Assembly (NCBI GenBank): GCA_026936045.1
Contig: JAIXKU010000215.1
Span: forward strand, 1-53,034
From: Flavobacteriales bacterium
GTDB taxonomy: Bacteria; Bacteroidota; Bacteroidia; CAIKAF01
Direction: 5' to 3'
DNA: 53,034 nt
In this document: in pieces, positions 1-53,034 of the stretch
How the letters are laid out: each line of letters begins with the position of its first letter
Numbering within the stretch: the first letter of the stretch is position 1
The notes under the pieces: model-generated
What the model was told of the DNA's origin: nothing
Seen by the model: the letters and a program-made list of their open reading frames with translations, nothing else
Databases searched by the model: none
Translations under genes and position numbers: made by a program

Positions 1-1
1 G

Positions 2-1423
2 AAATATTATTTGGGCATTGATCTAGGATCTACAACCTCTAAAGCAGTCATCATTGATGAAAATGATCAAATTGTTGGAAGAGGGATTACAAATACTCGA
101 GCAAACTATAAAGTAGCAGCCGATATTGCAAAAGACGAAGCTGTATATAATGCCCGTTTCTCTATTCTTAAAAAGAAACTGGAACAAGAAATTCAGGCAA
201 AACCCGCCTTTGCCAAATATATCTCTGATTTAGAAAGCATGTTCCAATACGAGCAATTTAAAGTGCGCCTTGACAAACTGGGTGATGAATTATTGAAAAC
301 ATGTAAAACATATTTTGCAGATGCTCAAACTCAGGAAGAAATGATTACACATCTGCGTAATATCCGTAAAATGTTCAAACCAAAGATTAAGCAGGATTAT
401 CTTTATAATAACCTCGGAGCAAAAAATCAGTTTTTTAGAGATATCGTTTCTGAAAAATATAATGAAGAGGTGGCTAAGCTTGAGATGGCATTGTTTGAAC
501 CTTTAATGACTGTTTGGGATAAGAGTATCAGCCCGGCTGAAAATGAACGTGTACTGTTCGATTTCAAAGAACTAGTAAACAAAGCCATGGAGGAACTTAA
601 AAAGAAATACGAAAATCTTCCTGATACCGTAGCAGAAGGTGTGAGCGTAAACTTTGATGCAGAGCTTAATCTCTTAAAAGGTGAGTTTGATCATGTAGAG
701 AAAACACTTCGTACACATATTGAAGAAATCGCTGATATGGATTTCAACATAGCAAATATGACAGGTACCGGTTATGGACGTGCCTTATTACCATTTCCTC
801 AGGAATGTATCCGCTCAGAAATTCTCTGCCATGCTTTTGGTGCGCATGCTGTGTTCCCAAATACAAGAACAGTACTTGATATCGGCGGACAAGATACAAA
901 AGCTATTCAGGTTGACCAGTATGGACTGGTTACAAGCTTCCAGATGAATGACCGTTGTGCAGCCGGTTGTGGAAGATATCTTGGATACATAGCCGACGAG
1001 ATGAGTATCTCGTTGAATGAACTTGGCCCAATGGCTATGAAAGCTGAGAAAGAAGTAAACATCTGTTCTACCTGTACGGTTTTTGCCGGTGCTGAATTGC
1101 GTGAATTAACTAACTTAGGTGAAAAACGCGAAGATATTCTTGGCGGATTGCATAAGTCAATCATCATGCGTGCTATGTCGTTGATAGCCCGTTCAGGTGG
1201 TGCTTTTAACGAGTTTACATTCACCGGTGGCGTAGCTAGAAATCCCGCTATTATCAAATACCTTGCTGAATTGGTTAGAGAAAACTACGGCGATCAAATA
1301 AAGATTAATATTGATGCCGATTCAATCTTTATGGGCGCATTAGGCGGTGCTCTCTTTGCACGTCAAAATATCAATACTGCATTACCAAACAGTAAGCAGG
1401 CTAAAAATGTAGAGCAAGATTAA
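2..1423 (+). CDS. BcrA/BadF-type (long form) ATPase subunit of an ATP-dependent benzoyl-CoA-reductase-like enzyme (BcrAD_BadFG / acyl-CoA dehydratase activase family); 5' end runs off the window
   Basis: The frame is open from nt 2 (KYYLGIDLGSTTSK), so the TTG at 11 is probably not the true start. Actin-fold phosphate-1 motif GIDLGSTTSKAV, then a roughly 200-aa helical insertion, then GTGYGR and DIGGQDTK. The two cluster-type Cys motifs are NDRCAAGCGRYL and CSTCTVFAGAE, followed by FTGGVARN. The 470+ aa size fits the long BcrA/BadF subunit rather than a 260-aa stand-alone activase. Confidence 0.7.
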   Translation, partial: KYYLGIDLGSTTSKAVIIDENDQIVGRGITNTRANYKVAADIAKDEAVYNARFSILKKKLEQEIQAKPAFAKYISDLESMFQYEQFKVRLDKLGDELLKTCKTYFADAQTQEEMITHLRNIRKMFKPKIKQDYLYNNLGAKNQFFRDIVSEKYNEEVAKLEMALFEPLMTVWDKSISPAENERVLFDFKELVNKAMEELKKKYENLPDTVAEGVSVNFDAELNLLKGEFDHVEKTLRTHIEEIADMDFNIANMTGTGYGRALLPFPQECIRSEILCHAFGAHAVFPNTRTVLDIGGQDTKAIQVDQYGLVTSFQMNDRCAAGCGRYLGYIADEMSISLNELGPMAMKAEKEVNICSTCTVFAGAELRELTNLGEKREDILGGLHKSIIMRAMSLIARSGGAFNEFTFTGGVARNPAIIKYLAELVRENYGDQIKINIDADSIFMGALGGALFARQNINTALPNSKQAKNVEQD

Positions 1424-1425
1424 TT

Positions 1426-2577
1426 ATGCCTCAAAGCATTCTCATACTCGGTGCGGGATTAATAGGTAAAGCCATTACTGCTGATTTATTTCAGGAATAT
1501 GACGTTACCTGCGCCGACCGTAATGAGCATGCGCTAGATTTATTAAATCAAGCCTATGGCGTAAAAACACTTGTTTTAGATGCTAATGATGACAACAGGC
1601 TGCAAAATGCCGTCCAGCCTTATGATCTTGTAATAATCGCTGTTCCGGGATTTATGGGATTCAACACTCTAAAAACGGTCATCAGCGCCGGGAAAAATAT
1701 CGTTGATATTTCTTTCTTTCCTGAAAATCCTTTTCTACTCGATCAAATGGCCAAGGAAAAGAATGTAACTGTCATAGTGGATTGCGGTGTTGCGCCCGGC
1801 TTGTGTAATATGTGGGCCGGGTATCAGGATATCCAGATGAAAATGCAGAGTTACGAATGCTTGGTAGGCGGTTTGCCCAAAGTAAGGGAATGGCCATTTG
1901 AATACAAAGCTGTCTTCTCGCCAGCAGATGTAATAGAGGAATATACCCGCCCTGCTCGATATATTGAAAATGGAAAGCAAATAGTAAGAGACGCATTATC
2001 CGATATCGAGCTTGTACAAATTGACGGTGTTGATACATTAGAGTCATTTAATACCGACGGCTTGCGTTCATTGGCACACACACTTTCGCACGTACCAGAC
2101 ATGAAGGAAAAAACACTCCGTTATCCCGGTCACGCAGCACTCATGAAGGTTTTTCGCTCAATCGGATTCTTTGAAAAAGAAGAGATCTCAGTTAATCATT
2201 CAACTGTTTCTCCTTTACAATTCGCATCCAGCCTTCTTTTTTCCAACTGGAAACTTAAGCCCAACGAAGAAGATTTTACAATCATGCGCGTAACGATGAA
2301 AGGTGAAGCAGCTAATGGAGAAAGCCGTATCGTTTGTTATACGCTGCATGATACGTATGATAAGAAACAAAATCTTACTTCTATGGCTCGAACAACCGGA
2401 TTCACATGTTCGGCAACAGCCCGCTTGATACTTAAAGGTATCTTTAATCGAAAAGGTATTTGCCCCCCCGAATATGTCGGCGCTGATCCTCAAGCTTTTA
2501 AAGAAATACAGACTTCCCTGAGTAATCGTAACATTAACATTAAAGAAGAAATATTGACACAGCAGAACATAAAGTAA
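1426..2577 (+). CDS. Saccharopine dehydrogenase-like NAD(P)-dependent oxidoreductase
   Basis: N-terminal Rossmann motif ILILGAGLIGKAI and a DCGVAPGLCN motif. The 383-aa two-domain length is typical of the saccharopine/lysine/carboxynorspermidine dehydrogenase family. Starts 2 nt after the upstream stop. Confidence 0.65.
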   Translation: MPQSILILGAGLIGKAITADLFQEYDVTCADRNEHALDLLNQAYGVKTLVLDANDDNRLQNAVQPYDLVIIAVPGFMGFNTLKTVISAGKNIVDISFFPENPFLLDQMAKEKNVTVIVDCGVAPGLCNMWAGYQDIQMKMQSYECLVGGLPKVREWPFEYKAVFSPADVIEEYTRPARYIENGKQIVRDALSDIELVQIDGVDTLESFNTDGLRSLAHTLSHVPDMKEKTLRYPGHAALMKVFRSIGFFEKEEISVNHSTVSPLQFASSLLFSNWKLKPNEEDFTIMRVTMKGEAANGESRIVCYTLHDTYDKKQNLTSMARTTGFTCSATARLILKGIFNRKGICPPEYVGADPQAFKEIQTSLSNRNINIKEEILTQQNIK

Positions 2578-2595
2578 TCGTTTAATACATCAATT

Positions 2596-3441
2596 ATGAG
2601 CAAATCTATTTATACGGCAGGTATAGACGTTGGCAGTAACTTTATCAAGTTAGTATTGGTAAAATATACTGCTGAAAATCCCGAGATTTTATATAAAGCA
2701 ACAGAAAAAATCCGTAAGCGTGATCCATCGGCTGTGGCTGATGAAATGTTATTAGCAATGTATAAGAAACTAAATATTTCTTACGAAGATATCGCTTATC
2801 TAGCTTCTACCGGTGAAGGGGATTTAATAAAACGCAAGAAAGGGCATTTCTACGGTATGACAACACATGCCAAAGGCGGACACTTCCTATATCCTGAAGC
2901 TAAAACCGTAGTGGATATGGGTGCGCTCTACGTACGCGCCATCAAAGTATCTAATGATTCAAAAGTGCAGGACTACAAAATGACCGGCCAGTGCGCTTCG
3001 GGTTCAGGACAGTTTATTGAAAATATTTCTCGCTACCTAGGCCTTTCTCTTGAAGAAGTAGGTGATGTTTCTCTTACTTCAGAAAACCCGGAGGTATCAT
3101 CCGGTATTTGTGCGGTATTAGCAGAAACGGACGTTATTAATATGGTGTCAAGAGGTATTACAACACCTAATATTATCAAAGGTATTCATATCTCTATCGC
3201 TTCCCGTATCATTAAACTTCTTACCTCCCTTAAGGCCGAATCGCCTATTATGCTTACCGGTGGTATGGCTTTAAATAAAGGTATGATACAAGCCATAGAA
3301 GAACAATTGGCTGAAACAGGTAAGAAATTCGAAATACACTCGCATCCGGATGCTATTTATGCCGGTGCACTTGGCGCTGCTTTATGGGGTGGATTCAGAT
3401 ATTATAAGATCAATGAGAAGAAAGAAGTAGTAGCTAATTAA
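2596..3441 (+). CDS. BcrD/BadG-type (short form) ATPase subunit, BcrAD_BadFG family
   Basis: GIDVGSNFIKLV, Cys motifs GQCASGSGQF and SGICAVLAETD, and LTGGMALN. 281 aa matches the short BcrD/BadG/HgdC size class. Confidence 0.7.
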   Translation: MSKSIYTAGIDVGSNFIKLVLVKYTAENPEILYKATEKIRKRDPSAVADEMLLAMYKKLNISYEDIAYLASTGEGDLIKRKKGHFYGMTTHAKGGHFLYPEAKTVVDMGALYVRAIKVSNDSKVQDYKMTGQCASGSGQFIENISRYLGLSLEEVGDVSLTSENPEVSSGICAVLAETDVINMVSRGITTPNIIKGIHISIASRIIKLLTSLKAESPIMLTGGMALNKGMIQAIEEQLAETGKKFEIHSHPDAIYAGALGAALWGGFRYYKINEKKEVVAN

Positions 3442-3451
3442 TAATTAATAT

Positions 3452-4561
3452 ATGAAAAAGTACCTCTCCACACTTGAAATGTTAGCTATGATGAGTTGTT
3501 CTGTCTTTGCTCAGATAACCATTACAGAGAATGACCTGCCCGAATCCGGTTTTACTTATATTGTAGATAACGACACCTCTACACAAGTGCTACTCGGCAC
3601 ACCCGGGCCATTAGCGCAAGCTTGGGATTACAGCATGCTGGCCAGTCATTACCCCAAAGTGCCTACCTATGACAGCACCATTCATACGGCTTATGCCGGT
3701 GCTTTCCCGGCATCTACACATTATACCTACGGCCCGGCTATAATGTATGGATCATTGTATGGTGGCGCACCGGTTGGTTCACAAGGTATGAATAACGGAT
3801 ATATGTTTTGGCGACGCGACATGACCGGTTTTTGGGTGGAAGGATTTTTGGCCGAACAAGGTACTTTTGCCGACGTAAATGTTTATTATACACCACAGGA
3901 ACTTTTAATCCCGGCACCGGCCACGTATGGTGATTCTTATAATAATACCAGCAATTGGGAATTATGGATGAATAAAAATACGGCTGATTATGATACACTC
4001 TATAGGTGTAATGTTACCAAAACGATCACCGTGGATGCCTTTGGCAGTCTTACTATTCCATCCGGCACCTTTAATTTCATAAGGTTTCATGAACATGTCA
4101 TAAAAGTGGATAGCATATTTGCAGTTCTTAATAGCATCCCACTTTACAGCATGGAATTTACGCGTGATACGTCCAATAATTATCTGTATTACTCCAACGA
4201 TGTAACTTATCCGCTTTGCAGCGTTCATGCCGATGCCAATAATTATATCAGATCAACAGAACATTTTGTGATTAAAGTGCCCATGAGCGCTGAAGAAGAA
4301 GAAACAGCAAATATACAACCGGTGGTTTTCCCCAATCCGGCTTCTTCTTTAATTCAAATAAGCATTCCTTATGGCCTTTCTGCAAATGAACCATGTATTA
4401 TCGTCATTTATGACCTTTCCGGTCGTCAGGTAATACATACCATTTCACAAAGTGAAACTATTAGTCTCTCAACAACTCATTTGCCAAATGGATTATATAT
4501 ATACACCATTACGAATCATAAAGGGAATATATATCAGGGTAAATTTATAATACGTAAATAG
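3452..4561 (+). CDS. Secreted protein of unknown function with C-terminal T9SS sorting domain
   Basis: Signal peptide ending SVFAQ. The C-terminal roughly 80 aa (nt 4313-4558) carry the T9SS CTD pattern VVFPNPASSLIQISIP ... NGLYIYTI ... GKFIIRK. Paralogous to the CDS at 40793-41899: both share AQITIT..D.P, WD[YF]S.L, YGDS, VD.[FW]G..T.P and the CTD. Confidence 0.7.
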   Translation: MKKYLSTLEMLAMMSCSVFAQITITENDLPESGFTYIVDNDTSTQVLLGTPGPLAQAWDYSMLASHYPKVPTYDSTIHTAYAGAFPASTHYTYGPAIMYGSLYGGAPVGSQGMNNGYMFWRRDMTGFWVEGFLAEQGTFADVNVYYTPQELLIPAPATYGDSYNNTSNWELWMNKNTADYDTLYRCNVTKTITVDAFGSLTIPSGTFNFIRFHEHVIKVDSIFAVLNSIPLYSMEFTRDTSNNYLYYSNDVTYPLCSVHADANNYIRSTEHFVIKVPMSAEEEETANIQPVVFPNPASSLIQISIPYGLSANEPCIIVIYDLSGRQVIHTISQSETISLSTTHLPNGLYIYTITNHKGNIYQGKFIIRK

Positions 4562-4564
4562 CGC

Positions 4565-6298
4565 GTGCAAGTTATCAAATCTGATATTACATTAGGCCAG
4601 ATAGTTCCAAACTTAGGTACTATGCTGGAAAGGAACGCTAAGCAGTTTGCCGAGAAACAGGTGTTTTTTGAGAAAGATGAATCCGGCACATATCAGGGTA
4701 TTACGTGGAAAGATTTCTATAATAATATTTTAAACATTGCTGCCAACTTGCAGTCATCCGGCTTTCAGAAAGGTGAAAAGATAGTAATCTTCTCACGTAA
4801 TTGCCTGCATATGCTTGAGGCTGAGCTGGCTATTATGGCGTCGGGAGGTATTGCCGTACCCATCTTTGCCAATTTTAAAAAAGAAACAGCAGCTTTACTT
4901 ATCAAACACTCTGATGCCGCCTATCTGATTATTGCCGGACAAACACAAAATGAGCAGTTGGAAGATGATTTGCATCTTAAACGTATTTGGACTTTTGAAG
5001 ACATATCACATCCCAGAATCTCAAATATTCATCCTTTCTCTGAATTATTAAAACCACGAAAGGATCAAAGTTTCCATCTTGATATCCATACACCGGCCGA
5101 TACCATTTGTCTAAATATGTACACCTCCGGCACAATGGGTGTTCCCAAATGCGTACAACTCACGCATAAGAATATCTTATCTCAGCAAGCGGCGTTAGAA
5201 AATATCTTAAACATTACACCTACTGATCGTTTCTTGGCATACTTGCCTTGGCACCATAGCTTTGGCGGTATCTTTGAACTTTTCTCTGCTTTATACAACG
5301 GCGCTCCGTTTTATTTGGAGAGCAGCTACGGGAAAGATGTAAATCAGATCTTTGAGAACTGGAGAAAAGTGAAGCCTACTGTTTTCTTCAGTGTTCCCAA
5401 AGTGTATCAGTCACTGTTTGAACTGGCTATGACAAGCCCCGAAGCCGAGAAGATGTTTTTTAATTCAGGATTGCGCTTTGTATTTACGGCAGCAGCAGCG
5501 CTACCGGAAAAGCTTTCAAACGAGTTTGAAAAACGAAATATACCCGTTATAGAAGGTTGGGGATTGACAGAAACCTCTCCTTGCTGCACCCTCACAGATC
5601 CTCGGTTAAAACGCATATCAGGCCTTGTTGGTAAACCTATCCCCGGTATCAGCATCCGTATTGCCGATGATGATGAAATTCAGGTGCAAGGACCAAATAT
5701 TATGGTGAGTTATTTTAATAATCCCGAAGCCAATGCACAAGCATTCACTGATGATGGCTGGTACAGGACCGGTGATGTAGGTGAAATTACACCTGACGGA
5801 TTACGACTGATAGCACGTAAGGATCGCATATTTAAACTTTCAAACGGCGAAAAGGTTATTCCCACTGATTTGGAGAAAGCCATTGAACGTACATGCCATT
5901 ACGTACAATATGTAGTGGTGGCAGGTAGTGGTGAAGAATACCCTGTCGCTTTAATTTTCCCAAATACAAAACTACTTGAGAGGCCCGACTATCAGGCTAC
6001 GCCCGATGAAGGATGCTTTTGCCCTCGATCGCTTCATGAATTAACCCGCTGCTTGCATGGTTGTTTGCTTAAAGCCAATGACAGCATTGGTCAGAAATTT
6101 TCAAAGGCACGTTTTGCCGCGCTGATTCGTGATGAACTTTCCTTAGAATCGAATACGTTAACACCTTCAATGAAAGTAGCGCCTAAGAATGTATTAGAGC
6201 GCTATAAAGCTCATTTAAAAAATCTATATGGTGATCATGTTCCTGTTTCAGAGGAAGTATTTGTAATAGAATTGGAGAACCCAAAAAGACAAATGTGA
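4565..6298 (+). CDS. AMP-forming acyl-CoA synthetase (long-chain acyl-CoA ligase type)
   Basis: Adenylate-forming motifs YTSGTMGVPKCV, GWGLTETS, GWYRTGDVG and RKDRIFKLSNGEKV. The C-terminal LTPSMKV tail and 577 aa length fit the ACSL/FadD-long type. GTG start 3 nt after the upstream stop. Confidence 0.85.
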   Translation: MQVIKSDITLGQIVPNLGTMLERNAKQFAEKQVFFEKDESGTYQGITWKDFYNNILNIAANLQSSGFQKGEKIVIFSRNCLHMLEAELAIMASGGIAVPIFANFKKETAALLIKHSDAAYLIIAGQTQNEQLEDDLHLKRIWTFEDISHPRISNIHPFSELLKPRKDQSFHLDIHTPADTICLNMYTSGTMGVPKCVQLTHKNILSQQAALENILNITPTDRFLAYLPWHHSFGGIFELFSALYNGAPFYLESSYGKDVNQIFENWRKVKPTVFFSVPKVYQSLFELAMTSPEAEKMFFNSGLRFVFTAAAALPEKLSNEFEKRNIPVIEGWGLTETSPCCTLTDPRLKRISGLVGKPIPGISIRIADDDEIQVQGPNIMVSYFNNPEANAQAFTDDGWYRTGDVGEITPDGLRLIARKDRIFKLSNGEKVIPTDLEKAIERTCHYVQYVVVAGSGEEYPVALIFPNTKLLERPDYQATPDEGCFCPRSLHELTRCLHGCLLKANDSIGQKFSKARFAALIRDELSLESNTLTPSMKVAPKNVLERYKAHLKNLYGDHVPVSEEVFVIELENPKRQM

Positions 6299-7515
6299 TG
6301 TATAAGATTAAGGCAACAGATACAATGAAGAAAATCATGGGAGACTATTTTCTCTCCCTTGAAAGCGGCAAGAAAAAAGTTGCCTGGTGTACCAGTGTCG
6401 GACCGGCAGAGTTGCTGCGCTCTTTCGGATTTGAAGTTTTCTTTCCTGAGAACCACGGCGCGTTATTAGGCGCTACACGCAAAGCAATGGATTATATTCC
6501 GGAGGCCATTCAACGTGGCTATTCAGGACATGTCTGCTCATACACTACCGCTGATATCGGTTCATATCTTAAAAAAGAATCGCCGCTAGTTTCACACTAT
6601 GGTATGAAAGGTCATCCAAAACCTGATTTAATAGCTTATAATACCAACCAATGTCGAGAAGTGCAGGATTGGTTTCAATTTTTTTCCGATGAGTTTGAAT
6701 GCCCTATTATCGGTATTACTCCTCCACGCTATGTTGACGAAGTAACACAGGATGAGATTGACCTTGTCGTAAAACAGTTTAAGAATATGATTCCTGTCTG
6801 TGAGCAAGTAAGCGGAAGAAAATTTAATGAAGAGGCTTTCAAAGAAACCGTACGTTTAAGTAAAGAAGCTACACTGCTTTGGCAAAAGGTGCTAAAAACT
6901 TCAACAGCAATGAATGCGCCTCTCAGTTTCTTTGACGGCACAATTCACATGGGCCCGATTGTGGTTTTACGAGGTACTCAGATAGCTAAAGATTATTATA
7001 CTCAACTTCTTGCCGAGTTGGGAAATAATGTCAAAAACAATGTCGGCTTTTTACCTAAAGCACGTACACGCATCTTTTGGGAAGGCATGCCGATATGGGG
7101 AAAGCTGCGTATGCTAAGCGACTTGTTTATGGATAACGGTGCCGCAGTCGTTGCTTCTACATATTGTAGCAGTTGGGTGTTTGATAAGTTTGACGAGAAC
7201 GATCCCTGGAACTCTACAGCTCGTGCCTATACAGAAATTTTCATTAATCGCAGCGAACGAATAAAAATGCAGATGCTGACAGATTGGTTTAAAGAGTACA
7301 GCATTGATGGTATAATTTTTCATGATTCAAAAACGTGTTTCAATAACTCCAATGCCAAGTTTGGCATGCCTCAGAAATTACAAAAAATGACCGGTGTGCC
7401 GTCTCTTGTAATAGAAGGTGACTTGTGTGATCTGCGATTCTTCAGTGAAGGTCAGAGCATGACAAAGATTGAAACATTTATTGAACAATTGGAAGAAATA
7501 AAAGAAAACGGATGA
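6295..7515 (+). CDS. 2-hydroxyacyl-CoA dehydratase / benzoyl-CoA reductase B/C family (HGD-D) subunit
   Basis: 406 aa with family-typical segments VAWCTSVGPAELLRSFGFEVFFPENHGA, HVCSY, NQCRE and FHDSKTCFNNS. GTG at 6295 or ATG at 6298, overlapping the ligase stop (ATGTGATG). Confidence 0.7.
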   Translation: MMYKIKATDTMKKIMGDYFLSLESGKKKVAWCTSVGPAELLRSFGFEVFFPENHGALLGATRKAMDYIPEAIQRGYSGHVCSYTTADIGSYLKKESPLVSHYGMKGHPKPDLIAYNTNQCREVQDWFQFFSDEFECPIIGITPPRYVDEVTQDEIDLVVKQFKNMIPVCEQVSGRKFNEEAFKETVRLSKEATLLWQKVLKTSTAMNAPLSFFDGTIHMGPIVVLRGTQIAKDYYTQLLAELGNNVKNNVGFLPKARTRIFWEGMPIWGKLRMLSDLFMDNGAAVVASTYCSSWVFDKFDENDPWNSTARAYTEIFINRSERIKMQMLTDWFKEYSIDGIIFHDSKTCFNNSNAKFGMPQKLQKMTGVPSLVIEGDLCDLRFFSEGQSMTKIETFIEQLEEIKENG

Positions 7516-9347
7516 GTAAAAAATCGGAACCTATACGCGCCTTGGTAATAGGGCTTGGTCCTGTTGGCATGATACTTTCCGTCAAGCTTCAGCAGGCCGG
7601 TTGTCATGTGGCACTCTGTGAAGCCAACGAAAACAAGGCTGAGAAGATAAAAACAGATGGCATTATCTTAGAAAACGTATTCAATGAGAAAGCCCATTTT
7701 GAAGATGTTTATACACGCATAGAAGATGCCAAAGATTTTGATGCCGATTATATATTCTTTGCTTTAAAGACAACTCATACACCGGATGCTGTCAAGAAAG
7801 CTGAATCATTCATTACATCTAAAACAATAGCTGTTTCTGTTCAAAATGGCATTGATACAGAACTTATGCTCGTTGCCGGTTTTGGAGAAAACAGAACACT
7901 GCGTATGGTAGTAAACTATGCCGGTAATACCACATCTCATAATACAACAAGAGTTACGTTCTTTACACCGCCTAATTATATTGGAAGTATTAATGATGTT
8001 GCTAAAGACAGAGCCGCTGAATTAGCGTCAATTCTTACCGGCGCCGGACTTGAAACCAAAGATGTCTCTTCCTTTGAGCTGATGAAGCGCATATGGGAAA
8101 AGACCATTCTTAATACCTCGCTCAGCGCACTGTGTGGTGTAAGCCGTCTTACAATGGCTGAAGCCATGACAGACCGAGATACACTTGAACTTATTGAACA
8201 AATCATTCAGGAGGGTATTGAAGTGGCTCGCGCAGAAAGAATCATCTTCCCCGATGAATTCTTGCGTCAATGTATGCGCTATCTGAAGAAAGGAGGCGAT
8301 CACTTCCCATCTTTGGCTGTCGATCTAATAAATAATCGTCCTACAGAAATAGATTTTCTAAATGGAAAGATTGTTGAATATGGCAGAAAGCATTATATAC
8401 GCACTACACTCAACTTAGCAATGACCAATATGGTTAAGGCTATGACAAGCAAAAATATTTTATCCCGTGTACCCGGTGCTGCAGGCGATATCACTAAGAA
8501 GATAATCGAGAAAGGCATAGTTGACAAAAATATTCTGCCGGCTCAATTAAAATCCGTATCGGCCTACTTAGGTATAGACCTGGGTTCTGCTTATACCAAG
8601 TTCAGTGTGATTGATGAAAATGGGAAAACACTTTTCAGGTATTTCCTTCCTACACTTAGCAGCGATAAGCAGACACGAATTCAGGTCATGCAGGCCATCG
8701 CGTCCAGCTTTAATGTTCAATACAGCTGTGCTACCGGCTACGGCCGCAAGCATTTTACCGAAACAGATATTGTTAAAACAGAAATAAACTGCGCTGCGGC
8801 AGGTGTTTCTTTTACTTATCCCGGAGAGAAAAATATTATTGACATTGGTGGAGAGGATATCAAAGTTATCCGTTGTGATGCGGATAATAATGTATTGAAT
8901 TTCTATATGAATGATAAATGTGCCGCCGGCACCGGTTCCTTTCTTTCCGAAATTGCCGAACGAGCCAATATCAATATCAGCGAGATGAGTGGGTTGGCAT
9001 CCTTATCAACATACGATAAAGAACTTAATAGCTTCTGCACCGTATTTGCCAAAACCGAAATCATGAACTGGATCTTTGATGGCATGTCATTGCAAGATAT
9101 TGCCAGAGGTATTTATATCTCTATCGCCAACAAGGTTGCAAAAATGCGCTTAGATCCAGGTATCCCGACCTATATGATAGGTGGTGTCATTGCCCATCAT
9201 CCGTATTTAAAAACATTGCTGGCTGAAAAATTCAATAAGAAGATTGAGATTATGGATCATCCACAATTTATCGTCTCTCATGGCGCTGCGGTTATAGCCA
9301 TGCAAACCCACCAGAAAAAGAATAAACAATCTGCTGTAACGGCATAG
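7512..9347 (+). CDS. Fusion protein: N-terminal 2-dehydropantoate reductase-like (PanE/ApbA) domain + C-terminal BcrAD_BadFG activase-type ATPase domain
   Basis: aa 8-312 (nt 7533-8447): Rossmann VIGLGPVG, WEKTILN, SLAVDLINNRPTEIDFLNGKIVEYG (PanE/ApbA C-terminal signature). aa 351-611 (nt 8562-9347): YLGIDLGSAYTKF, ATGYGR, DIGGEDIK, Cys motifs NDKCAAGTGSFL and NSFCTVFAKTE. One uninterrupted 611-aa frame. The ATG overlaps the upstream stop (ATGA). Confidence 0.8.
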   Translation: MSKKSEPIRALVIGLGPVGMILSVKLQQAGCHVALCEANENKAEKIKTDGIILENVFNEKAHFEDVYTRIEDAKDFDADYIFFALKTTHTPDAVKKAESFITSKTIAVSVQNGIDTELMLVAGFGENRTLRMVVNYAGNTTSHNTTRVTFFTPPNYIGSINDVAKDRAAELASILTGAGLETKDVSSFELMKRIWEKTILNTSLSALCGVSRLTMAEAMTDRDTLELIEQIIQEGIEVARAERIIFPDEFLRQCMRYLKKGGDHFPSLAVDLINNRPTEIDFLNGKIVEYGRKHYIRTTLNLAMTNMVKAMTSKNILSRVPGAAGDITKKIIEKGIVDKNILPAQLKSVSAYLGIDLGSAYTKFSVIDENGKTLFRYFLPTLSSDKQTRIQVMQAIASSFNVQYSCATGYGRKHFTETDIVKTEINCAAAGVSFTYPGEKNIIDIGGEDIKVIRCDADNNVLNFYMNDKCAAGTGSFLSEIAERANINISEMSGLASLSTYDKELNSFCTVFAKTEIMNWIFDGMSLQDIARGIYISIANKVAKMRLDPGIPTYMIGGVIAHHPYLKTLLAEKFNKKIEIMDHPQFIVSHGAAVIAMQTHQKKNKQSAVTA

Positions 9348-9457
9348 CATAAGACCATTCCCGACTTGAGAAAACAAGTCCTTATACAGGTTACAGACGA
9401 AAAAAAATAAATGCTTAGCATGTGTTCAAATATCATCCGAAGCTCAAAAAAAACGAC

Positions 9458-9465
9458 TAATTTTG
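9458..9465 (+). promoter_or_regulatory. Candidate Bacteroidota -7 promoter box (TAATTTTG) upstream of the had-like gene
   Basis: Exact match to TAnnTTTG, 7 nt before the ATG at 9473. It lies in the only sizeable gap (125 nt) of the cluster. Confidence 0.3.
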
Positions 9466-9472
9466 ATGCGCT

Positions 9473-10531
9473 ATGAATAAAATACATCAATGGCAGATGA
9501 CTGCCTTAAAAACCCCTTTCTCTCTTGTCAGTTCTGATATGCCGACTATTCAATCCAATGAAGCATTGGTAAAAGTGGCCGGTTGCGGTGTCTGTCATAC
9601 CGATATCAGTTTTTGGAATGACGGTGTACGTACAAAAAAAGACTTACCCCTTACATTAGGTCATGAAATCAGTGGAATCGTTCTTGACGGGCCTGAGCAT
9701 CTCAAAGGGAAGAATGTTATCATTCCTGCTGTTTTACCCTGCGGTGAATGCGACTTATGTAAGAAAGGACGAAGCAATATTTGCCAAAATCAGTTGATGC
9801 CCGGCAATGATTTTCATGGTGGTTTTGCCTCCCATATCGTGGTGCCGCATAAATATTTATGTCCTGTACCCGATTCTGTTCTACAAAAATATGCGCTTGA
9901 GCAGCTTGCCGTAATTGCCGATGCCATCTCTACACCTTATCAGGTGATAAAAAAATCAGAGTTGGAGCCCGGTGATTTAGCTATCGTCATTGGCGTGGGT
10001 GGAGTAGGTGTGTACGGCGCCTTAATCGCTAAGATTATGGGAGCTAAAGTTTTGGCTATCGACATTAGTGATGAAAAATTAGAAGCCGCTAAACGTAATG
10101 GCGTGGATGCTACACTTAACTCTAAAGGCATGGATATAAAAGAGATTAAGAATCAGGTAAAAGTTATTGCACAAAACCTGGGCGCTCCCAAATACGGTTG
10201 GAAAATTTTTGAAATATCCGGCACAGCTCCAGGACAGGAGTTGGCCTTCAACCTCATTACGTTTACATCCACATTGAGCATTGTTGGCTTTACAATGACA
10301 AAACCCGATGTCAGACTTAGTAATCTGATGGCGTTTGATGCAAAACTTATAGGCACATGGGGTTGTAAACCCGAGTTATACCCGGAAGTAGTGGCATTGA
10401 TTGATTCAGGAAAATTAAAAATCAATGATTTTGTACAAATATTTCCAATGTCTAAAATTAATGACGTGTTTGCCGACACCTTGGCTCATAAGTTTGATAA
10501 GCGCTCAGTACTCGTTCCTGATTTTAATTAA
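9473..10531 (+). CDS. had: Zn-dependent medium-chain alcohol dehydrogenase, 6-hydroxycyclohex-1-ene-1-carbonyl-CoA dehydrogenase (Had)-like
   Basis: Catalytic Zn motif VAGCGVCHTD...GHEISG, structural Zn CGECDLCKKGRSNIC, NAD fold VIGVGGVGVYG. Sits immediately upstream of the Oah- and Dch-like genes. Confidence 0.65.
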   Translation: MNKIHQWQMTALKTPFSLVSSDMPTIQSNEALVKVAGCGVCHTDISFWNDGVRTKKDLPLTLGHEISGIVLDGPEHLKGKNVIIPAVLPCGECDLCKKGRSNICQNQLMPGNDFHGGFASHIVVPHKYLCPVPDSVLQKYALEQLAVIADAISTPYQVIKKSELEPGDLAIVIGVGGVGVYGALIAKIMGAKVLAIDISDEKLEAAKRNGVDATLNSKGMDIKEIKNQVKVIAQNLGAPKYGWKIFEISGTAPGQELAFNLITFTSTLSIVGFTMTKPDVRLSNLMAFDAKLIGTWGCKPELYPEVVALIDSGKLKINDFVQIFPMSKINDVFADTLAHKFDKRSVLVPDFN

Positions 10532-10557
10532 TTAAAAAATAAAACTAGATAGCAACT

Positions 10558-11661
10558 ATGGAAGCATTAAACAATCACAATCTTGTTGAAGGGTATAATT
10601 ATACCGAGATTTTATTTGAGAAGAGACCTTGTCTCAATACCGACGGTACACCCGTTAACGGGTTGTATAATGCCTGGATTATTCTGAATAATCCTAATCA
10701 GTACAACTCTTATACAACAAAGGCTGTCAAAGAGATTATTTTAGCATTTGGTGAAGCTTCCAATGACAGAAGCGTAGTAGCGGTTGTCTTTACCGCAGTG
10801 GGCGATAAGGCTTTCTGTACGGGAGGTAATACAAAAGAATATGCAGAATATTATGCCGGTAATCCGCAAGAATATTCACAGTACATGCGCCTATTCAATG
10901 ATATGGTTTCGGCTATTCTTAAATGCGAAAAACCGGTTGTTTGTAGAGTAAACGGTATGCGTATCGGAGGTGGGCAAGAGATTGGCATGGCTGCCGATTT
11001 TACTGTTTCTTCAGATATGGCTAGATTTGGACAGGCAGGCCCTAAACACGGCAGTGCCGCTATTGGTGGCGCTACCGATTTTCTGCATCTGTTTATAGGT
11101 ATTGAGCGCGCTATGAACTCTTTAACGCTTTGCGAACCTTGGACGGCTCATCAGGCATTCCATTTAGGCCTGATTACAGATATCGCACCCGTTCTGAAAC
11201 TAGATGGGAAATTTATTCCCAATCCATTGGTTGTGCTTGATAAATATGCTGACGAGTACGGGAAACCTATCTTCGGCTCCATGAAAACCGGTGAAGAATT
11301 AGCCCAAGCAAAAGCCTTGATGGCCAAAGCGGAAGTGGATCTGTCGAAATTGGATGATGCGGTCAATAAATTAATTGCGAAGTTGCTCCATACATTCCCC
11401 AATTGTACCAATAAAACACTTTCTGAAGTAAGAAAGAAGAAATTAGAACATTGGGATAAAAACAAAGAAAGCAGCAGAGAATGGTTGGCTTTGAATATGA
11501 TGACAGAAGCTAAGGCCGGATTCAGAGCCTTTAACTATGGCTCAAAGAACGACCGTGAGATTGATTTCATCAAACTTCGTCTGTTACTAGCCGAAGGGAA
11601 AGAGTGGAATGAGGCTATGCATCAAACTATTTCGCCTCAGTTCAAAACAGAAAAAGCCTAA
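10558..11661 (+). CDS. oah: 6-oxocyclohex-1-ene-1-carbonyl-CoA hydrolase (ring-cleaving crotonase, Oah/BamA)-like
   Basis: 367 aa long-form crotonase. Long stretches match what I recall of BamA/Oah proteins: YNAWIILNNPNQYNSYTT, DKAFCTGGNTKEYAEYYAG, EYSQYMRLFNDMVSAIL, CRVNGMRIGGGQEIGMAADF, FGQAGPKHGSAAIGGATDF, WLALNMM.EA..GFRAFN. Confidence 0.8.
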   Translation: MEALNNHNLVEGYNYTEILFEKRPCLNTDGTPVNGLYNAWIILNNPNQYNSYTTKAVKEIILAFGEASNDRSVVAVVFTAVGDKAFCTGGNTKEYAEYYAGNPQEYSQYMRLFNDMVSAILKCEKPVVCRVNGMRIGGGQEIGMAADFTVSSDMARFGQAGPKHGSAAIGGATDFLHLFIGIERAMNSLTLCEPWTAHQAFHLGLITDIAPVLKLDGKFIPNPLVVLDKYADEYGKPIFGSMKTGEELAQAKALMAKAEVDLSKLDDAVNKLIAKLLHTFPNCTNKTLSEVRKKKLEHWDKNKESSREWLALNMMTEAKAGFRAFNYGSKNDREIDFIKLRLLLAEGKEWNEAMHQTISPQFKTEKA

Positions 11662-11686
11662 GACAACACAAAAAACATAATTGATT

Positions 11687-12460
11687 ATGGAAAAGATTGT
11701 TTTATCCTATTCCTATAACGATAGCATTGCTCATATCTTGCTCAATGACGGAAAAGGTAACGTATTGGATAATGTTATGATGCTCGAAATTTTGGACTGT
11801 TTACAGCAGATTCAAAAACAAAACAACATCAAGCTTATCACGTTTCAGGGAGAGGGAAAACATTTCTCTTTCGGCGCCAGCGTGGAGGAGCATACTCAAG
11901 ATCTAGCGCCGGTTATGCTTCAGACTTTTCATAAAATCTTTCTGACATTAGTTGAAATGCAGGTGCCAACATTGGCCAAGATCTCCGGTCAATGCTTGGG
12001 TGGCGGGCTCGAACTAGCATTAATCTGTAATTTCCTTTTTGCTGATAAAACAGCCAAACTTGGGCAGCCGGAGATTGTACTGGGTGTGTTCCCTCCTCCA
12101 GCCTCCATTATTCTGCCGGAAAAAATCGGGTTGGCACGTGCAGAAGAATTATTGCTGACTGGCCGAACAATGGATGCTACAGAAGCCCTTCAAATGGGTT
12201 TGATAAACCATATCTTTGAAGATAAAGAAGCTTTGAATATTGGCACAAACGAATGGATTGAGAAATATATCCTTCCCAAAAGTGCTTCTTCTCTACGATT
12301 TGCCACCAAAGCAGCCAGAATTAAATTCCATCATGTGCTAAATAATTTTCTCCCACAGCTTGAAGCCTATTATACGCGTCAGCTTATGACTACACACGAT
12401 GCCAATGAAGGAATACAAGCTTTTCTTGAGAAAAGAAATCCAGACTGGAAAAACCTATAA
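11687..12460 (+). CDS. dch: Enoyl-CoA hydratase (crotonase), cyclohexa-1,5-diene-1-carbonyl-CoA hydratase (Dch)-like
   Basis: About 257 aa crotonase with FSFGASVEEH, GQCLGGGLELALICNF and GQPEIVLGVFP. Position after the oah-like gene. First ATG is at 11687 (the ORF track starts at TTG 11681). Confidence 0.6.
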   Translation: MEKIVLSYSYNDSIAHILLNDGKGNVLDNVMMLEILDCLQQIQKQNNIKLITFQGEGKHFSFGASVEEHTQDLAPVMLQTFHKIFLTLVEMQVPTLAKISGQCLGGGLELALICNFLFADKTAKLGQPEIVLGVFPPPASIILPEKIGLARAEELLLTGRTMDATEALQMGLINHIFEDKEALNIGTNEWIEKYILPKSASSLRFATKAARIKFHHVLNNFLPQLEAYYTRQLMTTHDANEGIQAFLEKRNPDWKNL

Positions 12461-12745
12461 TTCGCCCCTTGCTGATTAATTACATGCATTATACAATTCT
12501 AGCGACAGATTGTGTACACTAGTTTTTAATTTTACCTACGACCCAAGTAACAATTAATGAACTTAAGAAAGGTAATGTATATTACTTCTTATATATTTAC
12601 ATCGTGAATTGTAAATACCATAAAGAATAATTCCATCTATACCAAATGGTGATTCTCAAACTTCTTTTCATGGTACGTTTACCTGCATGTCTTAGACATT
12701 ATCGAAAACCTTTTGAGCAAAACATGCTAATTCTAATAAAGTGAT

Positions 12746-12753
12746 TATTTTTG
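12746..12753 (+). promoter_or_regulatory. Candidate -7 promoter box (TATTTTTG)
   Basis: TAnnTTTG match 15 nt upstream of the ATG at 12769, at the end of a 300-nt AT-rich intergenic region. Confidence 0.3.
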
Positions 12754-12768
12754 AGAAAATTATACTCT

Positions 12769-13074
12769 ATGGCTGGCATCATTCAAAATCTCGTTCAGTT
12801 TGGACTAACGCTTAGCTTAATGGACCGCGAAGTTTTTGTAAAAGAGGTTTCCTCTTTTTTGGAGCAATATCGCAACGACCCTGCCATGATGGAATCGGTG
12901 GCTCAAAAGCTTTACCAGTATTTGGAAGATATGAAACACCGTATGGATATGAAAGAGATAATCAGTGGCGCTCTTTCAAACCAACAAATACCGACTAAGG
13001 CTGATATTGACACATTAAAAGAGGCGATAGAGAAACTGACTGAAGAAATTAAGAAAAATAATCCCGATAAATGA
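12769..13074 (+). CDS. Small coiled-coil protein, phasin-like
   Basis: About 101 aa, helical and charged. The C-terminal IPTKADIDTLKEAIEKLTEEI resembles phasin-family tails. Its stop overlaps the downstream start (ATGA). First ATG at 12769. Confidence 0.4.
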   Translation: MAGIIQNLVQFGLTLSLMDREVFVKEVSSFLEQYRNDPAMMESVAQKLYQYLEDMKHRMDMKEIISGALSNQQIPTKADIDTLKEAIEKLTEEIKKNNPDK

Positions 13075-14726
13075 TTTGGCGAATTTGGGAATATAGACTT
13101 TACTATTTGCAGGTTATCAGAGCATTGCAAATAATCTCTATCCTTATTAAGAATGGTATTATAGAGTGGATGGGAACGAAACGGTTCCTACGTCGTTTTG
13201 TGCCGGCTAAATATTTTCATCAGGGTGTGATGCGCAGTACACCCGAGCGTATTCGTATTATACTTGAAGATCTTGGACCTACATTTGTAAAATTTGGTCA
13301 AATATTGGCTGATCGTCCTGATATGATTAATGAGCCGCTGCGCTTGGAATTTAAAAAACTTCAAAGTCGAGCACAGCCGTTGAGCGACGAGTTGGCCATA
13401 GAGCTAATAGAAAAAGAGCTAAGAGGCCCGATTAGTAATTTTTTTGAAAGCTTTGATCCCGTATGTATTGGTTCTGCCTCAATTGGTCAGGTTTATAAAG
13501 CGGTACTCAAGGACGGGTCTCCTGTTATTATTAAGATCCAAAGACCTAATATTGAAACAAAGATTAAGTCTGATCTGTATCTTATGCGCTATTTAGCTCG
13601 CAAGTTGGTTAGAGCATATCCGGGCTTGGCGGCCATTGATATTGAAGGTTTTGTAGAAGAGTTTGGTGTGATTATCATGTCGGAGATGGATTATTTTACT
13701 GAGGCGTCGAATGCACAGAGGTTCTATGATATGTTTATAGATTATCCGCCCTGTCGCATTCCTAAAGTATATAGATCTCTCTCGACAAAGCACTTGCTCG
13801 TGCTTGAATATTTGGAAGGGATAAATCCGGACCACACGGAGGAGATGCAAGCAGCCGGTATGGATACGAAGATTATAGCAGAGAATGGTACGCATATCAT
13901 CTTGAAGATGATTCTTAAACATGGCTTCTTTCACGGCGATCCACATGCAGGAAATATCTTTATTCAGCCCGGGAATGTTATAGCATTGATAGATTTTGGC
14001 ATGGTGGGCGTATTAAGGCCAAGAGAAATGAATTTTTTGGCCGGTTTTACGTTGGGTATGGCTACTCAGAATGCCAAAATGATTACGGAATCGCTCATTC
14101 TCTTATGCGGAAAGAAGTATTATCCCGAAATGGATGATTTGCAATTTTCTATTCAGGATATGCTTAATAAATATGAGCCGATACCATACGAGAAGCTGGA
14201 TTTTTCGCTTATTCTTAATGAATGTGTGCAGATCGTTATTCGCCATGAACTGCGTATTCCATCCAGTATTTATTTATTGCTTAAAACGTTGGCCAGTATT
14301 GAGAAATTCGGTAGTCGTCTTGATCCGAATATTTCGCTCAGTACAATTATTAAACCTTATGCCGAAGATCTCGTTAAACAAAAATATTCGATTAAACGTA
14401 TAGCCGGCGAACTGTTTGATACCATTCAAAGTTATGGGAAGTTAATTCGTGAATTCCCGGAAGAAATTAATGAAATATTATATCGTATTAAAGAAGGAAA
14501 ATTGATACATGAGATTAATCTCAAAGACAAATCAGCCCTCTTCGGACCGGCCAAAGATTTTAGTCAGCGTATTTCCTTAGTCATGATTCTTGGATTTATG
14601 ATTGTATGCGCTACCATTCTCATAGTATTTGATCCAGAATCAATGTTTGGCAGATTCTTATTTGGTGTCTCGGTTGTATTTTCCAGTTGGGCATTATTCC
14701 GCCTATTATTTAAAACAAAACTTTAG
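13071..14726 (+). CDS. ABC1/UbiB/AarF atypical kinase family protein
   Basis: LGPTFVKFGQILADRPD, ASIGQVYKA, VIIKIQRP, HGFFHGDPHAGNIF, IDFGMVG, plus a C-terminal TM segment. Confidence 0.85.
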   Translation: MIWRIWEYRLYYLQVIRALQIISILIKNGIIEWMGTKRFLRRFVPAKYFHQGVMRSTPERIRIILEDLGPTFVKFGQILADRPDMINEPLRLEFKKLQSRAQPLSDELAIELIEKELRGPISNFFESFDPVCIGSASIGQVYKAVLKDGSPVIIKIQRPNIETKIKSDLYLMRYLARKLVRAYPGLAAIDIEGFVEEFGVIIMSEMDYFTEASNAQRFYDMFIDYPPCRIPKVYRSLSTKHLLVLEYLEGINPDHTEEMQAAGMDTKIIAENGTHIILKMILKHGFFHGDPHAGNIFIQPGNVIALIDFGMVGVLRPREMNFLAGFTLGMATQNAKMITESLILLCGKKYYPEMDDLQFSIQDMLNKYEPIPYEKLDFSLILNECVQIVIRHELRIPSSIYLLLKTLASIEKFGSRLDPNISLSTIIKPYAEDLVKQKYSIKRIAGELFDTIQSYGKLIREFPEEINEILYRIKEGKLIHEINLKDKSALFGPAKDFSQRISLVMILGFMIVCATILIVFDPESMFGRFLFGVSVVFSSWALFRLLFKTKL

Positions 14727-14840
14727 CAGCTTAAAAATACGTAGTAATACGTATAAAATTCAGTAGTTTACACAGTAAATCTTCTACTTTTTTTGTCTTA
14801 ATTTTGTGTTAATCAAGTTTCTAATCATCTGTAACCAAAG

Positions 14841-14876
14841 GCTATCGGAATGAACTAACCTCCGGTAGCTTTTTTC
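14841..14876 (+). terminator. Rho-independent terminator after the ABC1 kinase gene
   Basis: 9-bp stem GCTATCGGA/TCCGGTAGC (one G-U pair), 11-nt loop, followed by TTTTTTC. Confidence 0.6.
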
Positions 14877-14991
14877 TTAATTTCTTTTTTCAGCTTTTTT
14901 GAGTATTTCAATTAGTTCATTCCAATCTATCCTTTCGGGACAAATCGCTTACCGACAAATTTTATGTAGGTTTGTGCATAGATTAACTGGT

Positions 14992-15924
14992 ATGACTCGT
15001 CATAATACTTGCTCGCTATATGTTATCTTATGTATTCTTTGCTTATCAGAGTTGAGTTTACATGCTCAGTTTGCTGGCCCGTTTACACCTAGAAGCGGCG
15101 GTGGATTTTTAAGTGGCATTTTTCAATATCAGTCATATAGCTCATTGCAAGTCATGAATGATACAATGAACAGAAGCTCCTTGCTTCGACCTGTTAGCCG
15201 CATGGCTTTTCGATTTAATGCTGAGTATGGGCCAATAGATAAACTCACCATCTTTATTATGTTACCCATACACATTGTATCTACAAATAATTACGAGTAT
15301 AATCCCGAATCCAATTTTACAGATACGCTTAAAAGAGGTTCGCTTACCGGATTAGGCAATCTTGAAGCCGGTGTGAAATATAAATTTTATCATAAGAAAT
15401 GGGTGATGGCAGTCTCTTTATTTGGCGAGATGAAAACCGGTACATTTGATAACCCAACGGGGTTGCGTACAGCCAATGATGCTTGGGGTATTGTACCCAT
15501 GTTTCACATAGGCCGATCATGGAAAGAGCGTTATTATTTCTTCTCGGATATTGGAGGTTGCTATCGTACAGATGGATATAGTGGTGATTGGCGGATACAG
15601 GCAGAGGGCGGTGCAAAATTTTTTAATATGCTTTGGATTAGGGCTGCTATTCAATCACGGCGTTCTTTTTACAATGGTCGTTTTGAGAATATGAATAATT
15701 TACAAACGGGCTTATATCTGAATGATCAGGAATGGCTGTCTTTGAATGCATGTGTCGAATATCAGCATAAAATAGGATTTGGCGTACAGGCCGGTATTAC
15801 CGGTTATTTCTTGGGGAATAATATACCTAAGTCTCCTGTTTTTTATGGTGGTATCTTTTATAAATGGAATTATGATTATGCTGAAGACGCTAGCTATAGA
15901 ATTGAGAAAGCGACAAGGCAGTAA
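14992..15924 (+). CDS. Putative outer-membrane beta-barrel protein, family unassigned
   Basis: Signal peptide LCLSELSLHAQ after the internal ATG at 14992 (the upstream part of the track ORF looks non-coding). Alternating aromatic/Gly-rich strands such as GLGNLEAGVKYKFY and GITGYFLG. Confidence 0.45.
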   Translation: MTRHNTCSLYVILCILCLSELSLHAQFAGPFTPRSGGGFLSGIFQYQSYSSLQVMNDTMNRSSLLRPVSRMAFRFNAEYGPIDKLTIFIMLPIHIVSTNNYEYNPESNFTDTLKRGSLTGLGNLEAGVKYKFYHKKWVMAVSLFGEMKTGTFDNPTGLRTANDAWGIVPMFHIGRSWKERYYFFSDIGGCYRTDGYSGDWRIQAEGGAKFFNMLWIRAAIQSRRSFYNGRFENMNNLQTGLYLNDQEWLSLNACVEYQHKIGFGVQAGITGYFLGNNIPKSPVFYGGIFYKWNYDYAEDASYRIEKATRQ

Positions 15925-16464
15925 GCCATTTAATAAGCGTACGATCTTTTACTAAAGACAGATCAGGTAATGTTGAGCTGTCATTATTGAGATGATAATT
16001 CCTTTCAACTTTGTATAGCCAACTGATAGCTTCCTGAAAATTATTAAATAGTCGGAATAATGGCTGCTGGGGTTTATTGAAAAAAAAGAAGAGGTTGACA
16101 TAAGTGCGTTGAAGCCAGTTAGGCGTATAGCTGTAGCTAAGTTGGGTTTCTCTTTCTCAAGCTGAATGCAGCGCATGCGCGCCTCCCTAGTAACACGACA
16201 ATGTGAAGCAGCTTCATAGATAAAGCATCTGCACTCTCCGTTGGTAATACGTTGGAATAAATAAATTAGTTCATCTTGAAGGCGGGTATCGACAGTGGTT
16301 CCTGCCTTGTAATAAACGTGGATAATACCATCGGTTCGTTGGCTACAATAGCCTTTTCAATTTCTATTCGGGTCAGCAAATGATCATGCTCGTGCATGAA
16401 GGGGTTTGATCTGCTCACGAATGAATTAGGTTGGGCAAAAGTGCTTTATTTGGATAATGACAAA

Positions 16465-17427
16465 TTATTCATCAAAAGTGTTCTCAGAGATTATATGCGA
16501 GGTAAAGGCTTGTTTGGTCTTCCTGCCAAGCTTATTTAAGATTTTCTCAGCCATTTGTGTTGATGTAAATCCCTCATAATTAAGAACTTCAGATAGAAGG
16601 CCGGGCTTAAACCAACGATGGTTTAGGGCCATGGGAAGTACGTCTGCCGTTAATTGATTACGCAGAAGGGTTTCAGCCAAAATAGAGTATAGCCCACCGG
16701 TTAGAAAATGATCTTCAATGGTTACCAATAAGCTGCCGGACTTAGAAACATTTATCAAATAGTCTTCATCTATGGGTGATAGGCTGCGCATATTGGCAAA
16801 ACCGACGTCAAGGCCTTCTTGCATCAGCAGAGCACGTGCTTCCAGTGCTTGTTCAAACAACATACCGTAAACCAAGATGGTTACGTCTTTTCCTCTAGCA
16901 ATTACTTCAGCTTTGCCAGATTCGTATGGCGCGTGGCTATATGATGTGGGTCTGGTATTGGCTCTGATATAAGTGGGAGAGTTGTTAGACCATATATGCG
17001 GTAACATTTTCAGCATATCGTCATTGTCGGCCGGGCAATATACTTGCATGCCGGGGATACCACGCATCAATGACACATCTTCAATAGCTTGGTGAGTGGG
17101 GCCGTTGCCATCAGATAGAAAGCCCGGTACAAAGCCGGTGAGCTTAACAGGTAATCCCGATATCCCCACATCAGTGCGAACAAATTCAAATGCACGCATG
17201 GTGAGGAAAGAGGCTAATGCATGTACAACAGGTATTCTACCGCGTAGGGCTAATCCTGCTGCTGCGCCAATCAGACATTGTTCGGTGATACCTGTATCTA
17301 CAAAACGCGAACCTAAAACAGCAGGCAGGTTACGTATTAGTGCGCGGTTTTCAGCCGTCATCACCACGTATTGTTCGTTATTTTCTGCAGTTTGTTTTAG
17401 TAGCTCTTCATAGGTTTCTGCTGCCAT
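16465..17427 (-). CDS. Transketolase-family protein, C-terminal (pyrimidine-binding + C-terminal domain) subunit
   Basis: FVDTGITEQCLIGAAAGLALRG, GPTHQAIEDVSLMRGIPGM, 320 aa; typical of the C-terminal half of a split transketolase. Confidence 0.8.
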   Translation of the reverse strand: MAAETYEELLKQTAENNEQYVVMTAENRALIRNLPAVLGSRFVDTGITEQCLIGAAAGLALRGRIPVVHALASFLTMRAFEFVRTDVGISGLPVKLTGFVPGFLSDGNGPTHQAIEDVSLMRGIPGMQVYCPADNDDMLKMLPHIWSNNSPTYIRANTRPTSYSHAPYESGKAEVIARGKDVTILVYGMLFEQALEARALLMQEGLDVGFANMRSLSPIDEDYLINVSKSGSLLVTIEDHFLTGGLYSILAETLLRNQLTADVLPMALNHRWFKPGLLSEVLNYEGFTSTQMAEKILNKLGRKTKQAFTSHIISENTFDE

Positions 17428-17541
17428 AGCTTTGTGTTTTTATTTAGCATACAAAGTTACGTCTTTTATTAAAAGCATCACCTACCTGAGAAAATTGTTC
17501 TGAGGGTATATGATATCTTTATTTTTGGATAGTTACGGCGA

Positions 17542-20115
17542 TTAACCGCATTTGGAATTGCCGCAATTCTTACATTTGACGCAGCCTTCTTCGTAAATAA
17601 GGCCATCGGAGCTGCCGCATTCATTACATCTGTGGTCAACGGCAATGGTACCATCGGGGATGAACATCTTCAAGGCACGTTCAACACCGGATTTCCATGT
17701 ATTGATACTATCATTGTATAAATGCAGATTTTGAATAAGGTTTACAACATGTGGAATAGGCATACCATGACGTAATACGCCGGATATCAACTTAGCATAG
17801 TTCCAAAACTCTTTGTCGAATGAACGAGACAATCCTTCAATGGTGGTACGATACCCGTCTTTATCCATGTATTGGAAATCATAACGCTTCTTACCATCAT
17901 CGGAGATACTTTTGATGACCCATCCATTATTAACCCATTCAGGTAAGCTGAAAGCATCCTTGGCTTTACCGGTAAAGATCTCATAAGGTTTGCCGTAAAG
18001 TGTACCAACAACGGCAATCCAACGCTCATCATGATTCATAAAACGCACGATGGAAGCTTCAAGTACTTTAGGACGCTTAGGCGCTTTTGTTTCAATGATT
18101 TCGTTTGATTTAGGTTTAGTTTCGGCGGCTACCAATACACCTGAACGAGAGCCATCACGATATACGGTAATACCTTTTAATCCTTTTTGCCAAGCTTCAA
18201 GATAAATCTGACTTACCATTTCAGCCGGTGTTTCGCCGGAAAGATTGATGGTAGAGCTAATGGAATGTGTTGTATATTTTTGAACAATGGCTTGAATCTC
18301 AACCCGCTTAACCCAATCAATTTCTGGAGCTGTAGAGCCGGAGTAAGGGCTCTTGGATATATCCTTCTCACCGGTAATTTCCATCCATTTTTTTAGTTTA
18401 GGATGATATACTATAAACTCTTCCCACTTGTCGCCCATATCGTCCACGAAGTCCACTCTAGCTTGTTTATCCTGGTGATTTACTTTGCGTCTGCGTTTGT
18501 ATGAGAGCATGAACACAGGCTCAATACCGGATGATGTTTGGGTTAACAGGCTGATTGTGCCGGTCGGTGCAACAGTGCTGATTGAGATATTGCGTCTGCC
18601 ATGTTGCATCATGCGCTCATATACATCCGGCATTTCGGTTTGCAGCATCTGAACAAACTCAGATGTATTTTCAATCTTTGTGTCAAACGCTTCGAAACGA
18701 CCGCGTTCTATAGCCATGTCAATTGAACTGTCAAATTCTGCACGGCATTTTGTTTTCATTATCTCTTCAATGGCCAAAAGGGCATCGGCTGAATCGAAAG
18801 TAAGATTCATGGCAGCCAATGTATCGCCCAAAGCTGTAAAACCAAGTCCGGTACGACGACCTTTAGAGCCGGCATCGTAAAGTAGCTGCCAGGTATTGCG
18901 CTCTACTTCTTTAATATAATCCGGTTCGGGATCGCTGTCAATTTTATTTAAAATGCGTTCAATAGCCTCTAATTCCAAATCAACTAAATCATCCATGAGT
19001 CGCTGACTTTCGTATGTCACTTCATAGAATTTTTTGTAATTGAATTTTGCTTTTTGTGTAAAGGGATAATCTACAAAGCTATAAAGATTAACGGCAATGA
19101 GTCTGCAACTATCACCACCCTGCATTGCAATTTCAGAGCAGGGATTGGTAGAAACATTGCGAAATCCGGGATATACAGAAGATGTGGAATAATAATGTTG
19201 TCTATCCCAGAAAATTAAACCAGGCTCGGCGGTATTATGCGCACATTTAATGATGGTATCCCAAAGCTCACGGGCTTTGATGGTTTTAGAATATTGTGGT
19301 GTAGGCGAATCGATAGGCCAACGGTGTGTGTATTCGGTATCGTTGGCAACAGCCTGCATAAATTCATCACTGATACGTACAGATATATTAGCCCCAGTAA
19401 CACGAGATAAATCTTGTTTAATGGTTACAAAATTTTCTACATCCGGATGTGCAATATCCATCGTAATCATCAATGCCCCACGCCGGCCATTTTGAGCAAC
19501 TTCTCTGGTTGTATTGGAAAAACGATCCATAAAAGATACGGCGCCTGTTGTGGTGCCGGCAGCATTTGAAACATGCATACCGGATGGGCGGATGGTAGAA
19601 ATGTCTATTCCTACGCCGCAACGACGTTTGAAAAGCTGTGCCATTTGTTGGTCGGTATAAAAAATACCGCCGTAAGAATCATATATCTCAGGTAGTACAA
19701 TACAGTTGGAAAGAGATGCAATCACGTATGGATTACCTAATGAAGACATAACACTTCCTTGAGGCACTACATACTTGAAGTCTTGCATGTAGCTTACAAT
19801 CTTTTTTTCATCTAAGAATGGTCTGCTCTGACCATATTTAGACATGTACATGATACTTTCCTTAACAGGAGATTCCTCTTTATATTTTTCTTCAATACGT
19901 GCGAACTCGCGCGCCATACGTTTTTGCATATCGGTGGGGGAGAGTTCAACAAAACGCCCGTCTTTATCTTTCATGGCGTATTTGTTCATCCAGGTCGTCG
20001 CCGCCAAGTCGTCGCCGTCAAAATAAGCTAGACTGGCCTTAAACACTTCTTCATACGCAAAGGTGCGTGCTGCTTTTTTTTCCACTTTTTTCTCGTTAAT
20101 TGCGATTGGTTCCAT
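17542..20115 (-). CDS. nrdJ: Class II (adenosylcobalamin-dependent) ribonucleotide reductase
   Basis: 857 aa. Motifs NPCSEI, SNCIVLP, TVAPTGTISL, and a C-terminal Cys-rich tail CNECGS...CVKCKNCGNSKCG. Confidence 0.9.
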   Translation of the reverse strand: MEPIAINEKKVEKKAARTFAYEEVFKASLAYFDGDDLAATTWMNKYAMKDKDGRFVELSPTDMQKRMAREFARIEEKYKEESPVKESIMYMSKYGQSRPFLDEKKIVSYMQDFKYVVPQGSVMSSLGNPYVIASLSNCIVLPEIYDSYGGIFYTDQQMAQLFKRRCGVGIDISTIRPSGMHVSNAAGTTTGAVSFMDRFSNTTREVAQNGRRGALMITMDIAHPDVENFVTIKQDLSRVTGANISVRISDEFMQAVANDTEYTHRWPIDSPTPQYSKTIKARELWDTIIKCAHNTAEPGLIFWDRQHYYSTSSVYPGFRNVSTNPCSEIAMQGGDSCRLIAVNLYSFVDYPFTQKAKFNYKKFYEVTYESQRLMDDLVDLELEAIERILNKIDSDPEPDYIKEVERNTWQLLYDAGSKGRRTGLGFTALGDTLAAMNLTFDSADALLAIEEIMKTKCRAEFDSSIDMAIERGRFEAFDTKIENTSEFVQMLQTEMPDVYERMMQHGRRNISISTVAPTGTISLLTQTSSGIEPVFMLSYKRRRKVNHQDKQARVDFVDDMGDKWEEFIVYHPKLKKWMEITGEKDISKSPYSGSTAPEIDWVKRVEIQAIVQKYTTHSISSTINLSGETPAEMVSQIYLEAWQKGLKGITVYRDGSRSGVLVAAETKPKSNEIIETKAPKRPKVLEASIVRFMNHDERWIAVVGTLYGKPYEIFTGKAKDAFSLPEWVNNGWVIKSISDDGKKRYDFQYMDKDGYRTTIEGLSRSFDKEFWNYAKLISGVLRHGMPIPHVVNLIQNLHLYNDSINTWKSGVERALKMFIPDGTIAVDHRCNECGSSDGLIYEEGCVKCKNCGNSKCG

Positions 20116-20304
20116 ATCTATATTTTATGAAATATTCCGTTTACTCAAATTGAACTCTACAAATTAAAATAAACCAAATGAGATTTATGATTTGAACTTA
20201 TTAACTATCCGCGTATCTTTTTAACATTATCCGTTCTTGTAAATAATTTGTTGATAAAACCCGATGTGGCTATTTCAAACTTCTTCCTTTTTTGTTATTA
20301 ATAC

Positions 20305-20320
20305 GTACGCACGTGCGTAC
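20305..20320. repeat. Perfect 16-bp palindrome GTACGCACGTGCGTAC in the nrdJ/hemW divergent intergenic region
   Basis: Read directly: GTACGCAC followed by its reverse complement GTGCGTAC. GC-rich island in an AT-rich spacer, about 35 nt upstream of a candidate hemW -7 box. Confidence 0.9.
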
Positions 20321-20354
20321 TACTTATATACATTCGTATGATGACCTTGATTTG

Positions 20355-20362
20355 TAACTTTG
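20355..20362 (+). promoter_or_regulatory. Candidate -7 promoter box (TAACTTTG) for the hemW-like gene
   Basis: TAnnTTTG match 38 nt upstream of the ATG at 20401. Confidence 0.3.
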
Positions 20363-20400
20363 GCCTGTTAATTAATGATGTTATCTTGCAGTCATAACGA

Positions 20401-21519
20401 ATGAGTGCACTCTATTTACATATTCCGTTTTGCCGAAGAGCTTGTTATTATTGTGATTTTCATTTCTCTACCTCTTTGCGCACCAAGCCGGCGGTATTGA
20501 AAGCCATACTGCTTGAGCTTGAATCACGTAGCCCGGAAGCAACAAGTCGAATTCAATCAATATATTTTGGAGGCGGTACACCCTCATTATTGCAGCACAA
20601 CGAACTCATGTCATTATTTGATCATATTTTTCATTTTTACGATATATCGCCGGATGCAGAGATTACGCTTGAAGCGAACCCGGATGATTTGACATCTCAA
20701 AGATTAAAAGAGTTGCGTAACACACCTGTCAATAGATTAAGTATAGGTGTACAGTCGTTTCATGATTCAGATTTAAAATATATGAATCGTATTCATTCAG
20801 CTAAGGATGCAGAATATGCGATTAAACGTGCACAGGATATTGGTTTTGCAAATCTTTCCATTGATTTAATCTATGGCATACCGACATTGACAGATGCAAT
20901 TTGGATAGATAATCTGCAACGATTAATTTTATATCAAGTGCCGCATATTTCAGCCTATGCATTGACGATTGAAGAGCATACGCCATTACATCATTTGATA
21001 CGCAGAAAAAAAACATTGCCTCCGGTCGAGGAGCATATTGCCCGGCATTTCAAGGTAATGTCTGATTTATTGAGTCATGCCGGATTTGTGCATTATGAGA
21101 TTTCCAACTTTGCACAGCCGGACTATCAGTCGCGTCATAATTCATCATACTGGACAGGCTTAGCCTATATTGGCATCGGACCTTCTGCCCATTCTTATGA
21201 TGGGTATTCACAGCGCCGATGGAATGTTGCCAATAATGTTCAATATATTAAGGGTGTCAATGAAGGCGGAGGTTGGTTTGAGATGGAAACGCTAAACGAG
21301 ACAGATAAGTGGATCGAATTTGTGATGATCTCATTACGTCGGGCCGATGGGATTAAGAAAAAAGACGCTTTGTTGTTTGGCGAACAGGCTTATGAAACAT
21401 TGATTAAGCGCTCGAAAGATATGTCTAAGCAATGGTTTTACGACGACTCTAATGCTCTTCGCCTGACACTTGAAGGTATGCTGATGTCAGATTATATAAT
21501 ATTGAATCTGATAAAATAG
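20401..21519 (+). CDS. hemW: Radical SAM HemN-like protein (heme chaperone HemW / O2-independent coproporphyrinogen oxidase-like)
   Basis: LYLHIPFCRRACYYCDF (CX3CX2C), GGGTPS, and a C-terminal HemN_C-like region; 372 aa. Confidence 0.85.
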   Translation: MSALYLHIPFCRRACYYCDFHFSTSLRTKPAVLKAILLELESRSPEATSRIQSIYFGGGTPSLLQHNELMSLFDHIFHFYDISPDAEITLEANPDDLTSQRLKELRNTPVNRLSIGVQSFHDSDLKYMNRIHSAKDAEYAIKRAQDIGFANLSIDLIYGIPTLTDAIWIDNLQRLILYQVPHISAYALTIEEHTPLHHLIRRKKTLPPVEEHIARHFKVMSDLLSHAGFVHYEISNFAQPDYQSRHNSSYWTGLAYIGIGPSAHSYDGYSQRRWNVANNVQYIKGVNEGGGWFEMETLNETDKWIEFVMISLRRADGIKKKDALLFGEQAYETLIKRSKDMSKQWFYDDSNALRLTLEGMLMSDYIILNLIK

Positions 21520-21545
21520 ATTGCTATTATACAGGTGTTTCCTCA

Positions 21546-22334
21546 CTACGGTTGAAAAGGGTCATCAAATCGCAGATGCTTTACAGACTCGCCCGAATCT
21601 CTTAGTTCAATGAGTGCATCTATGCCTATATTGAGATGTTGCTTTACGAAATGATCTGTCACGCCTTTGTCGCTTTCAGAGGTTTTGATACCTTCAGGTA
21701 CCATTGGATTATCAGATACCAATAGTAAGGCGCCTCGCGGAATACCGTTTGAAAATCCGGTAGTGAAGATAGTTGCTGTTTCCATATCAATAGCCATAGA
21801 TCGAATCTTTCTCAGATACTGTTTAAATGTATCATCGTGTTCCCATACTCTGCGATTGGTGGTGTAAACAGTACCAGTCCAGTAGTCGCAGGCATATTTC
21901 CTAATCACACTGGAGACGGCCATTTGCAAACGAAAAGAAGGAAGCGCAGGCACTTCAGGCGGTAAATAGTCATTGCTTGTACCTTCTCCTCTTATAGCGG
22001 CAATAGGTAAAATGAGATCGCCGACAAGGGTTTTCTTTTTTAAACCGCCACATTTCCCTAAAAATAATACGGCCTTAGGCATAATAGCACTTAGGAGATC
22101 CATAATGGTAGCCGCCATAGCGCTTCCCATACCGAAATTTATTAGTGTAATATTTTCATGCGTGACCGTTTGCATGGGTTTATCCATACCCATAATCGGC
22201 TTATTATATTTCTCAGAGAAGAGGGTCAGATAATGATTAAAATTTGTAAGTAGAATATAATGCCCAAATTGGTCAGTCGGCGTGTCTGTGTAGCGGGGTA
22301 ACCAATCACTTACAATTTCTTCTTTTGTTTCCAT
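21546..22334 (-). CDS. amn: AMP nucleosidase (short form, PNP_UDP_1 fold)
   Basis: INFGMGSAMAATIMD, LGKCGGL, AIDMETATI, SDNP...G, and C-terminal HL.IGI.A; collinear with the catalytic domain of E. coli Amn. Confidence 0.75.
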   Translation of the reverse strand: METKEEIVSDWLPRYTDTPTDQFGHYILLTNFNHYLTLFSEKYNKPIMGMDKPMQTVTHENITLINFGMGSAMAATIMDLLSAIMPKAVLFLGKCGGLKKKTLVGDLILPIAAIRGEGTSNDYLPPEVPALPSFRLQMAVSSVIRKYACDYWTGTVYTTNRRVWEHDDTFKQYLRKIRSMAIDMETATIFTTGFSNGIPRGALLLVSDNPMVPEGIKTSESDKGVTDHFVKQHLNIGIDALIELRDSGESVKHLRFDDPFQP

Positions 22335-22397
22335 GTCATTGATATTTTATTTATTTTACTTTTTATATGAAGTTAAGTTGCTTACTAAGTTAAGATT

Positions 22398-22628
22398 TTG
22401 CCACATGAAACAGGGTTATTCCTTCTTTATTTCTTTCATTTTTTATCTCAGGAGGTTCTTTTTGCACAGCCTCATCGGCAAGATTCAATCATGATTCGAC
22501 AGATATATGATATGGCGCTAACTCAAGGTAAAAGTTATATCCATCTTGAACGTATTTGTAAAGAGGTACCTACCTGTTTGAGCGGATCGGCTAATGCCGA
22601 TGAGGCTGTTTGCATTGCCATCATCTAA
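22398..22628 (+). pseudogene. N-terminal stub of an M28-family peptidase (truncated, start region frameshifted)
   Basis: LFLLYFFHFLSQEVLFAQ...IRQIYDMALTQGKSYIHLERICKEV..LSGSANADEAV matches the characteristic N-terminus of Bacteroidota M28 aminopeptidases. The frame stops after 76 aa, 83 nt before comM. The only ATG (22405) is in a different frame. Confidence 0.5.
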
Positions 22629-22711
22629 ACATTAACCGATTGATTTATTAGCTTTTTAAAGGCATAGTCCGACACTTTGTTTATTTTTGCATACTCAAGT
22701 CAACCTGAAGC

Positions 22712-24250
22712 ATGATGATAAAAACGTATGGCTCGGCTGTGCATGGTGTAAATGCTATTCGCATTACCATCGAGACCAATATGGTGCCCGGCTCTAATTT
22801 CTATATGGTAGGCCTACCCGATAACGCTGTTAAGGAGAGTCAGCGCAGAGTGGAAGCGGCTGTTCGGAACAATGGATTTCGTATTCCAGGAAAGAAAATT
22901 ACCATCAATTTGGCACCTGCCGATATTCGAAAGGAAGGTTCGGCATACGATCTGCCGATAGCTATAGGTATTATTGCAGCCGGTGAACAGATGCAAACCA
23001 CATTGTTAGAATCATTCATTCTCATGGGCGAACTTTCTTTGGATGGTGAAATAAGACCTATCAAAGGGGCTTTGCCCATTGCAATACAGGCACGTCAGGA
23101 TAAGATGCGAGGCATTATTCTACCAAAGGAAAATGCCAATGAAGCGGCTATCGTTCAGGGCATAGATGTGTATGGCGTACGCACACTTAAAGATGTAGTT
23201 GATTTCTTGAATGGCGAACTAGATTTGCAACAAGAGCACCATGATACTAGAGAAGAATTTCATTTTAATTCCGATAAATTTTCTATTGATTTCAGTGATG
23301 TAAAAGGACAGGAGAATATCAAACGCGCATTGGAAATAGCAGCGGCCGGTGGTCATAATGCCATTCTGATTGGTCCGCCCGGTGCAGGGAAAACCATGCT
23401 GGCTAAGCGCTTGCCGACAATATTTCCGCCGCTTACCTTACACGAAGCTTTAGAAACAACAAAAATACATTCTGTTGCCGGACGTTTAGGCAAGCATAAA
23501 GGCTTGATTACGATGCGTCCGTTTCGCTCGCCACACCATACTATCAGCGATGTGGCATTGGTGGGCGGCGGTGTAAATCCACAGCCGGGGGAAATCTCTT
23601 TGGCACATAACGGTGTTTTGTTTTTGGATGAGCTGCCTGAATTTAAACGCTCAGTTCTGGAAGTTCTGCGCCAACCGTTGGAAGATCGGATAGTTAGCAT
23701 TTCTAGAGCGCGTTTCAGTATAGAATATCCAGCCAGCTTTATGCTTATTGCCTCTATGAATCCATGTCCATGCGGCAATTATAATCATCCAGACAAAGAA
23801 TGTGTCTGTGCGCCCGGTACGGTTCAGCGGTATCTGAATAAAATATCAGGACCGTTGCTCGATCGAATTGATTTGCATGTGGAAGTAACGCCTGTTGCTT
23901 TTGACGAACTCTCTCAGACACGTGTCAGTGAGTCGAGCGAGATAATTCGCAAACGTGTTGTAGCCGCCCGTGAAATACAGAAACAACGGTTTGCCGAGTA
24001 TCAGGGTATTTATGCTAATGCTCAGATGTCAACACGTATGTTGCGTGAGGTTTGTGTAATTGGTGCTGCATCTCAAAAATTATTAAAGACAGCCATGGAG
24101 CGACTCAAGCTTTCAGCACGTGCCTATGATCGTATTTTAAAAGTATCACGTACCATTGCAGATTTGGCCGATAGCTCTGAAATTAAACCGGAGCATTTGG
24201 CTGAGGCTATTCAATACAGAAGCCTTGACAGAGAGAATTGGACAGGTTGA
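22712..24250 (+). CDS. comM: YifB/ComM family Mg-chelatase-like AAA+ ATPase
   Basis: Lon-protease-like N-domain, Walker [20 protein letters not shown]-terminal [19 protein letters not shown]. Confidence 0.9.
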
Positions 24251-24257
24251 TGGCTTG

Positions 24258-25271
24258 TTATTTCTTCTCTATTATTTCCGGCTGTCCGGGAAGATTCAAA
24301 CTTTCCATCATGATATCCATCACGGGTGTATAGTATCCTTCGTTCTGCTGCGGATAGACCCATATAATTTCATAATCATATTTCTGCGTATTGTCTATGC
24401 GCCGAATAAAGAACTTCTTAAAATCCATCACCCGTTTAAAACCGGGGAATAATTCAACCTCGTAACTACCGGTATTCTGATAATAAACCGCTCCGTTTTT
24501 ATCTTTAAACGATTGTGTTTTGATTTTTATTCCCGGATAGGCGCTTGTATTTTTTCTCCATGCATCACGTTCCCAATTAGCTCTTGTACTGAGAGAGGTG
24601 CTGTCGGCAAGCAGGCGCGAAAAGCGGACTTCACCTCGCCCATCATGTATCGAAAGAAAATGCAGGGTATCGGGCATTTTGGAGAAAGACCAGAAATCGG
24701 GATAATCTATACTCATACGGACATCTCCATCATGCGTATATTTTTTGTATTTGAATGGCTTGTAACGTAATGAAGAAATCATGTCCTCCTGAACGGGTGC
24801 GTAAGAAATCACATTGTTCTCACCAATCTCAAAATAGAAGAGAAGGCAATTGATAGATTGATTGAGATGAAAATAGACCAGATAAATGGTGGAGAGATAC
24901 CGCTTGTCATTTTCGGTCATGAAAGAGAGGACAAGCTTCTCTGCACGATATGGCCCCATGCTGCCGCTACCCGATTCACTGACCTGCAGATTCTTAATGG
25001 ACGGATCTTCATAAATGCGAAGCATCAGATAACGCAAACTGTCTGAATTGAAACGCGGCGATACTTTGTATAGGTTGATATTAAACTCCGTTCCCACATT
25101 TTTATCGTACAAAACCCAAGACCTTTTTCCCGTTCTTTCCATTGTAAATTCATCCGGATAATCCATTTCTACCGGTAAATCGGGGAAAGAAAAAATAGTT
25201 TTCTGTGCCCAAGATTTAGGAGAAAGGCAGCCCAGAAAAAAGATAAATACAATGGAATTAGAAATACGCAT
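24258..25271 (-). CDS. Secreted hypothetical protein
   Basis: Signal peptide IFFLGCLSPKSWAQ. No motif I can assign. Confidence 0.5.
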   Translation of the reverse strand: MRISNSIVFIFFLGCLSPKSWAQKTIFSFPDLPVEMDYPDEFTMERTGKRSWVLYDKNVGTEFNINLYKVSPRFNSDSLRYLMLRIYEDPSIKNLQVSESGSGSMGPYRAEKLVLSFMTENDKRYLSTIYLVYFHLNQSINCLLFYFEIGENNVISYAPVQEDMISSLRYKPFKYKKYTHDGDVRMSIDYPDFWSFSKMPDTLHFLSIHDGRGEVRFSRLLADSTSLSTRANWERDAWRKNTSAYPGIKIKTQSFKDKNGAVYYQNTGSYEVELFPGFKRVMDFKKFFIRRIDNTQKYDYEIIWVYPQQNEGYYTPVMDIMMESLNLPGQPEIIEKK

Positions 25272-25364
25272 ATCTGTTTATTTTTCGATAATATACAAAG
25301 ATAAAATCACATGTCAAGCCGACAAAGAAATTGAAAGAACGTTTCAGGAATCTGTCAGATTGTT

Positions 25365-25372
25365 TACTTTTG
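25365..25372 (+). promoter_or_regulatory. Candidate -7 promoter box (TACTTTTG) for the EamA transporter gene
   Basis: TAnnTTTG match 26 nt upstream of the TTG start at 25399. Confidence 0.3.
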
Positions 25373-25398
25373 CAAGATGAAATCTGCTTTAACATCTC

Positions 25399-26277
25399 TT
25401 GGCTGATTTAGCAAAAAAACAATGGCAGTATAGCACGTTGCTGTTGCTTGGTCTTACTTGGGGAAGTAGTTTTATACTGATGAAGCAAGGGCTGAGATCC
25501 TTTCAACCCATAGAGGTGGCGCTTATACGTATATCAGCCAGCTTCCTGTTTTTGTTACCCTGGATGATTCCGCAATATTTAAAGATTCCAAGAAAGAAAT
25601 TAAAGTTTTTACTGCTTTCCGGCCTCTTAGGTAATGGAATACCGGCCGTTTTTTTTGCTACGGCACAAACAGAAATTGACAGCTCATTAGCCGGTATATT
25701 AAATGGGACGACACCCATTTTCACATTGATAGTAGGAGGTTTATTTTTTGGTTTGCTTATTCGTCGCCAGGCTGTCATTGGTTTAATTATTGGATTGATT
25801 GGCACGATTTATATAGTGTATTCGTCTAATGGTATTGGAGAGAACAATAATTATATATATACGATATTGCCTGTTGTCGCCTCGCTTTGTTATGGCTTTT
25901 CATCCAATATTATCAAAACGCATCTTTATGATTTGTCGCCGCTGGTAGTCACAGGAGGCGCCTTGTCATTTATAGGCCCGCCCAGTGTACTTTCGCTAAT
26001 TTTATTTACGGATGTGCCAAAGCAAATTGTTACAGACAGTTATCATCTGCAGAACTTTGGATGGTTGATGATATTGGGCATCGTAGGTACCTCTTTGGCG
26101 GTGCTTATTTTTAATTATCTCATTAAGAATACAACAGTCTTGTTTGCCGCTTCGGTTACGTATCTCATCCCCATTTTTGCCATGGTATGGGGTTTGATTT
26201 TTGGCGAAAGTATCACCATCCATTATTTCATCAGCATCGTTGTTATTTTATCCGGCGTCTATATTGCCAATAAATAA
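25399..26277 (+). CDS. EamA/DMT-family transporter
   Basis: About 10 predicted TM helices arranged as two EamA-like halves. The TTG start is required to keep TM1, because an in-frame stop lies at 25390. Confidence 0.75.
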   Translation: MADLAKKQWQYSTLLLLGLTWGSSFILMKQGLRSFQPIEVALIRISASFLFLLPWMIPQYLKIPRKKLKFLLLSGLLGNGIPAVFFATAQTEIDSSLAGILNGTTPIFTLIVGGLFFGLLIRRQAVIGLIIGLIGTIYIVYSSNGIGENNNYIYTILPVVASLCYGFSSNIIKTHLYDLSPLVVTGGALSFIGPPSVLSLILFTDVPKQIVTDSYHLQNFGWLMILGIVGTSLAVLIFNYLIKNTTVLFAASVTYLIPIFAMVWGLIFGESITIHYFISIVVILSGVYIANK

Positions 26278-26283
26278 CAGGAC

Positions 26284-28605
26284 TTATTGTACAATCAATC
26301 GCTTGGTCGTTTTGCCTACAGAGCTGCTGATTTCAATAAGATACATACCGGATGATAACGGCACAGGATAAGTAAACGTATTATTACTCGGTTGAACAGC
26401 TACCGCATACAAGCTTACCTCGCGGCCGGCCATATCAATCAGACGTATCTTAGCCATATCGCTTATATCGCTGTACAGGCTGATCTGATAATAATCCGTT
26501 GCCGGATTGGGATAAAGTATGACATGCAGATTTTCAGATGCATCTTGCATCAAGCTGCTGTTACCTGTATTGCAAGGTATGGTTGGATTGCTGATGTAAG
26601 TCATTGTTTTAAAATCAATATAGCAAACCCAGTCGGGATTATCTACAAAAGGGTTTCTGTTGCCCTGCAAACTATCTAAATAATCGTTTCTGGCCATATC
26701 AAAACGAGTAGGCGGAAAAGCAAAATGCCAGTTTTTAAGAACCTGTTGATTTTGAGGATAGTTAATGTTATATGTGCCACCGGCAGCACAAACCTCACCG
26801 ATGGGTGCATCCAAGTTCCAGGCATTTCCGCTCACGGTATTATAACAGACCGCCATGTAAAACATAGCACGTGCAGCGGCTCCTTTATGTGCATCGGCCG
26901 GTTCGTACACACGATTGCCGGCGGTATCTAATCCCATCACGCCTTGTTGATAGGCAATGATGGGCGTTACCACTTCACCAAGCGGGTAATTACAACGTGC
27001 TTCATTAACATTGCTTTGTAATGTGGGGTAAAGATGGTGCTGGTCGTTATATTCGGGTTTCTCAGGAGCATTGGCCGGGAATGTCGGCATCCAGCTGTGT
27101 GGGAATGTATGTTCACGACTGGTACCGGTAGCTGTAAAATCAAAAGGTTGATTAAACAGAATGGGAGCGCTGCTATAAGAACAATTAAAGACTTTATTGA
27201 AAGTATTGGCACCTTGTACCACAAAGGTATCACGTGTATAGAACCCATCAATGATGGTAGGACGATAATTGCTGTAAAATACGGACGAATGTGGGTTTAT
27301 CAGATTATGCAAATCGGTAATCAATGTTCCGGAAAGTGGATCTATTGAAGCGTATTTAGTTGGCGAGGCCATAGAAGCAGGTGTGTTGACAGAGCCGGTC
27401 AATACATTATTTGTTTGATATGAAACGACGGGACTCCCTCCACCGTTGTATGGCACAACAGCAAAATGATAGGTGGTATTAGCCAGCACCCATCGCGGCC
27501 AAAAAGACGTAGAAGATACGTCGCCTTTATCATTATACACAACTTTGGCATTACCAATGGTTTCGCCAACTTGGTAGTTTGTACCATTGGAAGGCCATGT
27601 ATTTACCGGCGCACCTTCGCTTCTAAGTACAAGATAACCGCCGTAATAATCAACTGTTGTATTGCTGAATGAAACAATGGTACGATATGTTTTATTTATC
27701 GGGAAATTAAGATTGCTGGCAGAGCCCGGCGCTGTGGCGTAATTGCCGCCTACACCGTATAGGTTTACCGTATAAAGGGCATCGCCATAAGCATCGTCGG
27801 ATGTTATGGTAAATTTGGCATTACGTGTGCTTGCCCCACCCGGTGTAAACTGTATTGTAAGCACTTGTGTGCCTTGTGCCGGAATGCTGAGAGGGAAAGA
27901 GGGTGATACAATAGAAAAATCAGAGGCATTGGTGCCGGAAAAAGAAATACCTGCAAGTGTTAGATTAGCCTGGCTCGCATTGCGTAGTGTGAAACTCATG
28001 TTTACAGGTGTTGCCACAGGACTGCTGACAGGCGATGCATAGCCGCCATTGGATATAACCGATGCATTCTCTTCTATCTTAAGTTTTGGATTGGTATGCA
28101 AAGGCTCACGCACTCTAATATCATCAATGGCAACATTATAACCGGATGTTTTTGAACTGAAGAAGAAACGCACATATCGCACATTCGTATTGGTTACCAA
28201 CACACTGTCGTAGTTACATGCCGGCGAAAAAGGTAATTGTGCATTTCCATATGTTTTTAAGGTATTCCAGCTTGCGCCGTCAACCGATTCCTGAATCGTA
28301 AACGTACCTTGCCATGAGCCACTTGTACCGGTACCTATAATATTATACACCACACGACCGGGCTGTGAACTGGTATTAACCGTAATGCTTTCATTGGTCG
28401 CATCTAATCGGGCGGCGGCTGATCCTTCACAGACTTGCTGAGAGCTGGTGTAAAACTGTGTAGATCCGCTTATCTGCCAGTTATGTGTCCAACCTACAGG
28501 CGGTTGTGCATCACAGTTCCATGAAGTGGGAACGGATGTTTGAGAGAAAAGAGCCAAAGCAGGTGTAAGAAGGAGAGTTAATAAGCATAATCTTTTTTGA
28601 TTCAT
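26284..28605 (-). CDS. Extracellular endonuclease I family nuclease with N-terminal binding/Ig-like domains and T9SS sorting domain
   Basis: Endonuclease_1 motifs REHTFPHSW, DQHHLYPT...N..R.NYPLGEV, KGAAARAMFYMAVCY, GNRNPFVDNPDWV. A choice-of-anchor-D-like segment (FSGTNASDFSIVSP...LTIQFTP). Signal peptide. CTD ILYPNPATDYY...MYLIEI...RLIVQ. Confidence 0.85.
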   Translation of the reverse strand: MNQKRLCLLTLLLTPALALFSQTSVPTSWNCDAQPPVGWTHNWQISGSTQFYTSSQQVCEGSAAARLDATNESITVNTSSQPGRVVYNIIGTGTSGSWQGTFTIQESVDGASWNTLKTYGNAQLPFSPACNYDSVLVTNTNVRYVRFFFSSKTSGYNVAIDDIRVREPLHTNPKLKIEENASVISNGGYASPVSSPVATPVNMSFTLRNASQANLTLAGISFSGTNASDFSIVSPSFPLSIPAQGTQVLTIQFTPGGASTRNAKFTITSDDAYGDALYTVNLYGVGGNYATAPGSASNLNFPINKTYRTIVSFSNTTVDYYGGYLVLRSEGAPVNTWPSNGTNYQVGETIGNAKVVYNDKGDVSSTSFWPRWVLANTTYHFAVVPYNGGGSPVVSYQTNNVLTGSVNTPASMASPTKYASIDPLSGTLITDLHNLINPHSSVFYSNYRPTIIDGFYTRDTFVVQGANTFNKVFNCSYSSAPILFNQPFDFTATGTSREHTFPHSWMPTFPANAPEKPEYNDQHHLYPTLQSNVNEARCNYPLGEVVTPIIAYQQGVMGLDTAGNRVYEPADAHKGAAARAMFYMAVCYNTVSGNAWNLDAPIGEVCAAGGTYNINYPQNQQVLKNWHFAFPPTRFDMARNDYLDSLQGNRNPFVDNPDWVCYIDFKTMTYISNPTIPCNTGNSSLMQDASENLHVILYPNPATDYYQISLYSDISDMAKIRLIDMAGREVSLYAVAVQPSNNTFTYPVPLSSGMYLIEISSSVGKTTKRLIVQ

Positions 28606-28624
28606 GATATTTGTTTTTCAGGTT

Positions 28625-29062
28625 TTACATTCGGGTGGCTTGTATAAGCAACGAATCGGAAAAACGTTCAAGCCTTAGTTCTTCCTGATTCAGTTTGCGA
28701 ATAAAAAAGCGTTGTTGTTTGAAGATTTTAGTAAAGTTAGGGATATTTATATAGCTGTCTATAAAAGCCAGTTCATCATCTTTGAGTGTAAAGTTCAGTT
28801 GAGCCGAATCGGGTGTGGCGGGATTTTGATCAAGGTATTTGAACCAAACTTTGCACGTTGCCGTATAGGCATCATTGCAAGCGTGGAAAGAAAAGAATTG
28901 CGGTACAGAATCAGGTTGAACGATGCTTATATCGGTGTTGTAATGCATAATCTGCCAATCGTCTTTCAGACTATTTGCATGCTCTTGTGAGTGATCACAT
29001 GATATGAGTGAGATGCTTATAAGAAATAGTAATATGTTTCGTTTATTTTGTTTCATTATCAT
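28625..29062 (-). CDS. Small lipoprotein (lipocalin-like?)
   Basis: Lipobox ISLISC. 145 aa. Its ATG overlaps the TonB-receptor stop by 1 nt (TAATG). Confidence 0.5.
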   Translation of the reverse strand: MIMKQNKRNILLFLISISLISCDHSQEHANSLKDDWQIMHYNTDISIVQPDSVPQFFSFHACNDAYTATCKVWFKYLDQNPATPDSAQLNFTLKDDELAFIDSYINIPNFTKIFKQQRFFIRKLNQEELRLERFSDSLLIQATRM

Positions 29063-31815
29063 TAGAAAGTTACCTGTAATGACCCCATATATCTAAATCC
29101 TAATCCAATATTTACCGATGCGCCGTTTGCACTGAAGGTATTAGGTATGATGCCACCATCAAATGCGTCGGCAATATAAAAATGATTGGTAAGATTCATG
29201 AAGTTGGCACGCAAATCAAACTTAATTTTCTTTACTTTAAATCCATAGCCCATATTGAGGTTCATGATATAAAAATCAGGAATACGCCAGGGCTGCCTGC
29301 CGGCATGCGGTGCGATGCCGGTAACAGGATTAATCTTATACGTGTTGGCATTGTAATTAGCGTAGTAATGTGTAAAGAAGATTACTTCCGGCGCAATATA
29401 CAGCCCTTTGACAGGCATGATTCTGATGATGACCGCATATTGATGTTGGGGCTGATCACCCACTTTTATACCACGTAAGTCAATTTGCGAAATCCCATTC
29501 GGCACAGGGATACCGATATCATCAAATGTTTGTGCAGTGCCAATGCTATTCCAATGCCAATCACCTATAGAAATACTGCCTTCAAACGCTAACTGCTTAA
29601 TGGGCTTATAGACAAAATCCAACTCTACACCCATATGTACAGCTTCCAATCCATTTATGTTTACAGAAACATACTCGCCATTCTGATTAGGAATGCTGGC
29701 TTGCTCGGGTTTATTCATCCACCAAGTATAATAGCCGTTCAGATTTAATCCGAACTTTTTGTACTGTATGGTATATCCAAGTTCGAATGAAGCTAAGTTT
29801 TCGTTCTGCGCATTCAACACTCGGTCGTTATTGTTCAGCACTAAGAATGACATATAAGGTGCGCGGGAAAAATAGCCGGCATTGAAAAACAGATTATGAC
29901 TTGTATGCAGTTTGAAGTTCATCCCGCCTTTCACTGTATATCCCCAACGGGCAAAGAATCGGCTTTGTGCATAATCTAACCCTTTGCTGTCGCGCGTGTA
30001 CATATTTCCCTGATAGGTGACGGTATCATAATACCCGATATCGAGAATGGTGTCACCTATATGCAATTGTTTTTTAGCAAAGAAATTGGTTTGGTTATAC
30101 CCAGTAACAGCACCACTCAGATTGATAAAGCTGCTGAATACAGGATGTTTGTATTCCAGCATTAGAAATCCGCCGCCCCATAAGATATCTCTTGCAAGGT
30201 TTTTAAGAATATGATCACCTTCTACCACATAGCCTTTTGAGGCCACATTCGGGTCCGGATTTTGTACAGATAAATCAGCGCCTAATAAATTATATACAGT
30301 GCTGAATACACTGCCTCTGAAATATCTGAAATCTATCCCGCCTGATAAACTCAAACGCTCATTGAAGGCATAATCAAATGTTCCCAAAGCTCCAACCCAG
30401 GTGTGTTCGTTATGATTCTTTCGTATGAAGTTAGAGGCTTTTTGCAATGTGTCATTTGTGCCCGATATAGGATATTGATTGAACGGGCTGTATGCATTGG
30501 CATCATAAATGGCTTGAAGGTTTATCTGTCCATTGGTGTCAAGCGCTACAGAGGAGATGCTGTTCAACTGTGTGCCGCCGCCAATACCAACCGAAGCATA
30601 AACGATGGCAGAGATATAAAACTTATCGGAAACTTTAATAAAATCTTTAAGAAAGAACAGGGGCTTAAAATAATGATTCTGTGTGGTATTTAGCTTTTCA
30701 AGCGAGGCGTCGGGGCCGCCTTCACTAGGGCGTGTGCGGCGTAGATAACCCCATCCCTGATTGTAACGCCAGTTGCGCTCTTTAACGGATGGGTTGGTAT
30801 CAACACCCAATTCTAAAGCATACGATTTACTGTATGCTTCAATGCCAAATTCGTACAAATACGATCGTTGATCAGCCCATTGCGGTGCTCCAAACGCCGT
30901 GAAGCTGAACGTATGCTTTTTGATTTGTTTGTTTATCTTCAGATAATAGGAAAACCAAGTTGTTGTAGTTCCATCCACCCATCCTTGATTGTATTTAAAA
31001 GCCAATGCCCCCTGGATATTCCAATCTCCTTTTAAACGTCCGGATGAGGCGCTGAATGTGGTTTGTGCATTATTGCGGTTACCGTAATCTTGACGCACGG
31101 AAAATACCCTTTCCATATCAATACCTTGTGTGATGACATTGATTGAACCGCCGACCGAAGGGATGGCTAACTTAGATGCTCCCAGCCCTCGCTGCACTTG
31201 CATTAATCTTGTATTTACACCCAATCCTTGCCAGTTGCTCCAATACACACGACCGTTATGCATATCGTTCATAGGTACGCCGTCAACTAACACCAATACA
31301 TTCTGTTGATTGAATCCGCGAATGCGAACCTCGGCCTGGCCATCTGATCCTTCTCGCTGGCTTACGAAAACGCCAGGTGTCACATTCAGTAACATGGGTA
31401 AATCTTGAGAACCAAGACGCTCACGAATCTGTTCAATGCTGATATTAGAAAAGGCAACCGGTGTTTCTCGAGGCTTAGCCAGGTCTGAAACCACTTCTAT
31501 CTCACTTAACATGGTTGGCGAAAGAGAGAAATCTAAAACAAGACGGTTGTTGTTTATGGTAATTCTTTCGGTTTGGGAATGATAGCTGACATAAGAAACA
31601 GAAAGACTGTATTCGCCGTTAGGCAGTTTAATTTCATAATACCCATCAAAATCAGCGGCTACACCTTTCCCATCAGCCCACATAATGGCGGCACCTGGCA
31701 ATGGTTCATGTGTGGTGGCATCAACAATTTTTCCGGAAATAATACCTTGTTGTGCATACAACCCAATTTGCACAAACAGAAAGAAAAAGAAGCTCGTAAC
31801 GCAATGACGGCGCAT
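29062..31815 (-). CDS. TonB-dependent outer-membrane receptor with N-terminal CarboxypepD_reg domain
   Basis: GIISGKIVDATTHEPLPGAAIM, plug region VRIRGFNQQNVLVLVDGVPMND, long beta-barrel, and terminal ...GSLQVTF. Confidence 0.9.
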   Translation of the reverse strand: MRRHCVTSFFFFLFVQIGLYAQQGIISGKIVDATTHEPLPGAAIMWADGKGVAADFDGYYEIKLPNGEYSLSVSYVSYHSQTERITINNNRLVLDFSLSPTMLSEIEVVSDLAKPRETPVAFSNISIEQIRERLGSQDLPMLLNVTPGVFVSQREGSDGQAEVRIRGFNQQNVLVLVDGVPMNDMHNGRVYWSNWQGLGVNTRLMQVQRGLGASKLAIPSVGGSINVITQGIDMERVFSVRQDYGNRNNAQTTFSASSGRLKGDWNIQGALAFKYNQGWVDGTTTTWFSYYLKINKQIKKHTFSFTAFGAPQWADQRSYLYEFGIEAYSKSYALELGVDTNPSVKERNWRYNQGWGYLRRTRPSEGGPDASLEKLNTTQNHYFKPLFFLKDFIKVSDKFYISAIVYASVGIGGGTQLNSISSVALDTNGQINLQAIYDANAYSPFNQYPISGTNDTLQKASNFIRKNHNEHTWVGALGTFDYAFNERLSLSGGIDFRYFRGSVFSTVYNLLGADLSVQNPDPNVASKGYVVEGDHILKNLARDILWGGGFLMLEYKHPVFSSFINLSGAVTGYNQTNFFAKKQLHIGDTILDIGYYDTVTYQGNMYTRDSKGLDYAQSRFFARWGYTVKGGMNFKLHTSHNLFFNAGYFSRAPYMSFLVLNNNDRVLNAQNENLASFELGYTIQYKKFGLNLNGYYTWWMNKPEQASIPNQNGEYVSVNINGLEAVHMGVELDFVYKPIKQLAFEGSISIGDWHWNSIGTAQTFDDIGIPVPNGISQIDLRGIKVGDQPQHQYAVIIRIMPVKGLYIAPEVIFFTHYYANYNANTYKINPVTGIAPHAGRQPWRIPDFYIMNLNMGYGFKVKKIKFDLRANFMNLTNHFYIADAFDGGIIPNTFSANGASVNIGLGFRYMGSLQVTF

Positions 31816-31827
31816 GAATAACAGAAT

Positions 31828-32904
31828 CTATTCCACAATTAATTTTCTTGAACTCTTCAATCCGTTTTCAAACGTAGTCTGGATCAAATAAATACCAGTG
31901 GTATAACCGGTCAGCGATATTAGGATCTGTGTAGCTCCCTGCGCTATGTCCAGCTGCCATACAAGTACGCCTGAGAGAGAATAAATCTCTATATATCTGA
32001 CCGGTAATGTAGAAGAAAGCAAAACCATTTCATTAGCTGGATTGGGATAAATCACATATTTGATTTGCGATAACTCTTCTTCTTCCGTAGAGAATAAATA
32101 TGAGCATTGGCAGGTATGCACACCTAAACTGTCAAAGACATTTACCTCAATGGTATCCCATTCTAGAGAGGGATTAAATCCTGATGGCACAGCGGGCGGG
32201 CCAATTTGTCCGGCAGTCGGGTTAACATATATCCCTTTAAGCACGGATGATTTGCGAATCATACCATGATTTTGTGTCCAGTATTGCTTAAAATAAGGGC
32301 CTTGAAGCGTTGGATTATATGTGTCCGGTTTAGCAAAATAAGGTAAAAGTGCTGTCCATCCGGCAGTGGGGTTATATGTACCGGCACTGTTTAATGGCTG
32401 TTCGCCAATACAAGCAAAGATATCTACAGTTACCCATTCTGCTCCTGATTTTTTTTGAAGTTCTAAAGCGTCGTCGCCGTTAAAACAAACAGTACGTGGT
32501 TGAGGCGGTACAATGCTGGGGGCGCAATCGGTGGTAAAGAACGTATCAAGCTTAGCTAATAGTTCCGGCCAGGTATTGTTATTCGGGTCGGGATCAGATT
32601 GGATGTTAATACCTAAAACCATCACATCAAAAGGCGCAATAACCATGGATGCAGGAAACATGGTAACCTTCGTTGGATATACGTCCATGACATCCGTAGG
32701 TGGAATGGGCGGCACACTGCCGTTGTCCCAACGAATCAAACGGTAATTCTCCAAACTAATGGGATTGCCGGTAGGGTTATAAATTTCAATGGCTTTGTTG
32801 TTGCCGGTACCTTCTACATATTCTGAAATGAATAAATCAGAGCAATTCTGAGCAAAACCGACTGTGCCAATACATAATGCAAGCGATGTAAAGAGATCTT
32901 TCAT
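31828..32904 (-). CDS. Lamin-tail-domain (LTD) protein with T9SS sorting domain
   Basis: After the signal peptide (MKDLFTSLALCIGTVGFAQ, ATG at 32904) comes CSDLFISEYVEGTGNNKAIEIYNPTGNPISLENY, the LTD signature seen at the N-terminus of ExeM/NucH-type nucleases. CTD VIYPNPANEMV...IYLIQT...KLIVE. Confidence 0.65.
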   Translation of the reverse strand: MKDLFTSLALCIGTVGFAQNCSDLFISEYVEGTGNNKAIEIYNPTGNPISLENYRLIRWDNGSVPPIPPTDVMDVYPTKVTMFPASMVIAPFDVMVLGINIQSDPDPNNNTWPELLAKLDTFFTTDCAPSIVPPQPRTVCFNGDDALELQKKSGAEWVTVDIFACIGEQPLNSAGTYNPTAGWTALLPYFAKPDTYNPTLQGPYFKQYWTQNHGMIRKSSVLKGIYVNPTAGQIGPPAVPSGFNPSLEWDTIEVNVFDSLGVHTCQCSYLFSTEEEELSQIKYVIYPNPANEMVLLSSTLPVRYIEIYSLSGVLVWQLDIAQGATQILISLTGYTTGIYLIQTTFENGLKSSRKLIVE

Positions 32905-33154
32905 ATTTGATGGTTTTATGAGAGTAAACTTACGGAATTTTTTTTTACCTAATCTTAGGTAAATAACGTCCATACTCTCTCTTAACAGTCCTGTTGCTAA
33001 AATGCAGGTATATTTCTACGTCATATTCATGGCATTATACCTTAATAATCTGTAATAAATACATTTCAATAGTTATAAACATTTATTTCACGAGTTCTAA
33101 AAGAATTATGGACAAAGAGCGATTGAATGGGAAAATCATGTTACTTTGCAGGTG

Positions 33155-34138
33155 ATGAATTTTACCGACACATATAGTCGATATAAGAAAATGGTGGATG
33201 AGGAATTGATACGTTTAAAGTTCTCTCAGCAATCATCTTCGGAAATATATCAGCCGCTCGATTATATCTTGGGTATTGGCGGTAAACGGCTGCGTCCGGT
33301 TATGACCTTGGCGGTATGCGAAGCGTTTGGCGGTAATGTGGAAGAGGCCTTGCGGCCAGCTTTAGGCTTTGAGATGTTTCACAATTTCACACTCATCCAT
33401 GACGATATCATGGACAATGCCACGCTCAGACGAGGCCAACCAACGGTTCATCATAAATGGAATGTGAACATGGGTATTTTAAGCGGCGATATGATGCTTA
33501 TCAAAGCTTATGAATTGATTTCGTCAGCCAAACCGGATAAGCTAACACCGTTATTGACTGTTTTTAATCATATTGCTACTGCCGTATGCGAAGGCCAGCA
33601 ATTGGATATGGATTATGAAAATGCCGAAAGTATTTCCAAGTCAGACTATTTGCACATGATAGAATACAAAACAGGTGTTTTACTTGGCGGGGCATTACAG
33701 GCTGGCGCCATTATGGGTGGCGCTAAAACGGAAGATACCGAACGATTGTATCGTTTTGGTTGTAAAATTGGTGCGGCCTTTCAGATTATGGATGACTGGC
33801 TGGATACGTTCGGCGACCCAAATAAAACAGGCAAACGGATTGGAGGTGATATTCTAGAGAGAAAGAAGACCTTTCTGATGGTTAAAGCATACGAATTATC
33901 ATCTCCGAAACAGCGTAATACACTCAATACCATTTATGCTAACGAGTCTGACGATACGGAAAAGGTAAATGCCGTTATGGCCTTATTCGATGCACTCCAT
34001 ATCTCTGAGGTTACTAAAACAGAGATTCAACAACAATATACAGAAGCTCTGGAGGAACTATCTTCATTACCTATTTCGAAAGAGGCATTAGCCTTTTTTC
34101 ATTCCTTCGCAGCTTATCTGATTCAACGGGAAGCTTGA
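33155..34138 (+). CDS. Polyprenyl diphosphate synthase (trans-isoprenyl diphosphate synthase family)
   Basis: First Asp-rich motif LIHDDIMDNATLRRG and second FQIMDDWLD, plus GKRLRP. First ATG at 33155. Confidence 0.85.
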   Translation: MNFTDTYSRYKKMVDEELIRLKFSQQSSSEIYQPLDYILGIGGKRLRPVMTLAVCEAFGGNVEEALRPALGFEMFHNFTLIHDDIMDNATLRRGQPTVHHKWNVNMGILSGDMMLIKAYELISSAKPDKLTPLLTVFNHIATAVCEGQQLDMDYENAESISKSDYLHMIEYKTGVLLGGALQAGAIMGGAKTEDTERLYRFGCKIGAAFQIMDDWLDTFGDPNKTGKRIGGDILERKKTFLMVKAYELSSPKQRNTLNTIYANESDDTEKVNAVMALFDALHISEVTKTEIQQQYTEALEELSSLPISKEALAFFHSFAAYLIQREA

Positions 34139-34147
34139 TTGTTATGT

Positions 34148-36079
34148 TTATTCCCGAATAAGTCGTAATACAGAATGAGAGGAAGGTGTTTGCCATTCTA
34201 TCAGATACAGACCGGAAGCTAAGCCGAAAACAGGGATGTTTGTTTCACCGGTAGCTAAACTTATCTGACTTGACCATAACATTTGCCCTTGTATGTTACG
34301 CATTACCAATTGACCATATCCTTGTTCTGCCGGCCAAGACAGATGTGCCTCATTTGATAAAACGGGATTGGGATAGAGTACAGCAGAGGTGTTTGTATGC
34401 TCCTTAACAGACGTGATGTTACTTAGTTTCGCTACAATATCATACCTAGGATTGAATCGGATGGAGTCAACTTGGCCGGGTATATTCACCCAAAATTCTT
34501 GCGCATTGACGGTATTCTGAAACCATATTAACGAATCTTGCCCGCTATACCAAAATTCTAACGGTATAGGCAGTTCAAAAAAACTGACAGATTGATGGGA
34601 AGTTATCTGATTTATTTTTACATAAATATCGTTGCCTGATTGCGACCAATTGAATGAATAGGAGGGATAGCCTTCTCCGGTGTACCAGTCATCAAAGAAA
34701 TAGGTAAGATCCATGCCACTGGTGCTTTCAACATGTGCTTTAAAATCGGCGGTAGAGGCATAGCCAAATCGCAGATTGGGGTCATGAATATAATTATACA
34801 GGCCATCAAAAAAGGCGGTATCGCCAATAACCATTCGTAACATGTGTAACAACATGCCACCCTTGGAATAAGTCAATCGTCCGTCAAAAATGCGCCATAC
34901 ATCCGTTGTGTCATCTACTTTAACAGAGCCGTCCGGAAAACTGGTAATGTAATCTACCTGATTCCTTTTCCAAATAGGCCAAAAGAGGTTGGGAAAATTA
35001 TATTCATACACCATGCCTGTGAGATATGTGGCAAAGCCTTCATTAAGCCAGATATCATCCCATGTCTTACAGGTTACGGTATTACCAAACCATTGATGCG
35101 CCAGTTCGTGTGCAATGATTTCATATCCAAAATAGCCCATTGATGTCATGGTGGTATGTTCCATGCCGCCTCCAAACTCACATTGCATATGGCCGTATTT
35201 TTCTTTGTAATAAGGATATAAACCAAAGTGCTGATTGAACAAAGGCATCATCTCTTTGATACGTTTGGTGGATGGTTTTATGCTTGATAGATCTTCAGGA
35301 TACACATAATTTAATATCTCAATGGAATCGGTGGGAGAATAGGTGACATAATCGGAATAGACATCATAATTGCTGATAGCAAAAGCAACTAGGTATGCCG
35401 GTATTTTATATCGGTGTTCCCATTGGTAATAAGCCCATGGGCCGTTAATATATTCATTTGTGAGCAGACCATTGGCGCCGGCTCTGTATTGAGACGGTGT
35501 GCGGATAAGCATAAAAACCGAATCTATCTTATCGTTCATTGATTGCTTACATGGCCACCAATGCTTAGCACCAAATGGCTCAGAGAGAGTCCAGGCTACA
35601 GGTGTGCCGTTATGAGAAGCGGTATCAAAACCGCCTAACGAGCCGGAGGGTGGGGGTTCGCCCTGATAATAAACAGTTATTTCATAGTATTGTGACGCAT
35701 TTAGTGCAAAAGGTAGATCTATTTCTACGCCGTCATTAGGAGTTTGGACAAAAGAGACCTGTTGATTTTGAAAGATAATGGAATCAACAGCCAGATTGAA
35801 TGATAAATCAAAAATAATTTTTGTTAGACCGGGATACAGGGGTTTGAAGCCGGAAACCACACTGCCTTTGATGTAGTATATAGCAGGATCTACTTCGAGA
35901 TAAAGCGAGTGAAAGACCAAATCGTAATTGTTAGGCACAACAGAGGCATTATGGATGGAAGAAGGGAAGAACTTTTTTGTCTCTGCACAGCTTATGTCTT
36001 GTATTGAGCTGTGGGTATATTCTTGGGCCATTAGAAAACGCGGGATGATTAAACAGATGAAAACGATAAGCTTACGCAT
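34148..36079 (-). CDS. M1-family zinc aminopeptidase with T9SS sorting domain
   Basis: HELAHQWFGN...WLNEGFATY, GGMEH, signal peptide, CTD VLYPNPVLSNE...LYLIEW...LRLIRE. Confidence 0.9.
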   Translation of the reverse strand: MRKLIVFICLIIPRFLMAQEYTHSSIQDISCAETKKFFPSSIHNASVVPNNYDLVFHSLYLEVDPAIYYIKGSVVSGFKPLYPGLTKIIFDLSFNLAVDSIIFQNQQVSFVQTPNDGVEIDLPFALNASQYYEITVYYQGEPPPSGSLGGFDTASHNGTPVAWTLSEPFGAKHWWPCKQSMNDKIDSVFMLIRTPSQYRAGANGLLTNEYINGPWAYYQWEHRYKIPAYLVAFAISNYDVYSDYVTYSPTDSIEILNYVYPEDLSSIKPSTKRIKEMMPLFNQHFGLYPYYKEKYGHMQCEFGGGMEHTTMTSMGYFGYEIIAHELAHQWFGNTVTCKTWDDIWLNEGFATYLTGMVYEYNFPNLFWPIWKRNQVDYITSFPDGSVKVDDTTDVWRIFDGRLTYSKGGMLLHMLRMVIGDTAFFDGLYNYIHDPNLRFGYASTADFKAHVESTSGMDLTYFFDDWYTGEGYPSYSFNWSQSGNDIYVKINQITSHQSVSFFELPIPLEFWYSGQDSLIWFQNTVNAQEFWVNIPGQVDSIRFNPRYDIVAKLSNITSVKEHTNTSAVLYPNPVLSNEAHLSWPAEQGYGQLVMRNIQGQMLWSSQISLATGETNIPVFGLASGLYLIEWQTPSSHSVLRLIRE

Positions 36080-36085
36080 ACATGA

Positions 36086-38041
36086 TTATTTAGGATATAT
36101 AACTGTAGATAATTCGTCGGATAATACTTTCTTGATGATCTCGAGATGTTTAATTTTTTCAAGAATCTGTATCATATCTTCTTCTTCAAGCGGCTGATTT
36201 AATTTTAATTTTTCAGATTCTATCATTTGGTTTAATCGTCGCACTTTAAGCTGATGCAGAGCATCCTGGACAATAGGGAGCATCATATCTGTTTCATTTT
36301 GGATATAAATCTTGTATTTCTCTTGCCATTGAGGGCTGAGCATATATTGCGGACTTATCAGATTGATGGCTTCAGCACGTATCGTGTCATCGTGATGTCG
36401 TATAAAATATTGTTGTAGTTGTTCAATCGTATAGTCAGGCAGCAATTTACACATCTCATCAAAGATAGCGGCATAGACCGGATGCGTGGGCCGTATTTCT
36501 TCAATAATCAAATCCGATTGAATATAATTGAAGACAGAATACGTAATACGTTCATCATCTCCTTCATCATTTTTCTGATGAAATTCTAATAAGCGATCTC
36601 CGTAATTAAGTATCAAACGCAATAGCTCTTTCTCTTGCTCATGTGTATGAGTAATGATCGGATAAACCTGCTCGGCAGGCGTTGTTTTTACCTCATCGCT
36701 TATTGGCAATTCAGTATGGTCAGGATGGATATTTCTCTTAAATCGGCTTCTGCGTTCTTTATTTAGTTCATGAAAAAGGACTTGCTCATCAACATGCATC
36801 TGTTGAGCACATTGCTGAATATACAGATTTCGCATAATGCCATCGGGCACAATAGCAATGCTTTGTATTATATCCTTAATGATGGCGCCTTTTTTTATCG
36901 GATCTTGATCGGCATCTTTCATTAAGATAGCAGCCTTAAACCGAATAAAATCTTTTTTCTCTTGTTCAAGGAATCCGTGCAATGCCTCTTTATCCATTTT
37001 CCGTGCAAAAGAATCTGGATCTTCACCATCAGGGAATAATACAACCTGCACATGCATACCGGTTTCTAGAATCATATCAATGCCTCTGAATGAGGCCTTA
37101 ATGCCGGCAGCATCACCATCAAATAAGACGGTGATCAGATTTGTATAGCGTTTGATCAGATTGATCTGCTCTGTGGTAAGAGAAGTACCCGACGAGGCAA
37201 CCACATTCTCTATGCCTGCCTGATGAAGAGAGATGACATCGGTGTACCCTTCTACCAAGAAGCAGTTATTTTCTTTAACTATAGTGTTTCTAGCAAAGAA
37301 GAGGCCAAATAAGATTTGACTTTTATTGTATATATCTGACTCGGGAGAGTTGATGTACTTTGGAATATTTTTATCTGCTTTTAGTGTACGGCCACCAAAT
37401 CCTAGCACGCGTCCCGTAACGCTGTGAATAGGAAACATCACCCTACCACGATAAACGTCCACTTGTCTATCGCCGGATGAAGTTAAGCCAGCAGCTTTTA
37501 GGTGTTCGAGCTCAAAACCATGAGCAATTGCAGTATCCGTAAAGTGTGTCCATTCGTCAATGGCATAGCCGAGTTGAAATTTTCGAATGGTGTCATCCGA
37601 AAATCCGCGTTCGTGAAAATAGGATAGACCAATGGCTTTCCCTTTAGGATTGTTCCAAAGGTTATCCATGAAGACATTAGCGGCATACGTCGTGATGGTA
37701 AACAGTGTTTCCTTTTGACTTTGTTCTTCCTGAAATTGAGGATCGGGTGTGGTTTCCTCTATTTCTATATGGTATTTTTTGGCAAGAAATCGTAAAGCAT
37801 CAGGATAGGTATAATGTTCATGCTCCATGATAAACTTAACGGCATCGCCCGATGCGCCACAACCAAAGCATTTATAAAACCCTTTGACAGGCGAAACGGT
37901 AAAAGATGGCGTGCGCTCGTTATGAAAAGGACATAGACCAAGCAAATTTGCACCTCTGCGTTTCAGATTTACAAATTCACTAACCACCTCATCAATGTGT
38001 GCAGCATCACGAATACGCTCTATCGTTTCATGGCTAATCAT
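36086..38041 (-). CDS. dnaG: DNA primase
   Basis: Zn-ribbon CPFHNERTPSFTVSP..YKCFGCG, TOPRIM LVEGYTDV...LFDGDAAG. Confidence 0.9.
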   Translation of the reverse strand: MISHETIERIRDAAHIDEVVSEFVNLKRRGANLLGLCPFHNERTPSFTVSPVKGFYKCFGCGASGDAVKFIMEHEHYTYPDALRFLAKKYHIEIEETTPDPQFQEEQSQKETLFTITTYAANVFMDNLWNNPKGKAIGLSYFHERGFSDDTIRKFQLGYAIDEWTHFTDTAIAHGFELEHLKAAGLTSSGDRQVDVYRGRVMFPIHSVTGRVLGFGGRTLKADKNIPKYINSPESDIYNKSQILFGLFFARNTIVKENNCFLVEGYTDVISLHQAGIENVVASSGTSLTTEQINLIKRYTNLITVLFDGDAAGIKASFRGIDMILETGMHVQVVLFPDGEDPDSFARKMDKEALHGFLEQEKKDFIRFKAAILMKDADQDPIKKGAIIKDIIQSIAIVPDGIMRNLYIQQCAQQMHVDEQVLFHELNKERRSRFKRNIHPDHTELPISDEVKTTPAEQVYPIITHTHEQEKELLRLILNYGDRLLEFHQKNDEGDDERITYSVFNYIQSDLIIEEIRPTHPVYAAIFDEMCKLLPDYTIEQLQQYFIRHHDDTIRAEAINLISPQYMLSPQWQEKYKIYIQNETDMMLPIVQDALHQLKVRRLNQMIESEKLKLNQPLEEEDMIQILEKIKHLEIIKKVLSDELSTVIYPK

Positions 38042-38047
38042 ATACTA

Positions 38048-38055
38048 CAAATTTA
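38048..38055 (-). promoter_or_regulatory. Candidate -7 promoter box (TAAATTTG) for dnaG
   Basis: The reverse complement of 38048-38055 is TAAATTTG, ending 6 nt before the dnaG ATG. Confidence 0.3.
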
Positions 38056-38109
38056 AGATGATTTTTGGTGCCTGCAAGATGCTCGTGTTTTAATAAGGGA
38101 TATAAAAAG

Positions 38110-38143
38110 AAAAGCAGCTATATACTCTTATATAGCTGCTTTT
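38110..38143 (-). terminator. Rho-independent terminator (bidirectional-looking) after the 38168-39835 gene
   Basis: Perfect stem GCAGCTATATA/TATATAGCTGC extended by A/T pairs, loop CTCT, T-runs on both strands. Confidence 0.7.
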
Positions 38144-38167
38144 TTAGATGGTTGTGGTTTAGGTTAT

Positions 38168-39835
38168 TTAGTCAAAATGTACTTTTGAAAACCATAATTC
38201 TTTACCGCTTCTGTTAGAACCAATAAAGATAAATGTATGGTCATCTACATAGTTTAATGGGAAGTTATCATCCAAATAGTAATCACCTCCGCCCGGCACT
38301 ATGAATGTTTCCACTTTCTTACCGCCTGAATTAATCTTAGCAATACGTGGTGTATAAAGCGTACGGGCTGTTTCACCATACTGCTTGGCACCCGCTACTT
38401 CATAGATAGTCCAATACACGTCTTTTGTATCAATGGCATTTTTAAAGGTTTGCATTGTTGGGGTAAACTGATTGTATTTATTCTTCTTGCGCATTGGTGT
38501 AGCAAAGTTTGAAACTAACTTACCGGTCTTATCGAAATAGAACGCTACAATATCCAACATTTGGCCTTTGCTATTCTTTTTCTGTCCGCTGATGATAATA
38601 TCATTGGATTTTGTTTGGAACATATCTCCAACTGTAATACGCCCGCCGGCATAAGGTTTGCCTTTTTTCTCTCCATCAATCATTACAAATGTGGTTTTGA
38701 AATCAGCAATAGGATTAAAAGTAAGGTTATCAATACCGTTCTTGCCTACTATCATTACCTGATATCCTCTAGATTTATAAGCGTTTGATTCCAGTGTTGA
38801 ATTGATGTAGCCTGGTGCAACACAGAATCCGGGTATGGAAGGGTTAATCTTTGCTTTGGCCACATTACCAGCAATAACGATATCACCGTTATCTAATTCC
38901 AATAAATCATCTATAATCCACATGCCGTCTGTTGGTGTATCTTTAACATATCTTCTAACCGTATTACCATCGAAATCTATCTCTACAAATTCATATTTTC
39001 CGTCTATACGATTAAAGATATATGCCTGATTGCCGTTGGTCATGAATTTATGAAAGATAGGTGCGGCCTGAACCGGAAATTCAAGAGGCTTCTCACTGAT
39101 TTTCGAAAGATTGGCTATGCCAAATCGTTGAATTGTATATTTTTTACCAAGATTGGGATCTTTGGCAGCCATCTTTGTTTCAATCACAATACCCATAAAT
39201 ACTACGTCGCCTGCATCACCTTTCATCACCCATTTGCTACCCATGCCGCCGGTTTGAACAGTTGTTGTAATGCTGTAATAACCATATGTATTATAGGAAA
39301 CTTGACGCAGATATCGTTCAATATCGTTATTACTCCAATAATTTATTAGCTTAATACGTTCACCATCATCCCCCTTAGGCTTAACTTTTTCTTCAATATG
39401 AAAGCGGTTGTCGCATAGAAAGGTAGTCCAGTTAAAATAATTTTCAATATATCCTTTTTTAAATACGGTCTGATCGGTAAAGGGTACTCTTTCAACAGAA
39501 AGAAGAGGTTCTTTTGATTCCGGACAAAAGTTCAGTGAGAAAGTTAAATGGTATTTTTCTTTAATCTTTTCAAAATCATCTTCAAGATTATCTGATTTGA
39601 TAAAGTTAAAATCCAAATCAAAGTACAAAACCTCTGCCTTCATTTTCTTTGCAGTTGATTTGGTCAGAAAGTATAAAGTTATTTGGTTATTGGCTTTATC
39701 AATCTGAACTTCTTTAAGATTGGTAATCTTTGCTTTCCCAGAAGGATCAAAAGTGGCTTCTTTAATTATCTTTTGTGCGCTACTTAAAATAATACCGGAA
39801 GTTAAGAATAGGGTTAATAAAAGTATTTTCTTCAT
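38168..39835 (-). CDS. Secreted hypothetical protein (about 555 aa)
   Basis: Likely start is the internal ATG at 39835, giving signal peptide MKKILLLTLFLTSGIILSSAQ. Beta-rich repetitive composition with no assignable motif. Confidence 0.5.
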   Translation of the reverse strand: MKKILLLTLFLTSGIILSSAQKIIKEATFDPSGKAKITNLKEVQIDKANNQITLYFLTKSTAKKMKAEVLYFDLDFNFIKSDNLEDDFEKIKEKYHLTFSLNFCPESKEPLLSVERVPFTDQTVFKKGYIENYFNWTTFLCDNRFHIEEKVKPKGDDGERIKLINYWSNNDIERYLRQVSYNTYGYYSITTTVQTGGMGSKWVMKGDAGDVVFMGIVIETKMAAKDPNLGKKYTIQRFGIANLSKISEKPLEFPVQAAPIFHKFMTNGNQAYIFNRIDGKYEFVEIDFDGNTVRRYVKDTPTDGMWIIDDLLELDNGDIVIAGNVAKAKINPSIPGFCVAPGYINSTLESNAYKSRGYQVMIVGKNGIDNLTFNPIADFKTTFVMIDGEKKGKPYAGGRITVGDMFQTKSNDIIISGQKKNSKGQMLDIVAFYFDKTGKLVSNFATPMRKKNKYNQFTPTMQTFKNAIDTKDVYWTIYEVAGAKQYGETARTLYTPRIAKINSGGKKVETFIVPGGGDYYLDDNFPLNYVDDHTFIFIGSNRSGKELWFSKVHFD

Positions 39836-39954
39836 AATATTTAGTTTTAAGAAAGCAAAGGACGTAATTTGTCTGATAATATGCAATAGGTATTTATACC
39901 TATTTTTTACTCTATGCCAAGGAGAAGGGCATATTTAACCAAGCCGATGGTACT

Positions 39955-40530
39955 TTAGCAGGTTGTTTTATCTAATAACCTGGCTCTGTGTAATCTATGA
40001 TTTCCTTACTGATATTTAATATTTGAGCTATTTGTTCACTTGTCTTCTCTTTTACAATCAGCTTTAGAATCTCTATTTCACGTTCTGTTAACAGGTTTTT
40101 TTTATCACATGCTGCGGGTCTTTTTTTTATAAGTTCAGAAATGGTAGGAATTAAGGCAAGAGAGAAATACGTACTGTTATTTGCAATTTTATGAGGGGCT
40201 TCCAGTAGTTCCTCTTTCCCGGAGGTTTTAAGAATAAAGCCATCGGCTTCGGCCAATATGTTTTTCTTTATTACCGGTTCACTATTGTCCCTACTGAGAA
40301 TCTATATTTTGACATGGTTGAATTGCTGTTTAACCGCCTTGCACAGTTCTCCCGACATGACCGGTATGCTGATATCCGTGATTAATATATCAAAATCAGT
40401 GTTGTTTGCCTTTATTCGACTCAAGGCTTCCTGGCATTTTAACCTCAGTGATAATGGAGAACGCGGTTGCATTCTGCTTAAAATTCAAGTTTTTTTGGTT
40501 CAAAAGAAAAAATGGCTAACTTTGCTGCCC
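39955..40530 (-). pseudogene. Decayed NarL/LuxR-type response regulator
   Basis: The minus strand reads ...DFDILITDISIPVMSGELCKAVKQQFNHVKI*ILSRDNSEPVIKKNILAEADGFILK..., with an in-frame TAG at 40302-40304. The LuxR HTH LTEREIEILKLIVKEKTSEQIAQILNISKEIID follows, then a frameshift near 39990: the expected HRARLLDKT continuation is in another frame and ends at 39955. The N-terminal part of the receiver domain is unreadable. Confidence 0.6.
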
Positions 40531-40543
40531 TTTGATAGAGAAC

Positions 40544-40620
40544 GGTCTGGTAGTTCAGCTGGTTAGAATACGTGCCTGTCACGCACGGGGTCGCGGGTTC
40601 GAGTCCCGTCCAGACCGCCA
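40544..40620 (+). tRNA. tRNA-Asp (anticodon GTC), CCA encoded
   Basis: Hand-folded cloverleaf: acceptor GGTCTGG/CCAGACC, D-arm GTTC..GAAT, anticodon stem CGTGC/GCACG with loop CTGTCAC, T-arm GCGGG-TTCGAGT-CCCGT, discriminator G, CCA. 77 nt. Confidence 0.9.
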
Positions 40621-40625
40621 AGTTT

Positions 40626-40656
40626 AAAGCCTTCTCTGCACAGAGAAGGCTTTTTT
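40626..40656 (+). terminator. Rho-independent terminator after tRNA-Asp
   Basis: AAAGCCTTCTCTG / CAGAGAAGGCTTT inverted repeat followed by TTTTTT. Confidence 0.75.
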
Positions 40657-40792
40657 ATTTATTGTACTTTTTAGTTTGGCACAAATTCTTCTTAAAAAAA
40701 ATTCCACTTAATACTACCCAAGCAATGTTTTATTTACTTTTGAAAGTAGATTCAGTCAAAAGTAAAATTACTATTTATTAATATCTATCTAA

Positions 40793-41899
40793 ATGAAAAA
40801 ACTACTCATTCTTGCATTGGTTTGTTTTGCATCTGTAAGACTTTCAGCTCAAATCACCATTACAGCGGCTGATATGCCGGTTGCTGATGACACCTTGTAT
40901 TATTCTACAGCTAATCCTATAGGTAGTGGCTTTAATGCCGGGGATAGTGGTGCCTCAGCTATTTGGGATTTTAGCACTTTATCCAAAATCATCTCCGGGA
41001 CGGATACTTATCAGAAAGCTGCCAAGGTAAACATCTTGTATGCTGCTCTCATCGGACCTACTGCTTATGGGTACAAAATAGGCGATTCTATACCCGGTAT
41101 TGGCGCAATGCTGCCTATTTCTATCAATGATATTTATAACTTCTATAATAAAAAGAATGCCCCTTCTCGCTTTATAACAGAAGGATTTGCTGCTAAAATC
41201 GCTGGTGTCCCCACTCCTTTGCAATATGCAGATGAAGATGAAATTTACTATTTTCCTCTCCAATATGGAGACAGCTCAAAAAGTACTTTCTTGCTGAACA
41301 TACCCATCCCTACCATTGGCACTCTCAGAATGAAGGGTACACGAACTACTAAGGTGGACGGATGGGGCACTATCACAACTCCTTATTTTACAACCCCTGT
41401 TAATTGTATCAGAGTGAGAAGTGAGATTGATGAAATAGATTCTTTCATTACCAATTTTATAAAAACAGGGATTCCGCGCAAAACCGTTGAATATAAATAC
41501 CTTGTGAAAGGAGAACATTTTCCTGCTGTATGGGTAACTGCCAATATTATAGGCAATACCGAAACCGTTTCAAGTATTCGCTTTAAAGACAGTATGCCAT
41601 CACAACCTGTTGATACTACCGGCAATGGTCACAACACCGGATTAAATGTTAATCCTTATAGCAATCTTAATCTGAATATTTATCCCAATCCGGCTGACAA
41701 AGAAATGGTAACTATTGATATTCCTCAAAATTGGAATGAATATGTTGTGTCTGTGTATGATGCACAAGGTCGCTTGGTTTTAACCCAACAAAATTCCAAT
41801 CATGTGGATTTGCGCACTTTACAATCGGGTTATTTTATAGTACAGATTATCAGTAATTCAGGGTTTGGATATGGAACTGTACTCAATCAAGGAGAGTAA
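40793..41899 (+). CDS. Secreted protein of unknown function with T9SS sorting domain (paralog of 3452-4561)
   Basis: Signal peptide ending RLSAQ, the same AQITIT..D.P / WDFS.L / YGDS / VDGWG.ITTP landmarks, and CTD IYPNPADKEMV...GYFIVQI. Confidence 0.7.
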   Translation: MKKLLILALVCFASVRLSAQITITAADMPVADDTLYYSTANPIGSGFNAGDSGASAIWDFSTLSKIISGTDTYQKAAKVNILYAALIGPTAYGYKIGDSIPGIGAMLPISINDIYNFYNKKNAPSRFITEGFAAKIAGVPTPLQYADEDEIYYFPLQYGDSSKSTFLLNIPIPTIGTLRMKGTRTTKVDGWGTITTPYFTTPVNCIRVRSEIDEIDSFITNFIKTGIPRKTVEYKYLVKGEHFPAVWVTANIIGNTETVSSIRFKDSMPSQPVDTTGNGHNTGLNVNPYSNLNLNIYPNPADKEMVTIDIPQNWNEYVVSVYDAQGRLVLTQQNSNHVDLRTLQSGYFIVQIISNSGFGYGTVLNQGE

Positions 41900-41903
41900 G
41901 CCC

Positions 41904-42518
41904 TTATTTTTTTAACTGAGAAAGTACTGAAGCTAAATGCACCGCTTTAATCAGCGTTTGCAGGTATTGAATATCGGCTTTGTTCTTGCTTGCAAACTCT
42001 TGCATTGATAGTTCTATTTCTCGAAAGCGCTCCGGCTGGAAGACCGGCAAATGATAGCTGTCTTTTATCTTGCTGATTTGTTTAACTAATTGATGACGTT
42101 CGTGGGCTATACCCAACAGTCTATTATCCAATTCATCTATCTGACTTCTTAGATTGCGGAGTAATTGCACATCAGTGGAGGTGGGTTTAGTGTGTCCGGA
42201 TTGGGTTATTCTTTTCGAAATTGAGTTTGTTTGTTTTGTATCAAAATTTTCATCGCAAACAATTCCATCAATGCCGGCTTTTATAAGGTTGTCTATCAGA
42301 TTTTGACTGCTTGTATTGCTTGCAAGATAAAACACTTTGGAGTTTTGGAAATGTATTTTGAGGTCAATAAAAGAGCGAATAATCCACTCCAAATTATCAC
42401 CTTGCAAAACCACATCAAATGTGGCTTGTATCTCATTGTATATTTTTTTGGCAACAGCTAAGGCATCAGAGCCCTCGGCAATAGAATATACCGGAGCTTT
42501 GCTTATTTTCTTTGTCAT
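41904..42518 (-). CDS. Chorismate mutase (AroQ type II) domain protein with an unassigned roughly 100-aa N-terminal domain
   Basis: The C-terminal 90 aa (LRNLRSQIDELDNRLLGIAHERHQLVKQISKIK......PERFREI) fit the CM_2 pattern L..lR..ID.iD..ll.Ll..R. The N-terminal part is unrecognised. Confidence 0.55.
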   Translation of the reverse strand: MTKKISKAPVYSIAEGSDALAVAKKIYNEIQATFDVVLQGDNLEWIIRSFIDLKIHFQNSKVFYLASNTSSQNLIDNLIKAGIDGIVCDENFDTKQTNSISKRITQSGHTKPTSTDVQLLRNLRSQIDELDNRLLGIAHERHQLVKQISKIKDSYHLPVFQPERFREIELSMQEFASKNKADIQYLQTLIKAVHLASVLSQLKK

Positions 42519-42536
42519 AATTGTAGGTTGCTAAGA

Positions 42537-43355
42537 TTATCGTTCAGCGTGATTTAACTTTAGCATATTCAAACCAACTTCAAACAGATGTTCAGGCTTC
42601 AATGGTCTTACCATGAATTCTGCCTTGAGCGGCTCTTTTGTATATATTGCACATTTGGTATGAGCAACCTGATATAAGTTTTGGTGTTCGTTTGCTGGTA
42701 CCGCGTCTAATATTGCTTGCAAGATTTCCCAACGAATATGTTCAGGTGAATAACCGTAATCATGCCAAACGATTATGCTTTGGTCATTCCTGCGCATGGC
42801 AAGTGCATTTTTGCTGTCGGATAGCACATTAGAGTAGTGGTGGTCGCCATCTACAAATATTAAATCACAAGCATTATTCAATGCTGAGAAATCATAGTGC
42901 AGGCTGTCTCCATAAATTTGTTTAACATGGCTGCTTTCATTGGGCAACAACATTCCGGACTGTTTAATATATTCGGGGTTCGCACCGCGTTTTTTTAATT
43001 CTTCTTGTGACAAGTTCATAGTAAAAGCCTTGTCAACAAAGGGTGCAACATTCATTACACTTTCTCCGCGCCAAGTACCAATTTCAAAATAGGTTTTCAC
43101 ATCCGTTCTTTGTGCTAATTGTGCCAAAAGAAACAAATCCGTAGGAAGTGAGCCTCCTTCTAAAAAGAAATAGGGGGAAACCTTATGTTCGGGCTTGATA
43201 ATAAAATGCTGTAAAGACACGATAGGCAAGCCATGTGGGAGATTGTATTTTTTAAGAATCTGAATCTTAGCCTCATCATCATTAGGGTTGAGAACTCTCA
43301 GCAAAGTTTTAGGGTTGGAAATAATCGTTTTGAGAATGAGAAACAATCGTTTCAT
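42537..43355 (-). CDS. Class I SAM-dependent methyltransferase (Methyltransf_24-like)
   Basis: YFEIGTWRGES and LIFVDGDHHYSNV motifs. Confidence 0.6.
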   Translation of the reverse strand: MKRLFLILKTIISNPKTLLRVLNPNDDEAKIQILKKYNLPHGLPIVSLQHFIIKPEHKVSPYFFLEGGSLPTDLFLLAQLAQRTDVKTYFEIGTWRGESVMNVAPFVDKAFTMNLSQEELKKRGANPEYIKQSGMLLPNESSHVKQIYGDSLHYDFSALNNACDLIFVDGDHHYSNVLSDSKNALAMRRNDQSIIVWHDYGYSPEHIRWEILQAILDAVPANEHQNLYQVAHTKCAIYTKEPLKAEFMVRPLKPEHLFEVGLNMLKLNHAER

Positions 43356-43366
43356 GGCGTGCGAAG

Positions 43367-44269
43367 TTACTTTCTTTTGGCTCTCGGATGAAACTCATCA
43401 ATGGTTTTTCGTAAAAAAGTGCGATCAAGATGCGTGTAAATCTCGGTGGTTGTAATACTCTCATGACCAAGCATTTGCTGAACCGCTCTTAAATCTGCAC
43501 CGTTTTCTACCAAATGAGTAGCAAAAGAATGGCGAAACGTGTGCGGAGAGATGTTTTTCCTGATACCGGCTTTTGTTGCCAGGTCTTTAATCATTGTAAA
43601 AACTGCCACCCTGCTGATTTGGGTTCCTTTGCTTTGATTGATAAAAACAACATCTTCGGCTTCTTTTGCCACATGCCAATGTGTTCTGACACGGTGTATG
43701 AAATGAGCAATCTGTTCAAGTGTATGCGGGTCTATGGGAACCAGCCTTTCTTTATCTCCCTTTCCTCTGACTCTGATAAATTCATCAGTAAAAAATATAT
43801 CTGAAATTTTGAGTCCGGTCAGCTCACTCACTCGCAATCCGCACGCATAAAGGGTTTCTATCATGGCGAGGTTGCGTTCTCCATCTCTTTTGCTGCGGTC
43901 TATGCAATTGAGCATTCGCACAATTTCTTCATAAGATAGTACGGTGGGTAGTTTGCGCGGATTTTTGGGTAACTCGATGCTATCCATAGGATTGCGCTCG
44001 GTTAAATTTTCCAAAATCAGATATTTATAAAACTGCCTTAAACCTGATATAATACGCGCTTGACTTGTGCCACTAATGCCAATTTCATTCAAAAATGTGA
44101 TAAATCCTTTGAGGTCTTTTGCGGTTAATTTTTCCGGACTTTTACTTTCGTTTATATACTGAATCAACTTGCTGACATCCTGTAAATAGGCTTGAACTGA
44201 ATTCTTTGAAAGGGACTTTTCGAGCGTAAGATAGTGAGAAAAACCTTTATAGACAGTAGCCCAACTCAT
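43367..44269 (-). CDS. xerD: Tyrosine site-specific recombinase XerD
   Basis: 300 aa. N-terminal SAM-like domain (FSHYLTLEKSLSKNSVQAYLQDV), catalytic GLRVSEL, HTFRHSFATHL, LGHESITTTEIYTHL. Confidence 0.8.
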   Translation of the reverse strand: MSWATVYKGFSHYLTLEKSLSKNSVQAYLQDVSKLIQYINESKSPEKLTAKDLKGFITFLNEIGISGTSQARIISGLRQFYKYLILENLTERNPMDSIELPKNPRKLPTVLSYEEIVRMLNCIDRSKRDGERNLAMIETLYACGLRVSELTGLKISDIFFTDEFIRVRGKGDKERLVPIDPHTLEQIAHFIHRVRTHWHVAKEAEDVVFINQSKGTQISRVAVFTMIKDLATKAGIRKNISPHTFRHSFATHLVENGADLRAVQQMLGHESITTTEIYTHLDRTFLRKTIDEFHPRAKRK

Positions 44270-44278
44270 CCGGTATTA

Positions 44279-45145
44279 TTAGTGGAGTGGAATTTCTTCT
44301 ACTTGAATGACGGAATTATCGCTCTCGTCCAATACTACCGCCACAAGACTACAAGAATTTCTAACCCAGTCTTTGTTCCAGTCAAATTCAAAATCTTTTT
44401 CAAATATTCTGCCTTTGACTAAAGGTTCGCCTAATCTGCTACCCAGAGCATTGCCTATGGAGCCTCTCAGCACATGGTTGAATTCGTAATCTTCAATATA
44501 GGGTGATTTGCCCGGTTCATTGGTTGATTGTTTGCCAATAATTCCATTTTCAATAATATAAAGAGCCAATTTGTGGCTTTCGTTACTCTTGTCTTCGGTA
44601 TAGGTGAGTTTGGTTCGCAAAATAATTTTATTATTAGCAAGGTTTTCGAAACTAAGCGTAATAATAACGGGAGAAGTTCCTCTTCTTTGTTTATAAGAAG
44701 TTTCCCATTGATTGATTACTAAGGCTGCATTGGAACCAAATTTGAATCTGTCTATGTAGCCTCCCGGTAGTCCCACGGGCATTCCAATCGCGTTTGCAAT
44801 TTCCTCAGCAGCATCGGTTCTTAAATCTGCATTTCCTGCCCATGGATCGGAATAGATGGGCAGGGATTTGATATAGATTGCCATGGGCACAATGGTGTCC
44901 CCATATTTATTCTTTAGTCTGACAGATTCTTCTGCGGCTTTGGGACAGTTCACACATCTCACACCCGTAATATCTTCAATCAAAATCTTTTTATAAACAG
45001 AAGGAATATTGTCTAATACAATATAAGTTGTGTCTTTAAGCGTAGCGGGGGCGTTTTTTTGATTTAAAATCCCATGATCTTCTTCTTTGCAGCCAAATAA
45101 CAATACGGAACAAATAGAAATCAGAATAATGGTTCTCATGTGCAT
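44279..45145 (-). CDS. Omp28-related outer-membrane lipoprotein
   Basis: Lipobox LLFGC and ITGVRCVNCPKAAE (a TG..C..CP motif typical of Omp28-like proteins); 288 aa. Confidence 0.5.
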   Translation of the reverse strand: MHMRTIILISICSVLLFGCKEEDHGILNQKNAPATLKDTTYIVLDNIPSVYKKILIEDITGVRCVNCPKAAEESVRLKNKYGDTIVPMAIYIKSLPIYSDPWAGNADLRTDAAEEIANAIGMPVGLPGGYIDRFKFGSNAALVINQWETSYKQRRGTSPVIITLSFENLANNKIILRTKLTYTEDKSNESHKLALYIIENGIIGKQSTNEPGKSPYIEDYEFNHVLRGSIGNALGSRLGEPLVKGRIFEKDFEFDWNKDWVRNSCSLVAVVLDESDNSVIQVEEIPLH

Positions 45146-45336
45146 GGTACAAAAATAATCTTAATTATTATTTGCTTATTAAGGAAGTGATTTTATCTCT
45201 TAAAATCTTTATTTAAAAACGATAGACATGACAAAGTGAGTTCAAGGGTTACGGCACGTCATTATAAATAACTGTTTAAAATAGACTCTTGCAATAATCA
45301 CCGCCTATAAAAATTTATAGCCAGAATATTGTCTGT

Positions 45337-47172
45337 TTACTCTACTGTAACGCTCTTAGCCAGATTTCTGGGTTGATCCACATTACAACCACGCATAACC
45401 GCTATGTGATATGACAGTAATTGAAGAGGAATAACAGTCAGAATAGGTGAAAAAATCTCTGCTGTGTCAGGAACTTCAATAATATAATCAGCCATTTTCT
45501 TCACTTGTTCGTCACCTTCCGTAACAATGGCGATAATAATCCCCTTCCGTGCTTTCACTTCCTGAATATTGCTGATAACCTTTTCGTAGTGCGGGCTTTT
45601 TGTCGCAATAAATACAACGGGCATTTGTTCATCAATCAGTGCAATTGGTCCGTGTTTCATTTCAGCGGCAGGATAACCTTCTGCATGGATATAGGAAATC
45701 TCTTTGAGTTTGAGCGCTCCTTCCAAAGCAACGGGGAAGTTTACGCCTCTGCCTAAATAAAGGAAATTGTGAGAGTCTTTGAATTTGCGGGCTATTTCAA
45801 TGATTTTTTCATTGAGTTTCAGTGTGGCTTCCACTTTGGCAGGAATCTGTTCCATTTCTGTAAGATATAATGCTAACAAATACTTACTGATAGTACCTCT
45901 GATATCAGCCAGTGCTAATGCTAATAGTGACAATACAGTAACCTGCGCTGTAAATGCTTTGGTAGAAGCTACACCAATCTCAGGACCTGCGTGTGTGTAT
46001 GCACCTGCATCACTCAAGCGTGGAATAGAAGAACCTACTACATTGCAAACACCAAAAACAGTTGCGCTGTGACTCTTTGCCAATGTCATTGCCGCCAGAG
46101 TGTCTGCGGTTTCACCGCTTTGTGAGATTGCTATATACAAATCATCCTTGCTAATAACCGGATTTCTGTATCTGAATTCGGAAGCATATTCTACTTCCAC
46201 TTGAATACGTGCTAATTCTTCAAACAAATATTCGGCAACCAAGCCGGCATGCCAGCTTGTTCCACAACCCAACATTACAATACGGTTAATATTTCTAAGT
46301 TTTTCTTCGTATTCTTGTAAGCTTCTCATCATAAATCGACCGGTTGCAGGGTCAAACCTGCCTCGGAATGAATCTAGAATGGATTTAGGTTGTTCATTGA
46401 TTTCTTTTAACATAAAATGCTCATAGCCGCCTTTTTCTATTGCATCAAGATTGATTTCTAATTCTTGAATAAAAGGAGATTTCTCAACATCTTCTATGGT
46501 TTTAATAGTCAAAGTACCATTTTTGATGAAAACCATTTCACCATCGTTCAGATAAGTAACTTTTCTTGTGTATTCAACAATGGGTGTGGCATCAGAAGCT
46601 AAAAAGTATTCACCTTGTTCACCATATCCAATCACCAAAGGGCTTCCTTTACGTGCGGCAATGAGTTTGCTGGGCTCATCACGTGATAATATCACAATGG
46701 CATAAGCGCCAACTACCTGATTTAAAGCCAGTCTTACAGCTTCTTCTATCGAACAATTTTCTATTTGTTTAATTTCTTCAACTAAGTGAATCAACACTTC
46801 AGTATCGGTATCACTTTGGAAAACGTGTCCTTTTTGTTCAAGAGCTTCTTTGAGTGAGCCGTAATTTTCAATAATTCCGTTGTGTATGACAGCCAAGTCA
46901 CCGCTTTGGCTCAAATGCGGATGTGCGTTGACGTCATTGGGTGCACCATGAGTTGCCCAGCGGGTATGCCCCATTCCAACCTTTTGCGGCATCTTGGGCG
47001 GAATGATGTTTTCTAAGTCTACTACTTTGCCTTTGGTCTTAAAAATATGAAGTTTGTTGTCCAAAAGCGCAACTCCCGCACTGTCATAACCTCTGTATTC
47101 AAGCCTTTTGAGTCCCTTGATGATGATAGGAAGGGCTTCTCTGTGCCCAATATAGCCAACAATTCCACACAT
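45337..47172 (-). CDS. glmS: Glutamine--fructose-6-phosphate aminotransferase
   Basis: MCGIVGYIG N-terminus, two SIS domains, C-terminal NLAKSVTVE. Confidence 0.95.
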   Translation of the reverse strand: MCGIVGYIGHREALPIIIKGLKRLEYRGYDSAGVALLDNKLHIFKTKGKVVDLENIIPPKMPQKVGMGHTRWATHGAPNDVNAHPHLSQSGDLAVIHNGIIENYGSLKEALEQKGHVFQSDTDTEVLIHLVEEIKQIENCSIEEAVRLALNQVVGAYAIVILSRDEPSKLIAARKGSPLVIGYGEQGEYFLASDATPIVEYTRKVTYLNDGEMVFIKNGTLTIKTIEDVEKSPFIQELEINLDAIEKGGYEHFMLKEINEQPKSILDSFRGRFDPATGRFMMRSLQEYEEKLRNINRIVMLGCGTSWHAGLVAEYLFEELARIQVEVEYASEFRYRNPVISKDDLYIAISQSGETADTLAAMTLAKSHSATVFGVCNVVGSSIPRLSDAGAYTHAGPEIGVASTKAFTAQVTVLSLLALALADIRGTISKYLLALYLTEMEQIPAKVEATLKLNEKIIEIARKFKDSHNFLYLGRGVNFPVALEGALKLKEISYIHAEGYPAAEMKHGPIALIDEQMPVVFIATKSPHYEKVISNIQEVKARKGIIIAIVTEGDEQVKKMADYIIEVPDTAEIFSPILTVIPLQLLSYHIAVMRGCNVDQPRNLAKSVTVE

Positions 47173-47173
47173 G

Positions 47174-48472
47174 TTATTTGATATTAAATTCTTTTTTAAA
47201 GATTTTTACGTGATTTAACTCCTCCCAAGGAAAAAGCTTCACTTTTACTTTCTTGATTTCAATTTTGCCGAAAGTGGGGCGTTCAAATATTTTTTCTACT
47301 ATCTGAGTTTCTCTCCCCATGTGTCCGTATGAAGCTGTTTCAGCGTAAATAGGAGTTCTGAGATTGAACATTTTTTCAATGCTGTATGGTCTCAAATCCA
47401 TTATTTTCAAAATCTTTTCTGCAATCTTCCCATCGCTCAGCTTCACTTTGGAAGTGCCATAGGTATTTACATATAAACCTACGGGGTCTTTTTCGCCAAT
47501 AGCATAGCCCACTTGCACCAATATTTCATCTGCTATTCCGGCAGCTACCATATTTTTGGCAATATATCTCATAGCGTAAGCAGCAGAACGGTCCACTTTG
47601 GAAGGGTCTTTTCCACTAAATGCACCACCACCATGCGCACCTTTGCCCCCATACGTATCTACAATAATTTTTCTGCCTGTCAATCCGGTATCTCCGTGTG
47701 GTCCGCCAATCACAAACTTGCCGGTTGGATTAACAAGGTATTTTACTTTCTTGTCAAAGAAGGGTTTGAAATATGGAAACTTCTTCAACACTCTCGGAAT
47801 CAAAATATTAATCACATCTTCCTTGATTTTGCTTTGCATTTCTTTATCAGCTTTGTCAATATCTGCACCTTTGTTTGATTTTGCTTTAACAAATTCATCG
47901 TGTTGCGTAGAAAGTACAACAGTCTCAACCCTCTTGGCTTTGTTGTCATCTCCATACTCGACTGTAACCTGAGATTTAGAATCAGGGCGTAAATAGGTCA
48001 TTTTTTTGCCTTCTCTTCTAATTTCGGCAAGTTCTCTCAGCAAACAATGTGAAAGGTCAAGTGAAAGGGGCATGTAATTGTCGGTTTCATTGCATGCATA
48101 CCCGAACATGATTCCTTGGTCACCGGCACCTTGGTCTTCCGGTTTTTTGGTGTCAACACCTCGGTTGATATCGGGTGATTGCTCATGAATAGCGGAGAAA
48201 ATACCACATCCGTTGGCTTCAAACATATATTCTGATTTGGTATAACCAATTTTTGCGATGACATCTCTCGATATCTTTTGAACATCGATATAAGTATCTG
48301 ATTTTACTTCTCCGGCTAACACTACCTGACCTGTTGTAACCAATGTTTCGCATGCAACTTTTGATTTTGGGTCCCATGCAAGAAAATTATCAAGTAGAGC
48401 ATCTGAAATCTGGTCTGCTACTTTATCCGGATGTCCTTCTGAGACGGACTCTGAGGTGAATAAATATGACAT
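47174..48472 (-). CDS. metK: S-adenosylmethionine synthase
   Basis: [28 protein letters not shown], and the DRSAAY motif. Confidence 0.95.
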
Positions 48473-48496
48473 TTTGAATTTTTTTTATGAGTTGCG

Positions 48497-48504
48497 CAAA
48501 GGTA
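48497..48504 (-). promoter_or_regulatory. Candidate -7 promoter box (TACCTTTG) for metK-glmS
   Basis: The reverse complement of 48497-48504 is TACCTTTG, 24 nt upstream of the metK ATG. Confidence 0.3.
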
Positions 48505-48555
48505 ATGAAAAACAAAGATGAAAAATTACAAGCGACATTAGGGTTATTTATCAAT

Positions 48556-49779
48556 TTACAGTTTGCCTGCAATACCTTCCCCTGCAATGTATCCGCATGT
48601 CCAAGCTGCTTGAAAATTAAAACCGCCCGTGATGCCGTCAATATCAATAACCTCACCAGCAAAAAACAGATTAGGATGCAACTTGCTTTCCATAGTTCTG
48701 AAATCAATTTCTTTTCTACTGATGCCGCCACAAGTTACAAACTCATCCTTAAAAGTGGTTTTGCCTTGGGACTCAAACTTGCTTTGATATAGTTGTTGAG
48801 CCAATTCCGACAGTTTTGCATTTTGACAGTCTGCCCATTTGGTTTCATGGGACAAGTGAATACTATCTAAAAAATAATCCCACAAACGCTGAGAAATGTT
48901 GTCAAACGGCTTTCTTCGAAGACTTGTTTTTGTACTCTTTTGTTGTTTTAACAGATCAAAAATATTGTCTTGTGACAAATTAGGCAGCCAATTTACTTCA
49001 ACCGTATAGCGATATCCACAGTCATGAAGTTTGCGAGCTGCAAAAGCAGATAATTTCAAAACCGCAGGTCCGCTCAATCCCCAATGGGTGATTAATAAAG
49101 GACCTCTGAACTCTTCTTTGTGTTCAGGCAAAGTTACAATAGCATCGGTAACCGACACTCCGGGTAATTGACAAATAGGATGCCTGCGTAAGTTAAAGGT
49201 AAATAAAGATGGTACAGGATTTTCAATTTTGTGTTTGAAATGGTCAAGATATCCGAAATTCTCTCTTTTAGGGTGTCCACCAGTGGCTATCAGCAGGGTC
49301 TTACAAGCAACTCTGTCGGATTCATCCAGCAAAAGCAGAAACCCGGCATCTGTTGATTCGATTTTTTCAACTTTTGTGCGAATACTGATTTCAACTCCGA
49401 GTTGTTGTGTTTCTTTGAGCAAACAATCCATGATGGTTTGAGAGTCGTCTGTTATAGGAAACATTCTTCCGTCTATCTCGGATTTGAGAGCCACCCCTCT
49501 GGATTCAAACCACTTGACTGTGTCTGCAGTGTTAAAACGATAAAAACAACCCAATAATTCCTTGCTTCCGCGCGGATAGTTTTCTGACAGTAGTTTGTTA
49601 TCAAAACACGCGTTGGTAACATTGCATCTGCCACCCCCTGAGATTTCGACTTTTGAAAGTAATTTGGAAGTTTTTTCCAAAATAAGAATAGACGCTTTGG
49701 GTTTGAGCTCAGCTAATCTGATAGCAGCAAAAAAACCCGCAGCTCCTCCGCCCACAATAATGGTGTCAAATGTTTGCAC
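48556..49779 (-). CDS. HI0933/YhiN-like FAD-dependent oxidoreductase
   Basis: DTIIVGGGAAGFFAA, GGGRCNVTN, and C-terminal FAGEVIDIDGITGGFNFQ. Confidence 0.8.
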   Translation of the reverse strand: MQTFDTIIVGGGAAGFFAAIRLAELKPKASILILEKTSKLLSKVEISGGGRCNVTNACFDNKLLSENYPRGSKELLGCFYRFNTADTVKWFESRGVALKSEIDGRMFPITDDSQTIMDCLLKETQQLGVEISIRTKVEKIESTDAGFLLLLDESDRVACKTLLIATGGHPKRENFGYLDHFKHKIENPVPSLFTFNLRRHPICQLPGVSVTDAIVTLPEHKEEFRGPLLITHWGLSGPAVLKLSAFAARKLHDCGYRYTVEVNWLPNLSQDNIFDLLKQQKSTKTSLRRKPFDNISQRLWDYFLDSIHLSHETKWADCQNAKLSELAQQLYQSKFESQGKTTFKDEFVTCGGISRKEIDFRTMESKLHPNLFFAGEVIDIDGITGGFNFQAAWTCGYIAGEGIAGKL

Positions 49780-49874
49780 GGGACAAAGGTATGAGTTTAG
49801 TCATGCAATTGATGAAGTATGAGAGGAGTATTCCATCCGTAATCAATACGTTTTTAATAGGAATATACATAGAA

Positions 49875-50396
49875 CTAAGTATTTTCATTCAAGACATCCA
49901 CAATCATATCAGACTCATAACCCTTTGACATCAATGCACTGATAATCTTTTGTTTTTTTTGCCAGTCTTTGACACCGATGCCTTTGTATTTTATTTTGAG
50001 TTTTTCAATCAAACTAATCAGTGTCTTTTCATATTCATAAGGGTCAATTTCTTGCAAACCAATTTTGATATTGCGTTCACTGATTTTACGCATCTTTAAT
50101 TCTCTCATTATTTTGAGCCTACCCCACTTTTTCTGTCTAAACTTTCCTCCACAATATGCTTTAGCAAACCTTTCCTCATTCAAAAAACGGTATTGAATCA
50201 ACTCCGAGATGATTTCCTCCACGTCATCTGAAATCAACCCGTATGAATATAGCTTTGACCTGACTTCTTCTTGATGTCTTTCTTGATAGGCACAGAATTT
50301 TTCAATTTTTTTTCGCGCTGCCGAAGGTGTCAGTTTTTCTGTTTGCACAAGGGCAAAAGTAAGCAGAATGGATGCACCAAAACATGCCGTCATCAT
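49875..50396 (-). CDS. recX: RecX family regulatory protein
   Basis: KIEKFCAYQERHQEEVRSKL and repeated three-helix modules. The true start is uncertain: the ATG at 50396 gives a hydrophobic extension, and an internal GTG near 50345 is possible. Confidence 0.65.
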   Translation of the reverse strand: MMTACFGASILLTFALVQTEKLTPSAARKKIEKFCAYQERHQEEVRSKLYSYGLISDDVEEIISELIQYRFLNEERFAKAYCGGKFRQKKWGRLKIMRELKMRKISERNIKIGLQEIDPYEYEKTLISLIEKLKIKYKGIGVKDWQKKQKIISALMSKGYESDMIVDVLNENT

Positions 50397-50573
50397 TGTG
50401 ATAAGTTTTCTTGGTATCTAAATTTAGCACGTCCTGCTTATTTCTTTTGTCTAATCCTCATTTCTGCGCACTTCAGCCGAGTGCATGACAAATATCATAT
50501 ACCCCTATGACAACAATCATTGTGCATTATAATTTCCTGCTTCAACTTTGTCCCAAGTTTAAATCAACTATTT

Positions 50574-51914
50574 ATGAAAGCAAAAAAATTAACAACCCAC
50601 CTTTTATTAGGTGCATTTTTTTGCGCTTCTTCTCTCATCATCACAGACCTGAAAGCACAAGAAAATTCAGTTTCAGAAAACTCAATCAATATTTCTTACC
50701 AACTACGTCCTCGCATAGAGTTTCGCGATGGTAATTTTACACCGGCAAATAAAAATACGGCTCCGGCAGCACTTATCAGCCAAAGAGACCGCCTTAGTAT
50801 AGATTATAAATACAAAGATTTATTAACGGTACATTTTGCACCTCAAAGCGTGAGTATTTGGGGTCAGGCAAACATGGTGCAGGGCGCTGAGATGAGTGCT
50901 AATCAAATTTCTATGTTTGAATCTTGGGCGCAACTAAAACTTCATTCATTCTGGAATGTAAAGTTTGGTCGTCAGATTATTTCCTTAGACGATGAGCGAT
51001 TTTTTGGTGCCTTGGATTGGGCACAAGGGGCAAGAGCACACGATGCATTGTCTTTCGGGTTTCTCAATAATAAATATGAGTTAAAAGGATTTTTTGCCTT
51101 TAACCAAAATTACAAAACCTTGTATGGCAACAATCTCAACAATCCTGCGGGCAATTTATATAGTCCGGCAGACGCACTTCCATACAAAACGATGCAAACC
51201 TTATGGGGAAACATTCCTATCAATGAATCCATGAAGGTTACGCTTTTGGCAGCCAATCTTGGAGTTCAGAATGCTGTTAGCCCTTTGGATTCAGTCAAAA
51301 CTACTTATATTCAAACCTATGGTTTCAATTTTATTGAAAACGGGAAAAGTTTATCTTTGATAGTTTCCGGTTATTATCAAATGGCAAAAAACACCCAAGC
51401 ATATATGGGTTCAGTGTTTGCAGATTATGCTGTTAATTCTGCTTGGAATATCGGGCTTGGGAGTGATTTAGTGAGCGGAAACGACTTTGGGAGTCCTGTC
51501 ACTGAAAACGCAATTTTTAATCCATTTTTTCACACCGGACACAAATTCTATGGCAGCATGGATTATTTTTACGCAGGGAATGGACACGGAGGAGTTGGAT
51601 TGTCTGATAACTATGCTAAAATAAACTTCAAATCCGAAAAAGGATATAGCGTAAACCTTGCTATCCATCAGTTTATAACACCTAACAAAGTAAAAACCCC
51701 AAGCAAAGAATACGATTCCAACTTAGGACAAGAAATAGATTTAACAATAAACTATAAAATCAATAAGTTTGCAAGCCTTGTGGGAGGGTACTCTTTCTTC
51801 CTGAACACACCTACTTTGAATGTACTCAAAACCAAACCGAATGCAAAGGATTATCAGCAATGGGGATGGTTATCCATCAACCTCAACCCAACAATATTTA
51901 AAACAAATTTCTAA
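50574..51914 (+). CDS. Outer-membrane porin, alginate-export-like beta-barrel
   Basis: The ATG at 50574 gives signal peptide ...SLIITDLKAQ. Also YQLRPRIEFRDG, alternating beta-strand pattern, and terminal ...IFKTNF. Confidence 0.55.
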   Translation: MKAKKLTTHLLLGAFFCASSLIITDLKAQENSVSENSINISYQLRPRIEFRDGNFTPANKNTAPAALISQRDRLSIDYKYKDLLTVHFAPQSVSIWGQANMVQGAEMSANQISMFESWAQLKLHSFWNVKFGRQIISLDDERFFGALDWAQGARAHDALSFGFLNNKYELKGFFAFNQNYKTLYGNNLNNPAGNLYSPADALPYKTMQTLWGNIPINESMKVTLLAANLGVQNAVSPLDSVKTTYIQTYGFNFIENGKSLSLIVSGYYQMAKNTQAYMGSVFADYAVNSAWNIGLGSDLVSGNDFGSPVTENAIFNPFFHTGHKFYGSMDYFYAGNGHGGVGLSDNYAKINFKSEKGYSVNLAIHQFITPNKVKTPSKEYDSNLGQEIDLTINYKINKFASLVGGYSFFLNTPTLNVLKTKPNAKDYQQWGWLSINLNPTIFKTNF

Positions 51915-51933
51915 TTTAAAATAAAACAAAAAA

Positions 51934-52965
51934 ATGAACAAAAAACATTTTATTATCGGTGCAGCAGTCACAATGACTTTCGCACTATGGAGTTGTAATT
52001 CGGGCAACAATGCTCAGAACAAAACCAAAGCCATTGACATGGAAGCAACCGGAGACTTTGAAGTAGCCGAAATTACTGCGGCTCCCAATGTCCCTGCTCC
52101 TATTGGCAAAAGAGGTCCCAAAAAATTAATTATCAACCTTGAAACAACAGAGATTGAATCCATTATTGCTGACACTTTCAATTACACTTTCTGGACATTC
52201 AATGACATCGTTCCCGGCAGCTTTATCAGAGTGAGAGAAGGAGATGAAATTCAGTTAAACCTAAAAAATGCTGAAAACAGTATCCTTCCTCACAACATTG
52301 ACCTTCATGCAGTGAATGGTCCGGGTGGTGGCGCAGAAGCAACTTTTGCATCTCCCGGTCAATCAGCTTCTTTTACTTTCAAAGCACTTAACCCCGGTTT
52401 ATATGTATATCACTGTGCCGCTCCTCCTGTACCACAACATATTGGCAATGGAATGTATGGACTTATTTTGGTTGAGCCGGAAGGAGGACTTGAGCCTGTG
52501 GACAAAGAATTCTACATCATGCAAGGTGAGTTCTATGCAAAACCAAGTGCAAGAAACCCCAAATTATTGGAATTTGACAATGACAAAGGCAATGCAGAAA
52601 ATCCAACATACGTTTTGTTCAATGGTAAAAAAGGTTCTATGTTAGGTCCTAACATGTTAGAAGCAAAAGTGGGTGACAAAATCCGTCTATTTATCGGAAA
52701 TGGTGGTCCTAACTTGGTTTCTTCTTTCCACGTGATTGGCGAAATCTTTGACAATGTTTATACCGAAGGCGGAAGCACAGTATCTCATAACGTACAAACC
52801 ACACTTATCCCTGCCGGTGGTTCTGCTATTGTTGAGTTTACTGTGGAAGTACCCGGTGAATACAATATTGTTGACCACTCTCTTTCCAGAACTTTCAACA
52901 AAGGTTCATTAGGTAAGATCAAAGTTACCGGAGATGCAAATCCGAAAGTATTCAAGAAGAACTAA
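51934..52965 (+). CDS. nirK: Copper-containing nitrite reductase, lipoprotein form
   Basis: Lipobox FALWSC. Cu ligand regions LPHNIDLHAV and YHCAAPPVPQHIGNGMYG (Cys...His...Met). Two cupredoxin domains. Confidence 0.9.
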   Translation: MNKKHFIIGAAVTMTFALWSCNSGNNAQNKTKAIDMEATGDFEVAEITAAPNVPAPIGKRGPKKLIINLETTEIESIIADTFNYTFWTFNDIVPGSFIRVREGDEIQLNLKNAENSILPHNIDLHAVNGPGGGAEATFASPGQSASFTFKALNPGLYVYHCAAPPVPQHIGNGMYGLILVEPEGGLEPVDKEFYIMQGEFYAKPSARNPKLLEFDNDKGNAENPTYVLFNGKKGSMLGPNMLEAKVGDKIRLFIGNGGPNLVSSFHVIGEIFDNVYTEGGSTVSHNVQTTLIPAGGSAIVEFTVEVPGEYNIVDHSLSRTFNKGSLGKIKVTGDANPKVFKKN

Positions 52966-52990
52966 ATTAACAATAATCTATTCATATTTT

Positions 52991-53030
52991 AAACAGACGT
53001 GGCGAGTGGCAACACTCGCCACGTCTGTTT
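52991..53030 (+). terminator. Long perfect hairpin downstream of nirK (probable terminator)
   Basis: 18-bp perfect stem AAACAGACGTGGCGAGTG / CACTCGCCACGTCTGTTT with loop GCAA, 25 nt after the nirK stop. Confidence 0.55.
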
Positions 53031-53034
53031 AAAA

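Follow-up and report, generated by a model that had tools for sequence, protein, structure and literature searches.

What does a set of benzoyl-CoA-type genes do in a Flavobacteriales genome, and why does it carry genes that the canonical clusters do not? The 53,034-nucleotide stretch analysed here (the window) opens with ten co-directional, tightly packed plus-strand open reading frames at positions 1-12460, where the ORF listing holds no minus-strand frame longer than 116 aa. The original prediction had counted eleven genes, although its own list also held ten. Its strand and junction sizes were matched exactly, with junctions in gene order of +2, +18, +10, +3, -4, -4, +125, +26 and +19 nt. 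A Pfam search returned the domain order it had given: BcrAD_BadFG (473 aa visible), Sacchrp_dh, BcrAD_BadFG (281 aa), Por_Secre_tail, AMP-binding, HGD-D, an ApbA+ApbA_C+BcrAD_BadFG fusion, ADH_N/ADH_zinc_N, ECH (367 aa) and ECH (259 aa).

A benzoyl-CoA reductase pathway and its insertions

The long ATPase had been described as cut by the 5' end of the window, and comparison with locus L001 revealed that only its first residue is missing (474 aa in full; gene at L001 7404-8828, window position 1 being L001 7406). Upstream extension, which had been proposed as a check, found the BcrC and BcrB genes directly upstream of the window on contigs of the same organism (99.3-99.9% nucleotide identity). 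The unit therefore reads bcrC-bcrB-bcrA-(SDH-like)-bcrD-(T9SS cargo)-ligase-HGD-D-PanE::activase-had-oah-dch, and the part in the window is the 3' four-fifths of a ~15-kb, 12-gene chromosomal cluster of an uncultured Flavobacteriales bacterium.

Pathway proteins were assigned with NCBIfam/TIGRFAM equivalog models and their cut-offs. The upstream BcrB scored 704.9 bits against benz_CoA_red_B (cut-off 486.55) and BcrC 447.2 bits against benz_CoA_red_C (421.15), and the short ATPase subunit BcrD (2596..3441, + strand, 281 aa) reached 316.5 bits against TIGR02261, benz_CoA_red_D (312.85). The long ATPase subunit, BcrA (2..1423, +; BcrAD_BadFG 225 bits), covered the whole of TIGR02259, benz_CoA_red_A, at 442.9-445 bits. 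Six cysteines of BcrA are invariant across 49 orthologues, and C133 and C172, the sole cysteines of BcrD, across 51. Downstream, had (9473..10531, +, 352 aa), encoding 6-hydroxycyclohex-1-ene-1-carbonyl-CoA dehydrogenase, scored 445.2 bits against TIGR03201, dearomat_had (338.65). The ring-opening 6-oxocyclohex-1-ene-1-carbonyl-CoA hydrolase gene oah/bamA (10558..11661, +, 367 aa) scored 590.6 bits against TIGR03200, dearomat_oah (464.45), with BadI the runner-up family at 122.7. The last gene, dch (11681..12460, +, 259 aa), probably encodes cyclohexa-1,5-diene-1-carbonyl-CoA hydratase, judging by its match to TIGR03189, dienoyl_CoA_hyt (229.7 bits; runner-up family 157), and its position after oah, which it keeps in 45 of 80 related loci.

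The predicted ATP-dependent aryl-CoA dearomatisation pathway is thus borne out by BcrB, BcrC, BcrD, Had and Oah, all above equivalog cut-offs. The naming of the last three genes as Dch, Had and Oah also held, the Dch model being the best match for its protein. BcrA and Dch keep their identities as best matches, with the BCR and Dch models ahead of all others by wide margins, although both fall below their cut-offs (578 and 292.5). None of the downstream enzymes is generic, and the ATPases have BcrB and BcrC partners upstream, the two points on which the prediction had said it might fail. Since bzd-type models score low, the reductase is of Thauera type. The order BcrC-BcrB-BcrA-BcrD, which we take from the original prediction to be that of Thauera bcrCBAD, is here split by the SDH-like gene in this lineage. 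At the level of homology, all parts of a class I ATP-dependent benzoyl-CoA reductase pathway of Thauera/Rhodopseudomonas type are shown to be present, and BcrCBAD, Dch, Had and Oah would convert benzoyl-CoA, by way of the cyclic dienoyl-CoA, to 3-hydroxypimelyl-CoA.

The unexpected extra genes of the original prediction are present, but they are of two kinds: a conserved core of ligase, HGD-D protein and PanE::activase, and two sporadic genes. Of the latter, a saccharopine-dehydrogenase-fold NAD(P) oxidoreductase (1426..2577, +, 383 aa; Sacchrp_dh_NADP and Sacchrp_dh_C; best solved relative P. horikoshii PH1688, 3abi, 227 bits) stands between bcrA and bcrD and is present in 10 of the 80 loci. 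A secreted T9SS cargo protein (3452..4561, +, 369 aa), with a signal-like N-terminal sequence and a Por_Secre_tail at residues 292-367, occurs in six; it has a paralogue at 40793-41899 of the window (27% identity), and its AF2 single-sequence model (pLDDT 34) was too low for use. Both genes are lineage-specific passengers, accessory to the cluster. The 125-nt gap before had (9348..9472, +) may hold an internal promoter: TAATTTTG sits a few nucleotides before the had ATG and fits the Bacteroidota -7 box. The gap gave no Rfam match and no inverted repeat. By synteny, this is the site of a thiolase gene in 38 relatives, either alone or accompanied by a 3HCDH/ECH fusion or a HisC-like aminotransferase.

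The embedded ligase, HGD-D and PanE::activase genes

The comparison set comprised 80 related loci from genomes of other species, with protein identities of 55-90%. The genes for BcrCBAD, ligase, HGD-D protein and PanE::activase follow in the same order in 43 of them, 32 of which also have Had and Oah; because order is kept at such identities, the arrangement is not chance. On this sequence comparison the ligase, the HGD-D protein (HGD3) and the PanE::activase form a conserved core, kept in most of the 80 loci.

The AMP-forming acyl-CoA ligase (4565..6298, +, 577 aa; AMP-binding and AMP-binding_C_3) reached no NCBIfam cut-off, and its nearest solved structures, at ~100 bits each, are oxalate-, OSB-, malonyl- and feruloyl-CoA ligases and FadD5; on both grounds we rejected a BadA/BclA-type benzoate ligase. 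In L033, L034, L080, L083 and L085 an ADP-forming acyl-CoA synthetase takes its place, and ligase remnants persist in three of the five.

HGD3 (6295..7515, +, 406 aa; Pfam HGD-D 198.7 bits) is a single-subunit, alpha-type [4Fe-4S] protein. The original prediction had called it a BcrB/C-like subunit; the family stands, but the protein falls in a separate clade of its own in a neighbour-joining tree and was rejected as BcrB or BcrC. Its NCBIfam scores, 217.5 bits for HadB and 169.1 for BcrB, lie far under the cut-offs (750 for HadB), and its PDB matches are HadB (3o3m_A, 162.6 bits), MbdO (115) and BzdO (80). It shares 29% identity (172 bits) with the cluster's own BcrB and is about equally close to HadB. 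In the alignments, C81, C120, C348 and E52 fall on the cluster ligands and glutamate of HadB and BzdO, and its FPENHGA and C-R-E-V motifs resemble the YPENQAA and C-N-Q-V of HadB, unlike the PEINxLQ and C-x-T-F of BcrB and MbdO. Across 70 orthologues 176 of 406 columns are invariant, and five further cysteines are invariant in the Bacteroidota orthologues.

The PanE::activase fusion (7512..9347, +, 611 aa; ApbA, ApbA_C and BcrAD_BadFG) joins a PanE/ApbA-type NAD(P)H 2-oxoacid reductase (~residues 1-315; TIGR00745 169.3 bits, above 141.35) to an HgdC/HadI-type ATP-dependent [4Fe-4S] activase (~350-600; TIGR00241 164.5 bits, above 125.4). The activase half matches HadI (4eht, 141.8 bits), MbdQ (136.5) and HgdC (118.4) in the PDB, and its motifs NDKC470AAGTG and SFC509TVFA are invariant in the orthologue alignment, as is the PanE catalytic set GxGxxG, QNG, WEK196TILN, SLAVD and TEIDFLNG. 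The database holds more than 120 clusters of the full-length fusion.

Several observations make one unit of the three genes. The ligase and HGD3 genes overlap by four nucleotides, as do those for HGD3 and PanE::activase, and the identities of the latter two proteins co-vary over loci (r=0.85), whereas those of BcrB and HGD3 do not (r=-0.18). PanE is fused instead to the HGD-D protein in a Myxococcota MAG (P0121), P0127 and P0147, a Rosetta-stone arrangement. On the unrelated 8.6-kb contig L088, which has no Bcr genes, PanE, an HGD-D-clade protein (46%), the activase and an orthologous ligase (39% identity over its full length, beside the HGD-D gene) are all unfused and adjoin an acyl-CoA dehydrogenase, and in L091 and L089 the HGD-D protein is paired with an ADP-forming acyl-CoA synthetase, as in five Bacteroidota loci. 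In other phyla the module occurs without benzoyl-CoA reductase; there PanE is either a separate protein or part of a fusion with the HGD-D protein, which in these relatives has no beta-type partner alongside it. From these sequence data we infer that ligase, HGD3 and PanE::activase are an undescribed radical-enzyme module. The HadB and HadI structures as best solved relatives, the kept cysteines and glutamate, the HadB-like motifs and the invariant PanE set suggest dehydratase-like chemistry, with HGD3 as the putative catalytic component of a 2-hydroxyacyl-CoA-dehydratase-like enzyme. To our knowledge, characterised 2-hydroxyacyl-CoA dehydratases are all alpha/beta heterodimers with a CoA-transferase; the single subunit and ligase found here count against this assignment. 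The low HadB score, the like closeness to BcrB and the five further invariant cysteines also count against it.

HGD3 and the PanE::activase could instead make up another ATP-dependent enzyme that reduces or dehydroxylates aryl-CoA, HGD3 acting BcrB-like, as a homodimer or with BcrC, on substituted benzoyl-CoA analogues activated by the ligase. The alpha type of HGD3 and its identity to the adjacent BcrB, the glutamate and three cysteines used by BzdO, its place beside reductase genes in 61 of 80 loci and bcrC as the sole beta-type gene nearby favour this, as does DCCP, which shows that homodimeric family members with their own ATPase can act as reductases (PMC7317905). However, HGD3 does not match the 7-Cys motif of DCCP, its motifs are like those of HadB, its history is uncorrelated with that of BcrB, its clade occurs with no Bcr gene nearby in L087, L088, L091, L093 and the Bacteroidota locus L034, and a reductase would have no use for a 2-oxoacid reductase fused to either partner. 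We consider it unlikely.

Proposed substrate and route

Taken whole, we lean slightly towards a ring-reduction pathway joined by a dehydratase-like module that is fed by phenylpyruvate or 4-hydroxyphenylpyruvate. The three translationally coupled genes would supply an iron-sulfur radical system, the second one primed by ATP and independent of the first: the PanE domain would reduce a 2-oxoacid to the (R)-2-hydroxyacid, the ligase would form its CoA thioester, and HGD3, primed by one electron from the activase half, would dehydrate the 2-hydroxyacyl-CoA to a 2-enoyl-CoA. We infer, more weakly, that the substrate is most likely phenylpyruvate or 4-hydroxyphenylpyruvate from Phe or Tyr. Cinnamoyl-CoA or 4-coumaroyl-CoA would then result, and 3HCDH/ECH and thiolase, encoded in relatives' clusters, could shorten them to benzoyl-CoA or 4-hydroxybenzoyl-CoA. 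A Mo enzyme resembling 4-hydroxybenzoyl-CoA reductase, with the linked XdhC and MocA as its maturation factors, would dehydroxylate the latter, and the benzoyl-CoA so formed would enter the reductase.

The aromatic amino-acid link is drawn from neighbouring genes and from a peptide-using MAG (PMC8099898). The clusters of L037, L058 and L080 enclose a HisC-family aminotransferase (TIGR01141 297 bits against a cut-off of 276.55), and genes for XdhC and MocA stand on the flanks in the window's organism as well as in 12-17 other loci. In L079 the Mo enzyme lies next to the cluster and in L087 next to a PanE::HGD-D fusion; its best family is 4-hydroxybenzoyl-CoA reductase alpha (815 and 733 bits, short of the 994.55 cut-off); such Hcr-like enzymes occur in one of 80 Bacteroidota loci (L079), plus L087. 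Thiolase is present in 38 loci and the 3HCDH/ECH fusion in 19 (c11) and 18 (c13), but one of each per cluster is explained by 3-hydroxypimelyl-CoA oxidation, so they are no specific argument for cinnamoyl-CoA beta-oxidation. Within the 53-kb window we found no thiolase, 3HCDH/ECH, Kor, aminotransferase or Hcr-like gene and no ferredoxin motif, in keeping with the original remark that none is visible in the cluster; for this genome, those steps therefore rest on relatives. The dicarboxylate ligases among the ligase's nearest solved relatives count against the arylpyruvate reading.

The same ligase neighbours (oxalate-, malonyl- and o-succinylbenzoate-CoA ligases) favour a module that dehydrates 2-hydroxyacyl-CoAs made from aliphatic dicarboxylic 2-oxoacids such as 2-oxoglutarate, 2-oxoadipate (e.g. 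from lysine) or 2-oxopimelate, and whose enoyl-CoA products would join the lower benzoyl-CoA pathway at glutaconyl-, dehydroadipyl- or dehydropimelyl-CoA. Consistent with it are the saccharopine/lysine-dehydrogenase-fold gene inside 10 clusters, an Arg-Glu/Asp pair after the second cluster cysteine throughout the HGD3 clade, beta-oxidation genes that already work on dicarboxylyl-CoAs, and the adjoining acyl-CoA dehydrogenase in L088. Yet the SDH-like gene is sporadic, the ligase scores (~100 bits) are no better than against feruloyl- or fatty-acyl-CoA ligases, and the near-obligate linkage with a ring reductase in Bacteroidota, the association, seen in two phyla, with XdhC, MocA and Mo enzymes resembling 4-hydroxybenzoyl-CoA reductase, and the embedded aminotransferase are left unexplained; we regard it as improbable.

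That no dearomatisation occurs, the genes being those of ordinary fatty-acid beta-oxidation accompanied by a 2-hydroxyacyl-CoA dehydratase and its activators, is very hard to believe: crotonase, Zn-ADH, HGD-D and BcrAD_BadFG families all have non-aromatic members and BcrA and Dch are under their cut-offs, but five of seven proteins exceed curated benzoyl-CoA pathway cut-offs, Oah by far over its runner-up, and the BcrC-BcrB-BcrA-BcrD order is present with the SDH-like gene interposed.

Host and biological setting

Some related loci are named Competibacteraceae, Bifidobacterium or Chlorobiota, and the reductase genes and embedded module have different histories, but it is most improbable that the cluster was gained recently by horizontal transfer or stems from faulty assembly or binning, given GC (0.40-0.41) and tetranucleotide correlation (0.92-0.95) in line with the window (other segments 0.89-0.95), flanks of housekeeping and several T9SS cargo genes, independent assembly of the same contig from numerous samples (41 index blocks; 23 contigs read), and a cluster common to ~80 related Bacteroidota species. 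The composition check proposed earlier thus gave no sign of recent transfer. The oddly named loci hold the same cluster, L007 also with a T9SS cargo gene, and are most likely mislabelled bins.

The statement that Bacteroidota are not known for this pathway holds for biochemistry and isolates, but not for NCBI protein names, where such proteins are already labelled 'benzoyl-CoA reductase subunit B [Flavobacteriales bacterium]', nor for a metatranscriptome in which a Flavobacteriales MAG expresses peptidases, peptide uptake and benzoyl-CoA degradation enzymes (PMC8099898). Prior knowledge is this database annotation and that one remark. Beside the cluster in relatives stand NarI, a Crp/Fnr-type regulator and a KorAB-like 2-oxoacid:ferredoxin oxidoreductase, which point to an anaerobic setting. 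If the proposed route is true, it would allow peptide-scavenging, probably nitrate-respiring Bacteroidota to break down aromatic amino acids, aryl-lactates and benzoate independently of oxygen.

The reductase and ring-cleavage genes

Ten ORFs, all read in the same direction, occupied window positions 2-12460, and the ORF listing contained no competing minus-strand ORF longer than 116 aa across that span. The original prediction had announced eleven genes while itself listing ten, and it is the list of ten that held; the junctions measured here (+2, +18, +10, +3, -4, -4, +125, +26 and +19 nt) agree with the spacing it described. A Pfam search also returned the domain order it had described: a long BcrAD_BadFG protein (BcrA), a saccharopine-dehydrogenase fold (SDH-like), a short BcrAD_BadFG protein (BcrD), a T9SS cargo protein with a Por_Secre_tail domain (3452-4561), an AMP-binding ligase (4565-6298), a 406-aa HGD-D protein (6295-7515, here HGD3), a 611-aa fusion of ApbA, ApbA_C and BcrAD_BadFG domains (7512-9347, here PanE::activase), a Zn-ADH (Had), and crotonases of 367 aa (Oah) and 259 aa (Dch). 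To reach past the window start, we looked up the exact BcrD protein, which led to the independently assembled contigs L001-L006 of the same organism. The two contigs that were compared with the window, L001 and L003, were 99.3% and 99.87% identical to it at the nucleotide level over 13.4 kb. Two further HGD-D genes, encoding proteins of 388 aa (BcrC) and 430 aa (BcrB), lay immediately 5' of bcrA, where it had been proposed that such partners be sought, and still further 5' were divergent genes for a MocA-like cytidylyltransferase and XdhC. BcrA is 474 aa in full, its first residue alone being missing from the window.

Families were assigned with curated NCBIfam/TIGRFAM equivalog models, namely TIGR02259, TIGR02260, TIGR02261 and TIGR02263 for the Bcr subunits and TIGR03189, TIGR03201 and TIGR03200 for Dch, Had and Oah. 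Five proteins scored above cut-off: BcrB (704.9 bits, cut-off 486.55), BcrC (447.2 bits, cut-off 421.15), BcrD (316.5 bits, cut-off 312.85), Had (TIGR03201, 445.2 bits, cut-off 338.65) and Oah (TIGR03200, 590.6 bits, cut-off 464.45). BcrA (about 445 bits, cut-off 578) and Dch (TIGR03189, 229.7 bits, cut-off 292.5) scored below; both aligned end to end with their model, which was clearly the best match for BcrA and the best for Dch, the next family reaching 157. The class I four-subunit set is complete, with the ATPases BcrA and BcrD inside the window and the beta-like BcrC and alpha-like BcrB directly upstream. Models for the bzd-type enzyme of Azoarcus gave far lower scores than the Bcr-type models, indicating an enzyme of the Thauera/Rhodopseudomonas type. 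In BcrB, C91, C126 and C369, the predicted ligands of the active-site [4Fe-4S] cluster, aligned with cysteines of MbdO and BzdO; C133 and C172 of BcrD and six cysteines of BcrA, from which the bridging cluster of the ATPase dimer would draw its ligands, were invariant among 49-51 orthologues, and BcrC had six conserved cysteines. The equivalog matches support the core of the original prediction, an ATP-dependent dearomatisation pathway: the downstream enzymes did not prove generic, and BcrB and BcrC were not missing upstream.

Compared with bcrCBAD of Thauera aromatica and badDEFG of Rhodopseudomonas palustris, the cluster has the same two families, the same four subunits and the same C-B-A-D order, with equivalog-level BcrB, BcrC and BcrD, and with Dch, Had and Oah encoded alongside as they are there. 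It differs in its divergent BcrA and Dch, in a ligase unlike BadA/BclA, in the three to five extra genes interleaved in the operon, and in having no ferredoxin gene in or near the cluster. An ORF scan for the ferredoxin motif CxxCxxCxxxC found none in the 53-kb window and, in the loci of relatives, only an RnfB-like protein in L007, the closest relative at the species level. Ferredoxin and its regenerating system are an accessory rather than a strictly defining feature of the reductase.

Within the 125-nt gap, at about window 9455-9465, TAATTTTG fits TAnnTTTG, the -7 promoter consensus of Bacteroidota. It stands a few nucleotides ahead of the had ATG (9473) and may act as an internal promoter, from which a near-leaderless had-oah-dch transcript would start. 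A sigma-70 promoter scan of window 1-13200 gave counts near shuffled expectation, using a model that is ill-suited to Bacteroidota promoters. An Rfam search of window 1-16000 returned no match, and an inverted-repeat search of the two larger gaps returned a single weak pair only.

HGD3 and the PanE::activase fusion

The original prediction had taken HGD3 for a BcrB/C-like subunit, an assignment that has to be abandoned. HGD3 was 29% identical to the neighbouring BcrB; it scored 217.5 bits against the HadB model (NF052455, cut-off 750) and 169 bits against the BcrB model, both far below the cut-offs, with HadB the higher. Its best solved relative was HadB, which in 2-hydroxyisocaproyl-CoA dehydratase is the alpha subunit that binds the substrate; MbdO and BzdO came after it. 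The cluster cysteines C81, C120 and C348 and the glutamate E52 aligned with HadB, and these residues were universal in the tree set, the exceptions being a few HGD3-clade sequences that are divergent or partial. The HGD3 motifs FPENHGA and C-R-E-V resemble YPENQAA and C-N-Q-V of HadB, where BcrB and MbdO have PEINxLQ and C-x-T-F. In a rough neighbor-joining tree, HGD3 and its relatives formed a clade separate from both the BcrB/MbdO and the HadB clades. HGD3 is neither BcrB nor BcrC; by homology it is predicted to work like a 2-hydroxyacyl-CoA dehydratase, yet it lies outside the characterised families. Its place among reductase genes and its residual likeness to BcrB would also suit a module, comprising ligase, HGD3 and PanE::activase, that acts as a second ATP-dependent aryl-CoA reductase or dehydroxylase; given the HadB-like motifs, we consider this unlikely.

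HGD3 has cysteines at positions 32, 81, 120, 136, 169, 291, 348 and 378, and in 70 Bacteroidota orthologues all eight were invariant. Of these, C32 and C291 were also common in the wider HGD3 clade, C291 aligning with a cysteine of the double-cubane cluster protein (DCCP), and C136, C169 and C378 occurred in Bacteroidota only; the five extra invariant cysteines may form a second metal site or serve redox regulation. We considered HGD3 as a DCCP itself and dropped the idea, because its cysteine spacing misfits the 7-Cys motif CX19CX18-19CX29CX166-170CX32-34CX32C and because only C81, C120 and C348 are clade-wide. The DCCP model NF040772 gave 65 bits against a cut-off of 350, and profile comparison with PDB chains gave 23-24 bits.

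The C-terminal half of the fusion scored 164.5 bits with TIGR00241 (above 125.4) and had HadI as its best PDB match, which identifies it as a predicted HgdC/HadI-type activase; C470 and C509, the putative ligands of the bridging [4Fe-4S] cluster in the motifs NDKCAAGTG and CTVFA, were invariant. The N-terminal half scored 169.3 bits with TIGR00745 (PanE/ApbA reductase), above 141.35. Its motifs GLGPVG, QNG, WEKTILN, SLAVD and TEIDFLNG were invariant in 60 orthologues and contain the Rossmann GxGxxG and the canonical catalytic set of Asn, Lys, Ser and Glu, which in E. coli are N98, K176, S244 and E256. The two halves are joined via a poorly conserved linker. Overlaps of 4 nt connect the ligase with HGD3 and HGD3 with PanE::activase. 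The ligase was also considered as a hint to the substrate; its PDB and NCBIfam matches were mixed, at about 100 bits, and assign none.

The module across genomes

One genome per GTDB species was scanned with HGD3 as query, which gave 80 loci at 66-90% identity; genes were counted by tblastn and ORF clustering, and many of the loci are truncated contigs. No locus carried a cultured-isolate label (0/80), and nearly all were labelled Flavobacteriales, Vicingaceae, Saprospiraceae, Chitinophagales or 'Bacteroidetes'. PanE::activase was found in 68 of the 80, the ligase in 63 and at least one Bcr subunit in 61. BcrCBAD, ligase, the HGD-D protein and PanE::activase stood in the same order at 43/80 loci, and at 32/80 this set was completed by Had and Oah. 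The SDH-like gene (10/80) and the window-type T9SS gene (6/80) are thus lineage-specific insertions. A thiolase gene occupied exactly the position of the window's 125-nt gap in 38 loci, and 3-hydroxyacyl-CoA-dehydrogenase/enoyl-CoA-hydratase (3HCDH/ECH) fusions were found in 19 and 18 loci (ORF clusters c11 and c13, respectively). A KorA-like 2-oxoacid:ferredoxin oxidoreductase subunit adjoined the cluster in 18 loci, L007 also encoding KorB-like and RnfB-like proteins; these KorAB-like genes resemble the KGOR by which Thauera regenerates its ferredoxin. The 53-kb window contained no thiolase, 3HCDH/ECH fusion or KorA-like gene anywhere. The window's organism and 12-17 other loci had XdhC and MocA genes linked to the cluster, and NarI, a Crp/Fnr-type regulator and hemerythrin were occasional neighbours in relatives.

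Several variations on the cluster were seen in these loci. Other T9SS cargo genes lay between had and oah in L011, L041, L047 and L051, and between bcrA and bcrD in L027 (3427-6015). One family of these proteins is about 397 aa long and another is an 862-aa SBBP/SprB-repeat protein, and they have only the C-terminal sorting domain in common with the window's protein; several lineages have independently gained unrelated T9SS cargo genes, inserted at different operon positions. In L013, L038, L050, L053, L055 and L083, a gene for hydantoinase/oxoprolinase A (712 aa) followed the 3HCDH/ECH fusion 3' of PanE::activase, at the usual place of Had, Oah and Dch, and in four of the six the next gene encoded a 558-aa protein that is hydantoinase-B-like by eye. 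The hydantoinase/oxoprolinase family includes acetone and acetophenone carboxylases, and these genes hint at a variant C6-C3 or ketone branch. The MocA-like cytidylyltransferase and XdhC were fused into one 458-aa protein adjoining the cluster in L039 (9544-10920) and L048, and in many loci where XdhC and MocA occur an SDR (244 aa) stood alongside. Four loci bore non-Bacteroidota names: L061, L074 and L043 comprised two Bifidobacterium/Bifidobacteriaceae and one Chlorobiota, and L007 (JACSSC010000026.1; 75% nucleotide identity to the window, 90% HGD3 identity) was labelled 'Candidatus Competibacteraceae bacterium'. All four carry the same cluster, L007 also having an orthologue of the T9SS cargo protein, and wrong binning or labelling of these MAG contigs is the probable explanation.

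For relatives of HGD3 beyond its orthologues, 1.8 billion representative proteins were searched and the nearest non-orthologous ones taken. Three of these (P0121, P0127 and P0147) were PanE::HGD-D fusions, so that the same reductase domain is there joined to the other partner. At a Myxococcota locus, L087, a PanE::HGD-D fusion was followed by a stand-alone activase, a xanthine-oxidase-family Mo enzyme of three subunits, XdhC and a MocA-like protein. On contig L088 the PanE was unfused, and its companions were an acyl-CoA dehydrogenase, an HGD-D protein (46%), an activase and a ligase sharing 39% identity with the window's ligase over the full length. HGD-D and activase genes stood together on L093, and on L091 with an ADP-forming acyl-CoA synthetase; on L089 an HGD-D gene was next to an ADP-forming synthetase. 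None of these five loci carried any Bcr gene or beta-type HGD-D gene. Likewise, no second, beta-type HGD-D gene was found beside the activase in the window's own cluster or on L087, L088, L091 and L093, the only beta-type gene nearby being bcrC. No CoA-transferase gene accompanied the module; an AMP-forming ligase or ADP-forming acyl-CoA synthetase was present instead. The synthetase took the ligase's place in five Bacteroidota loci, with ligase remnants in three. At L033, L080 and L083 the synthetase (CoA_binding+Succ_CoA_lig+ATP-grasp_5, 712 aa) precedes HGD3 and a remnant of about 200 aa of the AMP-forming ligase is adjacent, a non-orthologous displacement in progress.

Among the Bacteroidota loci, the identities of HGD3 and PanE::activase co-varied (r = 0.85), those of BcrB and HGD3 did not (r = -0.18), and BcrB was anticorrelated with the ligase (r = -0.72); reductase genes and module have thus recombined with the architecture retained. 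There is evidence, then, that ligase, HGD3 and fusion form one putative functional unit independent of the reductase, and the module makes up an uncharacterised branch, apparently with a single subunit, of the radical dehydratase/reductase superfamily. We tentatively propose, as a possibility rather than an expectation, a hitherto unrecognised class of single-subunit, ATP-activated ketyl-radical 2-hydroxyacyl-CoA dehydratases whose PanE reductase is fused to the activase in Bacteroidota or to the dehydratase in Myxococcota and others, and which is wired into the class I reductase operon of about 80 uncultured Bacteroidota species. Literature searches found no published description of the cluster or the fusion.

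The module shares its functional logic with HadBC/HadI/HadA/LdhA of C. difficile and FldBC/FldI/FldA/FldH of C. sporogenes. The PanE domain would act as the 2-oxoacid reductase (there LdhA or FldH), the AMP-forming ligase would serve CoA activation (HadA or FldA), HGD3 would be the [4Fe-4S] dehydratase (HadBC or FldBC) and the activase domain its ATP-dependent activator (HadI or FldI). Among solved structures HadB and HadI come closest, and the cluster cysteines and glutamate are kept. However, the module has one alpha-type subunit and lacks the beta subunit, and it uses an AMP-forming ligase or ADP-forming synthetase where the clostridial systems use a CoA-transferase. Moreover, its reductase is of the PanE/ApbA type rather than the D-2-hydroxyacid-dehydrogenase fold and is fused to the activator (elsewhere to the dehydratase), its product is apparently oxidised further instead of reduced, and its hosts are probably facultative, nitrate-respiring Bacteroidota rather than amino-acid-fermenting Clostridia. 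To our knowledge, the known (R)-2-hydroxyacyl-CoA dehydratases of the HGD-D family (HgdAB, HadBC, FldBC, LcdAB) are heterodimers of homologous alpha and beta subunits, both carrying a [4Fe-4S] cluster, and depend on a class III CoA-transferase; their alpha subunit has three cysteine ligands, one open Fe site and a conserved glutamate close to the substrate. A single HGD-D subunit with its own homodimeric BcrAD_BadFG ATPase is likewise seen in DCCP/DCCP-R (YjiM/YjiL), which HGD3 matches weakly and from which it differs in being without the 7-Cys motif and in its association with CoA-activating enzymes.

Candidate substrate, host and meaning

Beyond homology, everything said here about the function of the cluster is inferred. 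Reasoning from the direct analogues in clostridial reductive amino-acid fermentation, the module would convert a 2-oxoacid to an (R)-2-hydroxyacid, then to a 2-hydroxyacyl-CoA and a 2-enoyl-CoA. An aromatic substrate is favoured, because the module sits inside a ring-reduction operon in 61/80 loci, because a HisC-family aminotransferase scoring above the equivalog cut-off is embedded in three loci, and because of the cluster's linkage to XdhC and MocA and of the 4-hydroxybenzoyl-CoA-reductase-like Mo enzymes beside the module. It is favoured also because a published Flavobacteriales MAG from an anoxic benzene/nitrate reactor expresses peptidases, peptide uptake and benzoyl-CoA degradation enzymes (PMC8099898). 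The Mo enzymes at L079 (Bacteroidota) and L087 had the alpha subunit of 4-hydroxybenzoyl-CoA reductase (4hydrxCoA_A) as best family and are accompanied by XdhC and MocA; they differ from the xanthine-oxidase-family enzyme HcrABC, with which we compared them, in scoring below cut-off (815 and 733 bits, respectively, against 994.55) and, at L079, in having the small and large subunits fused. No Hcr-type Mo enzyme was found within the window, and in the window's own genome no supporting neighbours were seen except XdhC and MocA. A module that handles dicarboxylic 2-oxoacids is an alternative that we think improbable in view of the ring-reduction setting. An aminotransferase beside an HGD-D relative on L094 was set aside as support, being an LL-diaminopimelate aminotransferase equivalog and probably there by coincidence.

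With the favoured aromatic substrate, Phe or Tyr would yield an arylpyruvate, this an aryl-lactate and then an aryl-lactyl-CoA, which would be dehydrated to cinnamoyl-CoA or 4-coumaroyl-CoA. Beta-oxidation would then give benzoyl-CoA or 4-hydroxybenzoyl-CoA, from which the reductase, Dch, Had and Oah would form 3-hydroxypimelyl-CoA. 3-Hydroxypimelyl-CoA already requires the single thiolase and 3HCDH/ECH pair, which is therefore no specific evidence for cinnamoyl-CoA beta-oxidation. The same chemistry, from a C6-C3 2-oxoacid to benzoyl-CoA by phenyllactyl-CoA dehydratase and one round of beta-oxidation, has been put forward for BzS1, a sulfate-reducing, benzene-degrading Deltaproteobacterium (PMC13416013). 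There, phenylpyruvate to phenyllactyl-CoA, cinnamoyl-CoA and benzoyl-CoA is a hypothesis only: it belongs to benzene activation, as a speculative branch in which the transferases are FldA-like and the dehydratases unassigned, whereas the candidate genes described here are built into the reductase operon across about 80 species.

The remainder of the window holds ordinary Bacteroidota chromosome genes, including those for a CarbopepD_reg_2/Plug TonB receptor, DnaG, ribonucleotide reductase and a GlmS-type amidotransferase, and three further Por_Secre_tail proteins. One of the three (40793-41899, plus strand) is a 27%-identical paralogue of the T9SS cargo protein of the operon, 36 kb downstream; of the others (26284-28605 and 31828-32973, both minus strand), one has an Endonuclease_I and one a Lamin-tail domain. 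The N-terminal domain of the cargo protein and its paralogue matched no Pfam family, and an AlphaFold2 single-sequence model of the cargo protein was unusable (pLDDT 34). A 107-aa phasin-like protein (12751-13074, plus strand) overlaps by 4 nt a UbiB/ABC1 atypical kinase (13071-14726, plus strand); this pair starts 290 nt 3' of dch, is kept in same-species contigs and is apparently outside the cluster. No Pfam match at E<=1e-5 was obtained for the ORFs at 14899-15924 (plus, 341 aa), 24258-25271 (minus, 337 aa), 28625-29062 (minus, 145 aa) and 38168-39886 (minus, 572 aa).

The compositional comparison of 1-12460 with the rest of the contig, which the original prediction had proposed, found cluster GC of 0.40-0.41 and tetranucleotide r = 0.92-0.95 against the rest, comparable to other window segments; nothing therefore points to recent transfer. 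The exact BcrB sequence stands in NCBI as 'MAG: benzoyl-CoA reductase subunit B [Flavobacteriales bacterium]', and the best 120 BcrB database clusters (83-100% identity) were Bacteroidota or Ignavibacteria MAG proteins wherever the source was named. Generic beta-oxidation and recent transfer or artefact are both very improbable on these data.

What is known of ring reduction by class I benzoyl-CoA reductase comes almost wholly from denitrifying and phototrophic Proteobacteria such as Thauera and Rhodopseudomonas; the hosts here are Bacteroidota (uncultured Flavobacteriales, Saprospiraceae, Chitinophagales and others), groups usually modelled as aerobic polymer or protein degraders. By homology, the reductase pathway is of a known type in an unexpected and ecologically important phylum, where its only earlier records are automated annotation and a single sentence in a metatranscriptome paper. 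The module, by the same measure, is a predicted variant of the ATP-activated radical dehydratase/reductase systems, present in about 80 species, its parts tied together by domain fusions across phyla. The full gene set lies on an uncultured Flavobacteriales chromosome and recurs in about 80 Bacteroidota species of lakes, groundwater, sediments and wastewater, which would extend the circle of organisms to which anoxic turnover of aromatic carbon is attributed. It also offers a concrete explanation of why a Flavobacteriales MAG in a benzene/nitrate bioreactor had 'benzoyl-CoA degradation' transcripts, a puzzling observation. The module could also reveal a new route by which aromatic amino acids enter the benzoyl-CoA pathway. 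If the proposal is true, there would be an oxygen-independent route on which Phe and Tyr pass through aryl-lactyl-CoA and then cinnamoyl- or coumaroyl-CoA, reach benzoyl-CoA and go on to ring cleavage. In that case the Flavobacteriales, Saprospiraceae and Chitinophagales that abound in lakes, groundwater and activated sludge, and that are regarded as 'aerobic polymer-degrading', would degrade aromatic rings anaerobically, a capacity so far unrecognised.

Follow-up and report, generated by a model that had tools for sequence, protein, structure and literature searches.

Why would a reductase of the PanE/ApbA (ketopantoate reductase, KPR) family and a [4Fe-4S] activase-type ATPase be made as one polypeptide, and what could such a protein do? 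The question is raised by an open reading frame, here called FUS, in a stretch of DNA of 53,034 nucleotides (the window). An earlier note, made from the sequence alone, had described this gene as one uninterrupted frame for 611 residues, in which a PanE/ApbA part is followed by a linker of about 40 residues and a complete BcrAD_BadFG ATPase.

Integrity and distribution of the fusion gene

FUS is a single frame opening with ATG, whose translation contains no internal stop, and its three Pfam matches all exceed their gathering cut-offs (Table 1). Among the NCBIfam models it passes both apbA_panE (TIGR00745, 169 bits, cut-off 141) and acyl-CoA dehydratase activase (TIGR00241, 164.5 bits, cut-off 125), and it stays far below the equivalog cut-offs of BcrA (108 against 578 bits), BcrD (74 against 313) and BzdQ (81 against 380). 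The frame and the three-part architecture are thus as first described, and every motif quoted for them is found in the translation.

A one-base sequencing or assembly error could in principle mimic such a fusion, since unfused relatives exist in which the stop of one gene overlaps the start of the next. However, the fused frame is intact in 82 of 83 related, independently assembled loci, and full-length fusions form at least 120 protein clusters; moreover, the linker, which the unfused genes lack, is conserved, its P321, G322 and G335 without exception. Within the reach of sequence comparison, the intact loci exclude a missed stop or frameshift between the domains, and the artefact is effectively refuted. 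The fusion gene is real and widely conserved in Bacteroidota. Matches to it occur in 148 GTDB species genomes, nearly all of them metagenome-assembled genomes (MAGs) of Bacteroidota, Ignavibacteria or Chlorobi, with no cultured organism identified among the carriers. The architecture, of which the earlier note was not aware, is new to the literature as far as our search went, which found no paper on an ApbA/PanE-activase fusion, but it is common in the databases, in which hundreds of MAG proteins from these three groups share it under the automatic annotation '2-dehydropantoate 2-reductase'.

Table 1. Position of FUS, its domains and the neighbouring genes in the window, with the supporting matches
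Feature	Position	Strand	Support
bcrA-like ATPase subunit, class I benzoyl-CoA reductase, truncated by window start	1..1423	+	Benz_CoA_red_A 440 bits, below cut-off 578
bcrD-like ATPase subunit, class I benzoyl-CoA reductase	2596..3441	+	TIGR02261 316.5 bits, above cut-off 312.85
AMP-forming acyl-CoA ligase, 577 aa	4565..6298	+	Pfam AMP-binding 232 bits
H3, HadB-alpha-like HGD-D protein, 406 aa	6295..7515	+	Pfam HGD-D 199 bits, PDB, profile A3
FUS, 611-aa fusion protein	7512..9347	+	ORF, translation, Pfam, NCBIfam, PDB matches, conservation
PanE-like reductase domain, FUS aa 8-312	7533..8447	+	Invariant columns, profile A2, Foldseek
ApbA	FUS residues 11-158		Pfam 72 bits, cut-off 22
ApbA_C	FUS residues 190-311		Pfam 100 bits, cut-off 23
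Inter-domain linker, aa ~313-352	8448..8567	+	Conservation, invariant columns, AF2
Activase (archerase) domain, HadI/HgdC-type [4Fe-4S] ATPase, aa 353-596	8568..9299	+	PDB matches, Foldseek
BcrAD_BadFG	FUS residues 353-596 (profile positions 1-271/271)		Pfam 131 bits, cut-off 31.5
had, 6-hydroxycyclohex-1-ene-1-carbonyl-CoA dehydrogenase	9473..10531	+	TIGR03201 445 bits, above cut-off 338.65
oah, 6-oxocyclohex-1-ene-1-carbonyl-CoA ring-opening hydrolase	10558..11661	+	TIGR03200 590.6 bits, above cut-off 464
dch-like cyclohexa-1,5-diene-1-carbonyl-CoA hydratase	11681..12460	+	TIGR03189 best match, 229.7 bits, below cut-off 292.5

The two domains of FUS

Conservation was followed in two alignments, of 83 and 48 sequences, in both of which G14/G16/G19, N112, K197, N201, S267, D271, E279, N284, C470 and C509 are invariant. 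The invariance of catalytic and ligand residues in the 83 sequences indicates that selection keeps both domains intact.

The N-terminal domain carries the Rossmann motif GLGPVG (residues 14-19), WEKTILN (195-201) and S267..D271..R276.TE279IDFLNG285. The catalytic set shared by KPR and D-mandelate dehydrogenases (N112, K197, N201, S267, D271, E279) is invariant, which implies a real organic substrate for the domain. H264, also invariant, lies within a G-x-H-x-P-S motif common to the D-mandelate dehydrogenases. These share with FUS the longer form G-x-H-x-P-S-x-x-x-D of the motif and the catalytic Lys/Glu/Asn/Ser set. A profile of the PanE-like subfamily (A2) gives the D-mandelate dehydrogenase 3wfi a score of 152 bits, 8wl1 one of 147 and E. 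coli KPR (1ks9) one of 68, and Foldseek agrees with this likeness (TMt up to 0.86 to 5x20/3wfj/5hws). By these matches the domain is closest to PanE-family D-mandelate dehydrogenases, the enzymes of Enterococcus faecium (3WFI/3WFJ/5X20) and Lactobacillus brevis (8WL1) being its best solved homologues by profile and among the best by fold. D-mandelate dehydrogenases act on bulky, hydrophobic substrates; unlike FUS, those of lactic acid bacteria are free-standing and have no link to CoA-ester metabolism.

The linker, with a helix predicted at residues 323-335, has a mean conservation of 0.67 in the 83-sequence alignment, against 0.28 for the C-terminal tail of FUS. AF2 gives a pLDDT below 50 at residues 300-324, where the linker starts, and a pTM of 0.50, so that the arrangement of the two domains is predicted without confidence.

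The C-terminal domain shows the ASKHA ATPase motifs GIDLGS (354-359), DIGGED (444-449) and GGV (557-559), as well as NDKCAAGTGSF (467-477) and FCTVFAKTE (508-516), which hold the cluster ligands C470 and C509 with the same 39-residue spacing as in HadI and HgdC. Its PDB matches are HadI (4eht, 2.6e-40), MbdQ (9gai_D, 1.1e-38), HgdC (1hux, 3.2e-33) and DCCP-R (7yyl, 3.1e-32), with Foldseek TMt values of 0.83-0.87.

H3 and the operon

The stop of the AMP-forming ligase gene overlaps the start of H3, and the stop of H3 overlaps the start of FUS (ATGA). Of the proteins that H3 matches, the most similar is HadB, which in 2-hydroxyisocaproyl-CoA dehydratase is the alpha subunit and binds the substrate: H3 matches HadB alpha (3o3m_A) at 1e-46, and profile A3 ranks HadB (208.6 bits) above MbdO (164), BzdO (111) and, far below, DCCP (21); the NCBIfam double_cubane model is matched partially, at 65 bits against a cut-off of 350. 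Cys 81, 120 and 348 are invariant and align with cysteines of HadB, MbdO and BcrB. In nearly all loci with both on the contig, H3 adjoins the activase gene or domain, and it is presumed to be the catalytic partner of the FUS activase.

The ligase-H3-FUS unit is, by gene content and order, embedded in a complete operon of the class I benzoyl-CoA reductase (BCR) pathway, a context absent from the earlier note. The order is of the Thauera type (bcrCBAD, CoA ligase, H3, FUS, in most relatives a thiolase directly after FUS, then had, oah and dch), and nearly all loci with enough flank have bcrCBAD, had, oah and dch alongside the module. Comparison of these loci indicates that in Bacteroidota, Ignavibacteria and Chlorobi the benzoyl-CoA operon contains an integrated module of CoA ligase, PanE-like reductase, H3 and activase.

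That the four parts belong together follows from their unfused and otherwise fused forms. In L170 and L171 the order is ligase, H3, PanE (321 aa), activase (265 aa), thiolase, had, oah and dch, with the PanE stop overlapping the activase start, and L086, L087 and L089 have the same unfused arrangement; in P0142 (728 aa) the PanE-like subfamily is fused to HGD-D and a free activase gene follows, and in P0134 it is fused to a crotonase (ECH). PanE-activase fusions occur in at least two to three separate lineages, with differing linker lengths. In shuffled operons the PanE-like gene stays beside the CoA ligase and H3 beside the activase, pairings expected if the former two act on the free acid and the latter two on the CoA ester. 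Furthermore, the AMP-forming ligase is found in about two thirds of the fused loci, and many relatives have at the same position an ADP-forming acyl-CoA synthetase instead; the two are mutually exclusive, and their interchange favours the direction from acid to CoA ester.

A candidate route from aromatic 2-oxo acids to benzoyl-CoA

The same kinds of parts make up the (R)-2-hydroxyacyl-CoA dehydratase systems LdhA-HadA-HadI-HadBC of C. difficile, FldH-FldA-FldI-FldBC of C. sporogenes and HgdH-GctAB-HgdC-HgdAB of A. fermentans, namely an enzyme that reduces the 2-oxo acid with NAD(P)H, another that attaches CoA, an activator with a [4Fe-4S] cluster that depends on ATP, and a catalytic HGD-D protein, the alpha subunit HadB being the best match of H3. 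Unlike in these systems, the reductase in FUS is of the PanE/D-mandelate dehydrogenase family, not a D-isomer 2-Hacid_dh, and shares one polypeptide with the activator; the HGD-D component is a single subunit with no beta partner; an AMP- or ADP-forming CoA ligase stands where those systems have a CoA-transferase; and the surrounding operon is one for oxidative benzoyl-CoA degradation, not for reductive Stickland metabolism or fermentation.

Our best explanation, held tentatively and just short of an even chance, is that FUS is the bifunctional part of a four-part module feeding aromatic 2-oxo or 2-hydroxy acids into the benzoyl-CoA pathway, from arylpyruvate through aryllactate, aryllactyl-CoA and cinnamoyl-CoA to benzoyl-CoA. 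With NAD(P)H as reductant, the N-terminal domain would turn a bulky and probably aromatic 2-oxo acid into the (R)-2-hydroxy acid; candidates are phenylpyruvate or 4-hydroxyphenylpyruvate, which an aminotransferase would form from Phe or Tyr. The ligase would turn the hydroxy acid into its CoA thioester. The activase would form a homodimer with a single bridging [4Fe-4S] cluster on C470 and C509 and, by hydrolysing ATP, would pass one electron of low potential to the [4Fe-4S] cluster of H3. By a ketyl-radical mechanism H3 would then convert the 2-hydroxyacyl-CoA into the enoyl-CoA (cinnamoyl- or 4-coumaroyl-CoA). A hydratase/dehydrogenase and a thiolase would then shorten this to benzoyl-CoA, or to 4-hydroxybenzoyl-CoA, from which the Hcr-like Mo enzyme encoded nearby would remove the hydroxyl group; BcrCBAD would dearomatise benzoyl-CoA, and Dch, Had and Oah open the ring. 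In this reading the fusion arose when two adjacent, translationally coupled genes were joined, and it probably serves stoichiometric co-production or co-assembly.

In this proposal we infer the reaction direction, the aromatic substrate, the dehydratase role of H3 and its working without a beta subunit. The couples of 2-oxo and 2-hydroxy acids lie near -190 mV and NAD(P)H at -320 mV, and reduction of the oxo acid is therefore the favoured direction. The aromatic substrate is made likelier by the benzoyl-CoA operon, whose BcrCBAD, Had and Oah are at or above the NCBIfam equivalog cut-offs (the truncated bcrA-like gene of the window is below). The TSVxPxEL...FPEN motif of H3 is common to HadB and not found in BcrB or MbdO, and the best NCBIfam matches of the ADP-forming synthetase are hydroxyacid-CoA ligases. 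Hcr-like Mo enzymes, best matched by 4-hydroxybenzoyl-CoA reductase alpha, recur in related operons.

Against the proposal stand the low identity of the PanE-like domain to D-mandelate dehydrogenases (22-24%), the low confidence of the domain arrangement in the AF2 model and the distance of H3 from the HadB equivalog (217 against a cut-off of 750), which is only moderately closer than BcrB (169 bits, cut-off 487). H3 also has further invariant cysteines not seen in HadB (32 and 291), with Cys378 present in 98.6% of sequences, and besides bcrB and bcrC the operons contain no second HGD-D gene, while to our knowledge all characterised 2-hydroxyacyl-CoA dehydratases (HgdAB, HadBC, FldBC, LcdAB) are alpha-beta heterodimers. 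Known systems of this kind use a CoA-transferase, not a ligase, and the sole ligase here could simply be the benzoate-CoA ligase, in which case nothing would activate the hydroxy acid. The NCBIfam and PDB matches listed for this ligase include no canonical benzoate-CoA ligase. The window's operon lacks a thiolase and the HCDH-ECH gene required for beta-oxidation. A HisC-type aminotransferase lies in or beside the operon, on its strand, in loci such as 'H3 FUS AAT THL' and 'PanE AAT PanE'. Its presence there speaks for the proposal, but the loci are only 7 of about 170, a scarcity that counts against it.

Alternative roles

It is unlikely, in our estimate, that H3 and the activase form, in addition to BCR, a simpler ATP-dependent reductase of the BCR or double-cubane kind for a substituted aryl-CoA or another hard-to-reduce compound, with PanE reducing a keto group in the product of this reductase or in a precursor. 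BcrCBAD and MbdONPQ (3-methylbenzoyl-CoA reductase, 9GAI) belong to the same HGD-D and BcrAD_BadFG superfamilies; H3 matches MbdO at 2.6e-32, besides BcrB by model and BzdO by profile, and the activase matches MbdQ as well as HadI. A lone HGD-D protein with one dedicated activase is known from the homodimeric DCCP:DCCP-R reductases (6ENO, 7YYL) and the E. coli YjiL/YjiM type, DCCP being a precedent for a homomeric catalytic component, and the cysteines of H3 beyond the three shared cluster ligands would fit such a role, as would L084, where an Hcr-like Mo enzyme is all that the trio is linked to and BCR is absent within 10 kb. Nevertheless, no reductase subunit comes as near to H3 as HadB does, the N-terminal motif of H3 is HadB-like too, and H3 is very far from DCCP, whose systems, like the YjiL/YjiM type, have no fused reductase domain; FUS and H3 are extra to a complete bcrCBAD in the same operon; a reductase, with its stoichiometric need of ATP and electrons, would be expected to use a BcrAD-type module sooner than a homodimeric HadI-type activase; and the tight pairing of PanE with the ligase, together with the aminotransferase, would stay unexplained. 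Quite improbable is a self-sustaining supply of low-potential electrons by the hydroxyglutarate pathway run backwards, in which ring-derived glutaryl-CoA would be oxidised to glutaconyl-CoA, H3 and the activase would hydrate this to (R)-2-hydroxyglutaryl-CoA, removal of CoA would yield ATP if by an ADP-forming synthetase, the PanE domain would oxidise 2-hydroxyglutarate to 2-oxoglutarate, and KorAB would oxidise the latter, reducing ferredoxin for BcrCBAD. The nearly constant company of bcrCBAD, had, oah and dch fits this route, as do the gene orders 'H3 Act THL ACAD' (thiolase, acyl-CoA dehydrogenase, H3) and 'ACSadp PanE' (CoA removal, PanE) and the KorAB-type 2-oxoacid:acceptor oxidoreductase genes adjoining 22 loci; in Thauera aromatica, 2-oxoglutarate:ferredoxin oxidoreductase is the electron donor system of BCR. 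Yet the AMP-forming ligases prevalent in the fused loci do not run in the CoA-ester-cleaving direction, there is no CoA-transferase or thioesterase, oxidising a 2-hydroxy acid with NAD(P)+ is strongly endergonic, the PanE-like domain does not resemble known 2-hydroxyglutarate dehydrogenases, and the in-operon aminotransferase would again have no place.

The earlier note had offered two roles for FUS, an interpretation that is supported in part. Coupling of a 2-oxoacid to 2-hydroxyacid step with H3 and the ligase, as in the aromatic route preferred here, is the reading that comparative genomics supports best, given the unfused H3-PanE-activase triplets, the PanE-HGD-D and PanE-ECH fusions and the ligase beside PanE. 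The other, an NAD(P)H-linked input of electrons to the activase cluster in place of a missing ferredoxin system, has in its favour that an NAD(P)H-binding domain is covalently joined to a cluster-carrying ATPase and that the operon in the window has no ferredoxin gene. We consider it very improbable: enzymes of the PanE/KPR fold transfer hydride and have no flavin, metal or other converter between two-electron and one-electron steps, the 2-oxoacid-binding catalytic set is invariant, the PanE-like protein of many relatives is free and lies by the ligase, far from the activase, and AF2 packs the domains without confidence. Nor is a donor system missing from the operon type, since the window is merely cut inside bcrA, whose frame runs open as far as base 2; in relatives bcrA is preceded by bcrC and bcrB, often with KorAB nearby as one donor candidate, and five related loci encode another, a GltD/NuoG-like Fe-S flavoprotein.

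Architecture and conservation of the fusion protein

The fusion protein is encoded by a single uninterrupted frame of 611 codons which starts with ATG and has no internal stop, as the earlier note had proposed, and all the motifs named there were found in its translation. In the N-terminal half, Pfam identifies ApbA at residues 11-158 (72 bits, cut-off 22) and ApbA_C at residues 190-311 (100 bits, cut-off 23); after a linker of about 40 residues follows BcrAD_BadFG at residues 353-596 (131 bits, above the gathering cut-off, covering positions 1-271 of the 271 of the profile). Two NCBIfam models are also exceeded, namely apbA_panE TIGR00745 (169 bits, cut-off 141) and the acyl-CoA dehydratase activase TIGR00241 (164.5 bits, cut-off 125.4).

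The protein was aligned with 82 relatives from independent genome assemblies and, in a second alignment, with 47 database proteins. Both show no variation at the Rossmann glycines, N112, K197, N201, S267, D271, E279 and N284 in the reductase domain or at C470 and C509 in the activase domain. The linker is moderately conserved (mean conservation 0.67), with P321, G322 and G335 invariant, and the C-terminal tail is unconserved (0.28). The invariant residues and the conserved linker show that the fusion is real and under purifying selection along its full length. A missed stop or frameshift, the caveat initially attached to the fusion, is ruled out, at the level of sequence comparison, by the fused frame, intact in 82 of 83 loci with its linker conserved, so that the probability of an error joining two separate genes is negligible. 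In the AlphaFold2 model each domain is confidently folded (mean pLDDT 79.6); the pTM of 0.50 and the low confidence at residues 300-324, where the linker starts, give no reliable inter-domain geometry.

The operon around the fusion gene

The features of the window are collected in the table below. The frame of the bcrA-like ORF stays open back to base 2, that is, the window begins inside this gene, and it is only this edge that makes the reductase core subunits seem absent: wherever the flanks of relatives are longer, bcrC (NCBIfam, 429 bits, above 421) and bcrB (657 bits, above 487) lie directly upstream.

Features of the window, with positions and supporting matches
Feature	Position	Strand	Remarks
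bcrA-like	1-1423 (ORF 11..1423)	+	NCBIfam 440 bits, below 578
Saccharopine-dehydrogenase-like gene	1426-2577		Inserted between bcrA and bcrD
bcrD	2596-3441	+	NCBIfam 316.5, above 312.85
Por_Secre_tail protein gene	3452-4561		T9SS-sorted, presumably secreted; inserted between bcrD and ligase
CoA ligase	4565..6298
H3 (lone HGD-D protein)	6295..7515	+
Fusion gene	7512..9347	+	611 codons
had	9473-10531	+	NCBIfam 445, above 339
oah	10558-11661	+	NCBIfam 591, above 464
dch-like	11681-12460	+	NCBIfam 230, below 292
tRNA-Asp (GTC)	40544-40620		Single tRNA gene of the window
Tyrosine-recombinase gene	43367-44269		Phage integrase family
Multicopper-oxidase/cupredoxin ORF	51934-52965		343 aa; window end

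From the ORFs labelled in about 170 related loci, the canonical order is bcrC-bcrB-bcrA-bcrD, a CoA ligase, H3 (400-410 aa) and the fusion gene, followed by a thiolase, had, oah, dch and a 3-hydroxyacyl-CoA dehydrogenase/enoyl-CoA hydratase (HCDH-ECH). The ligase is either AMP-forming or ADP-forming, the two types being mutually exclusive. Frequent flanking genes encode an Hcr-like molybdenum enzyme (best match 4-hydroxybenzoyl-CoA reductase alpha, 818 bits, below the cut-off of 995) together with MobA/XdhC maturation genes and, in 22 loci, a KorAB-type 2-oxoacid:acceptor oxidoreductase. The operon of the window has neither the thiolase nor the HCDH-ECH gene: at the place where a 417-aa thiolase follows the fusion gene in most of the 63 thiolase-bearing loci, it has an intergenic gap of 125 bp (9348-9472) before had. 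Overlaps of 4 nt at the ligase/H3 and H3/fusion junctions indicate translational coupling. GC content is uniform, about 0.40, and no signal of horizontal transfer was found.

The two insertions of the window, the saccharopine-dehydrogenase-like and Por_Secre_tail genes, are unexpected in a cytoplasmic catabolic operon; they recur in loci L004, L015 and L033, and the flank of L028 begins at the saccharopine-dehydrogenase-like gene, consistent with the same insertions. In about ten loci (L001, at 14132-17951, L086, L089 and others) the module is followed by HydA and HydB, resembling caprolactamase and acetophenone carboxylase, alongside RidA, an acyl-CoA dehydrogenase and a DUF35/thiolase pair.

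Distribution of the fusion

Of 855 matches in a word-indexed protein search, at least 120 were full-length clusters of the fusion protein at 65-100% identity, all of metagenome or MAG origin and named in the databases either '2-dehydropantoate 2-reductase' or '(R)-2-hydroxyacyl-CoA dehydratase activating ATPase'. The scan of one genome per GTDB species gave 148 matching stretches, almost all in Bacteroidota, Ignavibacteria or Chlorobiota bins, the Bacteroidota carriers being Vicingaceae, other Flavobacteriales, Saprospiraceae and Chitinophagales. In an exhaustive search of 1.84 billion representatives at 50% identity, the fused architecture amounts to only 3-4 clusters, including P0121, P0122 and P0123 (53, 44 and 40% identity, respectively). 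From the cluster counts and the GTDB taxonomy, the fusion is abundant yet phylogenetically narrow.

The domain combination had been called unfamiliar, which holds for the literature, where no description of it was found, but not for MAGs of Bacteroidota, Ignavibacteria and Chlorobi, in which it is common. Literature searches yielded nothing on the fusion or on an operon of this type in Bacteroidota/Ignavibacteria. Nor did the accessible papers describe a lone alpha-type catalytic partner, a ligase replacing the transferase, or such a module inside an oxidative benzoyl-CoA operon of Bacteroidota/Ignavibacteria/Chlorobi. The sole related idea found is a hypothetical scheme for a benzene-degrading sulfate reducer, leading from phenylpyruvate through phenyllactyl-CoA and cinnamoyl-CoA to benzoyl-CoA (PMC13416013).

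The closest relative of the window's fusion protein (83% identity) lies in L004 (JACSSC010000026.1), a contig assigned by binning to 'Candidatus Competibacteraceae' (Gammaproteobacteria). The genes on it, a Por_Secre_tail protein gene included, look Bacteroidota-like, and the contig is probably mis-binned.

Unfused and alternatively fused relatives

The closest unfused relatives of the two halves are free PanE-like reductases (45-46% identity) and free activases (50%), encoded in the same operon and in the same order as the halves of the fusion. In L170 and L171 the order is bcrA-bcrD-ligase-H3-PanE (321 aa)-Act (265 aa)-thiolase-had-oah-dch-Hcr-like, where Act is the free activase and the stop of the PanE gene overlaps the start of Act; L086, L087 and L089 are similarly arranged. 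A metagenome scan seeded with free PanE-like proteins also uncovered shuffled operons, such as 'C B A D ACSadp PanE Had Oah Dch H3 Act THL ACAD' (ACSadp, ADP-forming acyl-CoA synthetase; THL, thiolase; ACAD, acyl-CoA dehydrogenase), in which the PanE-like gene keeps beside the ligase and H3 beside the activase. Furthermore, the PanE-like subfamily occurs in other fusions, to HGD-D in P0142 (728 aa), which precedes a free activase and an Hcr-like enzyme, and, in P0134, to a crotonase. Two further PanE-activase lineages differ in linker length and fall outside the main clade in a crude neighbour-joining tree drawn without bootstrap, which suggests that this fusion arose more than once. Taken together, the unfused neighbours, shuffled operons and alternative fusions provide classical Rosetta-stone evidence that the ligase, the PanE-like reductase, H3 and the activase would work together, the fusion protein being one version of a conserved module.

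Some of these loci carry additional genes. In the unfused operons of L118, L122 and L128 (about 8.6-11 kb in L128), a HisC-type aminotransferase lies between two PanE-like paralogues, and a GltD/NuoG-like NAD(P)H Fe-S flavoprotein of 851 aa adjoins the H3/activase genes. In L084 (10001-18157), the PanE-HGD-D fusion of 728 aa and a free activase adjoin a molybdenum enzyme of the xanthine dehydrogenase family (Fer2, FAD_binding_5, MoCoBD, XdhC and MobA-like parts); benzoyl-CoA reductase (BCR), ligase, had, oah and dch were not found within 10 kb.

Identity of the PanE-like domain

Proteins of the PanE/ApbA family combine an N-terminal Rossmann domain bearing GxGxxG with an all-helical C-terminal domain. 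Membership of this family, evident from the three profile matches, is also apparent at the structural level, since Foldseek returns target TM-scores of 0.83-0.86 to ketopantoate reductase (KPR) and D-mandelate dehydrogenase structures. The KPR-type set of catalytic (K197 and E279) and substrate-binding residues (N112, N201 and S267), in the motifs WEKTILN, TEID and QNG, is present and invariant in 48-83 homologues; we take K176, E256, N98, N180 and S244 of E. coli KPR to be the counterparts, by correspondence of motifs and not by alignment to 1ks9. All KPR equivalog models of NCBIfam are, however, far under their cut-offs (for example, 118 bits against 252 and 103 against 500). A profile of the PanE-like subfamily prefers the D-mandelate dehydrogenases of Enterococcus faecium (3WFI, 152 bits) and L. 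brevis (8WL1, 147 bits) to E. coli KPR (68 bits), and these PanE-family dehydrogenases have a G-x-H-x-P-S motif in common with the domain, in agreement with the fold search. Given the low equivalog scores, the nearness to D-mandelate dehydrogenases and the context of aromatic catabolism, a genuine ketopantoate reductase was rejected, and the automatic annotation '2-dehydropantoate 2-reductase' is probably a misnomer.

Identity of the activase domain

Members of the activase/archerase family are homodimers with a bridging [4Fe-4S] cluster that transfer electrons to a partner in an ATP-dependent manner. The C-terminal domain belongs to this family, with a complete ASKHA ATPase fold, according to its full-length BcrAD_BadFG match and its TIGR00241 match, and Foldseek TM-scores range from 0.83 to 0.87 overall and from 0.84 to 0.87 to HadI, HgdC and MbdQ. 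In sequence it matches HadI (2.6e-40), MbdQ (1.1e-38), part of the newly solved 3-methylbenzoyl-CoA reductase, HgdC (3.2e-33) and DCCP-R (3.1e-32). C470 (NDKCAAGTG) and C509 (SFCTVFAK) align with the cysteines of HadI, MbdQ and HgdC at the same spacing of 39 residues, the cluster ligands of HgdC, two per monomer, being C127 and C166. The domain differs from the ATPase subunits of class I BCR, which pair as heterodimers within a four-subunit enzyme, scoring 108, 74 and 81 bits against the equivalog cut-offs of 578, 313 and 380 for BcrA, BcrD and BzdQ; moreover, the window has its genuine bcrA-like and bcrD genes elsewhere.

Identity of H3

H3 has the HGD-D fold (Pfam, 199 bits), and its C81, C120 and C348, invariant in 74 sequences, align with conserved cysteines of HadB, MbdO and BcrB, ligands of the substrate-binding [4Fe-4S] cluster. 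Its profile matches alpha-type chains only, HadB (208.6 bits) before MbdO (164) and BzdO (111), and it has in common with HadB a TSVxPxEL...FPEN motif that the reductase subunits do not have. The score against the HadB equivalog (217.5 bits) is far from the cut-off of 750, and H3 makes up a clade of its own, more or less between HadB and BcrB. A DCCP-type double-cubane protein is a weak candidate (profile, 21 bits; NCBIfam double_cubane model, 65 bits, cut-off 350). Three extra cysteines, C32 and C291 (invariant) and C378 (in 98.6% of the sequences), might hold a second cluster or take part in catalysis; C378 gives way to Asn in the PanE-HGD-D protein of L084.

An alpha-beta heterodimer is not encoded: a single HGD-D gene lies beside the activase in nearly all of the approximately 170 loci, and no beta-type HGD-D gene accompanies H3 in any of them. 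A few unfused loci have a second H3-activase pair, and the other HGD-D genes of the operons are bcrB and bcrC. An ORF of 155 aa in the H3-fusion gap of nine loci was considered as a hidden beta subunit or ferredoxin and discarded; it has no Pfam match and does not occur in the window. Likewise, the idea that the fusion protein and H3 are the operon's sole BCR, based on L087, where no bcrCBAD is seen within 6 kb upstream, is not supported, as complete bcrCBAD is present in every fused locus with enough flank and in most unfused ones.

Proposed function and alternative readings

The module is solid, widespread and built of familiar parts, and its function is predicted here from sequence and gene context. 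The chances seem to us slightly short of even that it feeds aromatic 2-oxo or 2-hydroxy acids into the benzoyl-CoA pathway. The parts list (reductase, CoA activation, activator, dehydratase) is the same as in the 2-hydroxyacid pathway of Clostridia and, by analogy with 2-hydroxyacyl-CoA dehydratase systems, the fusion protein would act like their dehydrogenase plus activator, both halves matching these at the superfamily level. The route would start with NAD(P)H-dependent reduction of a bulky 2-oxo acid by the N-terminal domain, and the ligase would convert the (R)-2-hydroxy acid so formed to its CoA ester; the activase domain, dimerized around one [4Fe-4S] cluster, would inject an electron into H3 in an ATP-driven manner, and H3, passing through a ketyl radical, would split off water. 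The resulting cinnamoyl- or 4-coumaroyl-CoA would then yield (4-hydroxy)benzoyl-CoA by beta-oxidation. The substrate is probably phenylpyruvate or 4-hydroxyphenylpyruvate, as suggested by the position within a benzoyl-CoA operon, the resemblance of the reductase to D-mandelate dehydrogenases, the thiolase and hydratase/dehydrogenase after the module, the frequent Hcr-like enzyme, and a HisC-type aminotransferase (TIGR01141, 314 bits, cut-off 277) found on the operon strand, within or adjoining the operon, in seven loci, in two of them between two PanE paralogues. Two points favour the reductive direction, from acid to CoA ester: AMP- and ADP-forming ligases interchange at the same position, and the reduction of 2-oxo acids by NAD(P)H is thermodynamically preferred.

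This feeder model has its weak points. The beta subunit is missing, a ligase stands where a CoA-transferase is expected, H3 is only moderately nearer to HadB than it is to BcrB, and the aminotransferase is rare. The one ligase may also be no more than a benzoate-CoA ligase; among the NCBIfam and PDB matches listed for the ligase, neither a canonical benzoate-CoA ligase nor a close characterised enzyme was found. Similarity to BcrB, MbdO and DCCP-R and the extra cysteines of H3 could instead point to a second reductase that depends on ATP and has a partner reducing keto groups, a reading which we consider unlikely given the HadB-like features of H3 and the complete BcrCBAD already in the operon. 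It is also rather improbable that the module runs a hydroxyglutarate route in reverse, from glutaconyl-CoA to 2-oxoglutarate and, through KorAB, to ferredoxin for BCR: the near-obligatory association with BCR, the order 'H3 Act THL ACAD' and the KorAB adjacency would fit, but AMP-forming ligases contradict it and the NAD+-dependent oxidation would be unfavourable.

That the module occurs with bcrCBAD almost everywhere, and often has KorAB adjacent, is furthermore compatible with a broader, similarly doubtful reading, in which it is no peripheral feeder but both obligatory and integral to the benzoyl-CoA pathway of Bacteroidota-Ignavibacteria-Chlorobi. In one version, ring-derived glutaconyl-CoA would be converted to 2-oxoglutarate and KorAB would regenerate, in a self-priming loop, the two low-potential electrons that the next benzoyl-CoA reduction requires; in the other, the module would be a radical enzyme of a new kind, ATP-driven and of a single subunit, that carries an NAD(P)H-dependent partner reaction within it. 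By contrast, the suggestion in the earlier note that the PanE domain is an NAD(P)H electron-input module for the activase has lost nearly all its credibility, given a PanE fold without a 2e-/1e- converter, an invariant substrate-binding set, free PanE-like genes far from the activase in many operons and the existence of separate donor candidates.

If the feeder model is true, abundant and almost entirely uncultured Bacteroidota, Ignavibacteria and Chlorobi of sediments, groundwater and bioreactors would hold a new route in which aromatic amino acids or aryl-lactates are taken, through an aryl-lactyl-CoA dehydratase and beta-oxidation, to benzoyl-CoA and complete anaerobic ring degradation. H3 would be the first enzyme of the 2-hydroxyacyl-CoA dehydratase type with a single HGD-D subunit, and the fusion protein would be both the first activator naturally fused to the dehydrogenase of its pathway and the first PanE-family enzyme recruited into CoA-ester radical chemistry; hundreds of '2-dehydropantoate 2-reductase' entries would be mis-named. 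The fusion protein is a handy marker gene for such operons in metagenomes.

Other features of the window

The tRNA-Asp gene lies about 2.7 kb from the tyrosine-recombinase gene, and this region is a possible integration hotspot. The cupredoxin ORF at the window end possibly encodes a nitrite reductase of the NirK kind, in which case a denitrifying or microaerobic way of life would be hinted at.
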